This document shows, piece by piece, positions 1 through 64,000 of a DNA stretch of 64,000 nt; within the stretch, counting starts at the first letter, position 1, and every line of letters begins with the position of its first letter. The stretch spans positions 304,055 through 368,054 of the IMG/VR virus record IMGVR_UViG_3300005537_000001; one strand, given 5' to 3'. The notes under the pieces are model-generated. The model had not been told where the DNA came from and searched no databases. It worked only from the letters and a program-made list of their open reading frames with translations. The position numbers and the translations under genes were made by a program.

Positions 1-511
1 GAGCTTCGGAGCTTGTTGTCCCGACAAGGGGGAAAACAAGCTGGACAGTATCGGATTTTGTTCCAATCTTTGGGTAGAAATTAAATTCGCGCGAATCGAT
101 GAACCCGCTGCCGTCATTGACCTCGATGAGAACTTTGTAAAGCTTATTAGCATTCGCGCCGGAGACCGTTCCACTTAGCAATCCAGTTAGCGTATTGAAT
201 GATAGTTCCGTAAGCGGTGATAATCCTGAGCTGCCGTTGACCGCTATCTGCCAACCTGTTGCTGTTCGCGTGGAGCTTGGCGTAAGCTTGAAGGTAACAT
301 TGACGTTCCCGTTAAGATCAGACGTAAGTGAGGTGTTGTTGATGAGGTTTGGAGTTGTACCACCGATATCATTCTTCAGCCCCGAAACCGAGCCTGCTCT
401 CCGCATGTAACAATCCAGATTTTCGCCAACTTGAATTTGCGTTGGCTGACGATATTCTGGTATCGGGGCCCACAGCGGTGTTCTATCGGGAGGGGTGCAG
501 CTGCAACTCAT
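1..511 (-). CDS. Partial ORF running off the window start; putative virion/lysis-region protein with an Ig-like segment
   Basis: Not in the ORF track. ATG at 511-509 overlaps the o-spanin stop (TAATG). Frame is open to base 1: MSCSCTPPDRTPLWAPIPEYRQ...LSFNTLTGLLSGTVSG...YKVLIEVNDG...; the LSFN.LTG.LSGT segment resembles putative Ig (He_PIG) repeats. Confidence 0.7.
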   Translation of the reverse strand, partial: MSCSCTPPDRTPLWAPIPEYRQPTQIQVGENLDCYMRRAGSVSGLKNDIGGTTPNLINNTSLTSDLNGNVNVTFKLTPSSTRTATGWQIAVNGSSGLSPLTELSFNTLTGLLSGTVSGANANKLYKVLIEVNDGSGFIDSREFNFYPKIGTKSDTVQLVFPLVGTTSSEA

Positions 512-924
512 TATTTCTTCTGCGTTAAGTTTGTTTCCACTTTCTTCTTTGCTGCATCGGCTGTTTCCGCGGCTTGAGCTGCATCAGACAGCTGCTTCTG
601 CTGAATGTTCTGAGCTGCAGCGGTTTGATCAAGCTGAGCTTGTTGCCCAGTGAAAAACGTAGCTATGTCCTTAAGCTGATTTTCAAGGGAACGAGTGTAC
701 TGTTCCTTAAGCAGCAACCACGCCGCTACGTCAGATTGCTTTGCAGTATCAACGTTGATAGGTGCTACTGGAGCTGGTAGAGTCATTAGCTGAGCTGGTG
801 GAATCTTGATAACGTATTCAGTTTGGGTAATGATCTGCTTCTCAAGTGGAACCGGTTTTACGCGCGCTGGGATGCACGCGCTTAGAGATACGCAGAGGGC
901 TAGCGTGATGAGTATGTTTTTCAT
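511..924 (-). CDS. Outer-membrane spanin (Rz1-like lipoprotein)
   Basis: Signal peptide with lipobox LSAC, Pro-rich segment (IPPAQLMTLPAPVAP), coupled by a 1-nt overlap to the upstream TM/coiled-coil gene. Confidence 0.75.
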   Translation of the reverse strand: MKNILITLALCVSLSACIPARVKPVPLEKQIITQTEYVIKIPPAQLMTLPAPVAPINVDTAKQSDVAAWLLLKEQYTRSLENQLKDIATFFTGQQAQLDQTAAAQNIQQKQLSDAAQAAETADAAKKKVETNLTQKK

Positions 925-1361
925 TATTTTGTTCCTTCGATGCCGCGAACAGTTTCACGAAGATCTGGTGCTAGAGGACCATCATTTGCAGCATTTTTTT
1001 CCATGTCGGAAAGCTTTTTACCAAGAACACCAATTGCCGCAACGTTTGATTTTTGCTGGGCTGCTAAGCTTGTAACTGCAGCTTGAGCATCGCTTCGTTC
1101 TTTAATTAACCCGGCGATTGTAGCTTGATCTGTAGAATTTACGCCAGTGCACGTGTTTAGATTTGCCTTGAGCACGTCGTTGTTTTCTTGAAGAATTTTG
1201 TTATTTTGGGTTAGCGTTGTATTGTTTTGTTCGAGGCGGTGAAAATAATCCCACTCATGTTTAATCCAAAAACCACCGCCCAAAGCTAAAGCTACGCAGG
1301 CGAGCGCGATGAGCATCTTGACTTCTGTTACGCCAGGAATTAGATCTGAAAGTAATCCCAT
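924..1361 (-). CDS. Inner-membrane spanin (Rz-like)
   Basis: N-terminal TM helix (LIALACVALALGGGFW) followed by a long coiled coil; SD GGAG upstream; directly precedes the lipoprotein gene. Confidence 0.75.
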   Translation of the reverse strand: MGLLSDLIPGVTEVKMLIALACVALALGGGFWIKHEWDYFHRLEQNNTTLTQNNKILQENNDVLKANLNTCTGVNSTDQATIAGLIKERSDAQAAVTSLAAQQKSNVAAIGVLGKKLSDMEKNAANDGPLAPDLRETVRGIEGTK

Positions 1362-1383
1362 ATATTATCTCCTATCTGATAGT

Positions 1384-1420
1384 AAAAGGGGCCGACTGAT
1401 TAAAAGGTCAGTCGGCCCCT
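1384..1420 (-). terminator. Rho-independent terminator after the fibre gene
   Basis: 13-bp stem AGGGGCCGACTGA/TCAGTCGGCCCCT with an 8-nt loop, T-run on the minus strand. Confidence 0.8.
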
Positions 1421-1440
1421 GTACGACGCTCTAGAGCTCA

Positions 1441-4400
1441 TTAGCCATGAGCGGCTGGTGTAATACCAGGTACACCCTCGATGACAACGAATATGTTGAT
1501 CGCTGAAGTTAGCGTAACGATAAGGTTGTTTGCATCGACGAACAATACCTGCTGTGGAAGCAGCATGCTTGGACCAACGTAGATCGTACCAAGAGCACCG
1601 CCGGTTGTTACCGCGGATGTTACCGTTATCACGGTGTTACCTCCGGTAAATACCGAGCTTGATACCGTCCACGTACCATCATTGCTCGTAGAGCCAACTA
1701 CCGCAAATTGGAAACCATTCACGAAGATTGCCGTTTGATCGCTACCCGCGATGGTGAACGATGTGGTAGAGGTTGTATTGACAGCAAAGCTGGCAGGTAC
1801 CGTTGAATCATAGCACACGACAGATACACATTCCTGGTTGAGGTTGTGGTTAATCTTGTATGCCTTCTTAGCACCAGCATCTGCAGCTGAACTGTACGTA
1901 AACTGAACTGGAGAAGCTGTAAAGACTCCGGTAGCAGAAGCAACTAGAACAGTTCCAACGACAGCGGCTGAGTTGTTGACGCCAGTGCCACCAGATGTTG
2001 AGCCTAGAATTCCAGCTAGAGTCACGGCGCCCGTAGTAGATGCGCTTGGTGTCAATCCGGATAGTGATGTCTGGAATGATGTAACGCCGGTGTTGTTGAC
2101 TGTTACAGCTCCAGTGCCACCAGAGATCGATATGCCAGTTCCAGCAACGATGGATGTAACACCGGTGTTTGCAAGTTGGATTGAACCAGCACCGTTCGTT
2201 ACTGAGATACCAGCTCCGGTAGTTGTAATGTTGGCTGCAACTGGAACATTTCCAGTAGAACCAATCAGCAGCTGACCGTTGGTTGGCGCTGAAGTGGTTA
2301 CCAGGTTGTTGCCTGCATCGGAGTATACGAATGACTTAGCGGTGTTGGTATCAACCTTAAGCGTTGTTGTTACCTCAACAGAACCAGGAGCGATGAACGC
2401 TGAAGGAACGCTGAGAGTTACGCTGCCAGTTGAAGCTGAGGCTGTAATTTCATTGGCCGTACCAGCTAGCGATGTAACGCCGGTATTCGCAAGGGTGATT
2501 GAACCAGCACCGTTCGTTACCGAGATACCAGAACCGGAGGTCACGATGTTGGCAACAACTGGGTTGGCACCAGTAGAACCGATCAACAGCTGACCGTTGG
2601 TTGGTGATGCTGATGCGACAACGTTGCTGTTAGCGTCAGAGAACAAGAAGGCGCTTGCCGTATTTGTATCAATCTTCAACGTTGTCGTTACTTCTACAGA
2701 ACCAGGCGCGATGAACGCGGTTGGAATTGCGATCGTTACGCCAGCTGGAGATGATACCGCCGTTGTTGTAATTTCATTCGGTGTACCGAAGATGTTGAAT
2801 GATGATCCAACAACCAATGGAACCGTACCAGAGCCATCGGTATCGATCGGCGTGGAATTAGTTAGGAATGTTGGGGCACCAGTTCCACCGGATAGAACTA
2901 TCTGACCGGTAGTACCAGCGGTTGAAACCGCTAGGGCTGTTCCTGTACCATAAACTAGTCCACCAGCCGTAGCCGTCAAGCTTGCATTAGTACCACCGCT
3001 TGCAAGACCGAGGGTGCCAGCTAGCGTTATGGCGCCAGTTGTTGCGGTCGATGGTGTAAGACCGGCAAGGCTTGTCTGGAAAGATGTAACGGCTGTCGTT
3101 GATGCATTTGCCCACGACGGTGCGCCACCGGTGTTACCGACAAGGATCTGACCAGTTGTACCGGCCGCGGTTACCTGCAGCGCTCCGGTTCCGTTACCGT
3201 AAACAACGCCGTCAGAGGTAAATGAGGTTGCACCTGTACCACCGTTGGAAACTACCAGCGTGCCGCCGAGAGTTACGTTACCCGCCATGGTGCTTGAAGG
3301 AGTCAAACCGGTTGTTCCACCGTTGAACGATAGAACGCCAGTGTTGCTGATTGAAGTGTTACCGTTGTTGTAGGTAACTGAAATGCCAATACCATTTACA
3401 ACGACTGGGTCGATTGAGTACCACTGGGTAGTGGTTGATGCTTGACCAGTCCAGGTACCACCAGCTGGTACGCTTATTGAATTGTTAGCACCAGCACCGT
3501 CGATGGCAGCTCCACTTGCAGGGAATACCAATACTCCCATCGAGCCAACGTTAACTACGGTAACTTCAGCACCAGCAAACGCTGGAACTGGAAGTAATAC
3601 AGCAGTATTGCCCGGTGTTGCGGTTACAACGCAGAATTCATGTCCTAGCGGAGCCGCGGCACCTTGAGTTGTGCCGTTCGCCGTTATCATGCCCGTGCTC
3701 TGATAGGTCAAACCGTCAAATTTCGCGGTTGTCGTAACTTCCAATGAACCTGGTAGAACAACCGTCGACGGTAAGCTTAGAGTTACAGAACCAACCGAGC
3801 TGCTTGCCGCGATTTCATTTGCGGTACCAGCGATGCTCGTTACCGCGAGCGTGTTGAGAGCGACGAATGTTGGATCAGCTCCGGTATTACCAGTAAGAAC
3901 GGTACCAGTTGCACCTACCGCCGTAGCGACAATTGAGCTTGTACCCTCACCAAGTAGAACACCGTGAGTCGTTAGCGTTGTAGCTCCGGTACCACCATTG
4001 CCAACCGCTAGGGTGCCAGTGACGGCATTTGCGTTTGCAAGATTTACAGCGCTCCACGTAGCTGTTGTGCCATGTGTTCCAGATGATGTTAGCACTTGAC
4101 CAGCTGTCGCTGAAGAATCTACGGCAACGTTGTTTAGACCATCGATGTATGTTGTTACACCATCGGTGCGAACGCTTATGACGTTACCAGCCGTATTCAA
4201 ACCGCTCGTAAACGTAAAGACCGATCCACCAGAGAACTGGGAGAATAGAATGCTAGTTGTACCAATTGTTATTGGGTCTTGTGTAGACTGCACCCAACCA
4301 GTTGTTGCCTGAGTTGTACCATCCGTGATGAATACCGCTGCTGCATCCATTTCAGCTGGAGTGTTGTTGTCGGTAGCGCGAGTCAATACCCAATTAGTTG

Positions 4401-7400
4401 AGCCAGATCCGGTATTTGTAACGGTGTATATACCATTCCACACACCGCTTGAATTGGTTATGTTGGATTCGTTCTTTACGAGAACTCGCTGACCAGTTGA
4501 TAGCGTGATTCCATCAAGTACGAGCGCTGCCTGAGTTCCGGCATTTGTCAGCGTAGCACCGACTCCAGAAGCACCGTTGTTATACGTTGGCGCTGTTCCA
4601 GTTAGAGTAAAGAAGTTTTCCGTGGTTCCCGCGGTTACGGCGGTTTTCCATGATAGACCATTATTTGCGGCGTCAACGTATGCCTTTGTGGCAGCATCAG
4701 TTGGGCTTGTAACTGTTCCATGCAGCGTCACACCTGAAAATGATCCAGTGCCAACGAACGATGCACCGTTGGCAACGAACATGCCAGAACCATCACCTTC
4801 GAGAATTTGATTAGTTGTTAGCGTTGATGATACAGACTGCCACGTTGGAGCACCGGTACCACCAGAGATTAGCGCTTGACCAGCTGTACCAGCTGTACCG
4901 ATAGCTAGGGCAGAAGCTGTGCTGTAGACTGGAGCACCAGCTACTGGTGTGAGGTTGGCATTTGTGCCACCATTTGTTAGACCAAGAAGACCGGTTACAG
5001 CTGCAGATTGAGCTAGATTTACGGCACCAAACGCTGGTGTTCCACCGGAACCAGCCTGTAGCACCTGAAATTGAGTACCAGCCGCGGTTACACCGACGGT
5101 GCCAGTACCATTACCGAATAGAATGCCATCCGTCGTTAGCGTTGTAGCTCCAGTACCGCCAGATGCAACGCCTAGGGTGCCAGATAGAACAACGGCACCA
5201 GTTACAGGTGAAGCTGTTATACCAGCGAGCGTTGTAGCAAACGACGTTACGCCGGTGTTAGAGATGATCGTTTCACCTGGTGAATACGTTACCGACAAAC
5301 CGGTTCCGCTCATTACGATAACTGGATCAATCGTGTACCAGTTACCAGAGTTAACGGACTGATACGTTGCAGTTCCACCCGTTGGAATCAAAACGGCGGC
5401 ACCAGTTGCACCACCGTCGATTTGGTCACCACCAGCTGGGAATACAGCTAGCGTATGAGCGCCCAAGTTAACTACGGAAATTTCAAGACCGACACCAGAT
5501 GCAGGAAGTACTACGCTGTCATTCGCGGTAGCTACGGTAGTAACTACGTTATATGAGTGAGTAAGAGGTGTGGCACCGCTCTGACCACCACCCGCAAATG
5601 CCGTGATGCCAGTTGTAGCGCTTTCAAACGTTAGACCATTTACCGTCAAGTTGCCGGTAGAAGTTACCGAGCCTGGAGCGACAAGAGTTGAGGACAAGCT
5701 TAGCGTTACCGTACCAGTTGCAGAAGATGCATTGATCTGATTAGCAGTACCGAGGATTGAGTTAGCAACGTTGGACCATGTTGGAAGGGCACCAGCTCCT
5801 GCCGATGTTAGCACCTGTCCACTAGTGCCAGCTGAACCGTTAAGGCCAAGCGCACCAGAAACTAGATTTACTCCAGTTCCGGCGCTGATGCCATTGATCG
5901 TAAGCGCCGTGCCTGAAGCTGGGGTGTTGATTGTAACGTCACCAGCAGCTGAAATTGTCATTCTTGTTGACAGTGATGTCGCGCCGGTTTGGAATTGGAT
6001 TGTACCACCAGAACCATCAGAACCACCAACGCCGGCTTCAAGATTTAGACCACCACCGTTACCACCAGAACCTGTCGCGTTACCACCCTGAAGCGTTAGC
6101 ACACCACCAGTTTGAGTTCCACCAGTACCAGTTGCAGCTCCACCAGCTACCGTAACGGCACCACCTACAGAAGCGGTACCAGTTGCAGCTCCACCAGCTA
6201 CCGTAACGGCACCACCGTTACCAGTTCCACCAGCCGCGCCGGCGGTAAGATTTACAACGCCGCCAGCCGTATTGTTTGCGGTGCTACCAGCACCGGCAGT
6301 TAGAGTAAGCGCGCGACCTGGATTGGTGTCGGTGCTTGGACCAGATTTAACCGTCAGCGCGATGTTGGAACCCATCACGATGTTGCCGCCGAGTGAAGTG
6401 TTACCAAACGCTAGCGTTTCGGTTGTGTCGGTCCACGTAAAATCGGATGTACCGGTTAGAACGCCACCAGCGCTTCCATAGCCGATAAACGTTGCGGTTA
6501 GTGGAGCAGCTGGAGCAGCCCATGTTGGAGGAGAAGTTGATGATCCTCCAGATGTTAGAACTTGACCGGCGGTACCGAAGGATGGTGTTGAACCAATGCC
6601 AAGGGCGCCAGAATCATTAATGGTGAACTGCGTTGAAACTGAAACATCACCAGTTTGCAAAATAATTGATCCACCGGTACCAGATGGTGATGTGCCACCC
6701 ATCAAAATAACTGCACCACCCGGGCCGCTCGTCATACCAGGACCACCGGATATCGTTACAGCTTCACCCCGCGCTGGTCCAGCTCCCGCGTGACCACCCG
6801 CAATTATTACCCCGCCACCTAGGCTGCCGCTTGATGTTATACCACCGGTGATAAAAACTCTACCACCTGCAACACCACTGACACCACCACCACCACCATT
6901 GATAACCACATCACCAGAAGTTTGACCGATACCAGACGCCTGTCCACCTTGAACGGTGACTTGACCGCCAACAGATGTTGACGATGTTCCGCCGGAAATA
7001 ATTACAATGCCGCCTCGACCAGATCCAGTGTTTGCGCTACCAGTGACGTTAAGATTTGGAGATGTTGCTCCAGTTGTTCCTGGGATGGTAAGTATGCCAT
7101 CTACGGTTGATGAACCAATGCTTAAAGTTTTAGTCGTTTCAGTCCAGGTAAAATCTGGAGTGCTCGTAACCGTGTTTGTCGCGCTGCCGTACGCTACCTG
7201 GGTAGCGGTAAGCGTAGTTGCCGTGGTCGTCCACGTAGGTGGTCCACCCGCGCCAGCTGACGTTAGCGTCTGACCAGCCGTACCAACTGAGTTACCAGTA
7301 CCAACGCCAAGCGCGCCTGATGGGTTAATCGTTAAAGCTAGAGCCGCGGCGGTTGTACCAGTTGTGACTGTGAATGAACCAGATGTACCAGTTGCAGAGA

Positions 7401-8337
7401 TACCGGTAGCTAGACTTACGCTACCACCACCACCCGCGCTTGACGCACCACCAGCTTGAACTATGAACGATGATCCAGCACCACCTGAAGTTGTAGCAGG
7501 AGTAGAGGCACCGGTAAACGTTATGTTGCCACCATGCGCGTTAGCTCCAGCACCAGGCGTGCCGATTGAAACTAGAAATGCACCTGATGGTTGGTTTGTT
7601 GCTCCACCAGCACCAGTCGTTAGGGTTAAATTGTTGCCAGATACCGTGGACGCGGTGCCGACGCCAGCTTGAATCTGCAGAGTGCCACCACCACCGGATG
7701 GACCAGATAGCGTACCGGTTCCGTTGGATGCACCGATGCTTAGAGTTGCTGTAGATTCACTCCACGTAAAGTCGGAAGTGCCGGTAAGAAGGTTACCAGC
7801 TGAACCATAACCAACGAACGTTGACGCTAGGGTTGCGCCAGTCGAATTTACAGTTACGGCACCAGTCGCTCCGGACACTGAAATATTGGTACCAGCAACG
7901 ATGGATGTTACGCCGGTATTGTTGATTTGAAGTGTACCAGCTCCAGCGGTTGTGGAGATACCAGTACCACTGCCAAGCGAGGTAACCGTGAATGTAGAAC
8001 CATTACCAACTAGAATTTGTCCATTTGTTGGAATGGCTGAAGCGCCGGTACCACCGCTGGCTGGCCCAAGAGTACCCGCAAGAACGATTGCTCCAGTTGT
8101 AGTTGTTGATGGAGTTAATCCGGAAAGGGTTGTCTGGAAGGATGATACGGCGCTTGAAGCTGCCGCAAACTGCTGCCAGCTAGTACCGTTGTAGTAGTTG
8201 TAGAAGTTCGTTGTCGTGTCGTAGTATATGCGACCAGCAACCGTTGTGGCTGGAGCTGATGGAAGACGTTCGATGATGGCGTTTTCAAGCTGCCCGAAAC
8301 CCAATACGTCGAATGTCAAATTACCATTAATCTTCAT
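1441..8337 (-). CDS. Long Gly/Thr/Ala-rich tail fibre / adhesin-like virion protein (2298 aa)
   Basis: Many GVTS..., GT.GQ.L.S.G and L.V..GGTGA fibre repeats; PTDAATKAYVD motif; RVLVKN...NGIY...W.LTRATD domain; SD AGGAG. Confidence 0.8.
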   Translation of the reverse strand: MKINGNLTFDVLGFGQLENAIIERLPSAPATTVAGRIYYDTTTNFYNYYNGTSWQQFAAASSAVSSFQTTLSGLTPSTTTTGAIVLAGTLGPASGGTGASAIPTNGQILVGNGSTFTVTSLGSGTGISTTAGAGTLQINNTGVTSIVAGTNISVSGATGAVTVNSTGATLASTFVGYGSAGNLLTGTSDFTWSESTATLSIGASNGTGTLSGPSGGGGTLQIQAGVGTASTVSGNNLTLTTGAGGATNQPSGAFLVSIGTPGAGANAHGGNITFTGASTPATTSGGAGSSFIVQAGGASSAGGGGSVSLATGISATGTSGSFTVTTGTTAAALALTINPSGALGVGTGNSVGTAGQTLTSAGAGGPPTWTTTATTLTATQVAYGSATNTVTSTPDFTWTETTKTLSIGSSTVDGILTIPGTTGATSPNLNVTGSANTGSGRGGIVIISGGTSSTSVGGQVTVQGGQASGIGQTSGDVVINGGGGGVSGVAGGRVFITGGITSSGSLGGGVIIAGGHAGAGPARGEAVTISGGPGMTSGPGGAVILMGGTSPSGTGGSIILQTGDVSVSTQFTINDSGALGIGSTPSFGTAGQVLTSGGSSTSPPTWAAPAAPLTATFIGYGSAGGVLTGTSDFTWTDTTETLAFGNTSLGGNIVMGSNIALTVKSGPSTDTNPGRALTLTAGAGSTANNTAGGVVNLTAGAAGGTGNGGAVTVAGGAATGTASVGGAVTVAGGAATGTGGTQTGGVLTLQGGNATGSGGNGGGLNLEAGVGGSDGSGGTIQFQTGATSLSTRMTISAAGDVTINTPASGTALTINGISAGTGVNLVSGALGLNGSAGTSGQVLTSAGAGALPTWSNVANSILGTANQINASSATGTVTLSLSSTLVAPGSVTSTGNLTVNGLTFESATTGITAFAGGGQSGATPLTHSYNVVTTVATANDSVVLPASGVGLEISVVNLGAHTLAVFPAGGDQIDGGATGAAVLIPTGGTATYQSVNSGNWYTIDPVIVMSGTGLSVTYSPGETIISNTGVTSFATTLAGITASPVTGAVVLSGTLGVASGGTGATTLTTDGILFGNGTGTVGVTAAGTQFQVLQAGSGGTPAFGAVNLAQSAAVTGLLGLTNGGTNANLTPVAGAPVYSTASALAIGTAGTAGQALISGGTGAPTWQSVSSTLTTNQILEGDGSGMFVANGASFVGTGSFSGVTLHGTVTSPTDAATKAYVDAANNGLSWKTAVTAGTTENFFTLTGTAPTYNNGASGVGATLTNAGTQAALVLDGITLSTGQRVLVKNESNITNSSGVWNGIYTVTNTGSGSTNWVLTRATDNNTPAEMDAAAVFITDGTTQATTGWVQSTQDPITIGTTSILFSQFSGGSVFTFTSGLNTAGNVISVRTDGVTTYIDGLNNVAVDSSATAGQVLTSSGTHGTTATWSAVNLANANAVTGTLAVGNGGTGATTLTTHGVLLGEGTSSIVATAVGATGTVLTGNTGADPTFVALNTLAVTSIAGTANEIAASSSVGSVTLSLPSTVVLPGSLEVTTTAKFDGLTYQSTGMITANGTTQGAAAPLGHEFCVVTATPGNTAVLLPVPAFAGAEVTVVNVGSMGVLVFPASGAAIDGAGANNSISVPAGGTWTGQASTTTQWYSIDPVVVNGIGISVTYNNGNTSISNTGVLSFNGGTTGLTPSSTMAGNVTLGGTLVVSNGGTGATSFTSDGVVYGNGTGALQVTAAGTTGQILVGNTGGAPSWANASTTAVTSFQTSLAGLTPSTATTGAITLAGTLGLASGGTNASLTATAGGLVYGTGTALAVSTAGTTGQIVLSGGTGAPTFLTNSTPIDTDGSGTVPLVVGSSFNIFGTPNEITTTAVSSPAGVTIAIPTAFIAPGSVEVTTTLKIDTNTASAFLFSDANSNVVASASPTNGQLLIGSTGANPVVANIVTSGSGISVTNGAGSITLANTGVTSLAGTANEITASASTGSVTLSVPSAFIAPGSVEVTTTLKVDTNTAKSFVYSDAGNNLVTTSAPTNGQLLIGSTGNVPVAANITTTGAGISVTNGAGSIQLANTGVTSIVAGTGISISGGTGAVTVNNTGVTSFQTSLSGLTPSASTTGAVTLAGILGSTSGGTGVNNSAAVVGTVLVASATGVFTASPVQFTYSSAADAGAKKAYKINHNLNQECVSVVCYDSTVPASFAVNTTSTTSFTIAGSDQTAIFVNGFQFAVVGSTSNDGTWTVSSSVFTGGNTVITVTSAVTTGGALGTIYVGPSMLLPQQVLFVDANNLIVTLTSAINIFVVIEGVPGITPAAHG
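6125..6216. repeat. Perfect 41-bp direct repeat (6125-6165, 6176-6216) inside the fibre gene
   Basis: GTACCAGTTGCAGCTCCACCAGCTACCGTAACGGCACCACC twice at a 51-bp period, encoding GGAVTVAGGAATGT. Confidence 0.9.
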
Positions 8338-8363
8338 TGAAATTGCTCCTTAGCCAAATATGT

Positions 8364-8594
8364 TTACAGTGTTCTGCGAGATGCCGTCGTGAGGGCCTTT
8401 ATCGCAGAATTAAACGAAACGGGTTCAACCACTAGGTTGCCCAAATCATAGTCGTTGACGATTGATTCATCTACTTCGTTAAAGAAGAAGATACCTTTAT
8501 TTCCAATTTTTTGGATAGTGTCAAGACGATAGCCTAGAACTTTTAGCGTTGCAGCAAGAACGATATCCTGCGTCTCTATTGTTTTCTTAGACAT
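8364..8594 (-). CDS. Small conserved phage protein (DUF5659-like)
   Basis: T.DI.LAA.L...GY.L......K..F.F...YD.G.L.VEP pattern; late promoter upstream. Confidence 0.55.
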   Translation of the reverse strand: MSKKTIETQDIVLAATLKVLGYRLDTIQKIGNKGIFFFNEVDESIVNDYDLGNLVVEPVSFNSAIKALTTASRRTL

Positions 8595-8637
8595 GCGTCA
8601 TCCTATGGGATCTGAGTTGTTGGTGGATTGTCAGATA

Positions 8638-8645
8638 TATTTATG
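8638..8645 (-). promoter_or_regulatory. gp55-type late promoter CATAAATA
   Basis: Intergenic match to the T4 late box TATAAATA; the same motif recurs at many intergenic sites. Confidence 0.75.
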
Positions 8646-8656
8646 GATGAGTGAGA

Positions 8657-9049
8657 TTAGAAGAGGATTATTAGCGCTACTCCAGCTTGTGGGGCGTTAA
8701 ATGAAACTTGTACGTGGTTGGCATCAATTATCTTTACGCCTTGAGGATATATTTCTTCATTACTTGTGTCATAAATCGTTGCAACCGCTCTAAGCGTGTT
8801 GCCACCATGATTTATCAGCCACGTTACTACAGGAGAAGCTTGAACAAATTCGAAGCCGCTAACCGGTGAACCGGTGCCCGCTCCCTGTAAAAGTACCGGT
8901 ACCCCACCAACCGTAAATGACGATTGGGATGTACCACCGGCATTAATGACAGCTCCGCTCGGTAGCTCACCAAGCACACCATCAGATTCGATGAATACCG
9001 GTTTTACGATTGATGGAACAGTATTTGGTGGATTAGGTGGGTTTGTCAC
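8657..9049 (-). CDS. Small virion/tail-fibre-associated protein
   Basis: W.INH...V..YD....P..V...DAN.V.V.F domain, also present at the fibre C-terminus. Confidence 0.6.
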   Translation of the reverse strand: MTNPPNPPNTVPSIVKPVFIESDGVLGELPSGAVINAGGTSQSSFTVGGVPVLLQGAGTGSPVSGFEFVQASPVVTWLINHGGNTLRAVATIYDTSNEEIYPQGVKIIDANHVQVSFNAPQAGVALIILF

Positions 9050-10065
9050 GGTCTAATCCTAATCGCCGGCCCAATGTTTAGCACAATCGCGTTAGGTGCG
9101 TATACATATCCGACTACCTGTATCACCCCGGTGGCGGGTGGTGTTAGCGATAGAACACCCTGTGGACCTAGAAAAAGAGGTGCGTTTGCGAGTGACGGTG
9201 CCCAATTCCAAGTATCATTGGTTATGACACCGTTAAGCACGACTCTTCCAGCTTGCGATGAAAATAGTGGTGAGGTGACGATACCGTTAGCAAACGTGGC
9301 AAACGTGTACCCGTTGCTATCGGCAAGCGATATGGTTTGATTTGCTGAAAATGATACCAGATAAAATGCCGGAATATTTTCAGTAGCTTCACCAAATGCC
9401 AGCACGGCATCAAGTGAAACATTTTGCCCGCTAGTTTCTTGAACGATGAGTGACGTTGACGTGTTGACAAACGTGCCATCGGAATTTTTTAAAGGCCGAT
9501 TATTTGTGCCAAGAATTATGTTTCCGGCCGCAAAGTTACCAACAATGCCTGGAGGAGGCGGCACCTGGGATCCCAGCGGCATTGGCACAAGCACGCCGTT
9601 TGAAAAATACGTTCCAGCAAAGCATCTAACCTTGTTAAGCCATATGCCTGGATTGGTACCAAGCTGCTGCCATACGTTCCATACGGTATTGACAAGATCA
9701 AACCACATCTGCCCATTTTGGGGATGCGGTGGTGGATTGATTGAATAAATTGGAGCCAGCAGGGTCCAGCCGCGTGTCAGGGCGCCAGAACCTAAGTCAA
9801 TATCCCAATAGAGATATTCAGTCAGATTCATTGGTAGCGGACCGTTGGTTGAACCAACCGTTCCACTACCCCACGCTCCAGTGACGGTATTATTTTCAGA
9901 AATTATGTAGTTTGCGGTGAGATGCGCAAACGTCACGAGCACCGGAAATCCAGGAACTACCAGTAGATCTACAGACGTCGGATTTAGCGGTGTCGGTTGG
10001 AGTAGCGTCGGTCCCGACAAAGGCGTCTGGTAACGTATAATTCCTTGCCGGAAGCTAAGCTGCAT
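9046..10065 (-). CDS. Putative tail/virion structural protein
   Basis: Beta-rich, P..PQNGQMWFD motif, inside the late tail operon. Confidence 0.55.
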   Translation of the reverse strand: MQLSFRQGIIRYQTPLSGPTLLQPTPLNPTSVDLLVVPGFPVLVTFAHLTANYIISENNTVTGAWGSGTVGSTNGPLPMNLTEYLYWDIDLGSGALTRGWTLLAPIYSINPPPHPQNGQMWFDLVNTVWNVWQQLGTNPGIWLNKVRCFAGTYFSNGVLVPMPLGSQVPPPPGIVGNFAAGNIILGTNNRPLKNSDGTFVNTSTSLIVQETSGQNVSLDAVLAFGEATENIPAFYLVSFSANQTISLADSNGYTFATFANGIVTSPLFSSQAGRVVLNGVITNDTWNWAPSLANAPLFLGPQGVLSLTPPATGVIQVVGYVYAPNAIVLNIGPAIRIRP

Positions 10066-10074
10066 GTGATTCTC

Positions 10075-10695
10075 TTACGACACAGAAGTTGTCAGAGTAT
10101 AAGTTATCACAAGCTCACGATTTGCGGTTTTCAAAATTGGTGAGAAAATTATGTGTGTTAGCAGCAGCGAATCAGCTGGAGCTCCAGTGAAGGTAAATGA
10201 TCCATTGGTGCCGAACGTATAAAGTCCCAGCTCATTAAATGCAAACTGTGAGTTGAAGTTTGAATCTGGTGGAGAATCTGAAGCATCTTGCCCAGCTGGT
10301 TCATTGGCATTTATGGTCATCGTTATGATGACGATAGATGATGTATCCGGATTGCTCTGGTACGTAACCGAATTTTGCGATTGAGCGCCCGGATCAACAA
10401 CACCAAAAAAGGTTTGATTGTATAGGCGAGCACCGGTACCAATAATATTTGGTGGTAGAAATGATATGACATCCATCGAATCAACGGTGGCTCCACCGTT
10501 ACCGAGCGCTAGAGCATAAATCTGATGGTTACCAGTCGCTAGAGAAAAATCTGAATGGGATAAGCCGCGCGCGATCGCGGTTGCCATATTCTGATTATGG
10601 ATAGCGTTTGGTCTATCTAGGAGAACCTCACCCGTTTTTGCATCCTTTATGAGAACGTGACCGTTAACGAGTATTTTGAGCGCTGCTGAGTTCAT
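10075..10695 (-). CDS. Putative baseplate/tail-collar structural protein
   Basis: GHVLIKD...N.I...ALGNGG...FNELGL...LLTH.IF.PI.K..NREL.ITYTL pattern typical of tail-collar/baseplate proteins. Confidence 0.6.
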   Translation of the reverse strand: MNSAALKILVNGHVLIKDAKTGEVLLDRPNAIHNQNMATAIARGLSHSDFSLATGNHQIYALALGNGGATVDSMDVISFLPPNIIGTGARLYNQTFFGVVDPGAQSQNSVTYQSNPDTSSIVIITMTINANEPAGQDASDSPPDSNFNSQFAFNELGLYTFGTNGSFTFTGAPADSLLLTHIIFSPILKTANRELVITYTLTTSVS

Positions 10696-10717
10696 CTTTG
10701 TCTCCGATGGTATTGGA

Positions 10718-10725
10718 TATTTATG
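10718..10725 (-). promoter_or_regulatory. Late promoter CATAAATA
   Basis: Intergenic, upstream of the 10695 start. Confidence 0.75.
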
Positions 10726-10728
10726 GTT

Positions 10729-13497
10729 CTAGACATGGATTATTTCAATATTCAAATTTTCAGTAAATTTGAGTCTAGCGTGCTGACCATAGCTTTGATC
10801 TGGTTGAACCTGTATTGAATAATGCGTGTTAAATGGTAGATAGGTCGTAAAAAAGTTTTGATCGAACACCAGCGTAGAGCTGGCAGTTCGATCAGTTTTC
10901 AGGTATCTTGGCGACAAGATAGAAAATACAAGTCTCGTAGGATCGGCTGCTGTAAAGCCCTGCGCGTAAAGCGCGAGATCTGAATAATTTGCAACGGATG
11001 TCGGACTAAATGTTCCAAAGCTGGCAGAGTTGGGGTCTACATTGTCAAAATACCTTAGCTTAATTGGTATCCAATCCGAAGCGGTAGCTCCCAGCTCGGG
11101 GTGAAACATGGAAGCGCCGGCTATTTGAAGATTTATAGCGTCGGTGAATGACTTGTTTATGACGACCGAATCACCAGCGTGAAGCTTAGTTCCAACGCCA
11201 GCACCAGGTGGCTTAAACCAGATCACCGCCCCGTGACCATGATAAAGTGGAAAAGTTTCAGCATCTACGTCAAATGGTTCTAAAATATCAGTTCGTTCGG
11301 CGTCGTATGGGGTGCTGTCATATGGCGACAAATCATATGCTGACACGATATCTACATCTCGCTGCGGAGCTATGTAGATGCTGATTGGCGTGTCACCGAC
11401 ATTTCGCTGCACCAGTGAATTTGGAGCATCTATTTGAAAGGCAACAAGTTCATCTACCGGCGCCGGGTCGTGACTTGAAATTGTATTCACGTATCCCCAT
11501 GGCTGTCCCTGTATCAATCCTTCACGATATCCGTATATGTTGTTGAATACCGATGCCTTTGCCGGTATAGATCCGCTTGTTGATGATGTCCACGTAATGG
11601 TGTAAACGGATGGTTCAGCGACAGAATTAACCGGCCCCAAGGTTGTAAAATTTATGCCCTTAACCGTTGCTACAGGAATTGAAAATCCAGATCCAGTTCC
11701 ACCAATGTTGCTTGACAGAGCTGAAAGAATATCACCTATCGTGTAGCCGCTACCAGCCTCTGTTAGGCTTACAGCTGATACTCCGCCACTGGTTACGGTA
11801 ATATTTGCGTGCGCCCCTACTCCAGTTCCACCGATAAGCGGCACGTTGGTGTAGCTACCGTTGGTGTAGCCGGAACCAGCTGCTATCGCGCCAAGCGCTG
11901 AAATTGCTGACGTGGCCGGTGAATACGTAAGCTTAGGAATTTTGAAACCGATAAAACCATTCCAATACCATTTGCCTATCGCTGCATCAGCCTGCCAGCC
12001 GGATACGCTGCCATATACCTTAAAATTATTTACCGTGCCACTAACTGTCCACGTAAATGAATCACCGGCATTCCAGCCGGTCGCGGTTGGAATCAACGTG
12101 TATGCAACGTCGGCATTTGAAAATGAGCATCCGTTGACTAAATCGATGGTTAGGATGTAGTTGCTGCCAACCGACACCTTTTGCAAGGTGTACGTGCCGT
12201 CACCTTTGAAGGTCAATGTCCATAACACAGATTCTGTAGTTCTATCCAAAGAGCGGGTATGTATTTCTATGCTTGGAATGTCTGCTCGCGGCGCACCCGG
12301 AATAAATGTTGGAGAAGCTTCAAGCGCCAGTGGGTTGGTTTTTATCAGCGACCATGTTTCAGCTGGAGCGCCTGGTGACACCGTTATTTTTGCCGCGGGG
12401 GTTATAACCCACGTATCACCAACAACCGTCGATTCATCGGTTACTGGAATAGATGTAGGTGCAAATGTGCACGTGCTTGTATTTCCAGTCCACGCGTGGG
12501 TCGCATCGGGAACACCAGTCACTGAACCGGCATCTATCGTGAGTGGACCACCTGGTGGAACCAGCGCAAATACGGTAGCCGTTGCACCAGTTACAGCCTG
12601 TGTTATCGTTTCGCCAACCAAGAACGTTGTTGATGGCGATGTAATCGTGCCAATAATTTCTTCTGGAGGAAAAGTCCACAAAAACGTTATTTCTGGAGAA
12701 GAGAAAGATGGCGCATATGGTGCCGTGGTCTGCAGTGAAAATGTTGCCGTACCAATGTTGCCGGATGTTGATCCTACGACTGAAGCTTTGTACACTCGAG
12801 CAACGTTGTCCACAAATGTCGTAGTGATCGTCCACTCTTCATAGGTTCCAGGAACGATGTGAGTTACCGTACCATTTTCCAACGCTAAAGAATCGTACGC
12901 GAGAGCTCCGCTCTGTGGAACAAACGCTGGGATTGGAGTCGCCGGGGCCTGATTGCTTTCGATGAAATTACCACTCTTCACGTTGACAGAATAAACACCA
13001 TAGCTTAGAACGTAATCAATGGTATCCTGTTGGTGAACGCCGTTGCGCTGTACGTCTGTGATGCCTGGTCCATCCCAGCGCTGTGGGTTAAATGCACCAG
13101 TTGGTAAGCCAGCTATTCCGGTGTAATCATTAACTCCAACGGTAAAATTTTGCAAGCTTGCTTGATCAGCAAATATTGGTACCGATATTAGTGGAAGTGG
13201 CCACGTGTATGTGGATCCATCCGAAATGATATCGCGCCACCAGCTTTTCGATATTCTAGCTCTTCCGCCACCAGGTATCGCGGCGGCTGGCAAAAGATCT
13301 GCACCTTGAATGATAGTCAAATCATCATCTTCAACGATGTGCACATTTATCGAATCTGAAAATTGATATCCTTCAGCTACCGCCGCTGATGCCGCAAGCT
13401 TGGTATGATATGGCTTTACGTCAAGAACGTAATTGATCAGGCTGTCAAGATACGCGCTTGATTTTGTCGCAAATTGAATCGTGTTGTTGGCGGCCAT
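10729..13497 (-). CDS. Baseplate/tail structural protein (922 aa)
   Basis: YV.DVKPYHTK motif near the N-terminus; GSGYT repeats; YD..PYD motif; located in the baseplate operon. Confidence 0.6.
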   Translation of the reverse strand: MAANNTIQFATKSSAYLDSLINYVLDVKPYHTKLAASAAVAEGYQFSDSINVHIVEDDDLTIIQGADLLPAAAIPGGGRARISKSWWRDIISDGSTYTWPLPLISVPIFADQASLQNFTVGVNDYTGIAGLPTGAFNPQRWDGPGITDVQRNGVHQQDTIDYVLSYGVYSVNVKSGNFIESNQAPATPIPAFVPQSGALAYDSLALENGTVTHIVPGTYEEWTITTTFVDNVARVYKASVVGSTSGNIGTATFSLQTTAPYAPSFSSPEITFLWTFPPEEIIGTITSPSTTFLVGETITQAVTGATATVFALVPPGGPLTIDAGSVTGVPDATHAWTGNTSTCTFAPTSIPVTDESTVVGDTWVITPAAKITVSPGAPAETWSLIKTNPLALEASPTFIPGAPRADIPSIEIHTRSLDRTTESVLWTLTFKGDGTYTLQKVSVGSNYILTIDLVNGCSFSNADVAYTLIPTATGWNAGDSFTWTVSGTVNNFKVYGSVSGWQADAAIGKWYWNGFIGFKIPKLTYSPATSAISALGAIAAGSGYTNGSYTNVPLIGGTGVGAHANITVTSGGVSAVSLTEAGSGYTIGDILSALSSNIGGTGSGFSIPVATVKGINFTTLGPVNSVAEPSVYTITWTSSTSGSIPAKASVFNNIYGYREGLIQGQPWGYVNTISSHDPAPVDELVAFQIDAPNSLVQRNVGDTPISIYIAPQRDVDIVSAYDLSPYDSTPYDAERTDILEPFDVDAETFPLYHGHGAVIWFKPPGAGVGTKLHAGDSVVINKSFTDAINLQIAGASMFHPELGATASDWIPIKLRYFDNVDPNSASFGTFSPTSVANYSDLALYAQGFTAADPTRLVFSILSPRYLKTDRTASSTLVFDQNFFTTYLPFNTHYSIQVQPDQSYGQHARLKFTENLNIEIIHV

Positions 13498-16400
13498 TTA
13501 GTAAAACTCGTTAATCTGAGTTGATTGCGTTTGCTGAGTTACATTTGTCGCTGACGATAGCGTTAGTAACGACGTCTTAAAAATATCTGTAAGCTGGTAA
13601 TTGCTTACAAGCGCGTCATTGAGCGCGTTGAAAAATATTTCATTTATCTGCGCAGCTCTTGCCGTGTTGTAGATCAAGTTCATAGTAGTTCGCGTAACAG
13701 CTGGGCTGCTAAATGATTGGGCTGTCAGCGATGCTTGAGTTGTTTCCGGCGTTATGTTCAACACCGTTATGTCATCAGTAATAACCGAATTTCCAACGGT
13801 AACGGTTACCTTGGTGTTCAAAATAGTATTGATTATGGATCCCAACGTTAAGCTCATAGGCGCGAATATCTGACCATTACCAAATCCGAACTGCGTTTGC
13901 GTGCCATACAGATTGTCATAATCTATGCGAATTTGGGATGGCAGCTGGTTTCCACCGGCATCTTGACCGCAAGCGGCATTTGTTAGCACGTTCCATAGCT
14001 GCTGTGGAATTCTGGTAGATTGATTTTGTCTTATCAGCGTCCATTCGGTATGAACGTTCTTTAGCTTCAGCTGCTCAGGATCATCGCGCAGCGTAAAATC
14101 ACGTAGGAAGCGAAGCTTAAACGTGTTTACCGCGTTCACCAGGGTTCCCAATCCGAATATAGCGCATGAATCAAATCCGGAACCACTCACTGAATTGCCG
14201 TCGGCAACTAATCTCGAAAATAGCATATAGGTGTCTTCACCCTTAGTTAAATCTTCTGAGGCTTGAACCAAGTTGAACGACTGATTTGGCAGAGGATCTG
14301 TTTTTCCTGTTACCCAGAAGTAGTAATTTGTGCCTGTTATCGCGCCTAAGCTGTTTCGCTGCACAAGCTTTGTGAATTGATAATCTTGCTTATATTGGGT
14401 TTGGATTATTGGATTGTCTTTAACGGCCGGGTTGAAGGCAAGATCGGCCGCAGTCGGCTGAAACATCCGATACAGCAATCTAACGGTTGTACCTTCTGGT
14501 AGAATATTTACGATTTGAACCAAGTTTCCGTTAATCACATACGCGGACGGATTTAGCTGAATACCGTTGGCATATACTGATAGCCTATTGGAGCTAATGC
14601 TTGTTTGATCTGCCAGCGTAAACACGACGGGCGCTGAACCATTAGATACTGTGATCTGCACTTCATCTTCAAGCTGAACAAACGGTGTCCACGATGAATT
14701 GAATCGATTTATCACTATGCCCGTTGATAGAGTAAGCGTGTTAGCTGGATCGGCCATCGCCGCAGCAACAGGTCCGGTCGCCTGTATCGTGACTGGCTGA
14801 CCAAGATATGGCAGCCACTGATTGTTTGGGGGTATTAAGTCCGAAGAAAGCTGCGCCTGAGTTGGAATCATCCAAGTTTTCCAACCAAATTCAGATGCTG
14901 GAACATCAGCCGGATTATTGTCGAGGGTTGTGCCGGTGTTGGATGGAAATGGAACTACTACGGTGTAGCTAACTTGTTCGCGCACGAAAATATCGTTAGA
15001 TGGATTAGTTAGCGCGATCGCGAGATTTGAAGCCGTTATGGTTCCCGTAGCTGAACGCGTCGCGGTTACCTGCAGGCCAAATTGATCAAACGTGTATGTC
15101 TGTTGTGAATTCGCCAAAAGGTTAGTTGACGTCCAATCGGAAAGTTGAACATCTTGAGTGAATCCACTTGATGACATCATCCGTAGAAAGAATGTTGTAC
15201 CATCGTTATTATCAACAAGCTTAAGCTGGCCTATTTGGGTTCCAAAAATGCTGCTGTTGCCAATGCTGTTTACTGTGACTGATGCTAGAACGCCTGTTGC
15301 CGGCGTCAATATTGGCACCCCTGGACCATCTAGGGCTGAACCTATATCATACCCGACGGTTGAGCCGATAAGGACCTCACTAGCCGGAACTTGACCACCA
15401 AGATTCATTGGGAGCATATTCCATGCGCCGAGACTTCTTCCAGCTACAACATTTATGTCGGCGAGTCGACCAGTATCAGCGATTAGATTGGTTCCCGAAA
15501 TGTAGAGCTTAGTGAAGAACGCTGGACCAAATGCTGGATGTGCGTTACCATTACCGACTCCAGCTTCTGACCAGGCGATTGGAGTTATCGTTATGACGCG
15601 CTGTGATGAATAGAAATTGGTAAATCCGACAGTTCCAGATAGACGAACCGCCGGGTCAATTGATGCATTGCCAGCCTGCAGCGCGGCCTGCGCGTTGTAT
15701 TCAGCTGGTGGGAATGGGCTCTTTGTCCAAACGTACAAATTCACCTTCGCGTAATCAGCTAGCGATCCCCAGCGCGTTTGACGCGTTTGACGATCTGGAA
15801 AAATTGAAGCGTCATAGTAAGGAACGTAATCCAAGTTCTTTGTATCCCACCACACTCTGCCAACTTCACGATCTGCCCATGGTTTAAGGGCAAGATAGTT
15901 TGGATTATCCGTCGTGTTTGTCGTGGTGTTATAGTGCGCTGGATCATGATCGGTAATCATGTTGATGGTTTCAAGCGCGTTAAACGCGTGAATACCAATC
16001 GCTGGATGCCAAAGCGTTATATCCCTGATGCGAACGTTGTTGACATAATCATACAGCTGGATCGGTGAAAACTTAGTTTTATTCAACCATGTAAAGCCAT
16101 TAACGGTATATGTTGCTGGAGCGAACACCTTAGCTATATTCGCGGTGATCATTACCGGCAAATCGGGCGTTGGCAAAAATGTGCTGGCACCAATAGTAGG
16201 CGCGTAGGCACTAGGCTCATTGTAGTAAATATTTTGGAGCGTTACGTATTGTGGAAATGGTCCAGCTGTGATCGTAAATGTTTCCGCTATCGACTGTGAA
16301 TCAAAGCGGAGAATCGTGCCGAGATCGTTGAATTCAAAGCGCGTTGTGTCATCGGCCTCAACTTGAATGTATAGCGGTAAGGCGCCGACAGTAGAGTAAT

Positions 16401-19400
16401 TTGGATCTGATGCAGAGAAAAATTGCAGCTGAGTATACGTTTGTGCCGTATCCGCTGGATTTATCTTTATTTCCGGGCTGGTATTTTCTCGAGCATCGCC
16501 GTATGTTGATAGCTTATATGCCCAAAATTCATCTATCGATGCATCAAGAAATGCTTTGTAGTTTGTAAATGCTTCAACAGCAAAATTTGTTCCCTTCGCG
16601 TGGATTAACCCGCGCCAAAAATCCAGCTGAGTAGTAGGGCTTATATTGAGATTGTTGAAGTATGGTTGAAGCTGGAATCCGAGAAGCGCCGTCGCATTTT
16701 TTGCTGTTACCGGATCGTTGAAGGTCTGACCAGCGTCGTAAAAATTGCTTATCTGGGCAACGCTTGACGTAATGTTGCGCGCGACGGTGTTACCCTTCAG
16801 GTAGAAACCATCAAACGTTGGTTTTCCGTCGGCAACATCCTGGCGCGTTACGGTAAGATACGCGCTGCTCAAAAATTCTCCCAGAAATGGGTTGAATATC
16901 AGCGGTGATGTGACGTCTGACGTGAAGTTATTGTTGAAGATAATCGCGTGTTCAAATTGATCAATGAATACGTGGGCCGAAAAAATCGGAGTAGTTGTGT
17001 GAGTTACAGTTTGATCGTCCGTTCTGATGATTCTCAAGTTGTTAATTGGGATTGCGTTACCCGCGACGTCGTAGGCGGCCTGCGTTGATGCAACGTCGAT
17101 GAACGCCGATGTAGAATATCTGCCCATCAAGCCGGTCGGAGTCTGTAGGAATAGCGCGTTCATAAATGGATTTAGCGAATATGCTTGTCCAGCTTGCTGA
17201 CCGGAATACACCGTGTCGATAAACTTCTCTATTTCAAGCTGCCAATCCAAGTTGCGGCCAGTTTCTTGATCTGTAATTGGGGTATCAGTTGCATTTATCT
17301 TGAACCCCTGGTTCTGTATTAGACCAACGTATCCATAGATGAAATTTAGCACATTCTGAATGCCAGTTATCTGCAGCGGTAGCATCGTCGTTTGCGTTGA
17401 TACAACCTCGGTGAATTGATTCCACTGCAGCTTAGTGTGAGCACCGCCGAGAGCTATGAAATCTTGAAATGGAGCTCCAAGATTTGTAGCAAGCTGAAAG
17501 TAATTTAGCTGTGGGTGGGCATTGTTGTAGCCGCTAATTCTGAATATCCAATCATCACCAGCTCCAACCGGAATCCATAGACCAGATTGCGTAAGAGTTC
17601 TAGCACCCATCTGTACAAGCTGAACTCTAAGCCCGGTTATCCAAAGATCAGAAGTGTTCATGGATCGCTTCAGCATCACGTTATAGGCAGTCGTTGGCAT
17701 GTCACCCTGTGACGTGTTAATGTCGATAGAATCTGGTCGAACGAGAGCACCAAGGCGATGAACAAGGTTTAGAGTCCAACCTCGATATGCCAAAGCAGAC
17801 GTGGATATATCCGTATCGATAAAGTTAAAGCGCAGCAAATCAGTAAACCACTGTCCGACGCCATTGAATATTTTTGTTTGACCTGGGTTAAACGAATATG
17901 TTGGCTGATTTACCGTTATGGTTACGGTTGATGTCGAATTTGGAGTGGCCTCATTTACGCAACCTTCGCATCCCAGTATGCCAAAGATGAAATCTTGATT
18001 GGTTACGAAGTTATTGGTCGTTATTGTGTCTCCGGGAAACGTGACAACTAAGGTATCACCCATTTCAAATGGAATACCTAAATCGTCAATCGTAACGTTT
18101 GAAAAAGTTACACCGTCAGATGAGAAGCTAAAAGGAACTCCCTCGTAAATCAATCCAATCTTGACACCATTTACAAACACGTAAAATACAGTGGATGATG
18201 GACCCATTGATCCTAGCGGGCCAACAGCTCCAGTGTTTGCGATGTGCGTAACGGTGAAGCTTACGGTACCGGAAAATGTTTGGGACCACGTAACTCCATT
18301 TGTTAGATTTACGAATCGTTGTTTTGCCTGAGCTGGTGTCCAGTTGTTTATCAAGTTTAGACGCTCACCGTGCAGCAGAAACTTTGAAGATGGAAGTGAG
18401 GCTTCCAAATTTCTCTCCACTCGTAGGTTGCTACCGGATCTTATATAGGTTTCACCCCAGGCCGCATCCAAAAATTGAAGTGGAAATAATCTGAAGTAGC
18501 TTCGCGCCAAACCATAGTTGAATTCAAGAGACTTCTTCCACACCAGCTCAACTGGACCATCATCACCAAACGCGTAGCCAAGGTTGACACCTTGAGGTAT
18601 TACGGTTAGCAGCGCTTGAGAGGATGCAAATTGCGTTGGAGATACATACGGTGGTATTAGACCATCGGTGTTTGTGTTAACGCACAGCTTAAGCGATGGT
18701 AGAGCGCCGCTAATCGCAGCCCACATTTCAGGCTTCCAGACGCGAACCTGCTTAAACGTTAAGTTGGTAGTGCCGACCGTAATTGGATTTGCCGTTGACA
18801 GCGTCCAATTTGTGTTCGCCCAAGCGAATCCATCAAGCACCGTTACGTTCATGGTAGATGTTATCACATCGGAAGATCTAGTCCACGCGCCGGCGGCTGC
18901 GATGTAGATGCCATTATTTTGTTGGGCCACCTGACCGATTACGAGAATTCTATCCCCACTTGAAACGGGTGAACCATCTACTACCTGCAACCCGCTTAGC
19001 GCGGTGTTTGACGTTGTCAGCCGATTGACGGTTGTGGTTGGGCCGCCAACTGGAAATACTGGGGCGGCCCATGTCGCGGCCCATGTCGCTGGTTCATCTG
19101 TGAAACCAAGCAGTCGCCATGGTTGAATATCCGGTCTTTCGGTTGATACTACACCAGCTCCGAATGAACCGAAATATTTGCTGTAAATGTTAAACCATCT
19201 AGCCGGAGTAGGTGTTGCTACTGATGGGATTGTCGCCTGCTTATAGTTCCACGTAAAGGCATTGCCAGGATTATAATCTGGAGCAAACGTGTCAAGGTTG
19301 AATTCAGCCGAAAACTGCGCCAATTCAAGCTGTGCATACGGTGAATTGATGATGTTGCTTGTTAGCAGGTTAAGGTTGAGCTGCTGCTGTGGATGAATAC

Positions 19401-22400
19401 CGTTGTACAGCTTATTTTCGACAGCAAGCACCAAGCTGTTCCTAATCGCCGAGGTGTTAACGGATATCCAACGCGACGCTATCGTAACTAGCGCTGGTAT
19501 CCATCCACCGCTAAAAACAAATAGCGTGTTTGTGGATCTCTGATACCAATACTGTCCAGTTGAACCATTTTGTGGCATCACGACGGTGTCAAAATCAACA
19601 TCGAACAGTGAAATTGTAAACGTGGATGGCTTCATCCACAGCTGCCTGGCGTATGGGCTTGGTGGTTGTGCCTCTGAAAAAATTCCAGGGGTTTTTGTTC
19701 CGTCAGATCGTGGTACTATAGTTTTTACCAGCGTTCGATCAAAATCTGGATCATCAGAAGCTACAACGGCAGTATGACCATCGTGATACACGATTACGGC
19801 TGAATTCAGCTCGAAATCAAATTGAACTCCAGGTACAACCTTTGGCAGTAGCCCAAGGTATGGTAGAGTTGCTGGCCAGTTAACAACTGCCGCGGTTGAA
19901 TCGCTGAACACGCTGGTGAGATTTACATCTTCACTTCTTAGCTTCTCAAAGTATGCCTCTAGAGCTTGAATATCGGGAGCTGAAGGATTGATGCTTGTAG
20001 TTTCTATGGCGCCAACGCTTGCAAAATAGATTGCAAGATTGTTTATGAGGAACTGATCAATGCTTGCTAGCGCAGTGTTGTACTGTTGCTCTGCAAAATC
20101 GATTATCGTAATGGGTGATATGTTTTGCTCGATAAGCATCGACGCGAGCAGTGGAAAGTTGCTGCTAAATTCTCTGATCTGACCACCAAGTCCGGAGTTA
20201 AAATTGAGGTTGCGAACATTGCTAACCCCAAACGCAGAGCCGATAAATCCATCTTGCCAGGCAATCGTTGATACGGCGTGATTGAAAAAATCACCGTGGG
20301 CTATCTGCTGCGCCGTCTGACGGTTTAGGTTTTGAAACATGCGGGAAGGTGTCAACCACGCGCCAACTGGAACCGGATTTGCATGATCGGCAGCATATCC
20401 ACCAGGAAAATTAACTATGCTACCATCTGGTAGCTGCTCAACGTACCGTGGTGATGTCGGTGCGTAGACGTTCCACGTAAATTTTTCACCTACCACAAAC
20501 GGGTTAATTCCCAAATCGATGAACAGGGTTAAATCATCGGTCGTGAAGGCGCTCAACGCGGTTGCAGTTCCTACATCTCCACTTCTAGTTCCCACTATGC
20601 TGAATGTTGTTTGAGATGTTGCGGTTGCAGTCCACTGTTGATTGTCTGCCGTCATAGAAACTGACGTTACGAACAGCTTTCCTTTGCCGCTGCCGCCCAC
20701 AAATATTGGCGTAGATGCTTTAGCGGCGGTAACACCAGGCTGCCATATGCTGTTAAGCTGACCGTCGTTTACCCAGTAGAGCAGCCGACCAGCCGCATCC
20801 GCGATACCAGATCCGAATACGTAATCACCGTTAACGGTTGTTACAACTCTTCGCTGTAGGATGTTGTCGGTAACGTAATTTGGACTTTCAGCGTAAAACC
20901 AGATACCGCTGGTAGATCCAGAATGGGTACCATCATAGCGCAGAAGATCAAACTGAGGTATTTGCCCAAAGCGAGTTTTTACCTGTGGTTGAAAAATATT
21001 GGCGACGCCATTTGTGGTTGCGTTAGATGGATTACCGTCACCATCTACGTACGAGTTAAGCTGAAGCGTATCCAAATATTCAATAATTGGTCGCTGTGCC
21101 TGGGTAGAGTTGTTGATCGTGAATCCGAGATCGGTAAAAAGTGGAATATCATTTTCATGAATCCAAAAATTGTTTGTCTGCCAATCATTTACTGGCGTCG
21201 GTGGATTCGCAAGATCTCTGACAAAGGTAAGATTTGTTGTGCCTATTATCTGTGGAATACCCGACGTAAATATCCACGTCGTGCCGCTCTGGGTTGCCCC
21301 AGATTCAACAAAAATGGTAATGTTGGTGTAGGTCTGACCGACGCTTAGATCGGTTGAGCGCTGCCACTTTCCTCCAGCTACGGCAATGTAGATTCCATTA
21401 TCAACCGTATTAAGCTGATCTTTAACTAGAATTCTATCACCGACCTTTATCGAAATGCCATCTATAAACATGGCTTGCGGTGTCTGACCTGGACCAAAAA
21501 TTGAATTTATTCCGGTGATCGTGCCTTTGCCAATTTGGGATATAGAATTCAGCGTCGCCAGAGTATTGCTCGTAAAATACTCTATAAAGAGAGTAAACGA
21601 ATCACCCGCCGCAAAATTGGATATGCCGGTCGTTACTGTAAACGTGGCAAGTGGTACTATCTGAGCACCATCATTTAGGCTTGGGGCAGCAACACCAGCA
21701 TCTGAAGTTTGTATTGTAAAGCTGGTTGTTACCCCGGCCTGTGGATTAGTAGGTGTGCCCGTACCAAAGTTTAGGGCGAAGGGACCAAACAGAACGTTAG
21801 CATCCAAGTTACTTGTTACGGTAAAGTGGATTGCATCGGTAAAGGTTAGAGTAAATGTTTCTGGCGGCCTATCGTTGAAGAATAGGTTTATGTTGCCAAA
21901 GGATGCCGTTGTTGCAAGACGAACCGGCATCTTGATAGAATCTGTCGGAGCTGGCCTCGCGATAACATAGTATTCTGGCAGATTATTTGGATTCCACGCT
22001 GGCCCACTACCAGCTGGTAGTGACGTACCAACCCAAAAATAATTCGTGAAGTTGATAAACTTGTCATAGTTGATCGGCGGTGCGTAGTTGAATGTTTGTT
22101 CAGCTATCCACGCTCGAAGATCATTAATGTCGATGTTAAGCGTGTTGATCTTATTGATGAAATCATCAAAGGTGAACAGAAATTGTTCGGTTCCTGCCGC
22201 GTAAAATAGACCAGGAATTAACGCATTTTCTTGACGCTCAAGAGTTGGTTCCTGAATGATTGCTTGGCCGGCAACTGGCGTGCCGATAGTTCCAGCTACC
22301 AAAACGCTTCGTTCTTCAGATACAAAGCGGTTAAACAAGTTTGAAACGAGGCTTGACAGCACCTCATTTTTGAGGTATGCGGGCAAGAGCTTGTTGAAAT

Positions 22401-22416
22401 CTAGAATTTGTGTCAT
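13498..22416 (-). CDS. Very large baseplate wedge-like structural protein (2972 aa; positional gp7 analogue)
   Basis: N-terminal LLP.YL and PPINYDKFINF.NYFW; KGT..A..AF and EFWAYK...YG motifs; two GDRILV..Q....NGIY....W.RS.D domains; lies just downstream of gp6. Confidence 0.6.
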   Translation of the reverse strand: MTQILDFNKLLPAYLKNEVLSSLVSNLFNRFVSEERSVLVAGTIGTPVAGQAIIQEPTLERQENALIPGLFYAAGTEQFLFTFDDFINKINTLNIDINDLRAWIAEQTFNYAPPINYDKFINFTNYFWVGTSLPAGSGPAWNPNNLPEYYVIARPAPTDSIKMPVRLATTASFGNINLFFNDRPPETFTLTFTDAIHFTVTSNLDANVLFGPFALNFGTGTPTNPQAGVTTSFTIQTSDAGVAAPSLNDGAQIVPLATFTVTTGISNFAAGDSFTLFIEYFTSNTLATLNSISQIGKGTITGINSIFGPGQTPQAMFIDGISIKVGDRILVKDQLNTVDNGIYIAVAGGKWQRSTDLSVGQTYTNITIFVESGATQSGTTWIFTSGIPQIIGTTNLTFVRDLANPPTPVNDWQTNNFWIHENDIPLFTDLGFTINNSTQAQRPIIEYLDTLQLNSYVDGDGNPSNATTNGVANIFQPQVKTRFGQIPQFDLLRYDGTHSGSTSGIWFYAESPNYVTDNILQRRVVTTVNGDYVFGSGIADAAGRLLYWVNDGQLNSIWQPGVTAAKASTPIFVGGSGKGKLFVTSVSMTADNQQWTATATSQTTFSIVGTRSGDVGTATALSAFTTDDLTLFIDLGINPFVVGEKFTWNVYAPTSPRYVEQLPDGSIVNFPGGYAADHANPVPVGAWLTPSRMFQNLNRQTAQQIAHGDFFNHAVSTIAWQDGFIGSAFGVSNVRNLNFNSGLGGQIREFSSNFPLLASMLIEQNISPITIIDFAEQQYNTALASIDQFLINNLAIYFASVGAIETTSINPSAPDIQALEAYFEKLRSEDVNLTSVFSDSTAAVVNWPATLPYLGLLPKVVPGVQFDFELNSAVIVYHDGHTAVVASDDPDFDRTLVKTIVPRSDGTKTPGIFSEAQPPSPYARQLWMKPSTFTISLFDVDFDTVVMPQNGSTGQYWYQRSTNTLFVFSGGWIPALVTIASRWISVNTSAIRNSLVLAVENKLYNGIHPQQQLNLNLLTSNIINSPYAQLELAQFSAEFNLDTFAPDYNPGNAFTWNYKQATIPSVATPTPARWFNIYSKYFGSFGAGVVSTERPDIQPWRLLGFTDEPATWAATWAAPVFPVGGPTTTVNRLTTSNTALSGLQVVDGSPVSSGDRILVIGQVAQQNNGIYIAAAGAWTRSSDVITSTMNVTVLDGFAWANTNWTLSTANPITVGTTNLTFKQVRVWKPEMWAAISGALPSLKLCVNTNTDGLIPPYVSPTQFASSQALLTVIPQGVNLGYAFGDDGPVELVWKKSLEFNYGLARSYFRLFPLQFLDAAWGETYIRSGSNLRVERNLEASLPSSKFLLHGERLNLINNWTPAQAKQRFVNLTNGVTWSQTFSGTVSFTVTHIANTGAVGPLGSMGPSSTVFYVFVNGVKIGLIYEGVPFSFSSDGVTFSNVTIDDLGIPFEMGDTLVVTFPGDTITTNNFVTNQDFIFGILGCEGCVNEATPNSTSTVTITVNQPTYSFNPGQTKIFNGVGQWFTDLLRFNFIDTDISTSALAYRGWTLNLVHRLGALVRPDSIDINTSQGDMPTTAYNVMLKRSMNTSDLWITGLRVQLVQMGARTLTQSGLWIPVGAGDDWIFRISGYNNAHPQLNYFQLATNLGAPFQDFIALGGAHTKLQWNQFTEVVSTQTTMLPLQITGIQNVLNFIYGYVGLIQNQGFKINATDTPITDQETGRNLDWQLEIEKFIDTVYSGQQAGQAYSLNPFMNALFLQTPTGLMGRYSTSAFIDVASTQAAYDVAGNAIPINNLRIIRTDDQTVTHTTTPIFSAHVFIDQFEHAIIFNNNFTSDVTSPLIFNPFLGEFLSSAYLTVTRQDVADGKPTFDGFYLKGNTVARNITSSVAQISNFYDAGQTFNDPVTAKNATALLGFQLQPYFNNLNISPTTQLDFWRGLIHAKGTNFAVEAFTNYKAFLDASIDEFWAYKLSTYGDARENTSPEIKINPADTAQTYTQLQFFSASDPNYSTVGALPLYIQVEADDTTRFEFNDLGTILRFDSQSIAETFTITAGPFPQYVTLQNIYYNEPSAYAPTIGASTFLPTPDLPVMITANIAKVFAPATYTVNGFTWLNKTKFSPIQLYDYVNNVRIRDITLWHPAIGIHAFNALETINMITDHDPAHYNTTTNTTDNPNYLALKPWADREVGRVWWDTKNLDYVPYYDASIFPDRQTRQTRWGSLADYAKVNLYVWTKSPFPPAEYNAQAALQAGNASIDPAVRLSGTVGFTNFYSSQRVITITPIAWSEAGVGNGNAHPAFGPAFFTKLYISGTNLIADTGRLADINVVAGRSLGAWNMLPMNLGGQVPASEVLIGSTVGYDIGSALDGPGVPILTPATGVLASVTVNSIGNSSIFGTQIGQLKLVDNNDGTTFFLRMMSSSGFTQDVQLSDWTSTNLLANSQQTYTFDQFGLQVTATRSATGTITASNLAIALTNPSNDIFVREQVSYTVVVPFPSNTGTTLDNNPADVPASEFGWKTWMIPTQAQLSSDLIPPNNQWLPYLGQPVTIQATGPVAAAMADPANTLTLSTGIVINRFNSSWTPFVQLEDEVQITVSNGSAPVVFTLADQTSISSNRLSVYANGIQLNPSAYVINGNLVQIVNILPEGTTVRLLYRMFQPTAADLAFNPAVKDNPIIQTQYKQDYQFTKLVQRNSLGAITGTNYYFWVTGKTDPLPNQSFNLVQASEDLTKGEDTYMLFSRLVADGNSVSGSGFDSCAIFGLGTLVNAVNTFKLRFLRDFTLRDDPEQLKLKNVHTEWTLIRQNQSTRIPQQLWNVLTNAACGQDAGGNQLPSQIRIDYDNLYGTQTQFGFGNGQIFAPMSLTLGSIINTILNTKVTVTVGNSVITDDITVLNITPETTQASLTAQSFSSPAVTRTTMNLIYNTARAAQINEIFFNALNDALVSNYQLTDIFKTSLLTLSSATNVTQQTQSTQINEFY

Positions 22417-22420
22417 AGGT

Positions 22421-22428
22421 TATTTATC
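22421..22428 (-). promoter_or_regulatory. Late promoter GATAAATA, 4 nt before the ATG
   Basis: Minus strand GGGATAAATAACCTATG. Confidence 0.65.
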
Positions 22429-22449
22429 CCGCGGTATAAACCTCGGGAA

Positions 22450-22689
22450 TCACGCTTTCTTCAAACCGTTGAGCCAATCTCTAGCGTCGCTCAAGGATTT
22501 CTTTGTGATTCTGTGATTAATCCCATTCTTGTTTACGGTGGCTATGTGGTAAAACGTTCCTTCCGGATGATTGGTTTGAACGATGTGATTTTCACCGCTT
22601 GTATGAATTTTTACCACGCTGTGCCCTTTTGCGGCATATAGATTCTTTATCTTGTTGGTTACGCTTTCATGCAGTTGATTAAGAAGCAT
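22450..22689 (-). CDS. Small basic His-rich protein with class-I leader (MLLNQLHE)
   Basis: ORF inserted between baseplate genes; leader resembles those of other small late ORFs. Confidence 0.65.
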   Translation of the reverse strand: MLLNQLHESVTNKIKNLYAAKGHSVVKIHTSGENHIVQTNHPEGTFYHIATVNKNGINHRITKKSLSDARDWLNGLKKA

Positions 22690-22697
22690 TTGAGTCC

Positions 22698-25600
22698 CTA
22701 GGTGGTTTGACGAAGAACTGTAGGAGTCAACGCGGTAACGATTTGCACGTTAGCTACGGTAGCGCAGGATTGAAGGACCTCATCGATGCCAGAATCAATG
22801 GTAAAGAGCGAACCGAATGAGTTGACTGAGAACGTTGGTACGATAACCACTGAGGATATCTGCGTAGGCAGTGCCTGATGAATCAACCCGATAAGTTCAG
22901 TAGCATAGAATGTTTTTCCAAAATCCCAATTTTTGATTTGGAAAAATGTGTTTATCGTGTTTATGACTTCTTGCTGAATTCTCTGGGATGTAAATGTTGC
23001 CGTTGGCGCGATGACAACCATGAACGTAGCTTGCAGCGTTTGATCTGCTTGCGGACCAAATAGCAGCTTGATTTTACCCGGATGTAAAACTACCGTATCC
23101 GAAAGCATCTTAAACTGCAGCAGATGACCATATGCCGTTAACAGATCAAGCGGCGTTGGTGGAGATGGCGCTACGTTGGTAATTCCCTTGATGAAATTTT
23201 GAATGCTGGTGTAGTATCCCTGCGTCAAGATGTAGCTGTCATGGATGTTAGATACGGATGGGTCTATCAGGTTGGCGTTAGGTGTAAAGTGCTGCCACAT
23301 GAAGTCCAAGCCGGTAGTTGTGTTGCAACCGAAGTTTCCGGTTGTTGAATTTACCGTCGCTGGTGCCGGAACAAATAGTTGCCGAGCCAGCTGAAATGAA
23401 TTGGCACCGCTTGTTACGATGTTTGACAGGAAGTTACCTGATCCGAATGAGAAATCAAGCCCCTCGTTTATCAAATTGATAGTACCCGTATCATAATCTG
23501 CTGTGTCGTATGGGTTTAAATCGAACCCCGATGCAAACACGTAATCACTACAGGGCACCGTGTCAATGATAAACGGCGCGCTTGGGTTAGTTGGAGTAAC
23601 ATTTATCAGCGTAAATTGATACGATCCAGCTGCAAAATTTTCAAACTGCAGCAGATTTCCAGGCGTGCCATTTCCAGCGGTTATGAAATTAATCGTTTCG
23701 GTTGGTAGAATTTCCAAGCTGTTTGTAAGCACGACGCCATTTTGATCAAACGCAAAGTTAACTACGTCATAGATGTCAGCTTGACCAAGCGGCTGTCCCT
23801 GAGCGTTAATGTTTGAGCGTAAGATTCGTATCTTGTCATAGAGCGGTAGAAGAGTTTCTGAGTCAATTATCTGGGTGCTTTGGTTAAACCAGAACTTGGT
23901 TGTAGGACTCGACGCGATTATTTTCATGTCGCGGTTGTAGATTGACCAGCTGGTTGGAGCTGAAACTGGTCCGCTTCTAGCCACCAGAAATACCCAATCC
24001 TGTCCAGGAACCGTAGTGTCGAAATTCATCTGCTCTACAAAATTGGGTCCGTTGCTGGCTCCACCCTGGAATAATCCCAATCCAACCGGTGGTAGGCTGA
24101 AGATTACGCTGGTAGGTATAAGCTGCCACCATCCAGTAAGGTTTGCCGTATGAGCTTGATTGATTCCAAACGCTCTAACGACGGCACCAAAAACTTGAGA
24201 TTGAACCAGCGTTCCAACGCTGATCTTGTTTGATGAATCGGTAACGCTTGGTGTGATGCTAGTTACGGTTCTGAAAATTTCTGGAACAGTAAGCTGTGCC
24301 GCGGTTGGGCCAACCGCAGCGACGGTGAGAGCGTTTCCACTAACGTCCGTTCCGACTATGGTAAATGTGTTTCCTGACATATTTCCAGCTGACGATAGAA
24401 TTACCTGAAATGGTGAAATTCCGATAAATGGACTTGACGTTAGCGTGAGAGGCGTGCTTGCGGTAGCGTGCTGCGCCGTTGAAATTGCAGATGTTTGAGC
24501 TGAAAATGGGCTAATGTCGATTACGAATGCATCTCCAGCTTGATATTCATTTCCAACAGATGAGATGATAAAATCTACCGGCACCGCGACGTCACCAGCT
24601 TGAGCTGAATATCGCTCAAGGCTTGGGCTTGAGGCGGCGACGGACAGAACATAATTTGGAAGCGCGCCTCGCACGTTGCTTATAACCGTGAAGGTATTGT
24701 TGTCGGACGTCATCTCGATGGTAATTGTTTCTACCTTGGATGATATCAATCCATTTGCTGGTGCGGGTTGTGGAACACCGCCTACGATCGTTCCATTATT
24801 TCCCGTTATCCCGTTAAGCGCGCCGTCACCATATCCCCACTGTTGATTAGGTGTAGAATCATTTGGATTGTACAGAGTTATGGTTCCACCACCAAACGTT
24901 TGAAGCAGGGGATTGAAGCGCAAACCAAAATACTGCTGCGCTGAAATTGTCTGTAAACCCGAACCAGTATCTCCAGGCGGAAAAAGATTTACACCATCAA
25001 TCGTACGAGGTAGATTAGAAACGTAGAGCTTGTCGTCAGTCATCGGATTAAGAATTGGATCTGGGACGACACCAACTTGAGTTCCATTTATGATAACGGT
25101 TGACAGCGGTTCACCAAAAAAGTGCTGATCGAGAGCTCCCTGAATTACCGTTTTTTCCAAGAGGGTTCCATTTGGTGGGGATAGTGAATTTGGAAATACA
25201 GCTCCGGCATTGTACCCGTACGGTGCTACTGGCAAACCATTGATGTCAAAGTAGATTGGGCGGTTATCCTCGATGAACACCCGGCGTGGATAGCTTACTA
25301 TTCCGACCGTCGTCCACGTAAATGCACCCTGCTCCGTTGTTGTGGTAGCTAGAATGTGCGTCATCGTGTTAAAGACCGCGTCAGTTTGTAGCTGCGGTTC
25401 GATGAACGAGTCGATGATTCCTCTTGAGCTGGCGGTAGTTACCTGAAGATCGATAGTCGTGTTTAGGGCGAGGGTAAGATCATCACCAAACAGCTTGATG
25501 TTTTGGAAAGCACCCGACGCATCGTTCCACTGAATGTATTTTGGTTGACCGGCGAACGTTCTGTTGATGGTGTTCAGCTTTAGAATGGTAGAATCCTGAA

Positions 25601-26906
25601 GCATGAACGTGTTGTAATCTTGACCATTTACCATGCGATTTTGCGCGTAGTAGGTTGATGGTGCAGCTTGGCGAACGTGCTCGATAGTTTCAGATGCCGA
25701 ATTGTTTTGCAGCGCTGACGTTAGCGAGAACGTTACGTTAAAGTTGTGCGCGAGGCCAGTTTTGTCAGAATACACAAGCGGCATCGCCTGTCCAGCTATC
25801 GAGGTTTTTGGAATGCTGATGTCTTGGTTGACCGACACTCTCGTCCAAAATTGAAATGTTCCTACCGGCGTGTCGCTGAAGTTACCATCACCGAAAAGCA
25901 GCGCTATTTGGTCATTTTCAAGTGATTCAATCTGATACTGAAAGCGCGTGTTTGTATTTGTGTTAAACGCTAAAGTTTGATCGGCGAGGTTGTTAACTGC
26001 GACCCAATTTTGGGTTATCGTGTTAGTATTATCAACTTGATATACCCAAACGTCGGTGTTGTTTACGTTAATGGCGCTTAGCTCAATTCTTCTATTTGCC
26101 GTAGGCTGGGTGATTGTGTAGTTCGTTAGGAGCAGCGTTCCCTGTTTAACAAACATCAAGAATCCAGTAAAGTCAGAACCATCCCCACGACCATCAGATG
26201 CGTACACGATGTTGAACTGCGCGTTAGAATCCGGCGCTCGCTCAAATGGGCCATTCGCATCAATATCTATCGGTACGCATTCCATTGCTACTGAGCTGGT
26301 GCTGGTAGCAGCGGTAAATGGAAATACACCATTGGTGAACGTTCCAGCTTGATTGTTTAGGGTGTAGAGCTGCAAAAGAACGTCAGCGATTTGAAACGAT
26401 TTAGATGGTTGCCCAAATGGTACGGTTAGCGCCGCGCTTATAACCAAAAAGAATTGTTCTTTCCAGTTGGTATTGTTTGGATCGTTCCACGTTATGGTCA
26501 CGTTTGCGAGGTTGTTGCCTAGTGAGTCGAAAATTGTTTGATCAGTTAGAACGGTGTTTATCTTGACTAGACCACGAGCCGGAATATTTCTTGAAGCTGA
26601 ATAGGAAATAAGTTTTGCTAGGCGAAGAATAGATTGCTTGCGCTGCGCGGTTGAGATGAAATTTTCATGCGCTGCAACGTCGGTGCGATACGCTATCAAT
26701 TCTGCGGTATAGGCAAACAGTTCAAGGAGGGCGATGAGCTCCGAGCTCTCGATGAAGTCATTGTAATCTTCAGCATAGTAAATCTGAAGATATTGTAGAA
26801 GTGATTCCTTTACTGTATCGAAGTCAAAGCTTGTAAAGTTAATCTGTTGAAAAGCGGTGTAAACTTTATTCCACGCTTCTGCCGCATATACGTTGATTAT
26901 TGTCAT
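22698..26906 (-). CDS. Baseplate wedge subunit, T4 gp6-like, with large internal insertion (1402 aa)
   Basis: DFDTVKESLLQYL...DFIESS...LLELFAY...ENFISTAQ; L.FGDG; ETIEHVRQAAP..Y..QNRMV..QDY; C-terminal FF....W.FG..FY.TEL. Confidence 0.85.
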   Translation of the reverse strand: MTIINVYAAEAWNKVYTAFQQINFTSFDFDTVKESLLQYLQIYYAEDYNDFIESSELIALLELFAYTAELIAYRTDVAAHENFISTAQRKQSILRLAKLISYSASRNIPARGLVKINTVLTDQTIFDSLGNNLANVTITWNDPNNTNWKEQFFLVISAALTVPFGQPSKSFQIADVLLQLYTLNNQAGTFTNGVFPFTAATSTSSVAMECVPIDIDANGPFERAPDSNAQFNIVYASDGRGDGSDFTGFLMFVKQGTLLLTNYTITQPTANRRIELSAINVNNTDVWVYQVDNTNTITQNWVAVNNLADQTLAFNTNTNTRFQYQIESLENDQIALLFGDGNFSDTPVGTFQFWTRVSVNQDISIPKTSIAGQAMPLVYSDKTGLAHNFNVTFSLTSALQNNSASETIEHVRQAAPSTYYAQNRMVNGQDYNTFMLQDSTILKLNTINRTFAGQPKYIQWNDASGAFQNIKLFGDDLTLALNTTIDLQVTTASSRGIIDSFIEPQLQTDAVFNTMTHILATTTTEQGAFTWTTVGIVSYPRRVFIEDNRPIYFDINGLPVAPYGYNAGAVFPNSLSPPNGTLLEKTVIQGALDQHFFGEPLSTVIINGTQVGVVPDPILNPMTDDKLYVSNLPRTIDGVNLFPPGDTGSGLQTISAQQYFGLRFNPLLQTFGGGTITLYNPNDSTPNQQWGYGDGALNGITGNNGTIVGGVPQPAPANGLISSKVETITIEMTSDNNTFTVISNVRGALPNYVLSVAASSPSLERYSAQAGDVAVPVDFIISSVGNEYQAGDAFVIDISPFSAQTSAISTAQHATASTPLTLTSSPFIGISPFQVILSSAGNMSGNTFTIVGTDVSGNALTVAAVGPTAAQLTVPEIFRTVTSITPSVTDSSNKISVGTLVQSQVFGAVVRAFGINQAHTANLTGWWQLIPTSVIFSLPPVGLGLFQGGASNGPNFVEQMNFDTTVPGQDWVFLVARSGPVSAPTSWSIYNRDMKIIASSPTTKFWFNQSTQIIDSETLLPLYDKIRILRSNINAQGQPLGQADIYDVVNFAFDQNGVVLTNSLEILPTETINFITAGNGTPGNLLQFENFAAGSYQFTLINVTPTNPSAPFIIDTVPCSDYVFASGFDLNPYDTADYDTGTINLINEGLDFSFGSGNFLSNIVTSGANSFQLARQLFVPAPATVNSTTGNFGCNTTTGLDFMWQHFTPNANLIDPSVSNIHDSYILTQGYYTSIQNFIKGITNVAPSPPTPLDLLTAYGHLLQFKMLSDTVVLHPGKIKLLFGPQADQTLQATFMVVIAPTATFTSQRIQQEVINTINTFFQIKNWDFGKTFYATELIGLIHQALPTQISSVVIVPTFSVNSFGSLFTIDSGIDEVLQSCATVANVQIVTALTPTVLRQTT

Positions 26907-26907
26907 T

Positions 26908-27561
26908 CTATTTTCCTATGCTCTTTTCAATCGCCTTGAATTCTGGATAATCATAACCATCGTCTCTGGCCATTTTGATGTACCCGCAAACCCTGTCAGT
27001 GTCATACCCATTCTTTAACAGTCGCAACAAATACTTTATTAATTTTTCCCTGTCACCAAAAGATATATCCACTAATGATGGGTGAATATAGGACCCCTTA
27101 GCCTCACCAAGTTTTCCGATGCTCTTTTCAATCGTTTTGAATTCTGGATAGTCGTACCCAGCATTCTTGCATTTTTCTATCCATTGCTCTACGTCGTTAG
27201 AAGATTGAGATGTTCCATGCTTGAGTCTATGCAAGCACAACCGAATAAATTTATCCTTGTCCTTGAACTTAACCAGCTTAAAACCACCAAAATCACCTAT
27301 TTTTATACCGTATTCTGACGTTCCCTCGGCTATTTTTCCGATGCTCTGCTCAATGGTCTTGAATTCTGAATAGTTATAACCGGCATTCTTGCACATCTTT
27401 ACCCAATATTGCACTTCACTTATACTTCCGGATCTTAATTCCTTTAGACATAGCTTGATGAATTTTTCATGATCTCGAAACCTAACTACACGTTCACCAC
27501 CCGGTTCATACACCGTGATGCCATCGTTATTTTTCTCTTGTAGAAGTTCAGCTAGCTTCAT
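26908..27561 (-). CDS. Three-repeat protein (GY.Y[PS]EFK.IE.SIGK) with class-I leader MKLAELLQE
   Basis: Three related helical units visible in the translation; AT-rich; inserted between gp25 and gp6. Confidence 0.75.
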   Translation of the reverse strand: MKLAELLQEKNNDGITVYEPGGERVVRFRDHEKFIKLCLKELRSGSISEVQYWVKMCKNAGYNYSEFKTIEQSIGKIAEGTSEYGIKIGDFGGFKLVKFKDKDKFIRLCLHRLKHGTSQSSNDVEQWIEKCKNAGYDYPEFKTIEKSIGKLGEAKGSYIHPSLVDISFGDREKLIKYLLRLLKNGYDTDRVCGYIKMARDDGYDYPEFKAIEKSIGK

Positions 27562-27929
27562 TGAGTTGGTACCTCAATGTTTAAAACGTCGGTCACGTTA
27601 AACTCAATGTAGAGTAAGTTTGCCGCGGCGATGATCGCGTTGTTGTTCGGCAGCGCCGTTACGTTGAGCGAGAGCAGCTTGACGCGCGGATCATAGTTGA
27701 ACACGGCCGTAAGATCTTCTTCGATGATGCCGATCGTTTTTGCGTCGTTTGGTTCGAACGCCATAATCGGAATTCTAGTTCCAAAGTTTGGCATCATCAC
27801 CCTTTCGCCTTTTATCGTATAGATCTGATTCAGGAGATCCTGCTTTACCAGGTCGATGTTGGTTAACACGAACGACTTGGAAACAAGCCAGTTCGCCGTC
27901 GAAAATCCTCTGTAAATTGCCTGCGCCAT
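27558..27929 (-). CDS. Baseplate wedge subunit gp25-like
   Basis: DLVKQDLLN...T.KGERVM.P.FGT.I....FEP...YDPRV. Confidence 0.9.
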   Translation of the reverse strand: MAQAIYRGFSTANWLVSKSFVLTNIDLVKQDLLNQIYTIKGERVMMPNFGTRIPIMAFEPNDAKTIGIIEEDLTAVFNYDPRVKLLSLNVTALPNNNAIIAAANLLYIEFNVTDVLNIEVPTQ

Positions 27930-27951
27930 ATGTTAGCCCCATCGAATCCTG

Positions 27952-27959
27952 TATTTATC
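27952..27959 (-). promoter_or_regulatory. Late promoter GATAAATA
   Basis: Intergenic, upstream of gp25. Confidence 0.7.
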
Positions 27960-27980
27960 CGATAGCCTGAACAATCAGAA

Positions 27981-29477
27981 TCACGGCTTCCAAAAGGGGC
28001 CACGAGGCGTAGCTGACACCGGTCTAGTCCACGGTTCGAATTCCGGCACAACGGACGGTTGCGCGGCTTGTTCAGCACAGGTTGCTGTACCGGCGGTTTG
28101 AGCGTCAGAGGCCTGTTGAGCTGGAGGAACTGGAGGAACTGGTCCGGAGGTTGCGTTGGGTTGAATGATGACTTCTGATTCATCGGTGCCGACACCCATG
28201 AAGCCGATGCCAAATACCGTCGTTACTAAGCTGCTGATGCCGACGCTGAGCTCGCCGTTGATGGTAATGTCGTTGCCACCGATATCTACCTCCGGCGCAG
28301 TCGCCCTAATTGAGCCGGCCTTCAAGCTTGTTGTGCCAGATGCAGCCATGTTAAGGTTGCCGCCGGATTTAACGTTTACGCCGGAGTCTCCGGTTACGTT
28401 AAAGCTTTGATTAGATCTTACGTTCAAATCCTTTGCCGCCGTTAGATGCATTCCCTGCTCAGCGTCCATGTCAAAGATGCCACACGCTGATTGAACGATG
28501 TTTTGAGTTGCGACAACTTGAAAGCTCCGCGCCGTAGTTATCCGCGCATCTCCAGCATTACAGATAAGGTTGAAACCCTTTCCAGCTTCCATGTTGATGT
28601 TACCATCGGCAAATAGATTGAGGTCGCTGCCAGATCGAACGCTTACGGCCTGGGCGCCAAAGATGTTGATGTGACCATCTTGATCAAGCTCAATCCAAGT
28701 ATTTCCCTTTGACGTTGAAACGTAGATACGCTCGTTAGCATCATCAAATATTATCTGATGACCTTCAGCTGTCTTCATTCTCAGGCGGGCAAAGTGTGGG
28801 TCATCTTGAATTATCATCCCGGCGCGGCCGGGAGTTATCAGACAGTAGGTCTGTGGATCAAGATATGACGGGTCAGCTGGATTCGCGGTGTAACCGTCGG
28901 AACCATTTCGGTTATTTGATCCCTGAGCTACCGCGTTCTCGTAGGCGCCGCGCGTAATGGCTTCTGATTGCGTTGTTTTGTTCTGAAATTGGGTGCGAAG
29001 ATTGTTATAAGCTGGTTGGATTGGATTTAAATTACCCTTACCATCACCAGAATCTCCCCACGGTCCCTGTCTACCGTTGAAATCAGTATTTCTTCCAGCT
29101 GGTAGGGAACGGTTGCGGTGGAGGCGAAGCGTTGACGCGAAGTAAAACCTGGCTGTTGGATTTCCATTCATGCAGAACACGCATACGGTTGAACCAATCT
29201 TTGGTATCGCCCAAAAGCCATATGCGGAATCGGCGTTGTTGGGAATAGTTGCTTCTCCAGCTGGATACGCGACGGTAAATCCACCAAATGGAGAAGCGTA
29301 GTCCGCCCAAGGAATTACGTCAATGTCAAAATCCTCACCATCTAAAGCTGGAATCCACGCGCGCACCCTGCCCATTTGATTCGGATCATTTGTGTCAACC
29401 ACCTGCCCTTCCATGATCCATGGAATGTTATCGTGATAGTATTCAGCTGGGGTTTGTATGGATTTATATTCAGCCAT
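27981..29477 (-). CDS. Baseplate central spike, gp5/VgrG-like (no lysozyme domain seen)
   Basis: OB-fold VVD..DP...GRVR..IP...W; P.IGS.V.V; T..GH...FDD..ERI; beta-helix repeats; C-terminal EPW.R. Confidence 0.85.
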   Translation of the reverse strand: MAEYKSIQTPAEYYHDNIPWIMEGQVVDTNDPNQMGRVRAWIPALDGEDFDIDVIPWADYASPFGGFTVAYPAGEATIPNNADSAYGFWAIPKIGSTVCVFCMNGNPTARFYFASTLRLHRNRSLPAGRNTDFNGRQGPWGDSGDGKGNLNPIQPAYNNLRTQFQNKTTQSEAITRGAYENAVAQGSNNRNGSDGYTANPADPSYLDPQTYCLITPGRAGMIIQDDPHFARLRMKTAEGHQIIFDDANERIYVSTSKGNTWIELDQDGHINIFGAQAVSVRSGSDLNLFADGNINMEAGKGFNLICNAGDARITTARSFQVVATQNIVQSACGIFDMDAEQGMHLTAAKDLNVRSNQSFNVTGDSGVNVKSGGNLNMAASGTTSLKAGSIRATAPEVDIGGNDITINGELSVGISSLVTTVFGIGFMGVGTDESEVIIQPNATSGPVPPVPPAQQASDAQTAGTATCAEQAAQPSVVPEFEPWTRPVSATPRGPFWKP

Positions 29478-31708
29478 TATGTTCCACTTGGATTATCGTT
29501 CTGAGTTGTGTTACCAATATCCGTTATCAGCGTCATGTTGTGGGTGAATTCTCCACCTGAAAATTTTGTTTCTACCAGGAGCAATCGATATACTCCATTG
29601 TAGAAAAATTCATCGGTGAACATTGGCCCACCAGCTATGAAATTTCCAGTCGAATCTACGTTGGGGGCAAATATTTTAATGACGACATAAATAGGATGTA
29701 CCGCTACATCTGGTCCATGCAGCAGTGGGTCATTCGTGCTGCCGGTCATAGATTTTGGTGGGCTTAAAACGTCGGCGATGCGTGGATAATAGTAGTTGGC
29801 ATAGTATGCCGCCTTCGCGCTTGAAACCGCGGTAGCTAAAAACGTGTTGAAGTTTGCCTCAGCTGTGTTTTGCCCACTCTGCGTAAACGTAGTTATCGTC
29901 TGCGGCGATTTGATAATTTGGCCATGCTGTGGATAACCACCTCGAGTATTTCTGTCTGCAAATTTCTTGATGATGTTTGGATTACCGCGAACCGTCATAT
30001 CAAGCTGCATGTTGCTTAAAAAGTGAACGCTTGCAAACGTTTGCGTGTATTGCTGCTTGATGTTTAGCTGGGATTGAGCTATGGCATCAGATATAGCTTC
30101 AGCGTTTCTTTGATCCTGGTTGTTGTCTTTCTGCGCTAGTGATTTTATCGGGAAGAATATTGGGTCATTCGCCCTTAAATCCGGAGCGTAAACGTTAAGC
30201 GCGTCCTTAGCTCCAACTGATCCCTGCGCAACGGCTGATTTTTTCTGGCCCTGCGCCGCGAGCTGGTTAAAGCGAGAAGTACCGATGTTAAGGTTTGTGT
30301 CAAGTGCCTGCACCGCAGTTTCTGGGTCAAACTTTACGTCAAGGTGAATGATAGCGTTGTTTTGCCCGCTGAACAGATAGTTGTACGTAATGACGTTTTC
30401 ATACTGGTTGACATCAGTTTGATTGGTGCTACCAGACGTTACTGTTACAGAATTAGAATTTGGCTGAGAGTTCTGAGATTTTTGCTTGTCGACGTTAATT
30501 ATCGGTAGATAGAATGGATAGATGTCATAGTGCACCAAGTATGACGTGTCATCCGACGTCACTACGGTTAATATCTTAAATGCTATCGCTTGACCATTTT
30601 GGCGCTTATCGCTGCTGGCGAGCGCCAAAATTTTGGATGATGATTCAAGAATTCTCTTTATGGCATCCGGAATAGTTGTTGAGTCAGATAGCTTCATCGT
30701 GCTGAATGAAGGACCAGGCGTTATCGTTGCCAACGCGATCTCAGCCGCTGCGCTTTTATCCGTCACATTATCCTGCGTTGCCGCGATGTACATCTTTTCA
30801 ACGTTGGTTGACTGCGGCGCGATATCGAGAGGGAATGCTCCCCAGTTGTTTGGTTCTGTAGTTGGATAGGTAATCATGTATTGAACCAGCTTACCAAGCT
30901 GCTGCCCAGGCACCGCCTTTCCAGCTATGTTTAGCGCGTTGGTGTATTTTTGAAAAAAATCTAACGATCTTACGTTGAGTTCCTTTTCAAACGCGTCAAG
31001 CATGCCACCAACCGTATTTGAAAAATTCTGGGTTGTAAACGATTTAGCATCACCAACGTAGTTAAGCTGGTCGGTGCCAGCGCCGCCACGCTCCTGCCCA
31101 CCTTCAGCTTCCCAAAACGTCATATCGAACGTCGATCCACTTGCGCTGAAGCTCAACCCCATCGTCAATATGGTCATTGGAATATACGTTACAGCTACGG
31201 TTTCTGTCGTACCATCATCTTTATGTCCGACGAATATGATCGCTAGGAGAAAGAAAGCTGAGAAGCGGGTAGATTTTATCTTGTTGCGGAATAAATCCAT
31301 CATCAAGTTGAAGAATGAAATACCGGTTGTGTCTATCAGCTGCATCGTGTGCGTGGCACCCGGCGTCGTTGGGTTGACGCTATCACCAGTGCCGTAGGTG
31401 TGGTTCATCTGCCAATCAACTATCGAATATTGGGAAAATCTACGAGTATCTAGGATAAGATAAACGTCTGAATTTCCAATGTGAAATTTTTGACCGGGCG
31501 CGTTAGCCGCGAGCACCGCGTTTAGGAGCGGCGATGGCTGGTTGGAATTACTTTGGCTGATGCTGTTTAGCCCACCACCTATCTGATCGATGAACGCCTG
31601 CGTGGTACTTGCTAGCGTCATTACGAAATGATAAGAATACGTTCTAAAGTTATCCAAGGGGTTTGGATAGTTAGCCCCCTGGTTGATAAAATCTTGTGGT
31701 GATGCCAT
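29477..31708 (-). CDS. Baseplate hub protein (gp27/gpD-like)
   Basis: NPLD.F.TYSYHF.M; MTVRGNP; YNGVYR...VE.KFSGG.F...MTL; lies between the gp53-like and gp5 genes. Confidence 0.6.
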   Translation of the reverse strand: MASPQDFINQGANYPNPLDNFRTYSYHFVMTLASTTQAFIDQIGGGLNSISQSNSNQPSPLLNAVLAANAPGQKFHIGNSDVYLILDTRRFSQYSIVDWQMNHTYGTGDSVNPTTPGATHTMQLIDTTGISFFNLMMDLFRNKIKSTRFSAFFLLAIIFVGHKDDGTTETVAVTYIPMTILTMGLSFSASGSTFDMTFWEAEGGQERGGAGTDQLNYVGDAKSFTTQNFSNTVGGMLDAFEKELNVRSLDFFQKYTNALNIAGKAVPGQQLGKLVQYMITYPTTEPNNWGAFPLDIAPQSTNVEKMYIAATQDNVTDKSAAAEIALATITPGPSFSTMKLSDSTTIPDAIKRILESSSKILALASSDKRQNGQAIAFKILTVVTSDDTSYLVHYDIYPFYLPIINVDKQKSQNSQPNSNSVTVTSGSTNQTDVNQYENVITYNYLFSGQNNAIIHLDVKFDPETAVQALDTNLNIGTSRFNQLAAQGQKKSAVAQGSVGAKDALNVYAPDLRANDPIFFPIKSLAQKDNNQDQRNAEAISDAIAQSQLNIKQQYTQTFASVHFLSNMQLDMTVRGNPNIIKKFADRNTRGGYPQHGQIIKSPQTITTFTQSGQNTAEANFNTFLATAVSSAKAAYYANYYYPRIADVLSPPKSMTGSTNDPLLHGPDVAVHPIYVVIKIFAPNVDSTGNFIAGGPMFTDEFFYNGVYRLLLVETKFSGGEFTHNMTLITDIGNTTQNDNPSGT

Positions 31709-31715
31709 ATGTTCG

Positions 31716-32135
31716 CTATGTTATGATTGGTGATATCAAGTTTACTGGTTCTCTTGTCGAATTGACGCCGCCCTGCTTTGTTGATAGCATCAGCGGTAAG
31801 CGTGAAATTGTTGGTATCAGTAGGATTCTTCCGGCAACTATTTCACCAAATGGATCTATGATGTTGTTGTACTGGCATATAAACCAGTGAAAACGAACGT
31901 CACCGTAAAATACATTCGAAATAAGGTCAGGCCTACCAGTATAAAAATTTTCAACTGTGTAGACTATGTCGGTTGGATCTCTTGGAAATATTCCTCTTTC
32001 CCACCACTCGATAAAGTTGTTAGCGACTTCAGTTGTTCCGCCGGCTACGTAGTGCGAGAATTTATTAAACAGACTGTTTGTTTGATTGTTTGATATTGGT
32101 GCCCCAGCCAATATTGTTTTTGGTTTAGTCGCCAT
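31716..32135 (-). CDS. Baseplate wedge gp53/LysM-like protein
   Basis: Y.V.....RPDLIS..FYGD....W.I.QYN.IIDPF.....G..L.IP. Confidence 0.8.
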   Translation of the reverse strand: MATKPKTILAGAPISNNQTNSLFNKFSHYVAGGTTEVANNFIEWWERGIFPRDPTDIVYTVENFYTGRPDLISNVFYGDVRFHWFICQYNNIIDPFGEIVAGRILLIPTISRLPLMLSTKQGGVNSTREPVNLISPIIT

Positions 32136-33542
32136 TTATCCTCCACCAGCCGCGCCGGCGGCTAACGACTCAAGGGTTGATACTGGCGTTGCGGTCGTGG
32201 CACCCGTAGAAGCTGCCTGCTGTGGCTTGCTAGCTCCAGCTACTTGACCTACTGTCGCCATAGTCGGTTGGGATAAATCGAGCGTATTTTGATTAGATGG
32301 AGTCAGCGGCGAAATTGGCTGCGTTGCTGAAGCTGGGTTGTTTTTACCAAGCGCGCTTACCTGTGATGTAGTGAGGCCGCTAAACGCGGCTGGTAGATTT
32401 CCATTTCTATACTGCAGCAAATTGAATGAGGAATATTCGGCTGGCGAATATGATTCCTTGAGGTTGAGCGATAGATCTAGAATAACAGGAAATGGAACGC
32501 TGCCAGACGTCGGAATGTAATCTACCTCATTTGGAAATGTCCACTGATACTGCAGCAGCACGCACTTTACTGGTCCAACCATCTGCCTACCATAGGCGGT
32601 TAGCGTCAAGATTGGGGGCGGTGCTCCCAAATATTGCGTTGTTTGGGTATTTGGAGTCCCGGTACCAGTGCCATAAAATGGCATGGTCCACGAGCGAATA
32701 AGGTTTATGTACGCTAGATTTAGATCAGCTTCCTTAGTTGTTCTGGAAATCAATCTCGCTGTGACACCCCACTGTCTCGATGATGAACCATCGTACTTGA
32801 GAATTTCACCTGGATGCTGAATTGGTGTAAATGACTTGTAGTTTGCGTCGCGCGTTTCCGAAATTGTCGGCATCACGTCAAAAACTACTTGATTGTTAGT
32901 AAGCGCTGCCGCGGCATCGCCGCTGAGAGATGGCTGCTGCGATATGGTTACCTTGAGAGCTTGAGTATTGTCGCTTGAGCTTGTAGGTAGAGTTCCAACT
33001 GGAAGCGTATTTCCGTCCGGTTGTACTGGCCCAAGATTTATCAACATCTGACCAGTCGCGGTGTTTACGGCGTGGGCGACACCATTACCAACAACGATAC
33101 CAACTCCCGATGTTATCGCCGTTAGGCTGCCGGTGAGTCCTGTCGATCCAACCTTCAGCGCCGCTTCAGCCGTAAGCTGGAATGTTGATGGTGTAGCATA
33201 GTTGGTTATTGTTTCACCATTCTGCGGGTCTGTCATTTCTGGCGCTTGAGAATTTTCTGGCGCTATAGTTGGAGGTGGTGAGGGAACGGGCTGCTGAGCC
33301 TGTTGCGCAGCAGCTACGGCCGCGTCTAGCGCTGCCTGATCAGAATTAAGTTGAATTTGGTTTTGTTCGTGTAAATTTGCTGCAGTATTAACTTCTGCCT
33401 TGGCAAGTCCAATTTCAAGCTGCGATGATCCATTTGACTGCGCCACGCCGAGCGCTGTCTGAGCTTCGATCAAATCGGTGCTAGATTGCTGAAGATTTGC
33501 CTGCGACGTGGCAACTTGAGCCTGTAGGTCAGCGATTGTCAC
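32136..33542 (-). CDS. Tail tube initiator / baseplate-tube junction protein (gp48/gp54 or CIS-tube-like) with N-terminal coiled coil
   Basis: F...PTISE.R.ANY......HP; GAPPPIL.L.AYG; VL..Y.WTFP..VDYI; P....LS.NL.ESYSP. Confidence 0.6.
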   Translation of the reverse strand: MTIADLQAQVATSQANLQQSSTDLIEAQTALGVAQSNGSSQLEIGLAKAEVNTAANLHEQNQIQLNSDQAALDAAVAAAQQAQQPVPSPPPTIAPENSQAPEMTDPQNGETITNYATPSTFQLTAEAALKVGSTGLTGSLTAITSGVGIVVGNGVAHAVNTATGQMLINLGPVQPDGNTLPVGTLPTSSSDNTQALKVTISQQPSLSGDAAAALTNNQVVFDVMPTISETRDANYKSFTPIQHPGEILKYDGSSSRQWGVTARLISRTTKEADLNLAYINLIRSWTMPFYGTGTGTPNTQTTQYLGAPPPILTLTAYGRQMVGPVKCVLLQYQWTFPNEVDYIPTSGSVPFPVILDLSLNLKESYSPAEYSSFNLLQYRNGNLPAAFSGLTTSQVSALGKNNPASATQPISPLTPSNQNTLDLSQPTMATVGQVAGASKPQQAASTGATTATPVSTLESLAAGAAGGG

Positions 33543-34234
33543 AGCGCCGCCTTGATCTTATCAAACATTTTCTTAGCGAGCTTTGGATTATGCTCAAGCC
33601 CGACGATTTTAGCAAATTCTGGTTCGTAGCCAAGCTCCACTGCCCGGCGAGCGAGAGAGGCGGAAACTTTGTCCAGCTTAACGGCGCCGTCATCCTTAAG
33701 CCCCGTCAGCGTTGAATCAACGGCCGCGTTCTTTTCTTTCTTTTTTGTTTCTACTGAATCTTCATCACGTGATAGCGCAAGTGAATGATGTACAATGGAC
33801 TTTCCATCATTGGTTTTGAAATATTTGTCGAGAATCTGCTTATATCCTGGCAGTCTCTCTGGGCCAGCTGCGACAACGATAGGTTCGTACCCTTTATCCC
33901 GAAGCATCGAAAACGCAGCAAAGGCGTCGGGTGCCGTAAAGAAAGTTACTCCATTTGCCTTGCCGCTAGCTTTCATAAATACCATGCGCTCGGCGACGCT
34001 AAGCGGGTTTTTCTTCTTGTCATCATCTGACTTACCACCCCCAATGATTACCACCGCAGGTCCAGCTTCCAGCTTCAGCTCAGGGTGCTCCCTGATAAAC
34101 TTCTTCACCGCCCCAAACACAGCGTAGTGCCCCTTAGTTGGAGGGTTAAATCGACCAATCACAACTGCAACTCGCTTTGAGCCGACGGGAGCAAGACTCT
34201 CGAAGAGAGCGTCTATGTTTTCGATATCATTCAT
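33539..34234 (-). CDS. HIGH-family nucleotidyltransferase (phage cytidyltransferase-like)
   Basis: GRFNPPTKGH, KNPLS..ER, AG.ER, SAS..R motifs; late promoter upstream. Confidence 0.8.
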   Translation of the reverse strand: MNDIENIDALFESLAPVGSKRVAVVIGRFNPPTKGHYAVFGAVKKFIREHPELKLEAGPAVVIIGGGKSDDDKKKNPLSVAERMVFMKASGKANGVTFFTAPDAFAAFSMLRDKGYEPIVVAAGPERLPGYKQILDKYFKTNDGKSIVHHSLALSRDEDSVETKKKEKNAAVDSTLTGLKDDGAVKLDKVSASLARRAVELGYEPEFAKIVGLEHNPKLAKKMFDKIKAAL

Positions 34235-34263
34235 GTGTATCCTGATGAAAGAAGTCTACGAGA

Positions 34264-34271
34264 TATTTATG
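34264..34271 (-). promoter_or_regulatory. Late promoter CATAAATA heading the baseplate operon
   Basis: Intergenic, 30 nt upstream of the 34234 start. Confidence 0.75.
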
Positions 34272-34298
34272 GGTTCAGAATTTCCTACCAGTTCACTG

Positions 34299-34327
34299 TT
34301 TACATTGGAGACAATACTGTGTATAAT
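34299..34327 (+). promoter_or_regulatory. Sigma70-type early/middle promoter
   Basis: gTTTACA-17 bp-TATAAT with TGTG before the -10 (T4 early-like). Confidence 0.8.
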
Positions 34328-34368
34328 TGCAGTTACTCTCCTAGCGTGTCACGTCCAGGAGAAATAGT

Positions 34369-35088
34369 TTGACAAAAATAAAACGCGAAAAAAGCACTAG
34401 TACTAAGGGCCATTACGTCACAAATGGAGTACTTCTTCCAGCTGTAATTGAAGCTAAAGGTCTCGGAAAGGTTACCGATAAGCTTATTCGGATGATCACG
34501 ATGATCGCCGAGCGGTATTCCAGGAAGGCCAATTTTGTTGGGTATTCGTTTCGCGAGGACATGGTCTCCGCCGCGGTAATGAACCTGTGCAACAACGCGC
34601 TTAAATTCAATCCTGAGAAGTCATCCAACCCCTTCTCATTCTACACGACTGCTATCCATAACTCATTCCTGCAGTACATGGCAGATGAGAAGAAGCACCG
34701 CAACATCCGCGACGCGCTTCTGATTGACGCTGGCTCCAACCCCTCCTTTAACTTCATGAACGGTGGCGTCGACAAGACGGAAGAAGTTGAGATACGAGAA
34801 TCGGATGAGATAATCATTCTAGACCAGAAGGAAATGTCTCCGGAGGATCTCGTTGTTGATCGGACTCCGGATGTCGTTGAATCACCAGTTCCAGCAAAAT
34901 CGCGTCATCCCAAGTGGGCTGCTCGTGAGCCAGGCCCAGTCATTACCTACAAGCCAAGCCAGTATACGGTTGATCCAATTACCAACAAGGTAACGATCAA
35001 TCCAATTCCAGAGCCGGTTGAAAAGAAAAAAGCTAAATCTGCTCCCAAGAAAAAGAAAGCTGTTAAGAAACCAGCTAAGAAGAAATAA
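34369..35088 (+). CDS. Late-transcription sigma factor, T4 gp55-like, with Lys-rich C-terminal tail
   Basis: HYV.N..L; IAE.YSRK.NF.GYSFREDM; KFNPEKSSNPF.FYT...HNSFL.....EKK; TTG start with AGGAG SD. Confidence 0.9.
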   Translation: MTKIKREKSTSTKGHYVTNGVLLPAVIEAKGLGKVTDKLIRMITMIAERYSRKANFVGYSFREDMVSAAVMNLCNNALKFNPEKSSNPFSFYTTAIHNSFLQYMADEKKHRNIRDALLIDAGSNPSFNFMNGGVDKTEEVEIRESDEIIILDQKEMSPEDLVVDRTPDVVESPVPAKSRHPKWAAREPGPVITYKPSQYTVDPITNKVTINPIPEPVEKKKAKSAPKKKKAVKKPAKKK

Positions 35089-35091
35089 CTC

Positions 35092-36147
35092 ATGCGAGTA
35101 ATTAGGGTTGGTGCCCTTAACAAGGTAGCGATGTTCACGGACATCCACTTTGGCAAAAAGAATAACTCCATACAGCACAATCAAGATTGTCTTGATTTCG
35201 TCAATTGGTTCTGTGATAAAGTTAAGAAGGATAGCGATATCAGCCATGTTGTTTTCATGGGTGATTTTTTTGAGAATCGAAATTCGGTCAACGTAATGAC
35301 TATGAATTTTGCCTATGAGGCTCTCAGTAAGCTTAATTCTCTCTGTCTTCCAATTTACATTATCGTAGGCAATCATGATCTTTACCACAGAGAAAATCGA
35401 AAAGTGTTCTCAACAAAAGTATTTGAGGAGTTTGAACACGTAAATCTTGTTAGCGAACCTCAAGTACTTGCCGATAAAATTCTTCTAGCTCCGTTCATGT
35501 TCAAGGAAGAATATCCACTTTTGGTGCAGTACAACAATTTGCCATATTGGATGGGACACTTCGAATTCAGAAACTTCATCGTCACTGGAACCGACAGAGT
35601 TATGGAGCATGGTCCCGAGCACAACTCGTTTGATGGGCCGAAGTTCATTTTCTCTGGACACTTTCACAAGCGACAGGCGAAGGACAACATCGTGTACATT
35701 GGTAATTGCTTTCCAATGGATTACGGTGATGCTTGGGACGACGCGCGTGGTATGTGCGTTCTAGATACAAAAAATGATAACGTTGATTTCATCGATTGGA
35801 TAGATTGTCCAAAGTACCGTAAGGTTAAACTATCCGACGTGCTAAATCAAGCTGAAATCAACTACCCACCTAAATGCCGCGTGCGCTGCACGATCGACAC
35901 AGAGATTGGTTATTCTGAAGCTCAGCAGCTTCGTGAGGAAATTACCAAGCTGATGGATCTCCGTGAATTTTCCCTTGAAGAAAATTTGTATGAAAAGAAA
36001 GATGCCATCGCCGGTGATAATGAGATAATCGATGATTTCGACTTAAGCTCGCTCAATGACGCTGTGGTGCGCATGCTTAAAACGGGTGTTACCGGAACTT
36101 CTACCATCGACGCCGAACGACTTATCGATATCTATCAGAGACTATAA
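35092..36147 (+). CDS. Recombination endonuclease subunit gp47 (Mre11/SbcD-like)
   Basis: FTDIHFG, GDFF, GNHD, GHFE, SGHFH metallophosphoesterase motifs. Confidence 0.92.
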   Translation: MRVIRVGALNKVAMFTDIHFGKKNNSIQHNQDCLDFVNWFCDKVKKDSDISHVVFMGDFFENRNSVNVMTMNFAYEALSKLNSLCLPIYIIVGNHDLYHRENRKVFSTKVFEEFEHVNLVSEPQVLADKILLAPFMFKEEYPLLVQYNNLPYWMGHFEFRNFIVTGTDRVMEHGPEHNSFDGPKFIFSGHFHKRQAKDNIVYIGNCFPMDYGDAWDDARGMCVLDTKNDNVDFIDWIDCPKYRKVKLSDVLNQAEINYPPKCRVRCTIDTEIGYSEAQQLREEITKLMDLREFSLEENLYEKKDAIAGDNEIIDDFDLSSLNDAVVRMLKTGVTGTSTIDAERLIDIYQRL

Positions 36148-36150
36148 CGC

Positions 36151-37908
36151 ATGAGCGCACCACTTACGCTACTTACGCTTGTCATCCGAAATTTTCTGAG
36201 CTTCGGCAACTCGATGACAACCATCGAGCTAACAGGTGATGGCACGACGCACATTACCGGCGAAAACCTAGATACCAATTCCAACAATGGAGCTGGAAAA
36301 ACGACGATCATCAACGCGATCTGCTACGCGCTTTACAACAAGCCATTCGATAACATCTCGCTGCAGCGCCTCATCAATTCAACCAATAACCTCAAAAATA
36401 CATTAATGGAGGTTAAGCTTACCTTCACCAAGGGTGAGGATGAGTACACAATTCACCGCACTCGTGGTGAAACCTTCAACATCGCCATCACCAAAAATGG
36501 TGATGACATAACGCTTGATTCCGTTACCGAAAATGACAAGGCGATTGAAGAAATTATCGGCATGAGCTATGAGCTCTTCACCAAGATCGTTGTGTTCTCC
36601 GGTAATTCCACGCCATTTTTACAGATGCCGGTATCGCAGCAGCGACAGCAGATCGAAGAACTCTTTAACATCACCCTGCTTTCTGAGAAGGCGGTGAAGC
36701 TCAAGGAAATCATCAAGTCGACTGAAAATGCCATCGCGATTCAGGATGCTGTAATCAAGGAACAAGAAGCGCAAATAACGCTGTACAACAGGCAGCTAAC
36801 CGATGCTGAGGCGCGAATTGATCGCTGGGAAAACGATCGCTTCGCGCAGATTGAAGCGTTAACTTCTGATTTGCAGCTTATCGAATTCCTGAAAACAGTC
36901 AACATGGACGAGGAAAAAGAACTTCACGCGCTAACCGATCAGCTAGAAAAAACGCTGTCACCTCTCAACAGTTCAGTTGCGATAGCTAAACGGGATCGTT
37001 CTACCGCGGCAACCGACGTTCGAAAGCTTACAGAGGAGCTTGAACATCTCATAGTTGCAAAATGTCCATACTGCCTACAAAAATACGAGAGCGCCGATAA
37101 AAAAATTCTAGAGAAGCAGGAGCTGTTCAACAAGAAGCAAGATCGCGTTATCGCGCTTGATGAAAAAATTAGGGTGCAGCAGGGTGAGATAGACAGCATT
37201 AACGAGCAGATCGGAGCTGCCCGCTCCATCATGAAATTTACTTCTTTCGCAGAAGCGGTTCGCGCAGAATCAGCCGCGATCGGCGCTCAGCAGAAAATTA
37301 ATGATCTAAGCGAAGCTATCAACCCCCATATTGACGCCTATGAGCAGCTTAAAAATACCGCGATTAAGAAGGCGTCGTACGCTGAGCTTGATTTTCTCAA
37401 GAAAGATCTTGAGCATCAGCAGTTTTTACTCAGGTTGTTGACAGATAAGAATTCATTCATCCGGCGCCGCATCATTAACAGGACAATTCCATTCCTAAAT
37501 AGTAGATTGATTCACTACACCAAGGAGCTTGGGCTCCCGCACGTAGTCAAGTTTGACGATGATATGAGCTGCACGGTTTCAGAGTATGGGAGAGAGCTGG
37601 ACTTCGGTAACCTTTCGAGCGGCGAGAAGAAAAGAGTAAACCTCTCACTGTCGCTCGCTTTTCGAGATGTTCTTCATCACCTGCACTCACGAGTTAACTG
37701 CCTCTTCATCGACGAAATTGACGGATCACTCGACGGCCCAGGCGTCGAAAGCGTGTTCCGCCTCCTCAAGCAGAAGTCTCGAGATGAGGGACTTGGATTG
37801 TGGATCATCTCGCATAGACCAGAAGCCGTTGGTCGTTTTGATCGTTACTTAATCGTACGAAAGGAAAATGGTTTCTCCCGCATCGTAGACGAAAAGGAAG
37901 CAGCATGA
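36151..37908 (+). CDS. Recombination ATPase subunit gp46 (Rad50/SbcC-like)
   Basis: NFLSFGN, Walker A NGAGKT, zinc hook CPYC, signature LSSGEK, Walker B LFIDE, IISH. Confidence 0.93.
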   Translation: MSAPLTLLTLVIRNFLSFGNSMTTIELTGDGTTHITGENLDTNSNNGAGKTTIINAICYALYNKPFDNISLQRLINSTNNLKNTLMEVKLTFTKGEDEYTIHRTRGETFNIAITKNGDDITLDSVTENDKAIEEIIGMSYELFTKIVVFSGNSTPFLQMPVSQQRQQIEELFNITLLSEKAVKLKEIIKSTENAIAIQDAVIKEQEAQITLYNRQLTDAEARIDRWENDRFAQIEALTSDLQLIEFLKTVNMDEEKELHALTDQLEKTLSPLNSSVAIAKRDRSTAATDVRKLTEELEHLIVAKCPYCLQKYESADKKILEKQELFNKKQDRVIALDEKIRVQQGEIDSINEQIGAARSIMKFTSFAEAVRAESAAIGAQQKINDLSEAINPHIDAYEQLKNTAIKKASYAELDFLKKDLEHQQFLLRLLTDKNSFIRRRIINRTIPFLNSRLIHYTKELGLPHVVKFDDDMSCTVSEYGRELDFGNLSSGEKKRVNLSLSLAFRDVLHHLHSRVNCLFIDEIDGSLDGPGVESVFRLLKQKSRDEGLGLWIISHRPEAVGRFDRYLIVRKENGFSRIVDEKEAA

Positions 37909-38078
37909 TTGACGCAAATCAGGTGTATCGAGGCGACGTAAAATATTTCATTGAGCGCTTCTTTAGGGATCCCAGTGAAAAGAAAATTAAAGCTGTAGCG
38001 GCACTTATGTATGCTGGTCTGCACAAAATACCCATTTCAGACGTGAACAAAATTACGGTTGAAATTACGACCGCATGA
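37905..38078 (+). CDS. Small hypothetical protein (57 aa)
   Basis: Below the track cutoff; ATGA overlap with the gp46 stop, SD AAGGA; MIDANQVYRGDVKYFIERFF... Confidence 0.55.
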   Translation: MIDANQVYRGDVKYFIERFFRDPSEKKIKAVAALMYAGLHKIPISDVNKITVEITTA

Positions 38079-38099
38079 GAAGAACACAAAGGAAGCAGC

Positions 38100-38543
38100 A
38101 TGAAATTGTTCGAGCGTAAAGATTATTACGAAGGTCAAAGATACCCCGATAACGTAATTCTGACTTGGGGTCACAAGTACGATGGAGCATTTGAAGAAAA
38201 GGTTGTCAATCGAGAGCTTGGTATGGTCGCCAGTGATCGCGCGTTCGTCAAGAATGGTTTCTATATCAAGCTAGAGGTTCCATTTACTTTCACGACGACA
38301 TACCTTGAGCCAACCAGTTTTCTCTATCAAACCGGTAAGGTGCGTCCAACAGTCATGTTCGCTCGACGTAAATCCAACGGCAAAATAATTAAGTGGTGGG
38401 TTAAAATTCTTAAGCCTCTCAATCCATCAAGCGACCCAATCAATGTCGAAAAGAACATTGAGAAGTTTGGCCCCGAGTTAAGCTATAGCAACTACATTGG
38501 TGAGGATACAACTCCTCCAGTATTTTTTGAGGATGGAACCTGA
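38100..38543 (+). CDS. Hypothetical protein
   Basis: ORF with AAGGA SD, co-oriented in the operon. Confidence 0.65.
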   Translation: MKLFERKDYYEGQRYPDNVILTWGHKYDGAFEEKVVNRELGMVASDRAFVKNGFYIKLEVPFTFTTTYLEPTSFLYQTGKVRPTVMFARRKSNGKIIKWWVKILKPLNPSSDPINVEKNIEKFGPELSYSNYIGEDTTPPVFFEDGT

Positions 38544-38564
38544 TACCTTTGTTTATGCACCACC

Positions 38565-38572
38565 CATAAATA
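38565..38572 (+). promoter_or_regulatory. Late promoter CATAAATA, 4 nt before the endonuclease ATG
   Basis: CCCATAAATAATTAATG. Confidence 0.7.
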
Positions 38573-38576
38573 ATTA

Positions 38577-39320
38577 ATGGGCGGTATCTATTTTATTACA
38601 TGTAGCGTAAATGGAAAAATCTATGTTGGATCCGCTAAGGATTTGCATACTCGATGGGCTGAACATGTATCTCTTCTTAATCTACAGAAGCACTTCAATA
38701 GGAATCTTCAAAGAGCATGGTTGAAGTATGATAAAGATTCATTCACATATCGAATCCATGAACAGCTTGGTGAATACAATAAGAAGTTTTTCTTTGAAAG
38801 AGAAAACTTTTGGATGGATAAGCTAAGAGCTGAAGGAAAGCGATTATTCAACATAGCTAGAGCTCAGGGTGGCTGGGGTGAAGAAACAAAACTTCGTGTA
38901 ATGGAGATAGGCGCAAAGATAGGTGCCACACTTAGAAAAATGTATAATGCTATGTCTGATGAAGAGCGTAAGCAAAAATATGGGCATCGAAAAGATATCC
39001 CGTTATCTGAGGCACATAAAGTTCACCTAAGGAATTTTTGGAAAGATAAGCCAAAATCTGAAACTCATAAAGCAAATATGCGGATTGGTCAGCGGGAAAA
39101 TGTTTCTCCGGAAAGAAAGAAACAACGGAAAAAGAATATGTCGATAGTTGGGAAGAGTAGAAGAGGCTCAATCCCATCAAATGCGAAACCAATACTTTTT
39201 AGAGGTGTTGAATACTCATCAGCCCCAGAATGTAAAAGAAAAACTGGGTTCACAATGCATCAAATATTATTAGAAGTATATGGACCAAATTATAGAAAAA
39301 CCAAAAAAGAAGCGGCTTAA
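38577..39320 (+). mobile_element. Free-standing GIY-YIG homing endonuclease with NUMOD3-like repeats
   Basis: GIYFI......KIYVGS....RW..H...L....H.N..LQ.AW.KY; SE.HK repeats; AT-rich. Confidence 0.9.
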
Positions 39321-39885
39321 TTCCAAGAGTAAAGGTTCCGGGTTCGAGGGACTTGTCGCTAACAAGCTCTCCGCGGCCCTAGCGCCGCTAAAATTCATTC
39401 GCACCCAGGGTTCCGGAGCTCGGGTTGGTGGCAAAAACTTTGAGACGCTAGGTCAAATGTTCGGTGAGGACGCGCTTAAGCTGTTTGTTGGAGATGTTGT
39501 TCCGGTTAATGAAAAGAATGCCGGCGTTACATTCCTCCACGCGATTGAGTGCAAGTCATACAAGACACCTGATAACTTTCCAGCTCTAGTTTCAGGCAAC
39601 AGCAATCTATTCAAGTGGATGAAAGAAGCTGAGGACGATGCGGTTAAGGTGAAGCGCAACCCGCTTCTTATCTTCAAGTGGAACAACACTCCTATCTTCG
39701 TAGCGCATTCAGCACAGCTCCGTCATCCCGTTCGCCTCTCCCTTCAACAGGATGCCAAGGTAATCTACATCAACTATCTGGATGATCTGCTAAAGTACCC
39801 AAAGTTTTGGTATGATGTACTAGAGCAACCTGTAATTCCCAATATTGATCAACGTGAAAACTACTCTTTACAGGATAAAAAATGA
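39280..39885 (+). CDS. PD-(D/E)xK nuclease, Holliday junction resolvase-like
   Basis: SK.KG..FE..VA..LS; R..GSGA; GDV; IECK.Y; PLLIFK. Confidence 0.75.
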   Translation: MDQIIEKPKKKRLNSKSKGSGFEGLVANKLSAALAPLKFIRTQGSGARVGGKNFETLGQMFGEDALKLFVGDVVPVNEKNAGVTFLHAIECKSYKTPDNFPALVSGNSNLFKWMKEAEDDAVKVKRNPLLIFKWNNTPIFVAHSAQLRHPVRLSLQQDAKVIYINYLDDLLKYPKFWYDVLEQPVIPNIDQRENYSLQDKK

Positions 39886-40142
39886 ATCTCAAAAAAGCAA
39901 AATCAATTCGAGCCCTTGTGTTACAATTAGTCAAGAAAGAAGTTATCAAGGGTCCATGGGCACAATATGGAACCGTCACTCACTCGAAGGAATTTCCGAC
40001 TGGAAAGTTTGACGATAAGGGTGAGAAGGTAATGGATAAAGTCGAGCACAAGCAGATCGTTCTAAATCCAAACTGCCCCAAAGGTGTCTATCGTCGCATG
40101 AAGAAGACATCAATGGCATCAGTTTTAGCTGGGCAAACATGA
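39882..40142 (+). CDS. Hypothetical protein
   Basis: Coupled ORF; KA..IR...L...C.KG.YR..KK pattern. Confidence 0.65.
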   Translation: MNLKKAKSIRALVLQLVKKEVIKGPWAQYGTVTHSKEFPTGKFDDKGEKVMDKVEHKQIVLNPNCPKGVYRRMKKTSMASVLAGQT

Positions 40143-40345
40143 GCGAGTTGACTAAACTCATCGAGGTAGAACTAGATGAAGCGCTCACCTATCTAGGTGA
40201 ACTTGATGCCGTTTGGAAAAAGAAGTGGAGCGATGAACACCCAAATAGCATCTGCAATGATGGCGTGACATCGCCTGCCATTATGATCAATTATCACTTC
40301 AACGAAATACGCAGAATTTTACGCGCGGCAACAAAACATGATTGA
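40139..40345 (+). CDS. Hypothetical protein
   Basis: ATGA-coupled ORF. Confidence 0.55.
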   Translation: MSELTKLIEVELDEALTYLGELDAVWKKKWSDEHPNSICNDGVTSPAIMINYHFNEIRRILRAATKHD

Positions 40346-40544
40346 AGAACAAACATTCACCGACACAGCCTCTACTGATTATGCCGGATACAACGCATGG
40401 GAAGCTAGATGTCGTGAGCTGAAGCTCAGCGGTCCTCATAGGGTATCGAATACTACCATATGGCAGTTTACGGACGAAAATGGAACTGCCGCCATCTACA
40501 ATACTTTATCCGGCGGTGGAGTGATTTTTAGAAGAGAATCATGA
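40338..40544 (+). CDS. Hypothetical protein
   Basis: Overlap-coupled ORF. Confidence 0.55.
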   Translation: MIEEQTFTDTASTDYAGYNAWEARCRELKLSGPHRVSNTTIWQFTDENGTAAIYNTLSGGGVIFRRES

Positions 40545-41047
40545 TAGAAATAAAAGCGCCAAATAGAGTCCAAGGACATTACAATTCCTGGCTGAAAATT
40601 TTTCTTGCCGGATCAATTGAGATGGGTAAGGCAGAAGCGTGGCAAGCTCGAGTAGCGGCGGACATGAAAGATTATCATGTTGTTCTTCTCAATCCAAGAC
40701 GCGATGATTGGGACAACAGCTGGGTGCAGTGCATTGAAAATGCCCAATTTAACGAACAGGTAACTTGGGAACAGGATCAAATTGCTGATGCTGACATAGT
40801 TATTTTCTATTTCGATCCAAAAACGATGTCTCCGATTACCCTGATGGAGCTTGGATTCACTTTAGGCAAAGGCTGCCAGAGCGTTATCGTGTGCTGCCCA
40901 GAGGGATATGAACGGAAGGGTAACGTGGATATCATGTGCGCCAGAGCTCCGAAAAATTACGTAACTCTCGTAGAAACATACGACGATCTCATCAAATCAC
41001 TAAAAGACCATCTAAAGTATGCTGACCTTCCATCCGCTGGATGTTGA
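40541..41047 (+). CDS. Nucleoside 2-deoxyribosyltransferase-like protein
   Basis: IFLAGSI....A..WQ; NPRR.DW; QV.WE...I..AD; SPITL.ELG; VCCP.GY.RKGNV. Confidence 0.85.
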   Translation: MIEIKAPNRVQGHYNSWLKIFLAGSIEMGKAEAWQARVAADMKDYHVVLLNPRRDDWDNSWVQCIENAQFNEQVTWEQDQIADADIVIFYFDPKTMSPITLMELGFTLGKGCQSVIVCCPEGYERKGNVDIMCARAPKNYVTLVETYDDLIKSLKDHLKYADLPSAGC

Positions 41048-42296
41048 TCGCGAGCTAGACAGATCTAATCCTCTCTTCGTTGGTAACTTTTTCGACCTAA
41101 AGGGTATGTGGTGGAGGAAGCGGAAGCAGCGTCAGGGGTTGATCATATCGGTTGCCGTCGCGTGGTATCGCATCATGAAGAGCAATCCGGCTGCGGCGGG
41201 GTTTGTCGAGAAAGAAACGCTCATAACCAACCTTACCAATCAAGTCAAGGATGCCAGAGTAATCCTTGATAAATTTTTCAACGTAACGAAGATCGGCTTC
41301 AACTTCAACAATGGTAATAAAAGCCCTTCAACCATAACGCCGAAGCGACTTGGGAAGCGGATGCTAACCGCCATCAAGGAAATTCTCAAGGAAATTTATT
41401 TTTGCCCAGGCGCTCAACCAGTAGACGAAGCGCTTACAAAAAGCTACGTCCACGTGCAGAAAAATGCGAGTCACATTCTAGCTCGACTGAAGGAAGAAAA
41501 TCGTGAGGACCTCATTCCTCCGGTATCCTGGATACTGAGACAGGACTCTCCCATCACCTTTTACTTTAGGGCGAGCGGCGCCTTGCAGCAGCGCGACACG
41601 TCAGTGTGGCCGGTGCGCGCCATCGAGATGTGGCCAGGCTGGCTGCGCAAGGCGTTGTTCGGCACCACTGTAGATATTGAAAACGCGTATTCACAATTTC
41701 TAGTTGAGCATCTTAAGCTAAAATATGAAAACAGCCCGCTGCAGCTTAAGCTGCGGTATCCGGATGTCCTTCGTAGCGACAGCGATAAGCTAAACTTCAG
41801 GCTAGAGATCTTGCAGCTGCTCAAGCTTGAAAACAGCTACGATAACATGAAATACGTAAAGCGCATCTTGATGTCGTTGGCCAATGGTTCAAATGCATCC
41901 GCCGCGCTGATGACGAATGGAAGCGGTATGTCTGAAACCGTGGCGCTCGTCAATGAAGCCAATCCTAAGCTGCTTCCAACTGAACTCGCTGTTCTTGGAA
42001 ACCGGCTTTCCAGCATCGTGAAGCAGTTTAGGGCAGCTCGGCGTGATCTCTGCCTGTACCTCTTGAAGGAAAAACCGACGCGCGCAAATCAAAAGAAAAT
42101 ATTCAAGATGTACATGGCGTGGGAACGGACAGCTCGATACAAGATATGGAATGCAGCTGGACAGTCAGGCTTGCACCTCCACGACGGCGTTGATGGAATC
42201 GTAACGGACAAGTCAGACAGTGAGCTTACCAGCCATATAGCACGACAAACTTCGCTGCGCGTAAGCGTCAGCACACCACTAGCAGAGGCAGCATAA
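41019..42296 (+). CDS. Family-A-like (TV-Pol-type) nucleic acid polymerase, stand-alone
   Basis: Ordered motifs: WP..LR..LF, motif A VDIENAY, motif B VKRILMSLANG, Y..WE, motif C LHLHDG. Confidence 0.55.
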   Translation: MLTFHPLDVDRELDRSNPLFVGNFFDLKGMWWRKRKQRQGLIISVAVAWYRIMKSNPAAAGFVEKETLITNLTNQVKDARVILDKFFNVTKIGFNFNNGNKSPSTITPKRLGKRMLTAIKEILKEIYFCPGAQPVDEALTKSYVHVQKNASHILARLKEENREDLIPPVSWILRQDSPITFYFRASGALQQRDTSVWPVRAIEMWPGWLRKALFGTTVDIENAYSQFLVEHLKLKYENSPLQLKLRYPDVLRSDSDKLNFRLEILQLLKLENSYDNMKYVKRILMSLANGSNASAALMTNGSGMSETVALVNEANPKLLPTELAVLGNRLSSIVKQFRAARRDLCLYLLKEKPTRANQKKIFKMYMAWERTARYKIWNAAGQSGLHLHDGVDGIVTDKSDSELTSHIARQTSLRVSVSTPLAEAA

Positions 42297-42688
42297 TGAT
42301 AACTGTAAAACTTCAAGAGCTTAATAAGAAAAATCTCAATGGGCGCATCTATCCTACAGCCGTAGTAGAAAAAGCGATTGAAAGCGCTAAGGAGCGTATC
42401 GAAAACGGTAATTTTTGGGGAACTCTTGGTGTACCGCAAGGTCCATCAATTCCACTTGACTTGATATCGCATAGAGTGCTTGCGCTAAGAATCGAGGGTG
42501 ACTATTTGGTCGGCGATGTAAAAATTTTAGATACGCCCATGGCTCGAACGTATCAGGAGATAGAAGAAAGTAAGCTATATTCTGTCACGTGGCGCCCGAT
42601 GGGTACAGGAAAGGTAGATAATGATGGTGTTATAACAGATTATAACATCATGGGAATAACAGCAATTCCTGCAACTGACGCAGCTTAA
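42296..42688 (+). CDS. Prohead-protease (gp21) paralogue lacking the catalytic His and Ser
   Basis: Aligns to 49241-49858: KNLNGRIYP, I.L..[IV]SH, G..[KR]IL.TP, GTG.V...G; GELNHP becomes GTLGVP and GVSSRG becomes TWRPMG. Confidence 0.75.
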   Translation: MITVKLQELNKKNLNGRIYPTAVVEKAIESAKERIENGNFWGTLGVPQGPSIPLDLISHRVLALRIEGDYLVGDVKILDTPMARTYQEIEESKLYSVTWRPMGTGKVDNDGVITDYNIMGITAIPATDAA

Positions 42689-42720
42689 AAATATGGGCTA
42701 CCTAGGTAGCCCATATTTTT
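42687..42720. terminator. Bidirectional terminator, perfect 34-bp palindrome
   Basis: AAAAATATGGGCTACCTAGGTAGCCCATATTTTT between convergent genes. Confidence 0.85.
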
Positions 42721-42750
42721 GTTCCCCGTCTGAGTGTTTGAGGTCAGGGG

Positions 42751-42948
42751 TTAATAAACAGGTGACGGTGATTTAGCTGCTATTTCCAAACGCTTGTTGA
42801 TGAATTCAACCGCCAACTCGCGTTCTGCCTGAGACATACCGAGCACGTCATGATAGCTCCATGCTCCTCTAGAAAAGTAAGATATTTCAATCGCCGATCT
42901 TACTATTCCCTTTATCTCGGAACCAAGCTTCATGATGACTCGGTTCAT
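42751..42948 (-). CDS. gp51-like small baseplate/tail assembly chaperone; possibly also the -1 frameshift extension of the upstream gene
   Basis: Y..RG.WSY..VL.MS..ER....EFI.KR motif; own ATG at 42948; frame is open back through the upstream T-TTT-TTC site. Confidence 0.7.
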   Translation of the reverse strand: MNRVIMKLGSEIKGIVRSAIEISYFSRGAWSYHDVLGMSQAERELAVEFINKRLEIAAKSPSPVY

Positions 42949-42971
42949 AGCGTCCAGATCCCCGGCCCTTA

Positions 42972-43793
42972 TTACTCTGTGAAAAAAGACACTGGGTTGA
43001 TTGGTATTTCTACGGCATAGTCGGTGCCACAATCCTTGCACTTACATGTCCATTTCAAATTTGATCCCCAGTCATTGATCTTTTCAATCTTTTCAGCTAT
43101 TCTGTTTACCACCGGTGATGGTATCTTCCTAATCCATTCTTCAATCTTGACTGGATCAGAAATCCATGCAGCCCCCGCGCTGACGGATTCAATAACTCCA
43201 AGCAGCATCATAATCAGATTTCTTTGCTGATCTTCAACAGTTATTTCTTTCTTGTTCTCGTTTGCCTTAATAAGGTCAAGCACCTGCTGGTACTTGTTAG
43301 GGCGCAGCTTAACCACTTGACCGGTTGGTAGGTTGACCGTATATTGCGACGTAATTACGGTTGGGTCAATTATCTTCATGCCGTTGATCAATTCTTCCAC
43401 GTTTGCAACGTATGAATAATCATTGAACGGTTTTATCTTGCCGTTAAACTCACCGCAGCCGTGATGGGCCATGAATTCGTATGACGCCCCATACGTAACG
43501 GTTCTTAGGAAGAGCATTATCGCGTCAACATCCTTCGAAAGCAGCTCAGATGGCTTCTTAACTCCCTTTATGCACGTCATGAACACCGTGTTAACCGCGG
43601 CTCCGCTGAACAGCTGATCTGGGTTCTTCATGTTGATTTCATCCAAGGCCGACATGGGGTAGACGTGTACCTCACCGTCCTTGACGTTTTCATCCAGCTC
43701 ACCGTTGTGGTAAAAAATACCGCGTGAAGGAAGTTGGAAGATTCTGCCTGGAAGCTTAAGCCCCTCAAGCAGTGGGTTTGACTCTGTCGTCAT
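42972..43793 (-). CDS. Baseplate hub assembly chaperone, gp26-like
   Basis: NPL; LPSRG.FY; V.PMSA.DEI; D.DAI...LR..TYG; C-terminal CKDC and terminal P..FF. Confidence 0.8.
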   Translation of the reverse strand: MTTESNPLLEGLKLPGRIFQLPSRGIFYHNGELDENVKDGEVHVYPMSALDEINMKNPDQLFSGAAVNTVFMTCIKGVKKPSELLSKDVDAIMLFLRTVTYGASYEFMAHHGCGEFNGKIKPFNDYSYVANVEELINGMKIIDPTVITSQYTVNLPTGQVVKLRPNKYQQVLDLIKANENKKEITVEDQQRNLIMMLLGVIESVSAGAAWISDPVKIEEWIRKIPSPVVNRIAEKIEKINDWGSNLKWTCKCKDCGTDYAVEIPINPVSFFTE

Positions 43794-43828
43794 CCTGGGC
43801 TCCTATGTTTTGTGAATATCTGATCAGG

Positions 43829-43854
43829 GATAAATAACGTATCGTTTATTTACA
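43829..43854. promoter_or_regulatory. Pair of face-to-face late promoters
   Basis: GATAAATA (+, 43829-43836) and TGTAAATA (-, 43847-43854). Confidence 0.55.
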
Positions 43855-43887
43855 TCGTTAGACATCTTCACCGGAAGCACATTTTCT

Positions 43888-46788
43888 ATGGCAAGATTAG
43901 ATCCCTCTCAGCAATCTTTATTTGACGCTCTAACCAAGGCGTGGGGTCGAGGTCCAGGTGATTCCGGACAAGGTGGTGGTTCAGCGTCTATCGGCGTTAC
44001 AGAATTTGTAAAGGCCGTTAAAAATTCCAAAGACAAGCTTGAAAAGCTTTCTACATCGATAGAGAAGCTGCTGGTTGAAAACGGCGATCAAGAGGATGCG
44101 GTGGAAAAGGCAACCGCCGTCCTAATCAAATCAACCCAATCATTTGGCGATCTTGACGCCGAGGTGCGAGAGCTACTTGGCAAGAGCCTACCGCAGGCGC
44201 GCGCGTATATCGAGAGCGTTTCACGGGCCAGCAAGGATCTTACTACCGGTCTTGGAAAAACAATCCGCAACCAATCGTTATTTGGTGCCGCGCTTCTAGA
44301 AAGTCACGCTGAGGTACAGCGCGGCACGCTAGCATATTCAAACATGCTTGGTAACATGTATGATGCAGCAAATGGTCTAAGCGAAGGTCTTCTGCGTCAG
44401 GCAAACTTGTGGGATGAAAATTCGAATTCGATAAGAAAAAATCTTGATCCACAGGATTTTGCTAGACTTCACGTTGCGATTGGTCAAGCTCAAACTGCCG
44501 TAGTTGAAAATTTGGGCGGCATCGAGGGTATGGGAAAACTATCAGCCCTCTCGGCGCTTAGTCAAGAACAATTCATCAATACTACCAGCGCGAACAGCGA
44601 GGCCGGTAAAAAGCTTCAATCGCAGCTGATCGCAGCGGCCCTTCAGCTTGAAGCGCTTGGGCAACATTTGGAGATACCTGGTGTTGGCGGTGCTACTGAA
44701 AAGGTCACGCTAACTCAGCATGGGCAAGTTAATCAAGCTGCCATAGATGCTCTGCAGGGAGATGCTGGTAAGCTGCAGGCGCTGACCCAAGCTCTTCTCA
44801 AGAATGTAGCTGAAAACAACGCCGCAAGCAGGAAATTCGCTGAAATAGCAAAAAATTCAAGCACGCTCGTAGGTGGTTTACTTTCTCACATAACAAGCAT
44901 CGGATCCCATTTAACTGGTTTAGAAGTTGCTGCTGAATTTGCAAAGCGTGGACTATTCTTGCTTGGCGATACCGCGACAATTAAGAAATCTTTCGACCTG
45001 ATGAAAGAAGGAGTGATGGGGGCGGTCAAGCAGATCGCCGACTTCAACAATGCCGGCGTCCCAGCTTCGTTCAAAAATGTTACGCTGGAATCATTCAAGC
45101 TGGGTATGTCCTTCTCAGAAACCGTTGAGTTCATGCAACAAAACAAACGGCAGATCGCGCTGTTCGGTGGTAGCTTTGACAGCTTGACCGATAACTATAA
45201 GGCAACCTTCCAAAAATTTGGCATAACGATGAAGCAGGGCGCTGAGGTAGTTGGCCCAGCATTTGAAGCTGCCATCGCCACCGGGATAAATGTCAAGAGC
45301 GGTGATCAAGTTAACAAGTTTACGGATTCACTACTTTCATCATTTAGCGATCTGCGCGGTGCCGTCAACGTTACGGCTGGAGAATACGCTAAGCAGACAG
45401 CCGCCCTCATCGCCTCATCGGAAGTTCAAGGCAACATCTTGGGCTTGGATAAAGAAGCATCAATCCAGCGCGTCAAGGATATCTTTCAACAGCAAAAATA
45501 CTATGTGTCTCAGGGGTTATCCCTGGAGGCAGCTAACGATCTTATCAAGGCCCAAAACGCTCAGAAGAATGAAGCTGTAAAGGATCAACTTGCCAATGCT
45601 GCAAAGTTGGCTCTCGGCGCGCAAATCGCCGGACTCAACGGTCAACAGGTAGCCCAGATACAAAGACTGTATCTCAAGGGCGCCGCTAGAACTAAGGAAG
45701 AAAATGTCCAGTTTGATAAGCTGAAACAGCAAAGAGCCGCGGGGTTAGCTGGTAGAACCGCGCGGGCCAACGCTACCGGTGATATTGGTACAATTCTCGG
45801 CACTCAAGTTGGAAATCAATTTGTAGAAAATCTCACTGGTTCGGCCGCCGCCGGTCAGCAGGCAGCCAACACTGAGGCTGCATCGGCTAAAGCTGGAAAT
45901 CAACTCACGGATGATCAGCTAGCTCAGGCTGCTGCAGCAGCAAAAGGCAGCGAGTCTATCGCTGGATTAGGTAACGTTGCTAATACCTTAACATCTGTAT
46001 TTTCGAATCCCCTAACCAAGTCAATATTTGGCGCTACCGGTGGCCTGATTGGTCTCGCGCTTCAATCGCTGTTAACAGCTCGTTCCCTTGGACAAATCGG
46101 TGGAAGCTTTGGCAACCTCGGTGGTCTATTCAAGAAGCTGTTCGGTGGAGGTGCGGCTACAGCTGCGGTAGAAGGAGCTGAAAAGGTTGTTGAATCATCT
46201 GGCGCCAAGGCGGCAGAAAAGGTAGCTGAAAAAGGTGGACTAAAGGTCGCCGAGAAGATCGGTGCAAAAACCATCGGTAAATCCCTCCTAAAAGCTATCC
46301 CAGGTATTGGTTTGATCGCCGCCCTTGGCTTCGGCGCCCAGAGAGCCTTCGGCGGAGATTTCAAGGGAGCAGGTTTGGAAGTCGCTTCGGGTGCCGCGAG
46401 CCTTATTCCAGGAGTCGGCACCGCAGCATCTCTAGCTATTGACGCTGGTATAGCAGGTCGAGACTTCGTTAACGCGAGTGAGGCAGCTGGCAAACCTCCA
46501 ATCCCTGGTCAGCCTGGCGCAGGTGAGACTGCAGTAAATACTACAGGTACGACTGGTGAAGCATCTCCAACCGATAAATCATGGGTTGTTCAGGATCCTA
46601 CGTCTCATGATTATTTGAGCGCGATCGCCGACAGCATGATTCAAGCCGTAAAGCTTCTTCAGATGATATCCGATAACGGTAATCCTGAAGCTAGCAACGT
46701 GGTCGTAGAGCGGCTTAAGGCTGGTGGCGTCAAGAATATACCAACCGCTACCTCATATACGACTGGCAGGCAGATGGCTGCAGCTTAA
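43888..46788 (+). CDS. Tape-measure-like protein (966 aa)
   Basis: Ala/Gly/Gln-rich and helical; C-terminal K.IPG.G...G..R...GD..GA.L...G.AS.IPG.GT motif; next to the gp26-like chaperone. Confidence 0.65.
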   Translation: MARLDPSQQSLFDALTKAWGRGPGDSGQGGGSASIGVTEFVKAVKNSKDKLEKLSTSIEKLLVENGDQEDAVEKATAVLIKSTQSFGDLDAEVRELLGKSLPQARAYIESVSRASKDLTTGLGKTIRNQSLFGAALLESHAEVQRGTLAYSNMLGNMYDAANGLSEGLLRQANLWDENSNSIRKNLDPQDFARLHVAIGQAQTAVVENLGGIEGMGKLSALSALSQEQFINTTSANSEAGKKLQSQLIAAALQLEALGQHLEIPGVGGATEKVTLTQHGQVNQAAIDALQGDAGKLQALTQALLKNVAENNAASRKFAEIAKNSSTLVGGLLSHITSIGSHLTGLEVAAEFAKRGLFLLGDTATIKKSFDLMKEGVMGAVKQIADFNNAGVPASFKNVTLESFKLGMSFSETVEFMQQNKRQIALFGGSFDSLTDNYKATFQKFGITMKQGAEVVGPAFEAAIATGINVKSGDQVNKFTDSLLSSFSDLRGAVNVTAGEYAKQTAALIASSEVQGNILGLDKEASIQRVKDIFQQQKYYVSQGLSLEAANDLIKAQNAQKNEAVKDQLANAAKLALGAQIAGLNGQQVAQIQRLYLKGAARTKEENVQFDKLKQQRAAGLAGRTARANATGDIGTILGTQVGNQFVENLTGSAAAGQQAANTEAASAKAGNQLTDDQLAQAAAAAKGSESIAGLGNVANTLTSVFSNPLTKSIFGATGGLIGLALQSLLTARSLGQIGGSFGNLGGLFKKLFGGGAATAAVEGAEKVVESSGAKAAEKVAEKGGLKVAEKIGAKTIGKSLLKAIPGIGLIAALGFGAQRAFGGDFKGAGLEVASGAASLIPGVGTAASLAIDAGIAGRDFVNASEAAGKPPIPGQPGAGETAVNTTGTTGEASPTDKSWVVQDPTSHDYLSAIADSMIQAVKLLQMISDNGNPEASNVVVERLKAGGVKNIPTATSYTTGRQMAAA

Positions 46789-46813
46789 GATAAAATCTCA
46801 AAGGAATAACTAA

Positions 46814-48448
46814 ATGGCATCTTGGGTAGATTATTGGCGAATCGTCACTCCCGCGTCGCGCAAGGCACAATATCAAAATCCTAACATCAACCTAGATGAT
46901 GGTATGGATCTCAATACAGCTGGGTACGCTTCATTCTCCACCGTAGCTTGGTTCTCGAACCTTCTCAAGGGAGCCACGGCCCGCCTGCAGCGCTACAAGC
47001 AGTACGATGCCATGGATTACGGTGACGTTGGTAGGGCCTTAGACATTATTTCTGAAGAACTTTCTAACGAGGACAAGCGCACCGGATTGCCGTTCATCAT
47101 TGATTATCAGACAGAAGAAAATCAACAGATTTCTGAAACTACGGTAACGACAGTTCGTGCCGCCCTGCGCCATTGGTCAAAATTTCACTCACTTGAAAAG
47201 CGCGTGTTTAACGTGGCGCGAGTGCTGTGCAAGTATGGTGATTGTTTTTTCCGCAAAACATCAGATACAAAGAAATGGGAATACGTAGATCCAACCCGCG
47301 TGATAGGTATTGAAATTAACGCTGAGGGTGAAAAGAAAGCATATCACATTCGTCCCTCCAGCTTCTCGAACTCAGTTGCCAGCGCCAAGGGAACAGCAAA
47401 GGGCGTAAGCTCATCGATGGAGTCAGTCGAAATTTCTCCAGCTTCAGCTATAATCCACTTCACGCTGTCGGACGACATGGGCGAGAGCGCGCCGTTTGGA
47501 TTGTCAATTCTTCAGGCAGCGTTTAAGGATTTCCAAAAGCTGACGATGCTGGAAGATGCGGCAATTATCTACCGCATAGTGAGAGCTCCAGAGCGCCGAG
47601 TATTCTACATTGACGTAGGCAACATGCCGCCGCAGCGCGTTAAGCAGTACATTGAGCAGGTGCGAAACGACATTAGGCAAAAGCGCCAGCCCAATACCGC
47701 CAACGCGAATCAAACTGATTCTCAGTACAACGCCGAAAGCATTCAAGAAGATTATTTCTTCCCAACGACCGCGAGTGGTCGCGGTAGCCGCGTTGAAACC
47801 CTCCCCGGCGGTGCAACGTGGGAAATTCCAGAGCTTGATTACTTCCTCAAGAAGGTGTTTAGAGCTCTCCGAGTACCTTCGTCGTACATGATTGGACAGG
47901 AGGCAGCCCCGCCGGGTGCGCAGTTCAACGACGGAAAGGTTGGCGTCGCTTACATGGAAGAGCGCATCTTCGCGAACTTCGTAATTCGCCTGCAGCAGTG
48001 CGTTGAGACAACCTTCGATGAGCAGTTTAAGACGTATCTCAAGGTAACTGGGATCAGCGTTGACCCTGAACTTTTCAAGCTTACGCTACCAGAACCACAG
48101 AACTTCGCTCTGTATCGTCAAGCCGCGCTTGACACCGATCTCATCGCGTCGTTCAAGGCGATTGAGGAAACCGGTTATCTTTCCAAGAGAATGATGATTG
48201 AGCGCTTCCTCGGACTTACCAAGGATGACATCGCGGCAAATGAGGTACAGATTAGACAGGAACGTGGCATCAAGGATGGTCTAAACATAGATGTCATACA
48301 GCAGATCTATGACCCAGCCGTTTATGAAAATCGCGACAAGCTTAAGGTAGATGATTCCGGTGAAGCCCCGCCTCCAGAGGCTGGCGGTGAAGAGACACCA
48401 GCTCCAGAAGCCGGAGGCGGTGAAACTCCAGAGACACCAGCAGCTTAA
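46814..48448 (+). CDS. Portal vertex protein gp20
   Basis: RY.QYD.MD; PFG.SIL; LEDA.IIYRI.RAPERRVFYIDVGNMPP; EDYFFP; GRGSRVETLPGG; ALRVPSSY. Confidence 0.95.
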   Translation: MASWVDYWRIVTPASRKAQYQNPNINLDDGMDLNTAGYASFSTVAWFSNLLKGATARLQRYKQYDAMDYGDVGRALDIISEELSNEDKRTGLPFIIDYQTEENQQISETTVTTVRAALRHWSKFHSLEKRVFNVARVLCKYGDCFFRKTSDTKKWEYVDPTRVIGIEINAEGEKKAYHIRPSSFSNSVASAKGTAKGVSSSMESVEISPASAIIHFTLSDDMGESAPFGLSILQAAFKDFQKLTMLEDAAIIYRIVRAPERRVFYIDVGNMPPQRVKQYIEQVRNDIRQKRQPNTANANQTDSQYNAESIQEDYFFPTTASGRGSRVETLPGGATWEIPELDYFLKKVFRALRVPSSYMIGQEAAPPGAQFNDGKVGVAYMEERIFANFVIRLQQCVETTFDEQFKTYLKVTGISVDPELFKLTLPEPQNFALYRQAALDTDLIASFKAIEETGYLSKRMMIERFLGLTKDDIAANEVQIRQERGIKDGLNIDVIQQIYDPAVYENRDKLKVDDSGEAPPPEAGGEETPAPEAGGGETPETPAA

Positions 48449-48451
48449 AGG

Positions 48452-48459
48452 CATAAATA
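48452..48459 (+). promoter_or_regulatory. Late promoter CATAAATA
   Basis: Directly after the portal stop. Confidence 0.75.
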
Positions 48460-48484
48460 CATGGTCCATAATTGAGACCATGAA

Positions 48485-49159
48485 ATGCTAGTTTGTGAAC
48501 TCCTAGAAGACGATCAATCGCGCGTAAATGTGGGCGGAAGCGCTCAAGCATCATTCGCGCGCGTTTTCAAGAAGAAATTTCCTAATTCCCGCGTAATATC
48601 TATCTCGCCGCGGTCATCGCAGGCAGCTGACATCATCGTGAAGCACAACGGTAAGAAGCTGCAGTTTGAGGTAAAGGCGAGGACTGGACCAGAAAGAACC
48701 AACGTGGTTTATGACAAGTCGCTAAGACGCGGCGCCCACGACCCTATCTTGGATGCTTTCGCGCGATCATTTGGCAAGGAACGCACGTTTAGCGAGCTTA
48801 TTGATTCGTATCGAAAGAAGGATTCTAGAATTGGTTTCCCAGGGGATCTAGGAGTTGTTTCATCCGGAAAGATACCACGTGAGTTCAACTCAACCGATCC
48901 AACGTTTCTTTCACAGCTGCGACAAGCTGTTATCAGGCGCCTGCAGGCTAACGGTGATAACTATTTTGCGATCCATGATCTTTCTACGGGTATCACTTCG
49001 GTGTATTTCACCGGTTTAGGTGATAACGTGCTTGGAGCTAAACCATATCCGAAGCTTTCATCTGTTCAGATAGACACGTACGGTGGAGGATACAAAGGTG
49101 GTATGCGGGTTGGGATCAAGGCCGTTATCGCGGCTTCGAGCAAAACTATCGCGCTGTAG
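48485..49159 (+). CDS. PD-(D/E)xK-type nuclease with class-I leader MLVCELLE
   Basis: ADI.V......QFEVK core; basic protein. Confidence 0.6.
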   Translation: MLVCELLEDDQSRVNVGGSAQASFARVFKKKFPNSRVISISPRSSQAADIIVKHNGKKLQFEVKARTGPERTNVVYDKSLRRGAHDPILDAFARSFGKERTFSELIDSYRKKDSRIGFPGDLGVVSSGKIPREFNSTDPTFLSQLRQAVIRRLQANGDNYFAIHDLSTGITSVYFTGLGDNVLGAKPYPKLSSVQIDTYGGGYKGGMRVGIKAVIAASSKTIAL

Positions 49160-49189
49160 CGTATATTTTGACTGTTCTCATTGGCTCCC

Positions 49190-49197
49190 CATAAATA
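49190..49197 (+). promoter_or_regulatory. Late promoter CATAAATA
   Basis: Intergenic, upstream of the prohead protease. Confidence 0.75.
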
Positions 49198-49240
49198 ATC
49201 TGTGAATTCAATGTGTTCAGGTTATCTGACGGGAGACTCT

Positions 49241-49858
49241 ATGTCAAAGCTTATTCCTCTGTATGAGTATTTCAACCCAGTTGAAGCTCAATTGGTTGAG
49301 TCTCGGGACGCGCAGAAGAATCTTTATCTAGCTGGTAGAATGATGGCGGGTGAGGCAAAGAACCTCAACAACCGCAGCTATCCAGTTACCGAAATTGCTA
49401 AGGCGGTTGGTCTCATCAACCAACGAATTAAGGAAGGTGCCTTCATCGCTGGTGAGCTGAATCACCCAGACAACCTTTCAATCGATCTAAAGAATGTTTC
49501 ACACATCATCATCGAAGCATGGATGGATGGAAACAACGCCGTCGGTAAGTGCAGAATTTTGAACACCCCATCTGGACAAATAGTTCAGAGCCTCATTGAG
49601 GGTGGAATGAAGCTTGGAGTTTCTTCGCGTGGAACTGGAAACGTAAACCACAACGGCATAGTTGAGGATTTTTCGTTCGTAACGCTCGACATCGTAGCCC
49701 AACCATCCGGTCCAGGCTGCTACCCAGATGTAGTTCGTGAAGGTTTGGAACAGCCAAAGATTCGCACCCTCGCCGAAATGGCGGTGGAAGATGTCAAGGC
49801 GCAAAAATTCTTGACGCGTGAAGTGTTCAAGTTCATCGCATCACTGACGAAGAAGTAA
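49241..49858 (+). CDS. Prohead core protease gp21
   Basis: N.N.R.YP, GELNHP (His), VSH.I, IL.TP.G, LGVSSRG.G (Ser), D.VA.PS; ATG 49241 has a GGGAG SD. Confidence 0.93.
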   Translation: MSKLIPLYEYFNPVEAQLVESRDAQKNLYLAGRMMAGEAKNLNNRSYPVTEIAKAVGLINQRIKEGAFIAGELNHPDNLSIDLKNVSHIIIEAWMDGNNAVGKCRILNTPSGQIVQSLIEGGMKLGVSSRGTGNVNHNGIVEDFSFVTLDIVAQPSGPGCYPDVVREGLEQPKIRTLAEMAVEDVKAQKFLTREVFKFIASLTKK

Positions 49859-49859
49859 A

Positions 49860-50636
49860 ATGTTAATCCAAGATCTTCTAAACATTTCAGAGGCGATGGC
49901 TAAAAATCCTGGTGACGAGGGTATGCGTCAGCGCGCGATTAAGGACATTCTTCGCAAGCTTAACAACGGCGTCATTACCAAGAAATCAGCTGATAAGCAG
50001 TTGAAAGATAAAGGACATCCCGGAGTTGATCTCGTTGAAGCTTTCCCTATGCCGCGCGGAGAGGAAGGCAAAAAGGAGCACAAGAAGAAGCTTGACGCGA
50101 TGTCTCCAAAGGAGCTTCTCGCTCACGTGATGAAGCACGCGTCAGAAGAAAAGGATGACGGTCCAGTTACTGCAGCTGACATCAAGAACCATGCTCGCCG
50201 GCTTGCCAAGCGTCTTGGACATGATAACGCAGAGCACTACGCTGACAAGATTAAGGATCACGTAACCGAAGCCGTGAGCGAAAAAGCATCAGCGGAAATG
50301 ACGCGAATCAGAGCTGAAATGAAGAAGGTTAGCAGCGAAATAGATTCAATCATAGCTGATGGTGGCCAAGTTAGCACGACCGATCCACTCAACGTGAAGC
50401 TATCAAAGCTTAGAAAGGATCTTGTCAAGCTGCGTCGTTCTGTCAATGAAGAATTTCTAGAAGAAGCAAAAATGCCTTCTAAAGCATCAATGATGCGGGT
50501 AGCGATGGCGATCGCTAAGAAGCACAAGGTAGATTTTGACGACAAAGATGGTGCCGTGGTAAAGGCGGCTATCGTTGAGTGCTATGCTCAAGGTTATGAG
50601 GACGGCATAATATCGGTAGAGGGTGGAGAAGTATAA
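49860..50636 (+). CDS. Prohead core / internal head protein (multi-segment)
   Basis: Leader MLIQDLLNISE; charged segments separated by LVE, VTE, VNE and LEE. Confidence 0.6.
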   Translation: MLIQDLLNISEAMAKNPGDEGMRQRAIKDILRKLNNGVITKKSADKQLKDKGHPGVDLVEAFPMPRGEEGKKEHKKKLDAMSPKELLAHVMKHASEEKDDGPVTAADIKNHARRLAKRLGHDNAEHYADKIKDHVTEAVSEKASAEMTRIRAEMKKVSSEIDSIIADGGQVSTTDPLNVKLSKLRKDLVKLRRSVNEEFLEEAKMPSKASMMRVAMAIAKKHKVDFDDKDGAVVKAAIVECYAQGYEDGIISVEGGEV

Positions 50637-50947
50637 TGGATCAAGCAGCACGAGACGCTCTGCGCGCGCTAGCCGGAATAAAACCAGCACCCAAAGGTGC
50701 TCCAGGTGTTCTCAAGTCGGTATTCGAAGGAATGCCAACCGATAAGAACGCGCTGCGGGTAATGGCTGGCCTCCCAGTTAAAGAGGATACTACCGGTCCA
50801 GCTATCGTACAGCCAGTAGTACCAACACCAGCTCCACCACTAACGCAGGGTGGTCCAGTAGAAGCACCGGAAACAGATTTGGATAAGGTCGAGAAGCTTC
50901 TTCACGAAGCAATCGCTCTTTTGAATAACGTTAAGAAGGCCAAGTAG
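50636..50947 (+). CDS. Small head-module protein with two LR.[LM]AG motifs
   Basis: ALRALAGI and ALRVMAGL. Confidence 0.65.
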   Translation: MDQAARDALRALAGIKPAPKGAPGVLKSVFEGMPTDKNALRVMAGLPVKEDTTGPAIVQPVVPTPAPPLTQGGPVEAPETDLDKVEKLLHEAIALLNNVKKAK

Positions 50948-50968
50948 GCTAACCACAAGGGGATATAA

Positions 50969-52309
50969 ATGGAAAACCAGAGACTAAAAGAACTAGCTGG
51001 ACTCATCACTGAAAAGAAGTGGTCTGGTGAAGTTAAGACAAAGTGGAAGCCTACCGAAGGTACATTCACCGGTAAGGCAGGATCAATCGTTAAGGCTCTC
51101 TTGGATGCTCCAGGTGGTGCCAAGAAGGCCATGTCGCGCTTGAACTTCTACATCAACCGCGCCGGCGATAAGCTTGAGAACAGGGAAGAGCTTGAAAAAG
51201 CTAAGGCCGCTCTCGAGAAGAAAATTGCCGCCATGAAGGAAGAAGTAGAGGGTGTCGCTCGTCGCGCTGGCATCATTCTTGAAAAGAAGAGTGAACCAGA
51301 GGACATGGAACCAGATATGGACATGGGTGATGGCGATGAGGCTCCAAAGGCTAAGGGCGATGATGAAGAGGAAGAGTCACTTCCAAAGATCGTCAAGAAG
51401 ATCGCTAAGAAGGCGGTCGGTAAAGATGTCGAGGAACTCGAAGAGCTCATCATGAAGGTTTACAGCGCTGGCCACAAGGACGGTGAGAAGGAAGCTTCAG
51501 AGAAGAAGGAAAAATCCGTCAAGGAGAGCGTCAGCCTAACTGAAAAATTCCACGTTAAGAAAGGCAAAAAGGTTATGATGAGCGGCTCAAAGGCCGAATG
51601 TGAGGAATTTGCCGACGAGCACGGTGGTGAAGTCGTTAAGGGCGAGCCTATGACCGAGCAGGAGCTAGCTGAGCGTCATCACGTTAAGAAGAAGGGTAAG
51701 GTTGTCAAGAGCGGATCGAAGGCTGAAATGGATGCCATGGCTGCTGGTGACAAGGAAATGACCGTTCACAAGGGTGAGGAAATGACCGAGGAAGAACTTT
51801 CCGAGAAGCACCACGTTAAGAAGGGTGGTAAGGTAACGTTCAAGGGCAGCAAGAAAGGCGCTATGGATCACGCCGATGAGCATGGTGGTCAAATAGTTAA
51901 GGGCGATCCTGATGAGCAGATGGACGAAGAAATCGATCTTGAGTCCGCCATCCTAGAGGATGAGGCGGCAGCCAAGAAGATGCTGTCAATGCTTGACCAT
52001 CATGGTAAAACTGTAATGACGTCGATGGGCAAGGGAGTAATCACCGGCATCGTTAAGCAGGCGAAGACGACTGCTGACGGTAAGGCTGGTCCATACGTTC
52101 ACAGCGTAACCGTAAGGATGGGCGACAACACAGTTCACGTGATGCCTGCAAATCAAGTTAAGCTCTTCAAGGGCAAGAAACCCGATGGCAAGATGCTACC
52201 AAAGGGTGTTGGCTCACTAGCCATCGCGAGCGCTGACAAAGGCGTAGTTGCAAATGGTGGTAAGGAGTCAGGAACTAAGCCATCCGGCAAGAGCATGTGG
52301 AAGGCCTAA
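50969..52309 (+). CDS. Internal head/core protein: LAG tag, DUF3175-like domain, three His/Lys repeats
   Basis: RLKELAGLITE; KWS...AMSRLNFYINRAG..L....LEKAK (DUF3175-like); three copies of E[KR][FH]HVKK.....GSK. Confidence 0.65.
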   Translation: MENQRLKELAGLITEKKWSGEVKTKWKPTEGTFTGKAGSIVKALLDAPGGAKKAMSRLNFYINRAGDKLENREELEKAKAALEKKIAAMKEEVEGVARRAGIILEKKSEPEDMEPDMDMGDGDEAPKAKGDDEEEESLPKIVKKIAKKAVGKDVEELEELIMKVYSAGHKDGEKEASEKKEKSVKESVSLTEKFHVKKGKKVMMSGSKAECEEFADEHGGEVVKGEPMTEQELAERHHVKKKGKVVKSGSKAEMDAMAAGDKEMTVHKGEEMTEEELSEKHHVKKGGKVTFKGSKKGAMDHADEHGGQIVKGDPDEQMDEEIDLESAILEDEAAAKKMLSMLDHHGKTVMTSMGKGVITGIVKQAKTTADGKAGPYVHSVTVRMGDNTVHVMPANQVKLFKGKKPDGKMLPKGVGSLAIASADKGVVANGGKESGTKPSGKSMWKA

Positions 52310-52594
52310 GTGGATGAATCTCGCCTCAAGAGACTCGCTGGTATTTTAACCGAAGAGGCCGATAAGAAGGTAATTCCTATCGGCCTCCACTTCGGTCTTG
52401 GCGACGGAGGCAACATGCACAAGGCGGTCGACGCGCTGCTTGAAGCTGGAATTGAAGTGGACATGAATTATTCGATGGGTGTTTATTATTTCAACTTCAA
52501 GAGTGAAAAGCTTGCCGATGAAGCTCACAGGATTGTAGCTAAAGTTATCGATAAGAAAAAAGAGCAGAAGTGGAGCGAAAATGCTAGTACGTGA
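52310..52594 (+). CDS. Small protein with LAG tag; paralogue of the next gene
   Basis: GTG start; RLKRLAGILTE; HFG...KA..AL..A.[IV]E.D....G..YF.F. Confidence 0.7.
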   Translation: MDESRLKRLAGILTEEADKKVIPIGLHFGLGDGGNMHKAVDALLEAGIEVDMNYSMGVYYFNFKSEKLADEAHRIVAKVIDKKKEQKWSENAST

Positions 52595-52850
52595 ACTGTT
52601 GGAAGCAAAAATGACCAAACCAGATTATAAGAACTGGTATGGTAATATACATTTCGGTTTTGAACATAAGCCAAACGCTACCAAGGCTGCAGCAGCTCTG
52701 AAGAAAGCTGACGTTGAATTTGATAGCGATACTAACGGCGGCATCACCTATTTCTATTTTGATACCAAATCTGACATGAAGAAAGCTATCAAGATTGTAA
52801 CCCCAGTTATTGATGCATCCAAGGAATCCGAATGGGGTTCATCCGAATAA
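52581..52850 (+). CDS. Small protein with class-I leader; paralogue of the previous gene
   Basis: MLVRELLE; same HFG...KA..AL..A.VE.D...G..YF.F...VID..KE..W core. Confidence 0.7.
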   Translation: MLVRELLEAKMTKPDYKNWYGNIHFGFEHKPNATKAAAALKKADVEFDSDTNGGITYFYFDTKSDMKKAIKIVTPVIDASKESEWGSSE

Positions 52851-53459
52851 ATGGATATTAGCAAGTTACGAAAATTAGCTGGAATGCCATCTGCCACGGT
52901 TAGCAAGAAGATACTAACTGAAGCTGCAGAGTCAAAGCGCGTAATCGTGCTAAATGGATCACTGCACCCACCTGGTAAATCCCACACACGAAAGATAGCT
53001 GAAAAATTTCTTAAGCTGATACCGAATTCAACCGGTGAAATAGTTGATTTGGTTGACTACGACATTAAGCCCGGTAACGGTGCTGATGCTGCTGATGATG
53101 ATTGGAAAACTATTCTACCAAAGATACTTGAGTGCGATGTTCTAGTATGGGCTACACCTCTCTGGTGGGGTAACCACTCATCGCTTATTCAACGAGCGAT
53201 CGAGAGAATGGATTCGCTAACCGACAAGAAGGGATTTCCGGTAACGATTAAGAATAAATTTGCCGCGATATTGATTAGCGGTGCCGATGATGGCGCTCAA
53301 TCAACTCAGGCGGGTTTGATGGAAGTATCTACCTATTTCGGATTTACACTTCCACCAGTGTGTGGATTTTATAGTTTGGAAAATGGTAAGTGGGATGATG
53401 AATCCGAAAAACAGTTGAAAATTACAGCTGATAATTTGGCGCAGGCTCTGTCTCGCTAA
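52851..53459 (+). CDS. Flavodoxin-like NAD(P)H-dependent FMN reductase with LAG tag
   Basis: VIVLNGS.....S.T; DDW..I..KILE.D.LV.ATP.WWG..SS.....IERMD; NK.A......DG. Confidence 0.85.
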   Translation: MDISKLRKLAGMPSATVSKKILTEAAESKRVIVLNGSLHPPGKSHTRKIAEKFLKLIPNSTGEIVDLVDYDIKPGNGADAADDDWKTILPKILECDVLVWATPLWWGNHSSLIQRAIERMDSLTDKKGFPVTIKNKFAAILISGADDGAQSTQAGLMEVSTYFGFTLPPVCGFYSLENGKWDDESEKQLKITADNLAQALSR

Positions 53460-53516
53460 ATTTCAGAACTCGCGCTGCAATCACATTGACGGCGCTATAA
53501 CAATAAGGAGACGACA

Positions 53517-53717
53517 ATGGCTGATACAAACGCTCTAAAGAGCATGTTGAACAACTTTATTAATGATAAGCCTGAAGAGGCTACTCTTGATCTTCATGGT
53601 TACTTGACAACAAAGATGAAGGACGTTGCGGGTATTAGCGTAGCTGATGAACCACTTGTGGATGACGACACCGTTCCAGAAGTTGACCCCGAAGCTACCC
53701 AAGAAGCTACAGAGTAA
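53517..53717 (+). CDS. Small acidic prohead core protein (gp67/gp68-like position)
   Basis: SD AAGGAG; acidic tail; KMKDVAGI motif; precedes the scaffold. Confidence 0.55.
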   Translation: MADTNALKSMLNNFINDKPEEATLDLHGYLTTKMKDVAGISVADEPLVDDDTVPEVDPEATQEATE

Positions 53718-53788
53718 GCCTGATAAGTTGAAAGCAGGTAAGTTGAGGCGCCAAAAGCGCCGGTTTTTAGCGAATTTTTCGTGTGGCC

Positions 53789-53796
53789 CATAAATA
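53789..53796 (+). promoter_or_regulatory. Late promoter CATAAATA for scaffold-MCP
   Basis: Intergenic, about 110 nt upstream of the scaffold start. Confidence 0.75.
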
Positions 53797-53905
53797 AAAT
53801 CGTACGTTTCACGTAGATTTGTAATATGCAAACGCGTAAGGTTCAAAGCCTTTAGAGACGAATAAAAATCAGTCTCTATCCCACCCTTTTATAGGAGTTA
53901 AACTG

Positions 53906-54793
53906 ATGGATGAAATCCTACAGAAATTGCTAAGCTCTGAGCTACTCAGCGAAGAAGCCAAGGCAGAAATCTCCACTCAGTGGACTACCGCGGTTGAGTC
54001 TTACAAGACTACAGTTCGCGAGGAAGTAACACTCGAAGTGAGAAATGAAATTGCCGAACAGTGGGCAACTGAACGTGACGCTCTAGTTGAGAATGTCGAA
54101 ACGTTCGTTGCAAAGAAACTTGATGAAGAAATTGCAGAGCTAAAGTCAGACATTGAGCGCTTTCGCGACCTCGAGGCAGAATACGCCGAGAAGATCGTTG
54201 AAGAAAAGCACGCGATGGCCGAAACCCTCTCAGCAGAACTTGATGCGCTAGTTGAGAAAATGGATGCCTTCTTTGAGCTACGCCTCAGCGAAGAATTCCA
54301 AGAGCTCAAGGAAGATCTCCAGATCGTTCGCGAGAATGAATTCGGTCGTCAGATTTTCGAAGCCTACTCAACGACGTTCAACAAGAGCTTTGTTGATGAA
54401 GAGTCAACAGCCTCTAAGCTTGCAGCTGCAAACACAGAACTCGAAGAAGCTCAAAAGAAGATCAGCGCCCTTGAGGAATCAGGTGCGAAGATGGTTCGTG
54501 AAGCTAAGCTCGAAAAGATCCTTGCTCCTCTCAACGGTAAGAAGAAGGAACAGATGGCATTCGTACTTGCCAATGTTGAAACTTCCCGCCTTGAAGAAGC
54601 ATACAACCACTTCATTGGTCGCGTTCTGAAGGAAGAGCCTTCAGCGCAGCCTGGAAGCGATGCATCGCCAGCTCAGATCACTGAGTCAGCGTCCGTTGTA
54701 GTAACTGGCAATGAGTCTACCGAGACGCCAGCAAAGCCAGCAGTAGCCACCGACAAGTTTCGTGAACTCAAGAAACTTGCTGGCATTGCCTAG
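53906..54793 (+). CDS. Prohead scaffold protein gp22
   Basis: Acidic coiled coil, LSEE.K..I, N.FGR.IFEAY, C-terminal FRELKKLAGIA; directly upstream of the MCP. Confidence 0.85.
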   Translation: MDEILQKLLSSELLSEEAKAEISTQWTTAVESYKTTVREEVTLEVRNEIAEQWATERDALVENVETFVAKKLDEEIAELKSDIERFRDLEAEYAEKIVEEKHAMAETLSAELDALVEKMDAFFELRLSEEFQELKEDLQIVRENEFGRQIFEAYSTTFNKSFVDEESTASKLAAANTELEEAQKKISALEESGAKMVREAKLEKILAPLNGKKKEQMAFVLANVETSRLEEAYNHFIGRVLKEEPSAQPGSDASPAQITESASVVVTGNESTETPAKPAVATDKFRELKKLAGIA

Positions 54794-54818
54794 TAACTAG
54801 TCCAAAAGGAGAATTTCA

Positions 54819-56087
54819 ATGGAACTATTTGAAAATTGGAGCGAAACCAAAGAGACACTTCTTGAAGGTCTCAGCGAAAGCAAGAAGAAGATTCTAGGCC
54901 CAGTCCTAGAGAACCAGATGGCTCACTTGCAGGAAACTGCAGCAGCTGGTACTTCCTCAGCAGGAGCTATTGGTAACTTCCAGAAGATCGTTATCCCAAT
55001 GATCCGCAGAATCATCCCAGGCACGATTGCAACCGAACTCGTTGGTGTACAGCCAATGGCCGGTCCAGTTGGCTTGGTCTACTCACTCCGCTTCTTGTTC
55101 TCAGAAGCAGTCACCGGTCCAGCAGCTACGGTTTCTGGTTTGGATGACAACTTCGTAACCAACCCAGGGGACGAAGTCTTCGCGAACAACTCTAAGACAA
55201 AGCGCTTCTATTCCACGTCTGACGCCCCAGCGGCTCCAGGTGGTCCAGCGGCTTCTACGTCTCAGGGCTTCGCGGCAACCACTTCTGATTACGAAGCCTT
55301 CGGCGGTCGTGCAATGACCTTGGAAGTCTTGAAGCAAACTGTAACCGCGGGTTCCCGTAAGTTGCAAGCTCGCTGGACTCCAGAAGCGATGCAGGATATC
55401 AAGGCCTCTCACGGCCTAGACCTCGAAGCAGAAATCACTGCTTCACTATCCGCTGCAGTCGTTTCCGAAATCGACAACGAAATCATCAACGACTTGATCG
55501 CTCTCGCGGGCACAACCCAGTCGTTCGATATGTCAGGTACCTTCACCGGTGTTCCTAACTACGTTGGCGATCGTCATGCAGTTCTTGGTGTGCTCATCAA
55601 CCAAGTTGCAAACGAAATTGCACGTAAGACGCGTCGCGGCCCAGCTAACTGGATCGTTGTTTCCCCACTCGTAGTTTCCGTTCTTCAGTCTGCCGCTAAG
55701 TCAGTCTTCGCGCCAGCCGTAAGCGGTTCCTTCGATGGTCCAAACAACACCAAGCTAGTTGGTACGTTGAACGGCTCAATCAAGGTATACACCTACATCT
55801 ACTTCGACGGATCACCACAGTCAATCGGTGGTTTGCCATCTGGTCAAGTAGAGCCAATCCTCCTTGGTTTCAAGGGTGGTTCAGGTGAAATGGACTCTGG
55901 CTACTTCTACTGCCCATACATCCCATTGATGTCAAGCGGTGTCGTAGTTGACCCAAATACTTTTAATCCACACGTATCGTTGATGACTCGTTACGGTAAG
56001 GCCACGTTCACCTCGACGGCAACGTCTCTTGGTAACTCGGCAGATTACTATGGCAGAATCAGCGTCGCTAACCTCTCATTCGTCTAA
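54819..56087 (+). CDS. Major capsid protein gp23
   Basis: LENQ; IP.IRR..P..IA.ELVGVQPM.GP.G; A.SRKL.ARWT.EA.QD....HGLD.E; YCPYIPL; TRYG. Confidence 0.97.
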   Translation: MELFENWSETKETLLEGLSESKKKILGPVLENQMAHLQETAAAGTSSAGAIGNFQKIVIPMIRRIIPGTIATELVGVQPMAGPVGLVYSLRFLFSEAVTGPAATVSGLDDNFVTNPGDEVFANNSKTKRFYSTSDAPAAPGGPAASTSQGFAATTSDYEAFGGRAMTLEVLKQTVTAGSRKLQARWTPEAMQDIKASHGLDLEAEITASLSAAVVSEIDNEIINDLIALAGTTQSFDMSGTFTGVPNYVGDRHAVLGVLINQVANEIARKTRRGPANWIVVSPLVVSVLQSAAKSVFAPAVSGSFDGPNNTKLVGTLNGSIKVYTYIYFDGSPQSIGGLPSGQVEPILLGFKGGSGEMDSGYFYCPYIPLMSSGVVVDPNTFNPHVSLMTRYGKATFTSTATSLGNSADYYGRISVANLSFV

Positions 56088-56132
56088 CACCGAAAGAGAC
56101 AAAGCAAACGTCAAGTTGATTGTTTGAAAGTA

Positions 56133-56165
56133 GACGGGATATCGAAAGATATCCCGTTTTACTTT
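56133..56165 (+). terminator. Rho-independent terminator after the MCP
   Basis: ACGGGATATC-GAAA-GATATCCCGT then TTT. Confidence 0.9.
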
Positions 56166-56186
56166 GCGTGGGAATTGTGATATAAT
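56158..56186 (+). promoter_or_regulatory. Sigma70-type promoter overlapping the terminator tail
   Basis: TTTACT-17 bp-TATAAT with TG at the extended -10. Confidence 0.65.
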
Positions 56187-56216
56187 TGGTACTTCACTAG
56201 ATTATCGGAGTATTGG

Positions 56217-56525
56217 ATGAAGGTTCACGATAGAATCTGTCCTAAGTGTAATGGCGTTTTGGAACAAACTCGCACTCGATCAGATCAATGTAAAGCTTGC
56301 TTCTTGATCGAGAAACGGGAACTGGATATTCTTTCCGAGAAAGATAGAATAGCTGAGTGGGGTTATAAGTTTCTCGAAGGCCCATGGGTAGACAAATTCA
56401 ATCATCGCTGCTATAAAATTTTAACACCATGCGGGCATGAATGGTCTTTGCCATTTACAAATCTCATCAAAAATATCAAGAAAGTGCCAAATTCCAAGCC
56501 ATGTGGTATATGTAGAGGTAGATAA
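56217..56525 (+). CDS. Zinc-ribbon protein
   Basis: CPKC, CKAC, PCGHEW, CGIC. Confidence 0.65.
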   Translation: MKVHDRICPKCNGVLEQTRTRSDQCKACFLIEKRELDILSEKDRIAEWGYKFLEGPWVDKFNHRCYKILTPCGHEWSLPFTNLIKNIKKVPNSKPCGICRGR

Positions 56526-56527
56526 TT

Positions 56528-57088
56528 TTGATCAATCATGATTGGTATGTTTATCTTTGGATTGATCCCGCAAATAATATTCCACGTTATGTTGGTAAAG
56601 GTAGAAAAGGCAGAGCATTTGATCACATTGAAGCTGAATCACCTTATCGATACGCATGGATGTTAAAGAAGCGTCATCGCGAAGGATATGTTTGCTTACC
56701 ACGTATTGTTTGGGTGAATGGCGCAGTTGAAGCTAAAGAATTAGAAATTTTTCTCATAGCATGGATTGGACGTGAGGATAAAGGACTCGGGTCACTATGG
56801 AATAAAACAGACGGCGGTGAGGGCACTATTGGATTGTCACGCAAAATGATCGATGCGCGAAATAGGGCCATTGGAAATACCCAAAGAAACATTCCAAAAA
56901 CACCGCAACATATCGCAGCCCTCAAGCAGGGTCAGCGCAAAAGAACAGCTAGATCAGCAGCATTTATTGGAGTGTCATTAGATGAGTGGTATGCTATGCC
57001 ACGTAATGAACGTGTTCGTAGACGGAGAAAAATAGCTAAGACCATACCTCGCATTTTGCTCGCTGAGTGGGGCCGCTTTCTAGTTTGA
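56528..57088 (+). mobile_element. GIY-YIG (LEM-3-like subtype) homing endonuclease
   Basis: YVY...DP....RYVGKG...RA..H; A..LE..LI...GR....G.L.N.TDGGEG. Confidence 0.8.
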
Positions 57089-57189
57089 ATATTTGGATTA
57101 ATGATTGGACTCCGAAAAAGCAGCCACCGCGTCGGTGGTGGCTAATCTACAAATGCTACAATGGACCAAAATTTGGGTAAAGGTGCATA

Positions 57190-58089
57190 ATGAAAATTTT
57201 TACAAAAACCAAGTGCTGGATTTTACGAAAAGCACTAGAAAACAATCTTTTCACGGTGATGTTACCGCTGAAAGGTAAAATTAACAGTCTCCCCAAAAAG
57301 TGCTACAACATTTTTTCATATGCGGACCACGAGGGGTTAAAACGCTATCGTTTAGAATATGTTGCCGGAGATAAAATTCTAGCTAGACCATTTATCAAGC
57401 ATGAATCTACCACTGATTCATTACCAGAAACCGTTGAAATACATGCGTCTGACATTTTCAAAGGAAAATTGAGCATTCATGTATGGGCCAAAAACACCAA
57501 AGTTGAATGGCAAGAAGCTGATGATAACTTCTACCTTTTAGGGAATGATCGTCAATATACTAGCGTCTGGGATATTTTGATTTATGAGTGGTTGTTCGGT
57601 AGACTGCTTCACGACGCGTGGGAATGGTTTAAGCAAAAGTGGTTCAATTCCAGATTCAAAACTATCCAAGATCTACAAGAGGTCCGACGATCGTGCATAA
57701 ATGTGCTCATGTCAAAAAGTCCATTTAAAGCTGATGATGTTATGGAAAATCTATATGATATGTCTAAATTGAAGTGGATGAAGCTTTACAGATTACCGGA
57801 TGGTGGATATGGAAAAACAAAAAAGAAATTAAACATGTATCTGACAGATTTAGTTAATGGAGAAGAATTGCAACGTGGGCCAAATGATAGTTTTGTGCAA
57901 GGTAAAATTTTTGGAGTGTACGAAGATATCGACACCAAGGATCGCGAATACACATCTACTAGGAAGCTTACGTTGTTACTTTTGATTGCAACTTTAATTT
58001 CAGCTTTTGCTTCAGTTATTGAAATCGTGCATCATTGGGATAAGGTAATTTTGCTTTCTGATTTTTGGCTTAAACATCAAGGAGTATGA
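57190..58089 (+). CDS. AT-rich hypothetical protein with C-terminal TM helix
   Basis: LTLLLLIATLISAFASVIEIV near the C-terminus; followed by a terminator. Confidence 0.65.
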   Translation: MKIFTKTKCWILRKALENNLFTVMLPLKGKINSLPKKCYNIFSYADHEGLKRYRLEYVAGDKILARPFIKHESTTDSLPETVEIHASDIFKGKLSIHVWAKNTKVEWQEADDNFYLLGNDRQYTSVWDILIYEWLFGRLLHDAWEWFKQKWFNSRFKTIQDLQEVRRSCINVLMSKSPFKADDVMENLYDMSKLKWMKLYRLPDGGYGKTKKKLNMYLTDLVNGEELQRGPNDSFVQGKIFGVYEDIDTKDREYTSTRKLTLLLLIATLISAFASVIEIVHHWDKVILLSDFWLKHQGV

Positions 58090-58159
58090 AATTGGAACAT
58101 ACGCTCTCTAAGATATAAAGTTTGAGGCTGTCAAGCAGAAGGATCAAGTAAAACTCAAG

Positions 58160-58193
58160 AAGGGCAGGTGCTTAAACATCTGCCCTTTCTTTT
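58160..58193 (+). terminator. Rho-independent terminator
   Basis: AAGGGCAGGTG-CTTAAA-CATCTGCCCTT then TCTTTT. Confidence 0.75.
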
Positions 58194-58210
58194 GCTCCGG
58201 GTCTGGATGC

Positions 58211-58218
58211 ACTAAATA
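58211..58218 (+). promoter_or_regulatory. Late promoter variant ACTAAATA
   Basis: Between the terminator and the GGAG SD of 58239. Confidence 0.55.
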
Positions 58219-58238
58219 GTCTACCAGCTGGAGATAAC

Positions 58239-58808
58239 ATGCTAGTCCGTGAACTGCTTCAAGAAATAGAAAAATTGAACCTGCCAAAAGGTGATTACGC
58301 GCTAGATCAAGTAATGCGCGGCATGTTTGATACCTCAGCATACCGTCCGTACAAGAAGATAGGTTCTGCCGGTGGTTACGATTTTCTTATCTATCAGCAC
58401 ATAATCGGTAAGCTGAGCGACCTAATGGGCATCATCAAGCGCGGCAAGGAAATTGTTGGGTCGGTAGTTCTCAAGAAGCTGCCATCCAGCGAGGCTGGCA
58501 CCCACGCCTACGTTACCGACGCGGTACAGGTTAAGGAAGCTCACCGTGGAAAAAATCTCGGGGTTGAGCTTTATCGCAAGCTCATAAGCTACGGTCTTAT
58601 CTTGGTAAGTTCCGACAAGCAATCTGCTGGTGGTCAGGCGATCTGGAAAAAGCTGCTGCAGGACAAATCAATCAACGTAGAACGGTTCAACATGCATGAT
58701 GATTTTCACGGCAGGAAAAATTTCTCGAAGCCGGTAAAATCCCTTGCCGCGATGTATCATTCACCATTTAACTCGCAGTTTGACAAGCGCTTCGTAGCGT
58801 TCAAATAA
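58239..58808 (+). CDS. GNAT-family acetyltransferase with class-I leader MLVRELLQE
   Basis: V.V...HRGKNLG..LY acetyl-CoA motif; L.SS..QS.GG..IW..L. Confidence 0.8.
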   Translation: MLVRELLQEIEKLNLPKGDYALDQVMRGMFDTSAYRPYKKIGSAGGYDFLIYQHIIGKLSDLMGIIKRGKEIVGSVVLKKLPSSEAGTHAYVTDAVQVKEAHRGKNLGVELYRKLISYGLILVSSDKQSAGGQAIWKKLLQDKSINVERFNMHDDFHGRKNFSKPVKSLAAMYHSPFNSQFDKRFVAFK

Positions 58809-58818
58809 GGAATAATCT

Positions 58819-59148
58819 ATGCTTCTTGAAGAACTTAAATCGGGTGATACTGACACATACTTTCGAAATATGTTTCGTAGCCACATGAACGCGGATAAGA
58901 TCAAACAGATAGTGGACAAGTTAAGATCTGAAAATAAACTTGACAAGGGAAAGATAGTGAAGGGAATTCTGCATGCCATCAAGGATGACGGCGCCGCCAA
59001 TCTTTTTATCACGGTTGGCGAGGATAGATATCCATCTCTATTTTTGGGTACCTTAAAACGTATTAGGCGCGCGCTCGGTGATGATGATCCGGGTGAAGAG
59101 CTTGACGCTATCCAAAAATCATTGGAATACAACACGGATGAAAAATAA
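58819..59148 (+). CDS. Small protein with one degenerate copy of the ...E[LF].AI.KS repeat domain
   Basis: MLLEEL leader; DK.KIVK.IL..IKDD ... EELDAIQKSL. Confidence 0.65.
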   Translation: MLLEELKSGDTDTYFRNMFRSHMNADKIKQIVDKLRSENKLDKGKIVKGILHAIKDDGAANLFITVGEDRYPSLFLGTLKRIRRALGDDDPGEELDAIQKSLEYNTDEK

Positions 59149-59726
59149 TGAATAACTTTACAACAGCCCTAAATCACGTCATGCTCTACGAGGTTGGACC
59201 ATGGTTCAACACCAACGATCCAGACACTATCGCGGGCACCACCGGTACCCCCCAGCTCGACCGCAAGTGTGGCTTCGTGAACATCGCCGGCGACGCCGGT
59301 GGAGTAACGAAGTACGGAATAGCGTCAGCCGATAATCCAGGCGTCGACGTTGCTAACCTCACCCTCACCCAGGCATCCCAGATCTACCAGGAGAAGTATT
59401 GGCTAGCTGGGCACTGCGACAAGATCTCTAGCGGACCGGTCACCATCTTCCAGTTCGACATGATCGTGAACAACGGCGGTGGTCGCGCCGCCAAGATCCT
59501 GCAGCAGGCAGCTGGAGTCACGGTTGATGGTAGCATCGGTCCTGGCACCCTTGCCGCGGTAAACGCGCTCGATCCAGCTACCCTGATCAATTCCCTGTCA
59601 ACAATCCGCGCCGCCCGCTACAACGCGATCGCGCAGAACGACCCTTCCCAGGCTCGCTTTCTAGCTGGCTGGTTGCGCCGGTGCACAGAGGTTACCCAAT
59701 TTGCTTTAGCGCAGATTCAGCCATAA
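59148..59726 (+). CDS. Glycoside hydrolase family 108 endolysin with PG-binding C-terminus
   Basis: E.G...GFVN..GD.GG.TKYGI; LT..QA..IY...YW; FD..VN.G...A...LQ...GV..DG.IGP.TL; RF..GW.RR. Confidence 0.88.
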   Translation: MNNFTTALNHVMLYEVGPWFNTNDPDTIAGTTGTPQLDRKCGFVNIAGDAGGVTKYGIASADNPGVDVANLTLTQASQIYQEKYWLAGHCDKISSGPVTIFQFDMIVNNGGGRAAKILQQAAGVTVDGSIGPGTLAAVNALDPATLINSLSTIRAARYNAIAQNDPSQARFLAGWLRRCTEVTQFALAQIQP

Positions 59727-59729
59727 ATA
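59722..59729 (+). promoter_or_regulatory. Late promoter CATAAATA
   Basis: Overlaps the endolysin stop. Confidence 0.7.
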
Positions 59730-59750
59730 GAATATCAATTGGAGGCTTGA

Positions 59751-60032
59751 ATGCTTACGCGCGAATTGCTCAGTGAAAAGGTTGCACCGCTACCAGCTGG
59801 AATGTCCATTGAGGATTCATTCGTTGAGCTGCAGAAGCGGCTTGGTGCCGCCAAGGCAGCGTTTGGCATCATCAACAAGATCAAGGACAAGGAGCAGCGC
59901 AAGAAGCACTTTTCCTCCGTCACTGGAAACATGAACACGCTTCGAGCCCAGCTTTCAAGGCTTGACAAGCAGCTTAACGATTTTTACCGAGCCGAAAGAA
60001 GCTACGAGCGCGGTGAGCTTCACGCAGAATAA
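59751..60032 (+). CDS. Small helical protein with class-I leader MLTRELLSE
   Basis: GGAGG SD, late promoter. Confidence 0.7.
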   Translation: MLTRELLSEKVAPLPAGMSIEDSFVELQKRLGAAKAAFGIINKIKDKEQRKKHFSSVTGNMNTLRAQLSRLDKQLNDFYRAERSYERGELHAE

Positions 60033-60043
60033 CGGAGACAACC

Positions 60044-60631
60044 ATGTCAAATTTCAATGAATTACGCAAGCTAGCTGGCATTCCCATCATTGTGGAAGAT
60101 CAACCATATACCAACGCCGAAGCTCCACAGCGTGAGATACGAGAGCCAAAAGTTGGACCAGATGGTTTGTTTGTTCAACCACGAGATTTTAGCGCGGCTC
60201 GAGAAATTCTTGAGGTAGAAAACCGCACCCGCTTTGCCGGTCACTTCAAGTTTGCCGACATGTACACCGGGCAAACTCGTACCTACGATGAGCTTGGACG
60301 CTACAACTGTGGTCGCTGCAACCAGTACCAAGATCCAGGCGATCAGTGCCTGCTCTTGAAGATTAAGAAGGTTGATCATCAAGCTGGAAGCTGCGGTGAC
60401 TGGGAAAATATCTGCGCCGGCGATCCAGAGATGCTCCTCCATCTCAAGAGCGTCGAGTCAGCTGGATATGGCGTTGCCAAGAATGGCATCGGCTTTGGCT
60501 GCCTCCGCTGTCCATACGCATCGGCGGCGTACAAGCCAGACAGTCGCGGCCGCGATCTCTACTGCGGTAAGGGCGACTTCAGAACGTTTTCCACCGCGTG
60601 CTGCGGGTTGAACGGCGCGCCGACAGTATGA
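60044..60631 (+). CDS. Cys-rich protein (two HiPIP-like/metal-binding units) with LAG tag
   Basis: NELRKLAGI; CGRC.QY....QC......V....GSC..W; CLRC.YA...YC.......ACC. Confidence 0.6.
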   Translation: MSNFNELRKLAGIPIIVEDQPYTNAEAPQREIREPKVGPDGLFVQPRDFSAAREILEVENRTRFAGHFKFADMYTGQTRTYDELGRYNCGRCNQYQDPGDQCLLLKIKKVDHQAGSCGDWENICAGDPEMLLHLKSVESAGYGVAKNGIGFGCLRCPYASAAYKPDSRGRDLYCGKGDFRTFSTACCGLNGAPTV

Positions 60632-60735
60632 GCGATTGGCTTCGCTACCGGCTTGCGTGGATATGTCCGAGGTGCGGGAAGGCGCAGTGGATTTGGAGCC
60701 TACATCTACGCTGTCCGGCAGATAAGGATAAATAG
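60628..60735 (+). CDS. Possible 35-aa Cys/Trp-rich peptide
   Basis: ATGA-coupled; MSDWLRYRLAWICPRCGKAQWIWSLHLRCPADKDK. Confidence 0.35.
   Translation: MSDWLRYRLAWICPRCGKAQWIWSLHLRCPADKDK
60727..60734 (+). promoter_or_regulatory. Late promoter GATAAATA
   Basis: Upstream of the AGGAG SD of 60762. Confidence 0.7.
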
Positions 60736-60761
60736 CAAGTCTTTCAACAGGAGTACCTGCT

Positions 60762-61529
60762 ATGACCCATTCATACTATCACGCACCGCGCACCTTCAAG
60801 GTCGTGCGCAGCGTTCCAGATCCTAGCGTACAAAATTTCCTATCAATATCAAAACCAGTAGCTCTTCCAGCGGCTGTAGATCTTCGCCCTAGCTGCCCAC
60901 CGGTATATGATCAGGGCGATCTTGGCTCATGCACCGGCAACGCGATCGCGGCGGCGATTGAATTTGATCTCATGAAGCAGGGAAAATCACCCATCGCACC
61001 GTCACGCCTGTTCATCTACTACAACGAGCGCCTGATGGAAGGTGACGTTGGCGAGGATGCCGGCGCCCAAATTCACGACGGCATCAAGTGCATCGCCACC
61101 TACGGTGTTTGCGCCGAAGCTCTATGGCCATACAACCCAGCTGCATTTACCGTAAAGCCGAGCGCTGAAGCTTATGCCGCCGCGGCAGCTGAAAAGGCGC
61201 TGAGCTATTACGCGCTCGACATCACCGTTGACGCAATGAAGCAGGCGCTTGCCCAAGGCTATCCGATCGTTATTGGGATGCAGGTATTTGGAGAGATGGA
61301 AAGTGAATACGTAGCAAAAACCGGCCACGTTTCAATGCCATCAAATCCAAGCGACAGCCTTGGTGGTCACTGCGTGCTAGTAGTTGGGTATGATGACTCG
61401 AAGCAGTGCCTGATAGTGCGCAACAGCTGGGGTGCCGATTGGGGCATCGGCGGGTACTTTACCCTGCCGTATGCGTACGTAACTCCTGAGCTGATGACCG
61501 ATTTTTGGGTTATTACCGCGGTAGCATGA
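60762..61529 (+). CDS. Papain-like C1 cysteine peptidase
   Basis: LP..VDLR; DQG.LGSCT (Gln, Cys); SRLFIYY; GGHCV (His); RNSWG..WG..GY (Asn). Confidence 0.92.
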   Translation: MTHSYYHAPRTFKVVRSVPDPSVQNFLSISKPVALPAAVDLRPSCPPVYDQGDLGSCTGNAIAAAIEFDLMKQGKSPIAPSRLFIYYNERLMEGDVGEDAGAQIHDGIKCIATYGVCAEALWPYNPAAFTVKPSAEAYAAAAAEKALSYYALDITVDAMKQALAQGYPIVIGMQVFGEMESEYVAKTGHVSMPSNPSDSLGGHCVLVVGYDDSKQCLIVRNSWGADWGIGGYFTLPYAYVTPELMTDFWVITAVA

Positions 61530-62389
61530 TGAAGCTTGTAGCTGAACTTTCTAGGTTGATTCCACGCGGCCTCCTGCAGGAGGCCGATTTGTCTGGTGAG
61601 AGGGATTCTGCTGGAAAATTCACGAGAGTTGCGCGCGGCAGGCTTATTGGAAGGTTTGCTCAAGGATTTAGCCTACAGCAAATTCACAGCATGATGAAGG
61701 TTAAGAAATTAGATAGCGCGGAGCAAGATGACATCTATGACGAGATTCTAGCTGAAAAGGATGTCGTCATTAAGCGCGCGCTGCACTACCTGAAGGATGA
61801 TGATGTCGCGGCGCTAAAGCAGCTGATATTTTACGCTAAAAAGTTTGGGCATTATTACCCAGAATTCAAGGCGATAGAAAAGAGCATGGGAGTACAAGAA
61901 GGTTCCTCGCAGCGCGCGTTCTCAGCTGGATATGGTGACGATGAAAACATTCAATTTGTAAATCGACGCCGTGGAAAGAAGGTTGTAAAGAGCGTCATCG
62001 TGAAGGAAGAGAAGCTCACCTTTACCGCGCAGGAACTAACGCTAGATAGCCTACGCAGTCAAGGAGATTTGGTGGTATTAGTAATGAGCGATTTAGATAT
62101 TGGTGACTATTACGGCATTTCCGTAATATTTAGGCGCAATGGTAAAATTGAATCCTCGATTGGAGATGCTGCTGCAAAGGCTGAATGGAAGAAATACAAA
62201 AATGAAATTATCAAAACAGCACTCGATTTTCTGCACATTGGCAACAAAGAAAAGCTTCTCAAGGACATCCTAACCGATTACAAAGACGATCTTATCTATC
62301 TTGTAAAAGCGCTCATAAACCTTTCGCGAAAACAAGGTTTTGACTACCCTGAATTCAAGGCAATTGAGAAGAGTTTAAAAGCAAAGTAA
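61526..62389 (+). CDS. Multi-segment protein with two YPEFKAIEKS repeat domains
   Basis: ATGA-coupled to the peptidase; GHYYPEFKAIEKSM and GFDYPEFKAIEKSL; LQE and VQE junctions. Confidence 0.7.
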   Translation: MMKLVAELSRLIPRGLLQEADLSGERDSAGKFTRVARGRLIGRFAQGFSLQQIHSMMKVKKLDSAEQDDIYDEILAEKDVVIKRALHYLKDDDVAALKQLIFYAKKFGHYYPEFKAIEKSMGVQEGSSQRAFSAGYGDDENIQFVNRRRGKKVVKSVIVKEEKLTFTAQELTLDSLRSQGDLVVLVMSDLDIGDYYGISVIFRRNGKIESSIGDAAAKAEWKKYKNEIIKTALDFLHIGNKEKLLKDILTDYKDDLIYLVKALINLSRKQGFDYPEFKAIEKSLKAK

Positions 62390-62438
62390 CCTGATTAAGA
62401 ACCTGGTAAATATAGCATGATCCACAGTAGGGCGTATC

Positions 62439-62693
62439 ATGCTATCAATCTTCAAGCGCAAACCAAAACAAATACAGGATAATCATATGGAATATTTCTC
62501 TCAAGAATTTCTCGATCAGCTTATCAACGAGCACAAGCTTGTTAACGCGTCAATTCACCAGCTTACAGACCGCTACAAGCAGTACGTTCAAGCTCACAGC
62601 CCAGATGCTCTTACCGCTGCCCTCACAACTCTCCGCGGCAAGAAGGTAGAGCTTGAGGCGAAGATAGATGTTTTATCGGAATATTTGAAATAA
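62439..62693 (+). CDS. Hypothetical coiled-coil protein (alternative start 62487)
   Basis: ORF track; GGTAAATA box at 62405-62412. Confidence 0.55.
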   Translation: MLSIFKRKPKQIQDNHMEYFSQEFLDQLINEHKLVNASIHQLTDRYKQYVQAHSPDALTAALTTLRGKKVELEAKIDVLSEYLK

Positions 62694-63383
62694 ATGCTAA
62701 AATGGTATGTTTATCTGTGGAGGGATCCACAAGATAATATTCCACGCTATGTTGGCAAGGGTCAAGAAAATAGAGTTTGGGATCATATTCAAAAATCTTC
62801 TGCAACCTATTATTCGCGTCTACTAAAGAAAAGATACAGGGACGGATATATCTGTCTACCTCAATTGATATGGGTGAATACGGAAAAAGAAGCTTATGAA
62901 CTCGAGACACTCCTCATTCAAACAATTGGTAGAAAAGATCGGGGTGAAGGTCCCCTTCTTAATAATACCGATGGTGGCGGTTCACTTAATCCATCTCCCG
63001 AAACTAAATTGCTAATAGCTGAGAGGGCTCGCATAAGCACGAAAATTTCATGGACCATTCCTGTTATCAGAGAAAAACGAACAGCATCTCTGCGTTTAGC
63101 AGCTTCAGATCCAGAAGTTCAGCGTAAAAAGGGAAATTCCCTAAAAATAACGTTATCTACACCAGAAGCTAAACTCAAAAGAAGTGCTACTATTAGAGAG
63201 ATGCTTTCTAGACCAGAGGTGCAGACCAAACGAAGTGCATCTATTAAATTAGCATTTTCTCATGAAGAAACTAAAGCGAAAAGATCAGCTTATCTTACAT
63301 TACCTGCTTCTTGCATCGTATGTCGTAAAACAACCTCTGTTGCAGGCGTGAACGCACATTTTAAGTGCCACCCTAAATCATGA
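62694..63383 (+). mobile_element. GIY-YIG (LEM-3-like subtype) homing endonuclease, paralogue of 56528-57088
   Basis: WYVYLW.DP..NIPRYVGKG; L.N.TDGG; about 16-aa PE...KRS repeats; C-terminal CIVC...H..C. Confidence 0.8.
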
Positions 63384-63386
63384 GAG

Positions 63387-63394
63387 CATAAATA
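63387..63394 (+). promoter_or_regulatory. Late promoter CATAAATA
   Basis: Intergenic, before 63429. Confidence 0.75.
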
Positions 63395-63428
63395 CTACAT
63401 GCAACTCTCTAACCAATAAGGTTTAGCA

Positions 63429-64000
63429 ATGTCAGTATCTACGCAAATCACAACGCAGGACCTGTGGAATGACGGGCAAGCGATAACGATTACCCAAACA
63501 TTGGTTGGAAATACGCTGGTGCTAAAGTGGGTGCCACCAGCCCATCCGGTCGCGTATGATGGTGCCGTTGTTGTCGTTGGAACTAAACCGCAGGGTGGCC
63601 TTGAACAACCTCTAGATGGAACCCACTATAACGCATCGTCAAACTTTGGCGCTCCAGCTCAGCCAAATGGAATGATCGGTGACGCGCAGGTAGTTGCCGC
63701 CTACTACGGTTATTTCGGTGACAGCATAACGTCAAACACGACAGTTACCGTTACTAACATCGACCCAACAAAAATTTACTACGCGTCAATCTACGCCGCG
63801 TCCAACGTTCTTCAATACTATTCTGTCGGATCTCAATCATACCCCCTGCAGTCGGGGCCGCAAGATAAGGACATAATGCCGTACGCTGGATCTATCCCGA
63901 CGGCATTTTCACCACCGCTAAATCCAACCCCCGGTCAAGCTTACTTTGATCCATCATCTAACGTTGTGTTCATTTATGATGGTCAACAGCAGGCATGGGC
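63429..64000 (+). CDS. Partial ORF running off the window end; putative virion structural protein
   Basis: Not in the track; open from ATG 63429: MSVSTQITTQDLWNDGQ...P.NPTPGQAYFD...YDG; late promoter; shares the P..GQ.[WY]FD motif with 9046-10065. Confidence 0.65.
   Translation, partial: MSVSTQITTQDLWNDGQAITITQTLVGNTLVLKWVPPAHPVAYDGAVVVVGTKPQGGLEQPLDGTHYNASSNFGAPAQPNGMIGDAQVVAAYYGYFGDSITSNTTVTVTNIDPTKIYYASIYAASNVLQYYSVGSQSYPLQSGPQDKDIMPYAGSIPTAFSPPLNPTPGQAYFDPSSNVVFIYDGQQQAW

What the first reader, a model, noticed from the sequence alone, without database searches (positions are those of the whole stretch)
22450..60032. Second shared leader M-L-x-x-E-L-L-(x)-E on diverse late proteins (capsid-targeting-sequence-like)
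Seen: MLLNQLHE (22689-), MKLAELLQE (27561-), MLVCELLE (48485, nuclease), MLIQDLLNISE (49860), MLVRELLE (52581), MLVRELLQE (58239, GNAT), MLLEEL (58819), MLTRELLSE (59751). Weaker copies are in 34234- (IDALFE) and 61526. Three also share the DNA start ATGCTAGTn[CT]GTGAACT. The downstream domains are unrelated, and all lie behind late promoters or inside structural operons. Established: T4 internal proteins use a roughly 10-aa N-terminal capsid targeting sequence removed by gp21 after Glu. Inference: this is an expanded repertoire of packaged and probably injected effectors (nuclease, acetyltransferase, nucleotidyltransferase) for host takeover or anti-defence.
Basis: partly seen in the sequence, partly recalled or inferred. 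Interest (0 to 1): 0.75.

Follow-up and report, generated by a model that had tools for sequence, protein, structure and literature searches.

The report
Capsid-targeting leader on jumbo-phage proteins
About twenty otherwise unrelated proteins of this uncultivated 368-kb phage start with the same 8-11-residue tag ending in a protease cut site, which most likely loads them into the phage head as phage T4 does with its internal proteins.

Summary
All eight listed N-termini sit at the stated coordinates. The motif M-[LK]-x-x-[EDQ]-L occurs at 18 of 347 ATG gene starts against 9 of 2119 internal Met (p 4e-10; 2.1 expected by chance).

The window is the end of a complete, metagenome-derived jumbo phage with a T4-type head module: gp20 portal, S77/gp21 protease with catalytic His and Ser, gp23 capsid protein and a gp55-like late sigma.

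Most leaders end in hydrophobic-x-Glu at residues 8-11, the gp21 cleavage consensus, often followed by Ala. Leu6 is invariant but uses all six Leu codons, so selection acts on the peptide.

Cargos are mostly unrelated, basic orphans. One cargo family carries this leader, a second leader (L-R-K-L-A-G-I) or a T4-type MxxFKQFLxE leader in different phages. In Ralstonia phage RsoM2USA, proteins with the T4-type leader are mass-spectrometry-confirmed virion proteins.

Best reading: a diverged T4-like capsid targeting sequence on an expanded set of head-packaged proteins. Packaging, cleavage and injection are inferred, not shown.

The "nuclease" call is unsupported. The cytidylyltransferase at 34234 is not a member. 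Two copies (22689, 58819) are weak.

The parts
48485..49159 (+). Leader-B protein, 224 aa, between portal and protease. Leader 48485-48508 is MLVCELLE|DD. Cargo is an orphan of unknown fold.
   Evidence: Six orthologues keep M1, L2, E5, L6 and E8. Residues 1-18 are disordered in the AF2 model. No Pfam, PHROG or fold match. ATAAATA-type motif at 48453.
49860..50636 (+). Leader-B protein (11-residue class), 258 aa, directly after the protease. Leader 49860-49892 is MLIQDLLNISE|AM. Probably a prohead-core component.
   Evidence: seven [LIV]-x-E sites. Orthologues in L004 and L079. No BLASTP similarity to T4 gp22.
52581..52850 (+). Leader-B protein, 89 aa. Leader 52581-52604 is MLVRELLE|AK.
   Evidence: Its cargo is paralogous to the leader-A ORF 52310-52594 and to leader-A or leader-B proteins in relatives.
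58239..58808 (+). Leader-B protein, 189 aa, GNAT-like. Leader 58239-58265 is MLVRELLQE|IE.
   Evidence: Pfam Acetyltransf_1 E 4.6e-5, 24.1 bits against a cut-off of 20.7. No homologue other than itself. Promoter-like motif at 58212.
58819..59148 (+). Weak leader-B copy (MLLEEL), 109 aa, no hydrophobic-x-E at residues 8-11.
   Evidence: Partial match to the 45-aa helical module.
59751..60032 (+). Leader-B protein, 93 aa. Leader 59751-59777 is MLTRELLSE|KV.
   Evidence: The orthologue in L004 starts MLIKELTAIIE|E. Promoter-like motif at 59723.
61526..62389 (+). Long leader variant (MMKLVAELSRLIPRGLLQE|AD), 287 aa, with two copies of the helical module.
26908..27561 (-). Leader-B protein, 217 aa, in the baseplate operon. 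Leader 27535-27561 is MKLAELLQE|KN. Carries three copies of a 45-aa helical module.
   Evidence: No Pfam or PHROG match. No match in cultured phages.
22450..22689 (-). Weak leader-B copy (MLLNQLHE|SV), 79 aa, between the gp6-like wedge gene and the 2972-aa gene.
   Evidence: Sub-threshold DUF7234 hit.
49202..49858 (+). Prohead protease, T4 gp21 / Peptidase_S77 type. The presumed enzyme that removes the leaders.
   Evidence: PF03420 E 2e-23. phrog_207. Aligned to PDB 5JBL, with catalytic His (GELNHPD) and Ser (GVSSRG) present. It is the only copy above the family cut-off in the genome.
53906..54793 (+). Scaffold-like protein (inferred), 295 aa. N-terminus is MDEILQKLLSSELLSEE. C-terminus is ...ELKKLAGIA.
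   Evidence: It lies directly upstream of the capsid gene and has 20 [LIV]-x-E sites. Both termini are conserved in 27 relatives, RsoM2USA and XacN1 and PA5oct. No BLASTP similarity to T4 gp22.
54819..56087 (+). Major capsid protein, gp23 family. The predicted propeptide ends ...HLQE|TAAAG.
   Evidence: PF07068 E 2e-93. N-termini compared with RsoM2USA (MIAE|TAAS) and XacN1 (MLAE|TASA).
46814..48448 (+). Portal protein, T4 gp20 family.
   Evidence: PF07230 E 1.5e-82. phrog_213.
34369..35088 (+). Homologue of the T4 gp55 late sigma factor.
   Evidence: T4 gp55 matches genome 338450-338752, E 1.7e-7, 35% identity.
48453..48460 (+). T4-late-like promoter motif [ACT]TAAATA[ACG]. Further copies start at 49191, 58212, 59723 and 60728 (+) and at 27958 and 22427 (-).
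   Evidence: ATAAATA is the most enriched 7-mer upstream of gene starts: 51 genes against 3.8 expected.
50636..53459 (+). Block of four leader-A genes (N-terminal L-[RK]-x-L-A-G-[ILM]): 50636-50947, 50969-52309, 52310-52594 and 52851-53459 (FMN reductase). A fifth is at 60044-60631.
   Evidence: FMN_red PF03358 E 1.7e-16.

Best explanation
Leader B (M-[KL]-[LIV]-x-[ED]-L-[LF]-E, or 9- and 11-residue forms ending [LI]-x-E) is a diverged T4-type capsid targeting sequence.

Proposed mechanism:
1. Late in infection the tagged proteins are made from gp55-type promoters or as part of structural operons.
2. The short N-terminal peptide, probably helical once bound, docks them onto the scaffolding core while the gp23-type shell assembles.
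3. The S77/gp21-type prohead protease cuts once after the Glu. The leader leaves the head.
4. The mostly basic mature cargo stays with the DNA and is most plausibly delivered to the next host cell.

What is shown:
- the motif, its enrichment at gene starts and its selection at peptide level;
- the T4-type head machinery with an intact protease;
- leader swapping on the same cargo;
- conservation of the leader in relatives.

What is inferred: binding to the core, cleavage at the Glu, retention in the head, ejection and any effector role. Some members (for example 49860-50636) may be degradable core proteins rather than cargo.
For: 1. Enrichment: 18/347 gene starts against 9/2119 internal Met, with 2.1 expected.
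2. 15/21 leaders end in hydrophobic-x-E at residues 8-11 against 36/329 other genes. Among 60 unique leaders in this genome and its relatives there are three length classes (8, 9 and 11 residues), and the residue after Glu is Ala in 25. T4 gp21 cuts after E in I/L-x-E (PMC12991175). T4 gp23 is ...FLTE|AEIG and T4 gp22 starts MLKEQLIAE|A, which fits the same pattern.
3. The T4-type head module is present: portal, S77 protease with catalytic His and Ser, and gp23 capsid protein.
4. Leu6 is invariant but is encoded by all six Leu codons.
5. Cargos are mostly unrelated. The leader is disordered in the AF2 model of 48485 and conserved in its six orthologues.
6. The leaders are modular. The same cargo family carries leader B, leader A or a T4-type MITFKQFLNE / MRFKTFLE leader.
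7. RsoM2USA ORF89 (MKTFKQFLSE|S) and ORF132 (MKTFKQFLNTLME|A) are virion bands identified by MS (PMC8504454). ORF89 homologues in relatives start MKLKQLFE|S or MKINELFE|K. The PA5oct virion protein EST35_0150 starts MKINDIITE|G. The T4 CTS is MKTYQEFIAE (PMC8442874).
8. A late-like promoter lies within 80 nt upstream of 7/19 leader genes against 40/517 others (p 6e-4), and the genome has a gp55 homologue.
9. Median pI of leader proteins is 9.6 against 7.7 for the rest (p 0.017), like the basic T4 internal proteins.
Against: - There are no proteomic, expression or structural data for this phage, which is a metagenomic record.
- The consensus differs from the T4 CTS and is 1-2 residues shorter.
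- About a third of regex matches lack a hydrophobic-x-E site, so membership is fuzzy. This includes MKLKELVSN on Acb1 and MLLEEL at 58819.
- Depletion of [LI]-x-E inside the cargos, expected for proteins that must survive the protease, is only marginal: 23 observed against about 33 expected, p 0.045.
- Many copies lie among tRNA and auxiliary genes rather than structural genes.
- Some XacN1 virion enzymes I looked at have no obvious leader.
- About half of the leader genes share a 45-aa helical module, so part of the set is one paralogous family.
Confidence: 0.65

Rival explanations
1. The tagged proteins are prohead-core or scaffold accessory proteins. They use the leader to join the core but are degraded and expelled during maturation, like T4 gp22, gp67 and gp68. 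There would be no packaged or injected cargo.
For: T4 gp22 itself starts MLKEQLIAE. 49860-50636 has seven internal [LIV]-x-E sites and sits next to the protease. The depletion of cleavage sites in cargos is only marginal.
Against: Most window cargos have no internal [LI]-x-E site at all: 48485, 52581, 58239, 58819, 59751 and 22450. The cargos include enzyme-like folds (GNAT, Acb1, ParB-like). Homologous T4-type-leader proteins of RsoM2USA are present in mature virions.
Confidence: 0.15
2. The motif has no targeting role. It is either the common N-terminal helix of one expanded paralogous family or a general N-terminal composition or translation bias (Met-Lys, then Leu/Glu-rich).
For: About half of the leader proteins share a 45-aa helical module. 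RsoM2USA has arrays of paralogues that start MKLxEI. Lys at position 2 is generally enriched at N-termini.
Against: The observed count is eight times the expectation from position-specific frequencies. The other half of the cargos show no similarity to each other. The leader is exchanged for two other leaders on the same cargo. The conserved Glu-Ala end matches the protease consensus. Synonymous codons vary freely, which argues against an mRNA signal.
Confidence: 0.1
3. The leader is a protease-removable pro-sequence that keeps enzymes inactive in the cytoplasm until the prohead protease appears. It would act as a timing switch, without encapsidation.
For: The leaders end in the protease consensus. 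T4 gp21 can act on non-head substrates in the cell (PMC12991175).
Against: An 8-residue disordered peptide is unlikely to inhibit many unrelated folds. The association with head-module genes and with MS-verified virion proteins in relatives points to packaging.
Confidence: 0.05
4. The shared start is a DNA-level recombination or cassette-exchange boundary rather than a peptide signal.
For: Three genes share ATGCTAGTn[CT]GTGAACT.
Against: Across 19 leaders the invariant Leu6 uses six codons and the other positions vary synonymously. The shared DNA stretch is only 17 nt.
Confidence: 0.03

Closest known systems
Phage T4 capsid targeting sequence (CTS, MKTYQEFIAE) of internal proteins IPI, IPII, IPIII and Alt (Mullaney & Black 1996; PMC8442874, PMC7411985, PMC3012670)
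   Same: A short N-terminal tag on otherwise unrelated, mostly basic proteins. It ends in [LI]-x-E. The phage has a gp21/S77 protease, a gp20 portal, a gp23 capsid protein, a gp55-type sigma and a TATAAATA-like promoter motif. T4-type variants (MTTFKQFMAE, MISFKQFLTE) also exist in this genome and on homologous cargo in relatives.
   Different: The consensus is M-[KL]-[LIV]-x-E-L-[LF]-E, 1-2 residues shorter and without the aromatic residue at position 4, with additional 9- and 11-residue classes. There are about 15-20 carriers plus a second leader class, against four in T4. Function is untested here.
N-terminus of the T4 scaffold protein gp22 (MLKEQLIAE|AQK)
   Same: It fits the leader-B pattern M-L-x-x-[EQ]-L-hydrophobic-x-E followed by Ala. 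gp22 is a gp21 substrate in the prohead core.
   Different: gp22 is a single essential scaffold that is degraded. Here the same kind of N-terminus heads many small, unrelated proteins. The local scaffold-like protein starts MDEILQKLLSSELLSEE instead.
Ejection / inner-body proteins of phiKZ-like giant phages (SPN3US gp53, gp54, gp47; PMC7411985)
   Same: Many head-packaged proteins are processed by the prohead protease after Glu and delivered with the DNA.
   Different: Those propeptides are 111-130 residues long, the motif is A-x-E, and no short shared tag is described. The head genes there are only distantly T4-like.
Virion proteins ORF89 and ORF132 of Ralstonia phage RsoM2USA (PMC8504454)
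   Same: Same phage clade (capsid protein 61% identical). N-termini are MKTFKQFLSE and MKTFKQFLNTLME. Both were identified in virions by MS. Homologues in relatives carry leader B.
   Different: The paper does not describe a leader or processing. No homologue of ORF88-90 was found in this genome.

Membership tests
T4-type CTS / internal (ejection) protein system | The phage encodes a gp21-type (Peptidase S77) prohead protease with catalytic His and Ser | tested here: met
   PF03420 E 2e-23. Alignment to 5JBL shows His in GELNHPD and Ser in GVSSRG.
T4-type CTS / internal (ejection) protein system | An N-terminal leader of about 10 residues ending in the protease site [LI]-x-E | tested here: met
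   15/21 leaders against 36/329 other genes. Length classes 8, 9 and 11; the residue after Glu is Ala in 25/60.
T4-type CTS / internal (ejection) protein system | The same leader on otherwise unrelated proteins | tested here: met
   All-against-all BLAST and Pfam/PHROG searches. About half share a helical module and the rest are unrelated.
T4-type CTS / internal (ejection) protein system | Sequence likeness to the T4 CTS MKTYQEFIAE | tested here: inconclusive
   Leader B shares M-K...E-hydrophobic-hydrophobic-x-E but is shorter. True T4-type leaders replace it on homologous cargo and occur elsewhere in the genome.
T4-type CTS / internal (ejection) protein system | Late expression together with head proteins | tested here: inconclusive
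   ATAAATA motif lies upstream of 7/19 leader genes against 40/517 others. A gp55 homologue is present. There are no transcript data.
T4-type CTS / internal (ejection) protein system | Protein present in the mature head with the leader removed | not testable with these tools
   The genome is a metagenomic record. Support is indirect only: MS-verified virion proteins with such leaders in RsoM2USA and PA5oct.
T4-type CTS / internal (ejection) protein system | Ejection into the host with the DNA | not testable with these tools
   No data.
phiKZ/SPN3US-type ejection proteins | Long (>100 aa) N-terminal propeptides cut at A-x-E | tested here: not met
   The leaders are 8-11 residues and the site is [LIFY]-x-E. 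Compare PMC7411985.
Single paralogous family with a common N-terminal domain | Similarity continues beyond the leader in all members | tested here: not met
   With the first 16 residues removed, the cargos fall into many separate clusters.
   No Pfam or PHROG hit. Foldseek against PDB gives no hit at E<=0.001. The best VIA-align Z is 5.0, to unrelated folds. The model pLDDT is only 66.6.

The most novel reading that the evidence does not exclude
This clade of uncultivated jumbo phages (relatives of RsoM2USA and XacN1) uses interchangeable address tags derived from its own scaffold protein. Leader A copies the scaffold's conserved C-terminal L-[RK]-K-L-A-G-I motif. Leader B and the T4-type leader resemble scaffold N-termini. 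With these tags it loads some 25-30 different proteins per genome into the head. The cargo would include enzymes (GNAT-like, FMN reductase, ParB-like, possibly an Acb1 anti-CBASS nuclease) that act at the very start of the next infection. If so, the tags are a sequence-only handle for mining pre-packaged effectors from metagenomes.
Probability: 0.3. Interest if true: 0.8.

Novelty: new member of a known kind. Interest (0 to 1): 0.6.

Why it matters
T4's capsid targeting sequence is the textbook way a phage loads protective proteins, such as the restriction inhibitor IPI*, into its head. It is also used to package foreign proteins.

Here the same logic appears, with a diverged consensus, on about 15-20 genes of an uncultivated 368-kb phage and on many genes of its environmental relatives. 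It appears beside a second tag that copies the scaffold C-terminus.

If the tags work as predicted, they mark from sequence alone which orphan genes of jumbo phages encode head-packaged and probably injected proteins. That class is hard to find and is rich in anti-defence functions. The papers I could search do not describe such tags: the RsoM2USA and PA5oct papers and a 2026 jumbo-phage review were term-searched without a hit, and the XacN1 paper was searched only for its virion proteomics.

Tried and rejected
- Megablast of the head region against cultured phages: no match.
- Fold assignment of 48485-49159. The AF2 model is mediocre (pLDDT 66.6). Foldseek against PDB and VIA-align wide gave nothing convincing, so the 'nuclease' label is dropped.
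- Complex prediction of the protease with the 89-aa leader protein: 'no answer', score 0.00. This is not evidence either way.
- Homologue search for the GNAT-like protein found only itself.
- tblastn of the 217-aa module protein against cultured phages found nothing. The Atlas structure search gave only generic helical-repeat look-alikes below TM 0.5.
- BLASTP of the scaffold-like protein and of 49860-50636 against T4 gp22: no similarity. 'Scaffold' therefore rests on position, composition and conserved termini only.
- Depletion of [LI]-x-E in cargos is only marginal.
- I began a PA5oct-wide test of leader against MS-verified virion status. I stopped after 69 kb, which gave one positive (EST35_0150) and one early-region regex match without a cut site. 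That is too little for statistics.
- The cytidylyltransferase at 33539-34234 is rejected as a member.
- The XacN1 virion enzymes ORF272 and ORF279 showed no obvious leader.
Full report
**What the window is.** The window is the last 64 kb of a single-contig, 368,054-bp virus record with direct terminal repeats, rated complete. It is metagenome-derived, so no experiments exist for it.

The + strand from 46.8 to 56.1 kb is a T4-type head module:
- gp20 portal, PF07230, E 1.5e-82
- gp21-type prohead protease, Peptidase_S77 PF03420, E 2e-23
- gp23 major capsid protein, PF07068, E 2e-93

The − strand from 22.7 to 33.5 kb holds T4-like baseplate genes. The protease aligns to the T4 gp21 structure 5JBL and keeps the catalytic His (GELNHPD) and Ser (GVSSRG). 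The catalytic residues of T4 gp21 are H85 and S140 according to PMC12991175.

The closest cultured relatives by capsid protein are:
- Ralstonia phage RsoM2USA, 61%
- Xanthomonas phage XacN1, 55%
- PA5oct and the Rak2-like phages, more distantly, about 42%

IMG/VR holds about 80 related loci with capsid identity of 54-97%.

**The observation.** Most have an SD-like GGAG or GAGG upstream.

With a crude 534-gene call of the whole genome, the pattern M-[LK]-x-x-[EDQ]-L gave these counts:
- 18 of 347 ATG gene starts against 9 of 2119 internal Met (odds ratio 12.8, p 4e-10).
- Only 2.1 expected from the position-specific residue frequencies at N-termini (p 1e-11).

Besides the window copies there is a cluster of seven at 143.7-153.2 kb, plus copies at 49.9, 191.3, 193.5 and 243.5 kb.

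Fifteen of 21 leaders have a hydrophobic-x-Glu triplet ending at residues 8-11, against 36 of 329 other genes (p 1e-9).

I pooled this genome with its IMG/VR relatives. Sixty unique leaders fall into three length classes:
- 8 residues, for example MKVAELFE|A
- 9 residues, for example MLTRELLSE|K
- 11 residues, for example MLLKELIQINE|A

The residue after Glu is Ala in 25 and Ser in 9.

Leu6 is invariant in 19 leaders but uses all six Leu codons, and the other positions vary synonymously. The constraint is therefore on the peptide, not on DNA or mRNA.

**The cargo.**
- With the leader removed, the proteins do not form one family.
- Most have no Pfam or PHROG match.
- 58239-58808 and genome 149540 are weak GNAT matches.
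- Genome 146115 is a weak ParB-like match.
- Genome 49967 is a clear Acb1 (anti-CBASS) family member, E 4e-22. The profile starts at residue 12, but its leader MKLKELVSN lacks the usual cut site.
- About half of the leader proteins share one to three copies of a 45-residue helical module of unknown function. These include 26908-27561 and 61526-62389.
All keep M1, L2, E5, L6 and E8. Its AF2 model (pLDDT 66.6) leaves residues 1-18 disordered. It matches no known fold, so I drop the nuclease label.
- The cytidylyltransferase at 33539-34234 does not carry the leader.
- Leader proteins are more basic than the rest of the proteome: median pI 9.6 against 7.7, p 0.017.

**The leaders are modular.** The 89-aa protein at 52581 (MLVRELLE|A) and the overlapping-frame neighbour at 52310 (MDESRLKRLAGILTE|E) have paralogous bodies but different leaders. 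The same holds in relative L003, with MLISELFE|E against MEASRLRKLAGLITE.

Another cargo family carries MKLRELFE|A in one relative and MITFKQFLNE|D or MRFKTFLE|A in others.

The latter are almost the T4 CTS, MKTYQEFIAE (PMC8442874). This genome also has such T4-type N-termini:
- MTTFKQFMAE|A
- MISFKQFLTE|G
- MRFTEFLIE|A
- MKFKEFLE|S

T4's own scaffold gp22 starts MLKEQLIAE|A, and gp23 is cut at ...FLTE|AEIG. Both fit the pattern. T4 gp21 is reported to cut after Glu in I/L-x-E (PMC12991175).

**Experimental anchor in relatives.**
- RsoM2USA: ten virion bands were identified by MS (PMC8504454). Two of them are ORF89, which starts MKTFKQFLSE|S, and ORF132, which starts MKTFKQFLNTLME|A.
- ORF438, also a virion band, has ...PILTE|GISH. 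Its homologue in this genome has ...IVLTE|GIDH.
- Homologues of ORF88 and ORF89 in IMG/VR relatives start with leader B (MKLKQLFE|S, MKINELFE|K) or with T4-type leaders.
- PA5oct: the 73-aa protein between portal and protease (EST35_0150) is annotated as found by ESI-MS/MS and starts MKINDIITE|G.

None of these papers mentions a targeting leader, nor does a 2026 review of jumbo phages.

**Timing.**
- ATAAATA is the most enriched 7-mer within 70 nt upstream of gene starts: 51 genes against 3.8 expected. From my own knowledge it resembles the T4 late promoter TATAAATA.
- The genome encodes a gp55 homologue at window 34369-35088, E 1.7e-7.
- The motif lies within 80 nt upstream of 7 of 19 leader genes against 40 of 517 others (p 6e-4). 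This includes 48485, 58239 and 59751 in the window.
- It also precedes several copies in the 142-154 kb region, which otherwise holds tRNA-like sequences, a peptide deformylase, a release-factor-like gene, an IscA-like gene and a NUDIX gene.

Late expression is therefore plausible but not shown.

**Interpretation.** The simplest account is that leader B is this clade's version of the T4 capsid targeting sequence. It is a short N-terminal tag that brings late proteins into the scaffolding core. The S77 protease removes it after Glu, and the cargo stays in the head.

I put this at about 0.65. The steps from 'tag with a protease site' to 'bound to the core', 'retained' and 'injected' are inference from T4 (PMC7411985, PMC3012670) and from the virion proteomes of relatives.

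The main rival, at about 0.15, is that some or all are expendable core proteins. This is likely true for 49860-50636, which has seven internal [LIV]-x-E sites. Against it, six window cargos have no internal [LI]-x-E at all, although the overall depletion is only marginal (p 0.045).

A purely compositional or paralogy explanation fits poorly with the enrichment, the leader swapping and the conserved Glu-Ala end. The DNA-cassette idea fails the codon test.

**Beyond the finding.** The other leader, L-[RK]-x-L-A-G-[ILM], occurs nine times in the six-frame translation of the whole genome. Five of these are at N-termini in the head region, and one is at the extreme C-terminus of the scaffold-like protein just upstream of the capsid gene.

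That C-terminal motif is conserved in the corresponding protein of 27 distinct relatives, in XacN1 and in PA5oct. This suggests that leader A copies the scaffold's shell- or core-binding end.

An FMN reductase at 52851-53459 carries leader A followed by ILTE|AA. Together the three leader types mark roughly 25-30 genes in this genome.

**Novelty and score.** The mechanism is the known T4 one, so I file this as a new member of a known kind. What is new:
- the diverged consensus;
- the size of the repertoire;
- the interchangeable tags;
- their presence across a large, mostly uncultivated jumbo-phage clade.

Interest 0.6. The prediction is directly testable on RsoM2USA or XacN1, and the tag could serve to mine packaged effectors from metagenomes.

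Noticed in passing
window 50636-50947, 50969-52309, 52310-52594, 52851-53459, 60044-60631; C-terminus of 53906-54793 (54767-54790): A different shared leader, L-[RK]-x-L-A-G-[ILM], usually followed by [LI]-[ST]-E, heads five head-region genes. The same motif is the extreme C-terminus of the scaffold-like protein. That C-terminal motif is conserved in 27 relatives, XacN1 and PA5oct, so leader A looks like a copy of the scaffold's binding end.
   Followed up: partly
window 52851-53459: An NADPH-dependent FMN reductase / flavodoxin-like protein (PF03358, E 1.7e-16) sits inside the head module. It carries leader A plus an ILTE|AA site ahead of the enzyme domain, which suggests a packaged redox enzyme.
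   Followed up: partly
genome 4722, 17169, 174060 (+) and 207421 (-), outside the window: Near-canonical T4-type CTS N-termini (MRFTEFLIE|A, MTTFKQFMAE|A, MISFKQFLTE|G, MKFKEFLE|S) on proteins of 174-352 aa.
   Followed up: partly
genome 49967-50440 (locus L089:967-1440): An Acb1 anti-CBASS family protein (PF23474, E 4e-22) with 11 extra N-terminal residues, MKLKELVSNKK, and an ATAAATA-type motif upstream. It is leader-like but lacks the usual cut site.
   Followed up: partly
window 26908-27561, 61526-62389, 58819-59148; genome 58982, 144543, 152564, 177100, 191342, 193465, 194727, 207439, 238760: A 45-residue helical module, roughly ...K.G....A..IV..AR..G.D.PEF.SI.KSL, occurs in one to three copies in about 12 proteins. 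Nearly all of them have CTS-like N-termini. It has no Pfam, PHROG or cultured-phage match.
   Followed up: partly
window 34369-35088; motif sites start at 22427(-), 27958(-), 38566, 43830, 48453, 49191, 58212, 59723, 60728: A homologue of the T4 gp55 late sigma, together with genome-wide enrichment of ATAAATA upstream of gene starts (51 genes against 3.8 expected). This points to a T4-like late transcription system.
   Followed up: partly
window 42287-42625 (ORF 42296-42688): A weak, sub-threshold second match to the S77 protease family (E 9.6e-4, 16 bits) in a 130-aa ORF.
   Followed up: no
window 56528-57088 and 62694-63383: Two paralogous ORFs with similar N-termini (..WYVYLW.DP..NIPRYVGKG...), resembling GIY-YIG homing-endonuclease starts, are inserted among late genes.
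   Followed up: no
genome 142001-154000 (locus L087): Leader-B genes are interspersed with tRNA-like sequence and with a peptide deformylase, a release-factor-like ORF, an IscA-like gene, a NUDIX gene, a 5'-nucleotidase-like gene and a homing-endonuclease-like gene. Several leader genes there have their own ATAAATA motif.
   Followed up: partly
RsoM2USA loci L085:25363-32072 and L085:38617-49895: Two long arrays of about 190-210-aa paralogues (ORF274-284 and ORF301-319). Several sampled members start MKLxEI or MRLxEI, similar to leader B but mostly without a Glu cut site.
   Followed up: no
RsoM2USA locus L001:9893-10420: The annotated prohead protease ORF379 (175 aa) starts inside the conserved domain compared with the window and XacN1 proteins. 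Its start codon is probably mis-called.
   Followed up: no

What the first reader, a model, noticed from the sequence alone, without database searches (positions are those of the whole stretch)
26908..27561. Unrecognised helical repeat domain (…YPEFKAIEKS) arranged as a putative protease-processed polyprotein
Seen: three units of D..K.I[KR]..L..L..G......[WY][IV]....GY.Y[PS]EFK.IE.SIGK. Each is preceded by a gp21-type site (LQE, IAE, LGE). The gene is an AT-rich insert between gp25 and gp6. Inference: the prohead protease would release three sequence-variant monomers with conserved C-terminal halves and variable N-terminal halves.
Basis: partly seen in the sequence, partly recalled or inferred. 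Interest (0 to 1): 0.65.

Follow-up and report, generated by a model that had tools for sequence, protein, structure and literature searches.

The report
Protease-cut repeat protein in jumbo phage
A soil jumbo phage carries, wedged between two baseplate genes, a fast-evolving gene made of three copies of a previously undescribed small protein domain. Each copy is followed by the short motif that T4-type head proteases cut, so the gene probably yields three small proteins packed into the phage head, though no experiment has shown this.

Summary
Window 26908-27561 (-) encodes a 217-aa protein of three tandem ~70-aa units (43-49% identical), each ending GY[DN]Y[PS]EFKxIE[KQ]SIGK. LQE, IAE and LGE sit exactly at the unit boundaries. 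The gene lies between gp25 and a gp6-like gene and is AT-rich, mostly because of its amino-acid content.

The unit is a new domain: a beta-hairpin plus three helices, with no convincing Pfam, PHROG, PDB or ESM-Atlas match. It is not rare: 245 cluster representatives were found, and 10 proteins of this 368-kb phage carry it.

- **Linker motif.** In 196 units from about 100 proteins, 91% have [LIVM]xE within 20 residues after the unit, against 34% in random windows. The spacing varies.
- **Predicted structure.** The motifs fall in low-confidence linkers between separately folded domains.
- **Protease.** The phage encodes a T4-type S77 prohead protease.
- **N-terminus.** The protein starts with a T4 capsid-targeting-like motif (MKLAELLQE), shared by 15 of 504 genes here.
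- **Locus variability.** In phages whose gp25/gp6 are 87-93% identical, the locus holds 3, 5+1, 6 or at least 5 units in shuffled order. Cultured relatives lack it.

Best reading: a head-targeted polyprotein cut into three ~8-kDa proteins (confidence about 0.5). Cleavage and virion location are untested.

The parts
26908..27561 (-). Gene for the 217-aa three-unit repeat protein (P0001), stop codon included
27535..27561 (-). Residues 1-9, MKLAELLQE: capsid-targeting-like N-terminal propeptide ending in L-Q-E
   Evidence: pLDDT <50 for residues 1-10
27334..27534 (-). Unit 1 (residues 10-76): beta-hairpin + 3 helices
27325..27333 (-). I77-A78-E79: candidate prohead-protease site in linker 1
27112..27324 (-). 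Unit 2 (residues 80-150)
27103..27111 (-). L151-G152-E153: candidate prohead-protease site in linker 2
26911..27102 (-). Unit 3 (residues 154-217)
27558..27929 (-). gp25-like baseplate wedge gene; its stop overlaps the repeat gene's start (ATGA)
22698..26906 (-). gp6-like baseplate wedge gene (1402 aa), starting 1 nt after the repeat gene's stop
49202..49858 (+). T4-type prohead protease (Peptidase_S77, phrog_207), the proposed processing enzyme
61505..62389 (+). Second protein of the window with two copies of the same domain (P0013)
48485..49159 (+). 224-aa protein next to the protease with the same kind of N-terminus (MLVCELLED)

Best explanation
The gene encodes a late, head-targeted polyprotein.

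**Shown**
- It has three separately folding ~65-aa domains of a new family (beta-hairpin + three-helix bundle), joined by flexible linkers.
- Each linker carries [LI]-x-E followed by a small residue.
- The N-terminus is a 9-residue motif of the T4 capsid-targeting type.
- A T4-type S77 prohead protease is encoded 22 kb away.
- The locus is hypervariable between near-identical phages.

**Inferred**
- The N-terminal motif takes the protein into the prohead core.
- There the protease cuts after E9, E79 and E153, removing the propeptide and releasing three mildly basic proteins: 8.1, 8.5 and 7.4 kDa, pI 8.6-8.9.

**More speculative**
- Like T4 IPI-III, the products stay in the head and enter the host with the DNA.
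- The near-invariant C-terminal half (GYDYPEFKxIEKS) would be a common handle for a conserved phage partner.
- The variable N-terminal half would be the diversifying, host-facing part.
For: - **Protease present.** PF03420 scores 83 bits and phrog_207 gives 8.9e-53. The GELNHP and GVSSRG motifs are visible in the sequence.
- **Known specificity.** T4 gp21 cuts after Glu in L/I-X-E, and a 10-residue N-terminal CTS targets the internal proteins into the core (PMC9026906).
- **Linker motif in the family.** 179 of 196 units have [LIVM]xE within 20 aa after the unit, against a mean of 67.6 +/- 6.6 in random windows. With a small or polar P1' residue the count is 160/196 against 29. [LIVM]xD and [LIVM]xK are not enriched. 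The distance varies from 3 to 19 residues.
- **The motif result is robust.** Taking one unit per protein gives 84/104. In the next 20 residues only 15/194 have it. It holds in both YPEF-type and WPEL-type units.
- **Site accessibility.** The sites lie in pLDDT <50 segments (1-10, 79-82, 152-157) between domains of pLDDT 80-90; pTM is 0.38.
- **N-terminal motif.** It occurs in 15/504 genes and at 0/1621 internal Met. Five of the 10 domain proteins have it, against 10 of 494 others (Fisher p = 2.6e-6). 29/150 family representatives start with it. It also starts a protein encoded next to the protease.
- **Split array keeps the motif.** In L012 the array is split into two genes, and each keeps its own such N-terminus.
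- **Hypervariable locus.** Flanking gp25/gp6 are 87-93% identical, while the repeat protein is about 50% identical with 3, 6, 1+5 or at least 5 units in shuffled order.
- **MCP propeptide.** V-L-E31 and L-Q-E39 lie where T4 gp23 is cut.
- **Domain partners.** Elsewhere in the genome the domain is fused to an SLT transglycosylase and to a sigma-70 region 2. Other proteins with the N-terminal motif carry GNAT domains. These are plausible injected cargo.
- **Precedent for location.** Head-packaged Alt-family genes sit beside baseplate genes (PMC5512222).
Against: - No proteomic, RNA or biochemical data exist. The only public run holding the DNA is the probable source soil metagenome.
- No cultured phage among 50,697 records carries the domain, so no virion mass-spectrometry data can be borrowed.
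- The motif is only three residues long, and the N-terminal pattern was defined after looking at these sequences.
- Two linkers of P0008 have F-T-E and Q-T-E instead of the canonical P3 residue.
- The gene sits in, and is translationally coupled to, a baseplate operon rather than the head module.
- A sigma-like protein carries the domain without an obvious reason to be packaged.
- The protease-linker complex prediction gave no answer, which is not evidence either way.
Confidence: 0.5

Rival explanations
1. An uncleaved, multivalent cytoplasmic protein. The three domains stay joined and together bind a repeated or oligomeric target, such as a host defence or regulatory factor. The linker [LIV]xE motif would serve another purpose or another partner.
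For: - Tandem arrays of 1-9 units are common in the family.
- The conserved surface motif suggests a common ligand.
- Hypervariability fits an arms-race protein whether or not it is cleaved.
- The domain also occurs in a sigma-like protein.
Against: - This does not explain why a motif matching the phage's own protease specificity follows 82-91% of units at variable spacing and is absent 20-40 residues further on.
- It does not explain the shared N-terminal motif.
- It does not explain why unit order is free to shuffle.
Confidence: 0.22
2. A baseplate or tail accessory protein (assembly chaperone, adaptor or decoration), made with gp25 and gp6 and acting on them.
For: - The position between gp25 and gp6 is conserved in four related phage contigs.
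- It has overlapping or adjacent start and stop codons with both neighbours.
Against: - Copy number and unit order change freely while gp25/gp6 stay about 90% identical.
- It is absent from RsoM2USA, XacN1 and PA5oct, which have homologous baseplates.
- The same domain occurs in 9 other genes outside the tail module.
- In L004 a homing-endonuclease-like ORF sits in the same gap, so the site tolerates insertions.
Confidence: 0.1
3. A prohead core or scaffold component that is cleaved but then expelled or degraded like T4 gp22/gp67, so it has no role after injection.
For: - It shares the protease-site and N-terminal evidence of the best explanation.
- T4 core proteins are cut into several fragments (PMC9026906).
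Against: - The sites lie only between well-folded domains and not within them.
- The gene is not in the head module, where scaffold-like proteins with many sites lie.
- It is hypervariable and dispensable in relatives, which is unlike a scaffold.
Confidence: 0.12
4. A diverged RepB_C-type (PF21861) oligomerisation or DNA-associated domain, that is, a known domain.
For: - One unit of homologue P0005 scores 37.8 bits, above the 27.3 cut-off.
- P0013 unit 1 scores 21 bits.
Against: - P0001 itself gives no hit.
- Only 3 of 125 units match at E <= 0.01.
- The unit profile finds no RepB chain in the PDB.
- No structural match was found.
- tblastn of the best-matching unit finds nothing in 72,556 plasmids.
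Confidence: 0.05

Closest known systems
T4 internal proteins IPI/IPII/IPIII and Alt (capsid-targeting sequence, gp21 processing)
   Same: - A short N-terminal propeptide ending in L/I-x-E.
- A T4-type S77 protease in the same genome.
- Small (~8 kDa), mildly basic predicted products.
- A non-essential, fast-varying locus outside the head module.
   Different: - No sequence similarity to the IPs (no PHROG or Pfam hit).
- The propeptide is MK-L-x-E-L-L-x-E rather than the T4 sequence.
- Several products come from one gene as a tandem array, which is not described for T4 IPs.
- Nothing here has been shown experimentally.
T4 prohead core proteins gp22/gp67 and the inner-body/ejection proteins of phiKZ and SPN3US
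   Same: - Multiple cleavages after Glu by the prohead protease in one polypeptide (PMC9026906; PMC10052503 abstract).
- Families of paralogues within one giant-phage genome.
   Different: - Here the sites separate compact folded domains rather than cutting a scaffold to pieces.
- The motif is the T4-type [LIV]xE.
- The domain family is unrelated.
Polyvalent proteins of phages and conjugative elements (Iyer et al. 2017, PMC5512222)
   Same: - The concept of multi-module proteins packaged and delivered with the DNA and proteolytically processed.
- Genes lie next to virion genes.
   Different: - Polyvalent proteins join different enzymatic effector domains and often carry their own peptidase.
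- This one is a homo-array of one small non-enzymatic domain, presumably cut by the head protease.
Pfam PF21861 RepB_C
   Same: A small helical domain; a few family members give weak to moderate HMM matches.
   Different: - P0001 does not match.
- Only 3/125 units match.
- There is no structural or PDB-sequence support.

Membership tests
T4-type CTS-bearing prohead-protease substrates (IP/Alt class) | Phage encodes a gp21-type (Peptidase_S77) prohead protease | tested here: met
   PF03420 83.2 bits, above the cut-off; phrog_207 8.9e-53
T4-type CTS-bearing prohead-protease substrates (IP/Alt class) | N-terminal propeptide of about 10 residues ending in L/I-x-E | tested here: met
   MKLAELLQE. 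The motif is shared by 15/504 genes and occurs at 0/1621 internal Met. It resembles the T4 CTS in form, not in sequence.
T4-type CTS-bearing prohead-protease substrates (IP/Alt class) | Cleavage C-terminal to Glu demonstrated; protein present in the mature head and ejected | not testable with these tools
   The phage is uncultured. There is no RNA or proteome run, and complex prediction gave no answer.
T4-type CTS-bearing prohead-protease substrates (IP/Alt class) | Sequence homology to IPI, IPII, IPIII or Alt | tested here: not met
   No PHROG or Pfam family at E <= 0.1; no tblastn match in 50,697 phage records
Pfam PF21861 RepB_C | HMM score at or above the gathering cut-off (27.3 bits) | tested here: not met
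   No hit for P0001. Only 3 of 125 units match at E <= 0.01. In the own genome the best is 15.5 bits, and in another protein.
Helical solenoid repeats (TPR/HEAT/ankyrin-like) | Units stack into one continuous superhelix | tested here: not met
Polyvalent proteins (Iyer et al. 2017) | Several different effector or enzymatic domains in one polypeptide | tested here: not met
   Only one domain type, repeated; no enzymatic domain
Baseplate wedge module | Conserved presence with gp25/gp6 in phages sharing the baseplate | tested here: not met
   Absent between gp25 and gp6, and from the whole genome, in RsoM2USA, XacN1 and PA5oct

The most novel reading that the evidence does not exclude
T4-like jumbo phages of soil use a so far undescribed 'cassette polyprotein' system. 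Arrays of one to nine copies of a ~65-aa domain are each delimited by a prohead-protease site and headed by a capsid-targeting propeptide. The arrays are loaded into the head and cut into a set of small proteins injected with the DNA. The invariant half of the domain would be the packaging or ejection handle. The variable half would be a rapidly shuffled recognition surface against host factors, so one gene would supply a combinatorial arsenal. The same domain would also act as a removable loading tag on cargo such as an SLT transglycosylase.
Probability: 0.3. Interest if true: 0.78.

Novelty: new variant of a known kind. Interest (0 to 1): 0.62.

Why it matters
Proteins that phages carry inside the head and inject with their DNA are the first phage weapons to reach the host, as T4 IPI does against a restriction system. 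Outside a few model phages they are almost unknown, because they have no recognisable sequence signature.

Here three things together give a purely sequence-based way to predict the head-packaged, protease-processed protein set of uncultured T4-like jumbo phages:
- a new domain family with 245 representatives;
- a conserved protease-site linker;
- a shared N-terminal motif.

They also suggest that a dsDNA phage can make several such proteins from one gene, as RNA viruses do with polyproteins. The locus changes completely between phages whose neighbouring genes are about 90% identical, which marks it as a likely arms-race locus worth testing.

Tried and rejected
- **Family scans.** Pfam and PHROGs on P0001 gave nothing below E 0.03.
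- **Cultured phages and plasmids.** tblastn of P0001 and of the long homologue P0010 against 50,697 phage records found no match. megablast of the locus found no match. The unit profile found nothing in the whole genomes of RsoM2USA, XacN1 and PA5oct. tblastn of the RepB_C-like unit against plasmids found nothing, and pMV158 was not in the plasmid collection, so no direct RepB comparison was possible.
- **PDB by sequence.** The unit profile gave only chance-level hits, as did a single unit.
- **IMG/VR scans.** Scans with the unit alignment and the full-length alignment confirmed no relatives.
- **Complex prediction.** Protease with residues 62-100 gave no answer, which is not evidence for or against binding.
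- **Promoter and repeats.** The T4 late-promoter box TATAAATA has no copies in the window. Tandem Repeats Finder on the DNA found none.
- **Sequencing runs.** Only the probable source soil metagenome holds the DNA and there is no RNA, so no reads were laid.
- **RiPP-like reading.** A multi-core peptide precursor was considered and dropped: the units are folded domains, and the phage's own protease explains the motif.
- **Foreign AT-rich island.** This reading was rejected: the GC3 shift is small.

Full report
**1. What is there.**
Window 26908-27561 (minus strand) is an open frame of 217 codons. Its product, P0001, consists of three tandem units: residues 1-76, 77-150 and 151-217. They are 43-49% identical to each other. 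21 columns are invariant, and 12 of those lie in the last 16 residues (GY-Y-EFK-IE-SIGK).

The dot counts of the written pattern are only approximate, because one loop varies from 7 to 10 residues. L-Q-E (7-9), I-A-E (77-79) and L-G-E (151-153) sit exactly at the unit boundaries.

Tandem Repeats Finder sees no DNA repeat. The conserved peptide block differs between units at synonymous positions. The array is therefore old and kept by selection on the protein.

**2. Setting.**
The window is the last 64 kb of a 368,054-bp IMG/VR virus record with direct terminal repeats.
- The upstream gene is a gp25-type wedge protein (PF04965). Its stop overlaps the repeat gene's ATG.
- The downstream gene is a 1402-aa gp6-like wedge protein (phrog_10646, E 1.8e-245). 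It starts one base after the repeat gene's stop.
- A gp5-like hub gene lies further upstream.
- The head module, 22 kb away, holds the portal, a T4-type prohead protease (Peptidase_S77, 83 bits; phrog_207), scaffold-like proteins and the major capsid protein.
- By capsid protein the nearest cultured phages are Ralstonia phage RsoM2USA (61%), Xanthomonas phage XacN1 (55%), Stenotrophomonas phages and Pseudomonas phage PA5oct (43%).

In RsoM2USA, XacN1 and PA5oct, gp25 is directly followed by gp6. Their whole genomes lack the domain. So the gene is indeed an insert.

Its GC is 39.2% against 48.0 +/- 4.4% for the genome's genes. GC3 is only about one SD low, so the AT-richness is mostly due to its Lys/Glu/Ile/Phe/Tyr/Asn-rich composition.

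**3. The domain.**
No Pfam or PHROG family matches P0001.

With a 125-sequence alignment, AlphaFold2 models one unit at pLDDT 81 as a beta-hairpin followed by three helices. The full-length model shows three such domains with no fixed mutual arrangement (pTM 0.38). Segments of pLDDT <50 fall at residues 1-10, 79-82, 89-94, 152-157 and 160-163. It is a string of beads, not a solenoid.

One homologue's unit passes the Pfam RepB_C threshold. However, P0001 does not match, only 3 of 125 units match at E <= 0.01, and a unit profile finds no RepB chain in the PDB. I do not file the domain under RepB_C.

**4. The family.**
A word search found six relatives. An exhaustive profile search found 245 cluster representatives at E <= 0.001 and 74 at E <= 1e-10. 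They include proteins of 500-2000 aa with 4-9 units, in which the motif reads G-x-x-W-P-E-L-x-x-I-E-[KR]-S.

Contigs of long members carry a phage topoisomerase II or a homing endonuclease.

The window's own genome has the domain in 10 proteins. One is a second protein in the window (61505-62389). One is a fusion to an SLT transglycosylase, and one is a fusion to sigma-70 region 2.

**5. The test of the polyprotein idea.**
T4 gp21 cuts after Glu in L/I-X-E (PMC9026906). I asked whether such a motif follows units across the family.
- Of 196 units with at least 25 residues downstream, 179 (91%) have [LIVM]xE within 20 residues after the IEKS anchor. Random windows of the same proteins give 67.6 +/- 6.6 (34%).
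- With a small or polar next residue the count is 160, against 29.
- The look-alike patterns [LIVM]xD and [LIVM]xK are at or below background.
- The distance from the anchor varies from 3 to 19 residues.
- The result holds with one unit per protein (84 of 104).
- It collapses in the next 20 residues (15 of 194).
- It holds in both sequence sub-types.
- Glu content (11% against 7%) does not explain it.

A linear motif at variable distance in an otherwise unconserved, predicted-disordered linker is what a protease site looks like. It is not what a structural element looks like.

The capsid protein has V-L-E31 and L-Q-E39 where T4 gp23 is cut. This suggests, but does not show, that the specificity is conserved.

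**6. The N-terminus.**
P0001 starts MKLAELLQE. Its relatives start MKLKELHE, MKLKELYE, MKLAELFE and the like.

In this genome 15 of 504 crude gene calls start with M-[KL]-[LIV..]-x-E-L-[LF]-(x)-E, whereas none of 1621 internal Met positions does. Five of the 10 domain-bearing proteins have it, against 10 of the other 494 (Fisher p = 2.6e-6). Other carriers are a 224-aa protein encoded next to the protease and two GNAT-domain proteins.

The form (M-K, an acidic residue, two hydrophobic residues, then Glu at position 8-10) is that of the T4 capsid-targeting sequence, whose removal by gp21 is documented. Caveat: I wrote the pattern after seeing these sequences.

In contig L012 the array is split into two genes, and each has its own copy of this N-terminus.

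**7. Hypervariability.**
Three metagenomic contigs have gp25 and/or gp6 that are 87-93% identical to the window's. Between them they carry:
- a 6-unit gene (L011);
- a 1-unit gene plus a 5-unit gene (L012);
- a gene of at least 5 units plus a GIY-YIG-like ORF (L004).

These proteins are about 50% identical to P0001. The unit types recur in a different order: P0001 unit 1 is closest to unit 2 of P0002, unit 5 of P0009 and unit 4 of P0008. Free reordering fits modules that act separately. Rapid turnover inside a conserved operon fits a host-interaction role better than a structural one.

**8. Interpretation.**
The protein is made late with the baseplate genes and taken into the prohead by its N-terminal propeptide. 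The S77 protease then cuts it after E9, E79 and E153 into three proteins of 8.1, 8.5 and 7.4 kDa (pI 8.6-8.9), comparable in size and charge to the T4 internal proteins.

The sequence features are shown. Targeting, cleavage, retention in the head and ejection are all inferred.

Location next to baseplate genes is not an objection. The head-packaged Alt family is noted to sit beside baseplate genes (PMC5512222).

I put about 0.5 on cleavage by the head protease. I put less on a role after injection.

Rivals:
- an uncleaved multivalent protein (0.22);
- a cleaved but expelled core component (0.12);
- a baseplate accessory (0.10);
- a RepB_C-type known domain (0.05).

**9. Limits.**
- No cultured phage carries the family.
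- The only sequencing run with this DNA is the probable source soil metagenome, so no reads were laid.
- A protease-linker complex prediction returned no answer.
- Gene calls for the genome-wide counts were a simple longest-ORF procedure.

Noticed in passing
window 50636-60631 (+): ORFs at 50636, 50969, 52310, 52851, 53906, 60044: A second short motif, L-[KR]-x-L-A-G-[ILM], occurs in six proteins of the genome, all in the head-module stretch of the window. Five have it at residues 6-9 of the N-terminus and one at the C-terminus of a scaffold-like protein. Shuffled proteomes give 0.14 on average. In two of them [LI]-T-E follows directly. It is possibly another class of prohead-targeting propeptide.
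   Followed up: partly
window 22450-22689(-), 48485-49159(+), 52581-52850(+), 58239-58808(+), 59751-60032(+); G000 144543-153238, 188357-208005: A set of 15 genes shares the N-terminal motif M-[KL]-[LV]-x-E-L-[LF]-(x)-E. It includes two GNAT acetyltransferase-like proteins and a protein encoded next to the prohead protease. This may be the phage's head-packaged protein set.
   Followed up: partly
window 61505-62389 (+): This protein (P0013) has two copies of the same domain, an N-terminal L-I-P-R-G motif and a conserved basic module. Those features are shared with homologues P0005, P0006 and P0011. Its first unit is the only place in the genome with a weak RepB_C match.
   Followed up: partly
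G000:C1:177100-177594 (L016:1100-1594) and G000:C1:194727-195713 (L017:7727-8713): The domain is fused to sigma-70 region 2, in the place where region 4 would be. In a second protein it lies N-terminal to an SLT lytic transglycosylase, with an L-D-E motif between them.
   Followed up: partly
L004:1220-1819: In a related contig, a 199-aa ORF that looks by eye like a GIY-YIG homing endonuclease sits between the repeat gene and gp6. The first ~160 and last ~120 bases of that contig are GC-rich and unrelated, so the contig looks chimeric and P0002 may be cut at its 5' end.
   Followed up: no
window 42287-42625 (+): A second, weak Peptidase_S77-like match (16.3 bits, below the cut-off), 7 kb upstream of the real prohead protease.
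   Followed up: no
window 22698-26906 (-): The gp6-like wedge protein has 1402 residues, with only the N-terminal ~540 matching phrog_10646 strongly. The C-terminal part is unassigned.
   Followed up: no
window 53906-54793 (+): A 295-aa acidic protein upstream of the capsid gene has 22 [LIVM]xE motifs (7.5 per 100 residues), the likely gp22-type scaffold.
   Followed up: no

What the first reader, a model, noticed from the sequence alone, without database searches (positions are those of the whole stretch)
41019..42296. Stand-alone family-A/TV-Pol-like polymerase in a T4-type phage
Seen: motifs in the correct order, WPGWLRKALF, VDIENAY (A), VKRILMSLANG (B), YMAWE, LHLHDG (C), with no exonuclease or helicase domain. 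Established: T4-like phages replicate with a family-B polymerase, and the TV-Pol group are minimal relatives of PolA and T7 RNAP proposed to act as primases. Inference: an accessory primase, RNA polymerase or nucleotide-oligomer synthase. It overlaps the upstream deoxyribosyltransferase-like gene, so the two may form a nucleotide-handling pair.
Basis: partly seen in the sequence, partly recalled or inferred. Interest (0 to 1): 0.6.

Follow-up and report, generated by a model that had tools for sequence, protein, structure and literature searches.

The report
Minimal family-A-fold polymerase in jumbo T4-like phage
A 425-residue gene in a 368-kb soil T4-like phage encodes a stripped-down polymerase with the fold of DNA polymerase I and T7 RNA polymerase; it belongs to an unannotated family kept at one fixed genome position in related phages that already have a full replication machinery, so it is an extra polymerase whose job is unknown.

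Summary
ORF 41019-42296 (+) is a real 425-aa gene, and all five quoted motifs sit on the family's most conserved columns. It has no Pfam, PHROG, NCBIfam, PADLOC or PDB sequence match. It belongs to an isolated, metagenome-only family: more than 135 clusters at 90% identity, and 51 representatives among 1.84 billion proteins.

A confident AlphaFold2 model (pLDDT 89.8) matches only family-A polymerases and T7-type RNAPs at the top of an exhaustive PDB search (Pol theta Z 11.2, Klenow 10.1, mtRNAP 8.4, T7 RNAP 7.8; residues ~131-425). Its nearest predicted structures are TV-Pol-D5 helicase fusions of virophages. Residues 1-130 form a domain with no recognisable fold. There is no exonuclease or helicase.

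R192, R210, D219, K281, G290 and E369 are invariant in 145 members, and H388 and D389 nearly so, which implies an active enzyme. The phage also encodes PolB, a DnaB-like helicase, a Toprim primase and a gp55-like sigma, so this polymerase is accessory.

The gene always lies between the gp47/gp46/resolvase block and the baseplate hub. The NDT-like neighbour is present in 7 of 10 loci, and a small basic protein in 9 of 10.

Sequence profiles do not place it in PolA, TV-Pol, divPolA1 or divPolA2. The most likely role is short-patch or priming DNA synthesis linked to recombination. An RNA-synthesising role is not excluded.

The parts
41019..42296 (+). Gene for the 425-aa minimal family-A-fold polymerase (the finding)
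   Evidence: ORF; family of >135 clusters; AF2 pLDDT 89.8; PDB fold matches to PolA and T7-type RNAPs, Z up to 11.2
41019..41408 (+). N-terminal domain (aa 1-130), alpha/beta, no recognisable fold; invariant R38, Q39, F86, F87, G93
   Evidence: Folded alone, pLDDT 88.4; best PDB Z 4.6, with only weak winged-helix-like rows; BFVD best E 0.11
41466..41540 (+). Two short helices (aa 150-174) in the position of a truncated thumb
   Evidence: DSSP of the model, H150-159 and H163-174; PDB alignments start at about aa 131-140
41553..41609 (+). Beta-hairpin (aa 179-197) carrying invariant R192 (plus D193, S195, W197, P198); counterpart of the PolA 'GRLSS.DPNLQNIP' hairpin
   Evidence: Strands E179-186 and E192-197; R192 145/145; E. 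coli Pol I segment read (correspondence by inspection)
41670..41696 (+). Motif A (aa 218-226): palm strand ending in invariant D219, then a helix; Y/F224 and Q226 conserved
   Evidence: E217-220 then H223-235; D219 145/145, Q226 143/145, aromatic at 224 in 138/145
41856..41891 (+). Motif B (aa 280-291): invariant K281 and G290, M285, N289 where T7 RNAP has Y639 and Klenow has Y766
   Evidence: aligned to T7 RNAP K631...Y639-G640-S641
42111..42137 (+). Helix before motif C (aa 365-373) with invariant Y365, W368, E369, R373
42171..42197 (+). Motif C (aa 385-393): beta-turn-beta with H388-D389-G390
   Evidence: E385-387 and E390-392; conservation; aligned to T7 RNAP H811-D812
40541..41047 (+). 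Upstream NDT-like gene (PF15891), overlaps the polymerase gene by 29 nt
   Evidence: E 1.8e-31; present next to the family gene in 7 of 10 loci
39882..40142 (+). Small, highly basic protein (86 aa; 18 K+R), the most consistently linked neighbour
   Evidence: Homologues 1-3 genes upstream of the polymerase gene in 9 of 10 loci, 8 of them strong; no family match
39280..39885 (+). PDDEXK_15 putative Holliday-junction resolvase (replaced by Endonuclease VII in some relatives)
34369..37908 (+). Head of the same-strand block: gp55-like late sigma (34369-35088), gp47 SbcD-like (35092-36147), gp46 SbcC-like (36151-37908)
   Evidence: sigma70-like promoter at 34299-34327
42296..42688 (+). 130-aa prohead-protease-like small ORF; its start overlaps the polymerase stop (TAATG)
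42751..43793 (-). Conserved downstream boundary: 74-aa ORF (42751-42975) and T4 baseplate hub gene (42972-43793)

Best explanation
The gene encodes an active, minimal right-hand nucleotidyl transferase of the PolA/T7-RNAP structural superfamily. It has an RRM-type palm with two invariant Asp (D219, D389), a full-size helical fingers insertion carrying the motif-B Lys (K281), a template-contacting beta-hairpin Arg (R192), a vestigial thumb, no proofreading domain, and a novel 130-aa N-terminal domain. It is an accessory enzyme, because the phage has a complete T4-type replisome core and a gp55-type sigma. Inferred mechanism: template-dependent, low-processivity DNA synthesis coupled to recombination-dependent replication or repair. 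This could mean extending invading 3' ends, filling gaps, or initiating de novo as a prim-pol in the way the TV-Pol member CcPol does. It would be co-expressed with gp47/gp46 and the junction resolvase, possibly helped by the small basic neighbour. Shown: the gene, the family, the fold, the invariant catalytic set, the accessory status, the synteny. Inferred: activity, a DNA (rather than RNA) product, and the link to recombination. My probabilities: active family-A-fold polymerase about 0.85; DNA repair, recombination or priming role about 0.4-0.45.
For: Fold: AF2 pLDDT 89.8, pTM 0.78. In the exhaustive PDB search, ranks 1-14 are all PolA, Pol theta, Pol nu, Pol gamma or T7-type RNAPs, with Z 11.2-6.1 and 226-260 residues aligned over aa ~131-425. 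Foldseek gives PolA with prob 0.97-1.0. Ferredoxin-like domains align to aa 215-418, so the strand bearing D219 and the hairpin bearing D389 lie in one RRM-like unit. Nearest predicted structures are TV-Pol-D5_N/DUF5906 fusions and a stand-alone 461-aa bacterial cluster (TM 0.59 over aa 3-425). Selection: 12 columns stay invariant down to 16-22% identity, among them R192, R210, D219, K281, G290, E369, H388, D389; the same holds in 145 members. Accessory status: PolB, DnaB-like helicase, Toprim primase, gp55 homologue. Context: in 10 of 10 loci the gene sits on the same strand downstream of gp47-gp46-resolvase, tightly packed or overlapping. An aromatic residue (Y/F224, 138/145) lies five residues after D219, where PolAs have the Glu steric gate and T7 RNAP has Gly (the register is inferred). 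That favours dNTPs. Precedent: CcPol-MP, a TV-Pol member, is a dNTP-using primase-polymerase, and a shortened thumb reduces processivity (10.1101/2022.12.02.518924).
Against: No sequence-level homology to PolA or TV-Pol. The only marginal profile signal is to T7-like RNAPs (P about 0.012), and motif B looks RNAP-like (K..M...A.GS). The motif-B Tyr is replaced by Asn, and the RxxxK Arg is absent, so nucleotide handling may be unusual. Synteny with recombination genes may simply reflect T4-like core gene order. T4 itself needs no such enzyme. There are no expression data. The partner test gave no verdict.
Confidence: 0.55

Rival explanations
1. It is a miniature single-subunit RNA polymerase or RNA-primer synthase, closer to T7/mitochondrial RNAPs than to DNA Pol I. 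It initiates de novo on DNA, for example at origins or R-loops, or for a few special transcripts.
For: Motif B matches T7 RNAP residue for residue at K631, M635, L637, A638, G640 and S641. The only profile signal is to T7-like RNAPs (P 0.012-0.014 against 0.15-0.41 for reversed controls, with motifs B and C in register), while PolA profiles give nothing. mtRNAP and T7 RNAP are among the top fold hits (Z 8.4, 7.8). The N-terminal domain has faint winged-helix-like matches. For the analogous divPolA2, the authors also raised an RNAP role (PMC11348598).
Against: The P value is marginal and motif A is out of register. Asn replaces Y639, the residue that reads the 2'-OH in T7 RNAP. An aromatic residue sits at the presumed steric-gate position. 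The protein is half the size of any known T7-type RNAP, with no room for a specificity loop or promoter-binding domain. DNAPs score higher than RNAPs in the fold search. The phage has a gp55-type sigma and a Toprim primase. PF00940 does not match.
Confidence: 0.2
2. It forms a nucleotide-handling pair with the NDT-like enzyme. It would either be a polymerase specialised for non-canonical nucleotides, whose pool the NDT-like N-glycosidase or transferase shapes, or a non-templated oligonucleotide synthase used in defence or counter-defence.
For: The NDT-like gene (PF15891) is adjacent, often overlapping or abutting, in 7 of 10 loci, including the most distant homologue at about 22-26% identity. 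The polymerase-like protein and the NDT-like protein diverge at similar rates, somewhat faster than the hub and resolvase. The altered motif B (Asn for Tyr) could reflect unusual substrates. Specialised PolAs for modified DNA exist among the fold hits (YerA41 and phiLo entries).
Against: NDT is missing in three clades that keep the polymerase (L004/L005, L021, L022), and its order relative to the small ORF flips, so it is dispensable. There are no PADLOC matches. The conserved template-contacting hairpin Arg and full fingers argue for templated synthesis. No PolA-fold enzyme is known to make signalling oligonucleotides.
Confidence: 0.12
3. It is a catalytically dead polymerase relic kept for a structural or DNA-binding role.
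For: There is no sequence match to any polymerase family. The thumb is truncated. The motif-B Arg and Tyr are lost.
Against: Both metal-binding Asp, the motif-B Lys, the hairpin Arg and the His before the second Asp are invariant across 145 members and in relatives at 16-22% identity. That pattern is expected only if catalysis is selected.
Confidence: 0.04

Closest known systems
TV-Pol family (Iyer, Abhiman & Aravind 2008, PMC2579912), including CcPol of SCCmec (CcPol-MP primase; 10.1101/2022.12.02.518924)
   Same: A minimal family-A catalytic core without nuclease. It has a short helical thumb, a beta-hairpin with an invariant Arg, an RRM palm with two invariant Asp, and fingers inserted after the first palm strand. 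There is an optional N-terminal globular domain. It co-exists with the host or virus's regular replicative polymerase. The nearest predicted structures are TV-Pol-D5 helicase fusions of virophages and polinton-like viruses.
   Different: No profile-level similarity: the deep search of 1.84 billion proteins reaches no TV-Pol, and nothing is found in the Ma-LMM01 genome. The Arg of RxxxK is absent. Asn stands where Tyr does in motif B, and motif C reads HDG. The N-terminal domain is alpha/beta rather than all-helical. The context is a fixed locus in a T4-like core genome, not a D5 helicase or an integrase/resolvase mobile element.
divPolA2 (and divPolA1) of Caudoviricetes (PMC11348598)
   Same: A second, strongly diverged PolA of about 430 aa in phages that replicate with PolB. 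It has a conserved palm, no exonuclease, no normal thumb, and an unknown N-terminal globular domain. Fold hits include both DNAPs and mt/N4 RNAPs, and the function is unknown.
   Different: No sequence relationship: the family profile finds nothing in genomes carrying divPolA2 or divPolA1, and hhalign to the divPolA2 representative AUR84708 gives probability 0.2%. divPolA2 keeps PolA-like strings (IQNLP, VFDE) that this family lacks. divPolA2 sits in variable neighbourhoods, whereas this gene is strictly syntenic.
Family-A DNA polymerases (Pol I Klenow/Taq, Pol theta, Pol nu)
   Same: Best solved-structure matches: Z 11.2-8.9, about 250 residues aligned. The same order of hairpin, helix, motif A strand, fingers, motif C hairpin.
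   Different: Fails PF00476. No profile similarity. About 295 aa against about 410 aa for the polymerase domain. No 3'-5' or 5'-3' exonuclease.
T7-like single-subunit RNA polymerases
   Same: Motif B is nearly identical in pattern, and motif C reads H-D plus a small residue. There is a marginal profile alignment and fold Z of 7.8-8.4.
   Different: Half the size. Y639 is replaced by Asn. It has no promoter-recognition elements. PF00940 is not matched.

Membership tests
Family-A DNA polymerase (Pfam DNA_pol_A, PF00476) | Scores above the curated Pfam threshold or shows profile similarity to PolA | tested here: not met
   No Pfam hit for the protein or for 41 relatives. PF00476 finds nothing in the genome at E<=1. 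The family HMM does no better than shuffles against E. coli Pol I and T7 DNAP. hhalign against an 80-sequence PolA profile gives P 0.4-0.6.
Family-A DNA polymerase (Pfam DNA_pol_A, PF00476) | Right-hand polymerase-domain fold superposable on Klenow, Taq or Pol theta | tested here: met
   VIA-align Z 11.2 (Pol theta), 10.4, 10.1 (Klenow), 9.4, with 250-258 residues aligned. Ranks 1-14 are all from this superfamily. Foldseek probability 0.97-1.0.
Family-A DNA polymerase (Pfam DNA_pol_A, PF00476) | Two metal-binding Asp (motifs A and C), invariant and juxtaposed in the palm | tested here: inconclusive
   Invariance is met: D219 145/145, D389 144/145. Both lie in one ferredoxin-like unit, aa 215-418, at a strand end and a beta-turn. 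The distance between them could not be measured because no coordinates are available.
Family-A DNA polymerase (Pfam DNA_pol_A, PF00476) | Motif B: R-x-x-x-K-x-x-x-F/Y-x-x-x-Y-G | tested here: not met
   K281 and G290 are invariant with the right spacing. However, position K-4 is I/L/V, K+4 is Met and K+8 is Asn (reference motifs read).
TV-Pol (Iyer et al. 2008) | Thumb of two antiparallel helices, beta-hairpin with an absolutely conserved Arg, RRM palm with two conserved Asp | tested here: met
   H150-159/H163-174, hairpin E179-186/E192-197 with R192 145/145, D219 and D389. Definition taken from PMC2579912.
TV-Pol (Iyer et al. 2008) | Fingers with a conserved Asp and an RxxxK motif | tested here: not met
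   D249 in 120/145 and K281 in 145/145, but there is no Arg four residues before the Lys.
TV-Pol (Iyer et al. 2008) | Sequence-profile connection to recognised TV-Pols | tested here: not met
   The deep hmmsearch returns only 51 representatives, all of this family or unannotated. The profile finds nothing in Microcystis phage Ma-LMM01, a TV-Pol carrier. No TV-Pol Pfam model exists to scan.
TV-Pol (Iyer et al. 2008) | Fusion or linkage to a D5-like helicase, or to an integrase, resolvase or transposase in a mobile element | tested here: not met
   Ten loci show a fixed T4-like core context with no D5 helicase or transposon genes.
T7-like single-subunit RNAP (PF00940) | Pfam/profile membership; Tyr (Y639) in motif B; N-terminal promoter-binding domain and specificity loop | tested here: not met
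   No PF00940 hit (the genome scan had no positive control). hhalign gives only P 0.012. Asn is at the Y639 position in 140/145. 425 aa against 883 aa.
divPolA2 / divPolA1 (PMC11348598) | Sequence similarity to the published representatives | tested here: not met
   The profile finds nothing in MG592441 (divPolA2) or MW353176 (divPolA1). hhalign to AUR84708 gives probability 0.2%.

The most novel reading that the evidence does not exclude
This is an independent, previously undescribed lineage of the PolA/T7-RNAP superfamily: a roughly 300-residue catalytic core with RNAP-like motif B, Asn instead of the sugar-sensing Tyr, and a new N-terminal domain. It initiates nucleic-acid chains de novo (a third kind of phage primase or mini-RNAP) and is a fixed component of the recombination-replication module of soil jumbo T4-like phages, working with a dedicated small basic DNA-binding partner.
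Probability: 0.22. Interest if true: 0.75.

Novelty: new variant of a known kind. Interest (0 to 1): 0.55.

Why it matters
T4-type phages are the textbook case of a self-sufficient family-B replisome. A second, family-A-fold polymerase held at one locus across a broad clade of uncultured jumbo relatives implies a step in their DNA metabolism that T4 does not reveal. With about 295 catalytic residues it is near the lower size limit for this superfamily. It also mixes PolA-like topology with T7-RNAP-like motifs, so its substrate choice (dNTP or rNTP, primed or de novo) could show how DNA and RNA synthesis diverged in this fold. It could also yield a compact enzyme for biotechnology. It adds a third sequence-isolated 'extra PolA' family to divPolA1 and divPolA2, which suggests that accessory minimal polymerases are a recurrent and unexplained feature of large phages.

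Tried and rejected
1. Sequence-family assignment. Pfam, PHROGs, NCBIfam and PADLOC gave nothing for the protein or for 41 relatives. PDB sequence and profile searches returned only noise from designed armadillo repeats.

2. GenBank phages. tblastn with the target and two distant relatives returned no match, even at E<=10. The tool may hide near-identical records, so I read this only as 'no cultured relative seen'.

3. Widened profile (A3) in the word-index search. It returned only the same family, because candidates were capped by core-family words.

4. Single-sequence hhalign to E. coli Pol I, T7 DNAP and T7 RNAP was not significant. The family HMM against these, compared with 900 shuffles, did no better than shuffles.

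5. Targeted profile searches of genomes carrying TV-Pol, divPolA2 and divPolA1 found nothing.

6. Complex prediction of the polymerase with the small basic protein gave no verdict (score 0.00, controls not run). This is not evidence either way. The NDT-like partner was not tested because only one job was allowed.

7. The N-terminal domain, folded alone, has no convincing match in the PDB (Z<=4.6) or BFVD (E>=0.11). Winged-helix rows are only a hint.

8. Expression. Only one DNA run (soil metagenome, the likely source) holds the stretch and there is no RNA run.

9. The T4 late-promoter motif TATAAATA has 0 matches in 64 kb, so timing of expression could not be inferred that way.

10. The hypothesis that the gene replaces a missing primase is rejected: a Toprim primase and a DnaB-like helicase are present.

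11. Rapid arms-race evolution. The protein diverges only moderately faster than the hub and resolvase genes, so this is not a strong signal.
Full report
**1. The observation**

The window is the last 64 kb of a complete 368,054-bp virus record with direct terminal repeats. A soil metagenome is the only public holder. ORF 41019-42296 (+) encodes 425 aa. The upstream ORF 40541-41047 overlaps it by 29 nt and is a PF15891 nucleoside-2-deoxyribosyltransferase-like protein (E 1.8e-31). The window carries T4-type portal, prohead protease, major head protein, gp46/gp47, baseplate hub and a gp55 homologue.

**2. A real but unannotated family**

The protein matches nothing in Pfam, PHROGs, NCBIfam, PADLOC or the PDB by sequence or profile.
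- The word-index search finds more than 135 clusters of about 420 aa, all 'hypothetical', on contigs up to 368 kb.
- An exhaustive HMM search of 1.84 billion representatives finds only 51 at E<=0.001.
- A tail of 361-752-aa proteins is only 16-22% identical but keeps the two acidic motifs.
- No cultured-phage homologue was seen.

**3. Fold**

With a 41-sequence alignment, AlphaFold2 gives pLDDT 89.8 and pTM 0.78. An exhaustive structural comparison with 48,161 PDB representatives puts only family-A polymerases and T7-type RNAPs in ranks 1-14:

| Match | Z |
|---|---|
| Pol theta (252 residues aligned) | 11.2 |
| Taq-derived polymerase | 10.4 |
| Klenow | 10.1 |
| Pol nu | 8.9 |
| yeast mtRNAP | 8.4 |
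| Pol gamma | 8.0 |
| T7 RNAP | 7.8 |
| T7 DNAP | 7.7 |

All of these cover model residues ~131-425. Foldseek agrees (probability 0.97-1.0, E about 1e-2).

Small ferredoxin-like domains align to aa 215-418 (Z 5-6). So the strand ending in D219 and the hairpin carrying D389 belong to one RRM-like palm, and the fingers (aa 223-379) are inserted after the first strand. That is the topology Iyer et al. describe.

Among predicted structures, the nearest are these:
- uncharacterised Caudovirales proteins (E 2e-9)
- virophage and giant-virus 'helicase/primase/polymerase' proteins
- Atlas clusters fused to D5_N/DUF5906, which is the TV-Pol architecture
- a 1,097-member cluster of stand-alone 461-aa bacterial proteins, aligned over aa 3-425 (TM 0.59)

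The N-terminal 135 residues, folded alone (pLDDT 88.4), have no convincing match (PDB Z<=4.6, BFVD E>=0.11). A scatter of winged-helix and replication-initiator proteins is only a hint. There is no exonuclease or helicase.

**4. Active-site conservation and register**

In 145 members, R192, P198, P206, R210, D219, K281, G290, Y365 and E369 are invariant. D389 is 144, H388 is 143 and N289 is 140. Twelve columns remain invariant when the 16-22% relatives are added, among them R192, R210, D219, K281, G290, E369, H388 and D389.

The model places each residue as follows:
- R192 on the second strand of a beta-hairpin
- D219 at the end of a strand followed by a helix
- H388-D389 at a beta-turn

I read the reference motifs from annotated records (T7, E. 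coli). By inspection, the stretch from the hairpin to motif A parallels Pol I: the G-R-L…D-P…I-P hairpin, the R-x-x-F helix, then the strand ending in D.

Statistically the sequence link is weak:
- The family HMM does no better than shuffles against Pol I, T7 DNAP and T7 RNAP.
- An 80-sequence PolA profile gives no hhalign signal (P 0.4-0.6).
- A 79-sequence T7-like RNAP profile gives a long marginal alignment: P 0.012-0.014 over 279-304 columns, against 0.15-0.41 for reversed controls.

That alignment puts motif B (K281/K631, N289/Y639, G290/G640, S291/S641) and motif C (H388-D389/H811-D812) in register, but not motif A.

Three departures from PolA stand out:
- There is no Arg four residues before the motif-B Lys.
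- Met is at K+4 (as in T7 RNAP), and Asn is where all PolAs and T7 RNAP have Tyr.
- An aromatic residue (Y/F224) sits five residues after D219, where PolAs have the Glu steric gate and T7 RNAP has Gly. This register is my inference.

**5. Accessory status**

The genome encodes:
- a family-B polymerase (942-aa ORF)
- a DnaB-like helicase
- an adjacent Toprim primase
- a gp55-type late sigma

PF00476 and PF00940 find nothing (the PF00940 genome scan had no positive control). So the protein does not replace a missing polymerase, primase or transcription system.

**6. Neighbourhood**

The ten distinct loci (the window plus nine related loci) span 26-58% identity to the window protein. In all ten the gene lies on the same strand downstream of gp47, gp46 and a junction resolvase (PDDEXK_15 or Endonuclease VII). 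It lies upstream of a convergently oriented 74-aa ORF, the T4 baseplate hub, a ~1000-aa ORF and the portal. In the window, a gp55-like gene with a strong sigma70-like promoter heads the block.

| Neighbour | Loci | Notes |
|---|---|---|
| NDT-like gene | 7 of 10 | Absent in L004/L005, L021, L022; its order relative to a small ORF flips in L015, L018, L019 |
| Small basic protein (window 39882-40142, 86 aa, 18 K+R) | 9 of 10 (8 strong) | |
| ~200-aa ORF | 9 of 10 | Absent from this phage |

The polymerase-like protein diverges somewhat faster than the hub and resolvase and about as fast as the NDT-like protein. The basic protein is the more consistent companion. A complex prediction for polymerase plus basic protein gave no verdict and counts neither way.

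**7. Comparison with known families**

TV-Pol (PMC2579912). The thumb, the hairpin Arg and the two-Asp palm are met. The RxxxK motif, the sequence-profile link and the D5-helicase or transposon context are not.

divPolA2 and divPolA1 (PMC11348598). The description is strikingly similar: an extra diverged PolA beside PolB, no exonuclease, an unknown N-terminal domain, and a possible RNAP role. There is no sequence relationship, however, and the motifs and context differ.

CcPol-MP. This is the only characterised TV-Pol. It is a primase-polymerase that needs a small DNA-binding partner.

I therefore treat this as a new, sequence-isolated variant of the known kind 'minimal accessory family-A-fold polymerase', and not as a member of any named family.

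**8. Mechanism**

*Best-supported reading.* It is an active, low-processivity, proofreading-free, template-dependent polymerase, co-expressed with the recombination genes. It does short-patch or priming DNA synthesis during recombination-dependent replication or repair.

*Shown:* the fold, the invariant catalytic set, the accessory status and the synteny.

*Inferred:* activity, a DNA product (from the aromatic residue at the presumed steric gate and the CcPol precedent), and the link to recombination (from gene order alone).

*Main rival.* An RNA-synthesising mini-RNAP or primase (about 0.2). It is supported by the RNAP-like motif B and the marginal profile signal. It is weakened by Asn at the Y639 position, the small size, and the presence of gp55 and a Toprim primase.

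*Other rivals.* A nucleotide-handling or signalling role with the NDT-like enzyme (about 0.12), and a dead relic (about 0.04), are less likely.

**9. Limits**

No residue-level structural alignments were available. There are no expression data and no cultured representative.

Noticed in passing
window 39882-40142 (+): An 86-aa, very basic protein (18 K+R) with conserved ends (N-terminal 'MN.KKAK.LR.LV', C-terminal 'DP.C.K..Y..MKK') and a variable-length middle. It is found 1-3 genes upstream of the polymerase-like gene in 9 of 10 related loci and matches no family in any library.
   Followed up: partly
window 42751-42975 (-): A 74-aa ORF (GTG start, 4-nt overlap with the baseplate hub stop) that is highly conserved (59-68% identity, even where the polymerase-like protein is only ~26% identical). 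Its function is unknown.
   Followed up: partly
window 42296-42688 (+): A 130-aa paralogue of the N-terminal part of the prohead protease (phrog_207 E 2e-19; PF03420 weak), in addition to the full protease at 49202-49858. Its start overlaps the polymerase stop (TAATG). Its homologue in L002 sits elsewhere, right after gp46, so it moves within the block.
   Followed up: partly
window 38577-39320 (+): A GIY-YIG homing endonuclease inserted between the gp46-side ORFs and the resolvase. A GIY-YIG gene occupies the same spot in L018, and a NUMOD3 gene interrupts gp47/gp46 in L004.
   Followed up: no
L002 4602-5249, L003 4718-5350, L004 4946-5539, L018 1038-1673 and others: A conserved ~200-aa ORF ending in '...NPRYSGIL' lies between the resolvase and the small basic gene in 9 of 10 related loci. 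It is absent from this phage's whole genome (tblastn) and has no family match.
   Followed up: partly
whole window (1-64000): There is no occurrence of the T4 late-promoter motif TATAAATA (1.85 expected by chance) although a gp55-like sigma is encoded at 34369-35088. The late-promoter consensus of this phage group probably differs from T4's.
   Followed up: partly
window 1441-8337, 13498-22416, 22698-26906 (all -): Three giant ORFs of 2298, 2972 and 1402 aa lie on the minus strand next to baseplate/tail genes. They are presumably fibre or other virion proteins and were not examined.
   Followed up: no
L003 11406-13269: The portal gene of a related phage carries an intein (PF14890 between two Portal_T4 hits). 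The window's portal (46814-48448) does not.
   Followed up: no
window 43888-46788 (+): A 966-aa Ala/Gly/Lys-rich protein lies between the baseplate hub and the portal. It is conserved in position (952-1419 aa) in all related loci and has no Pfam hit on record.
   Followed up: no
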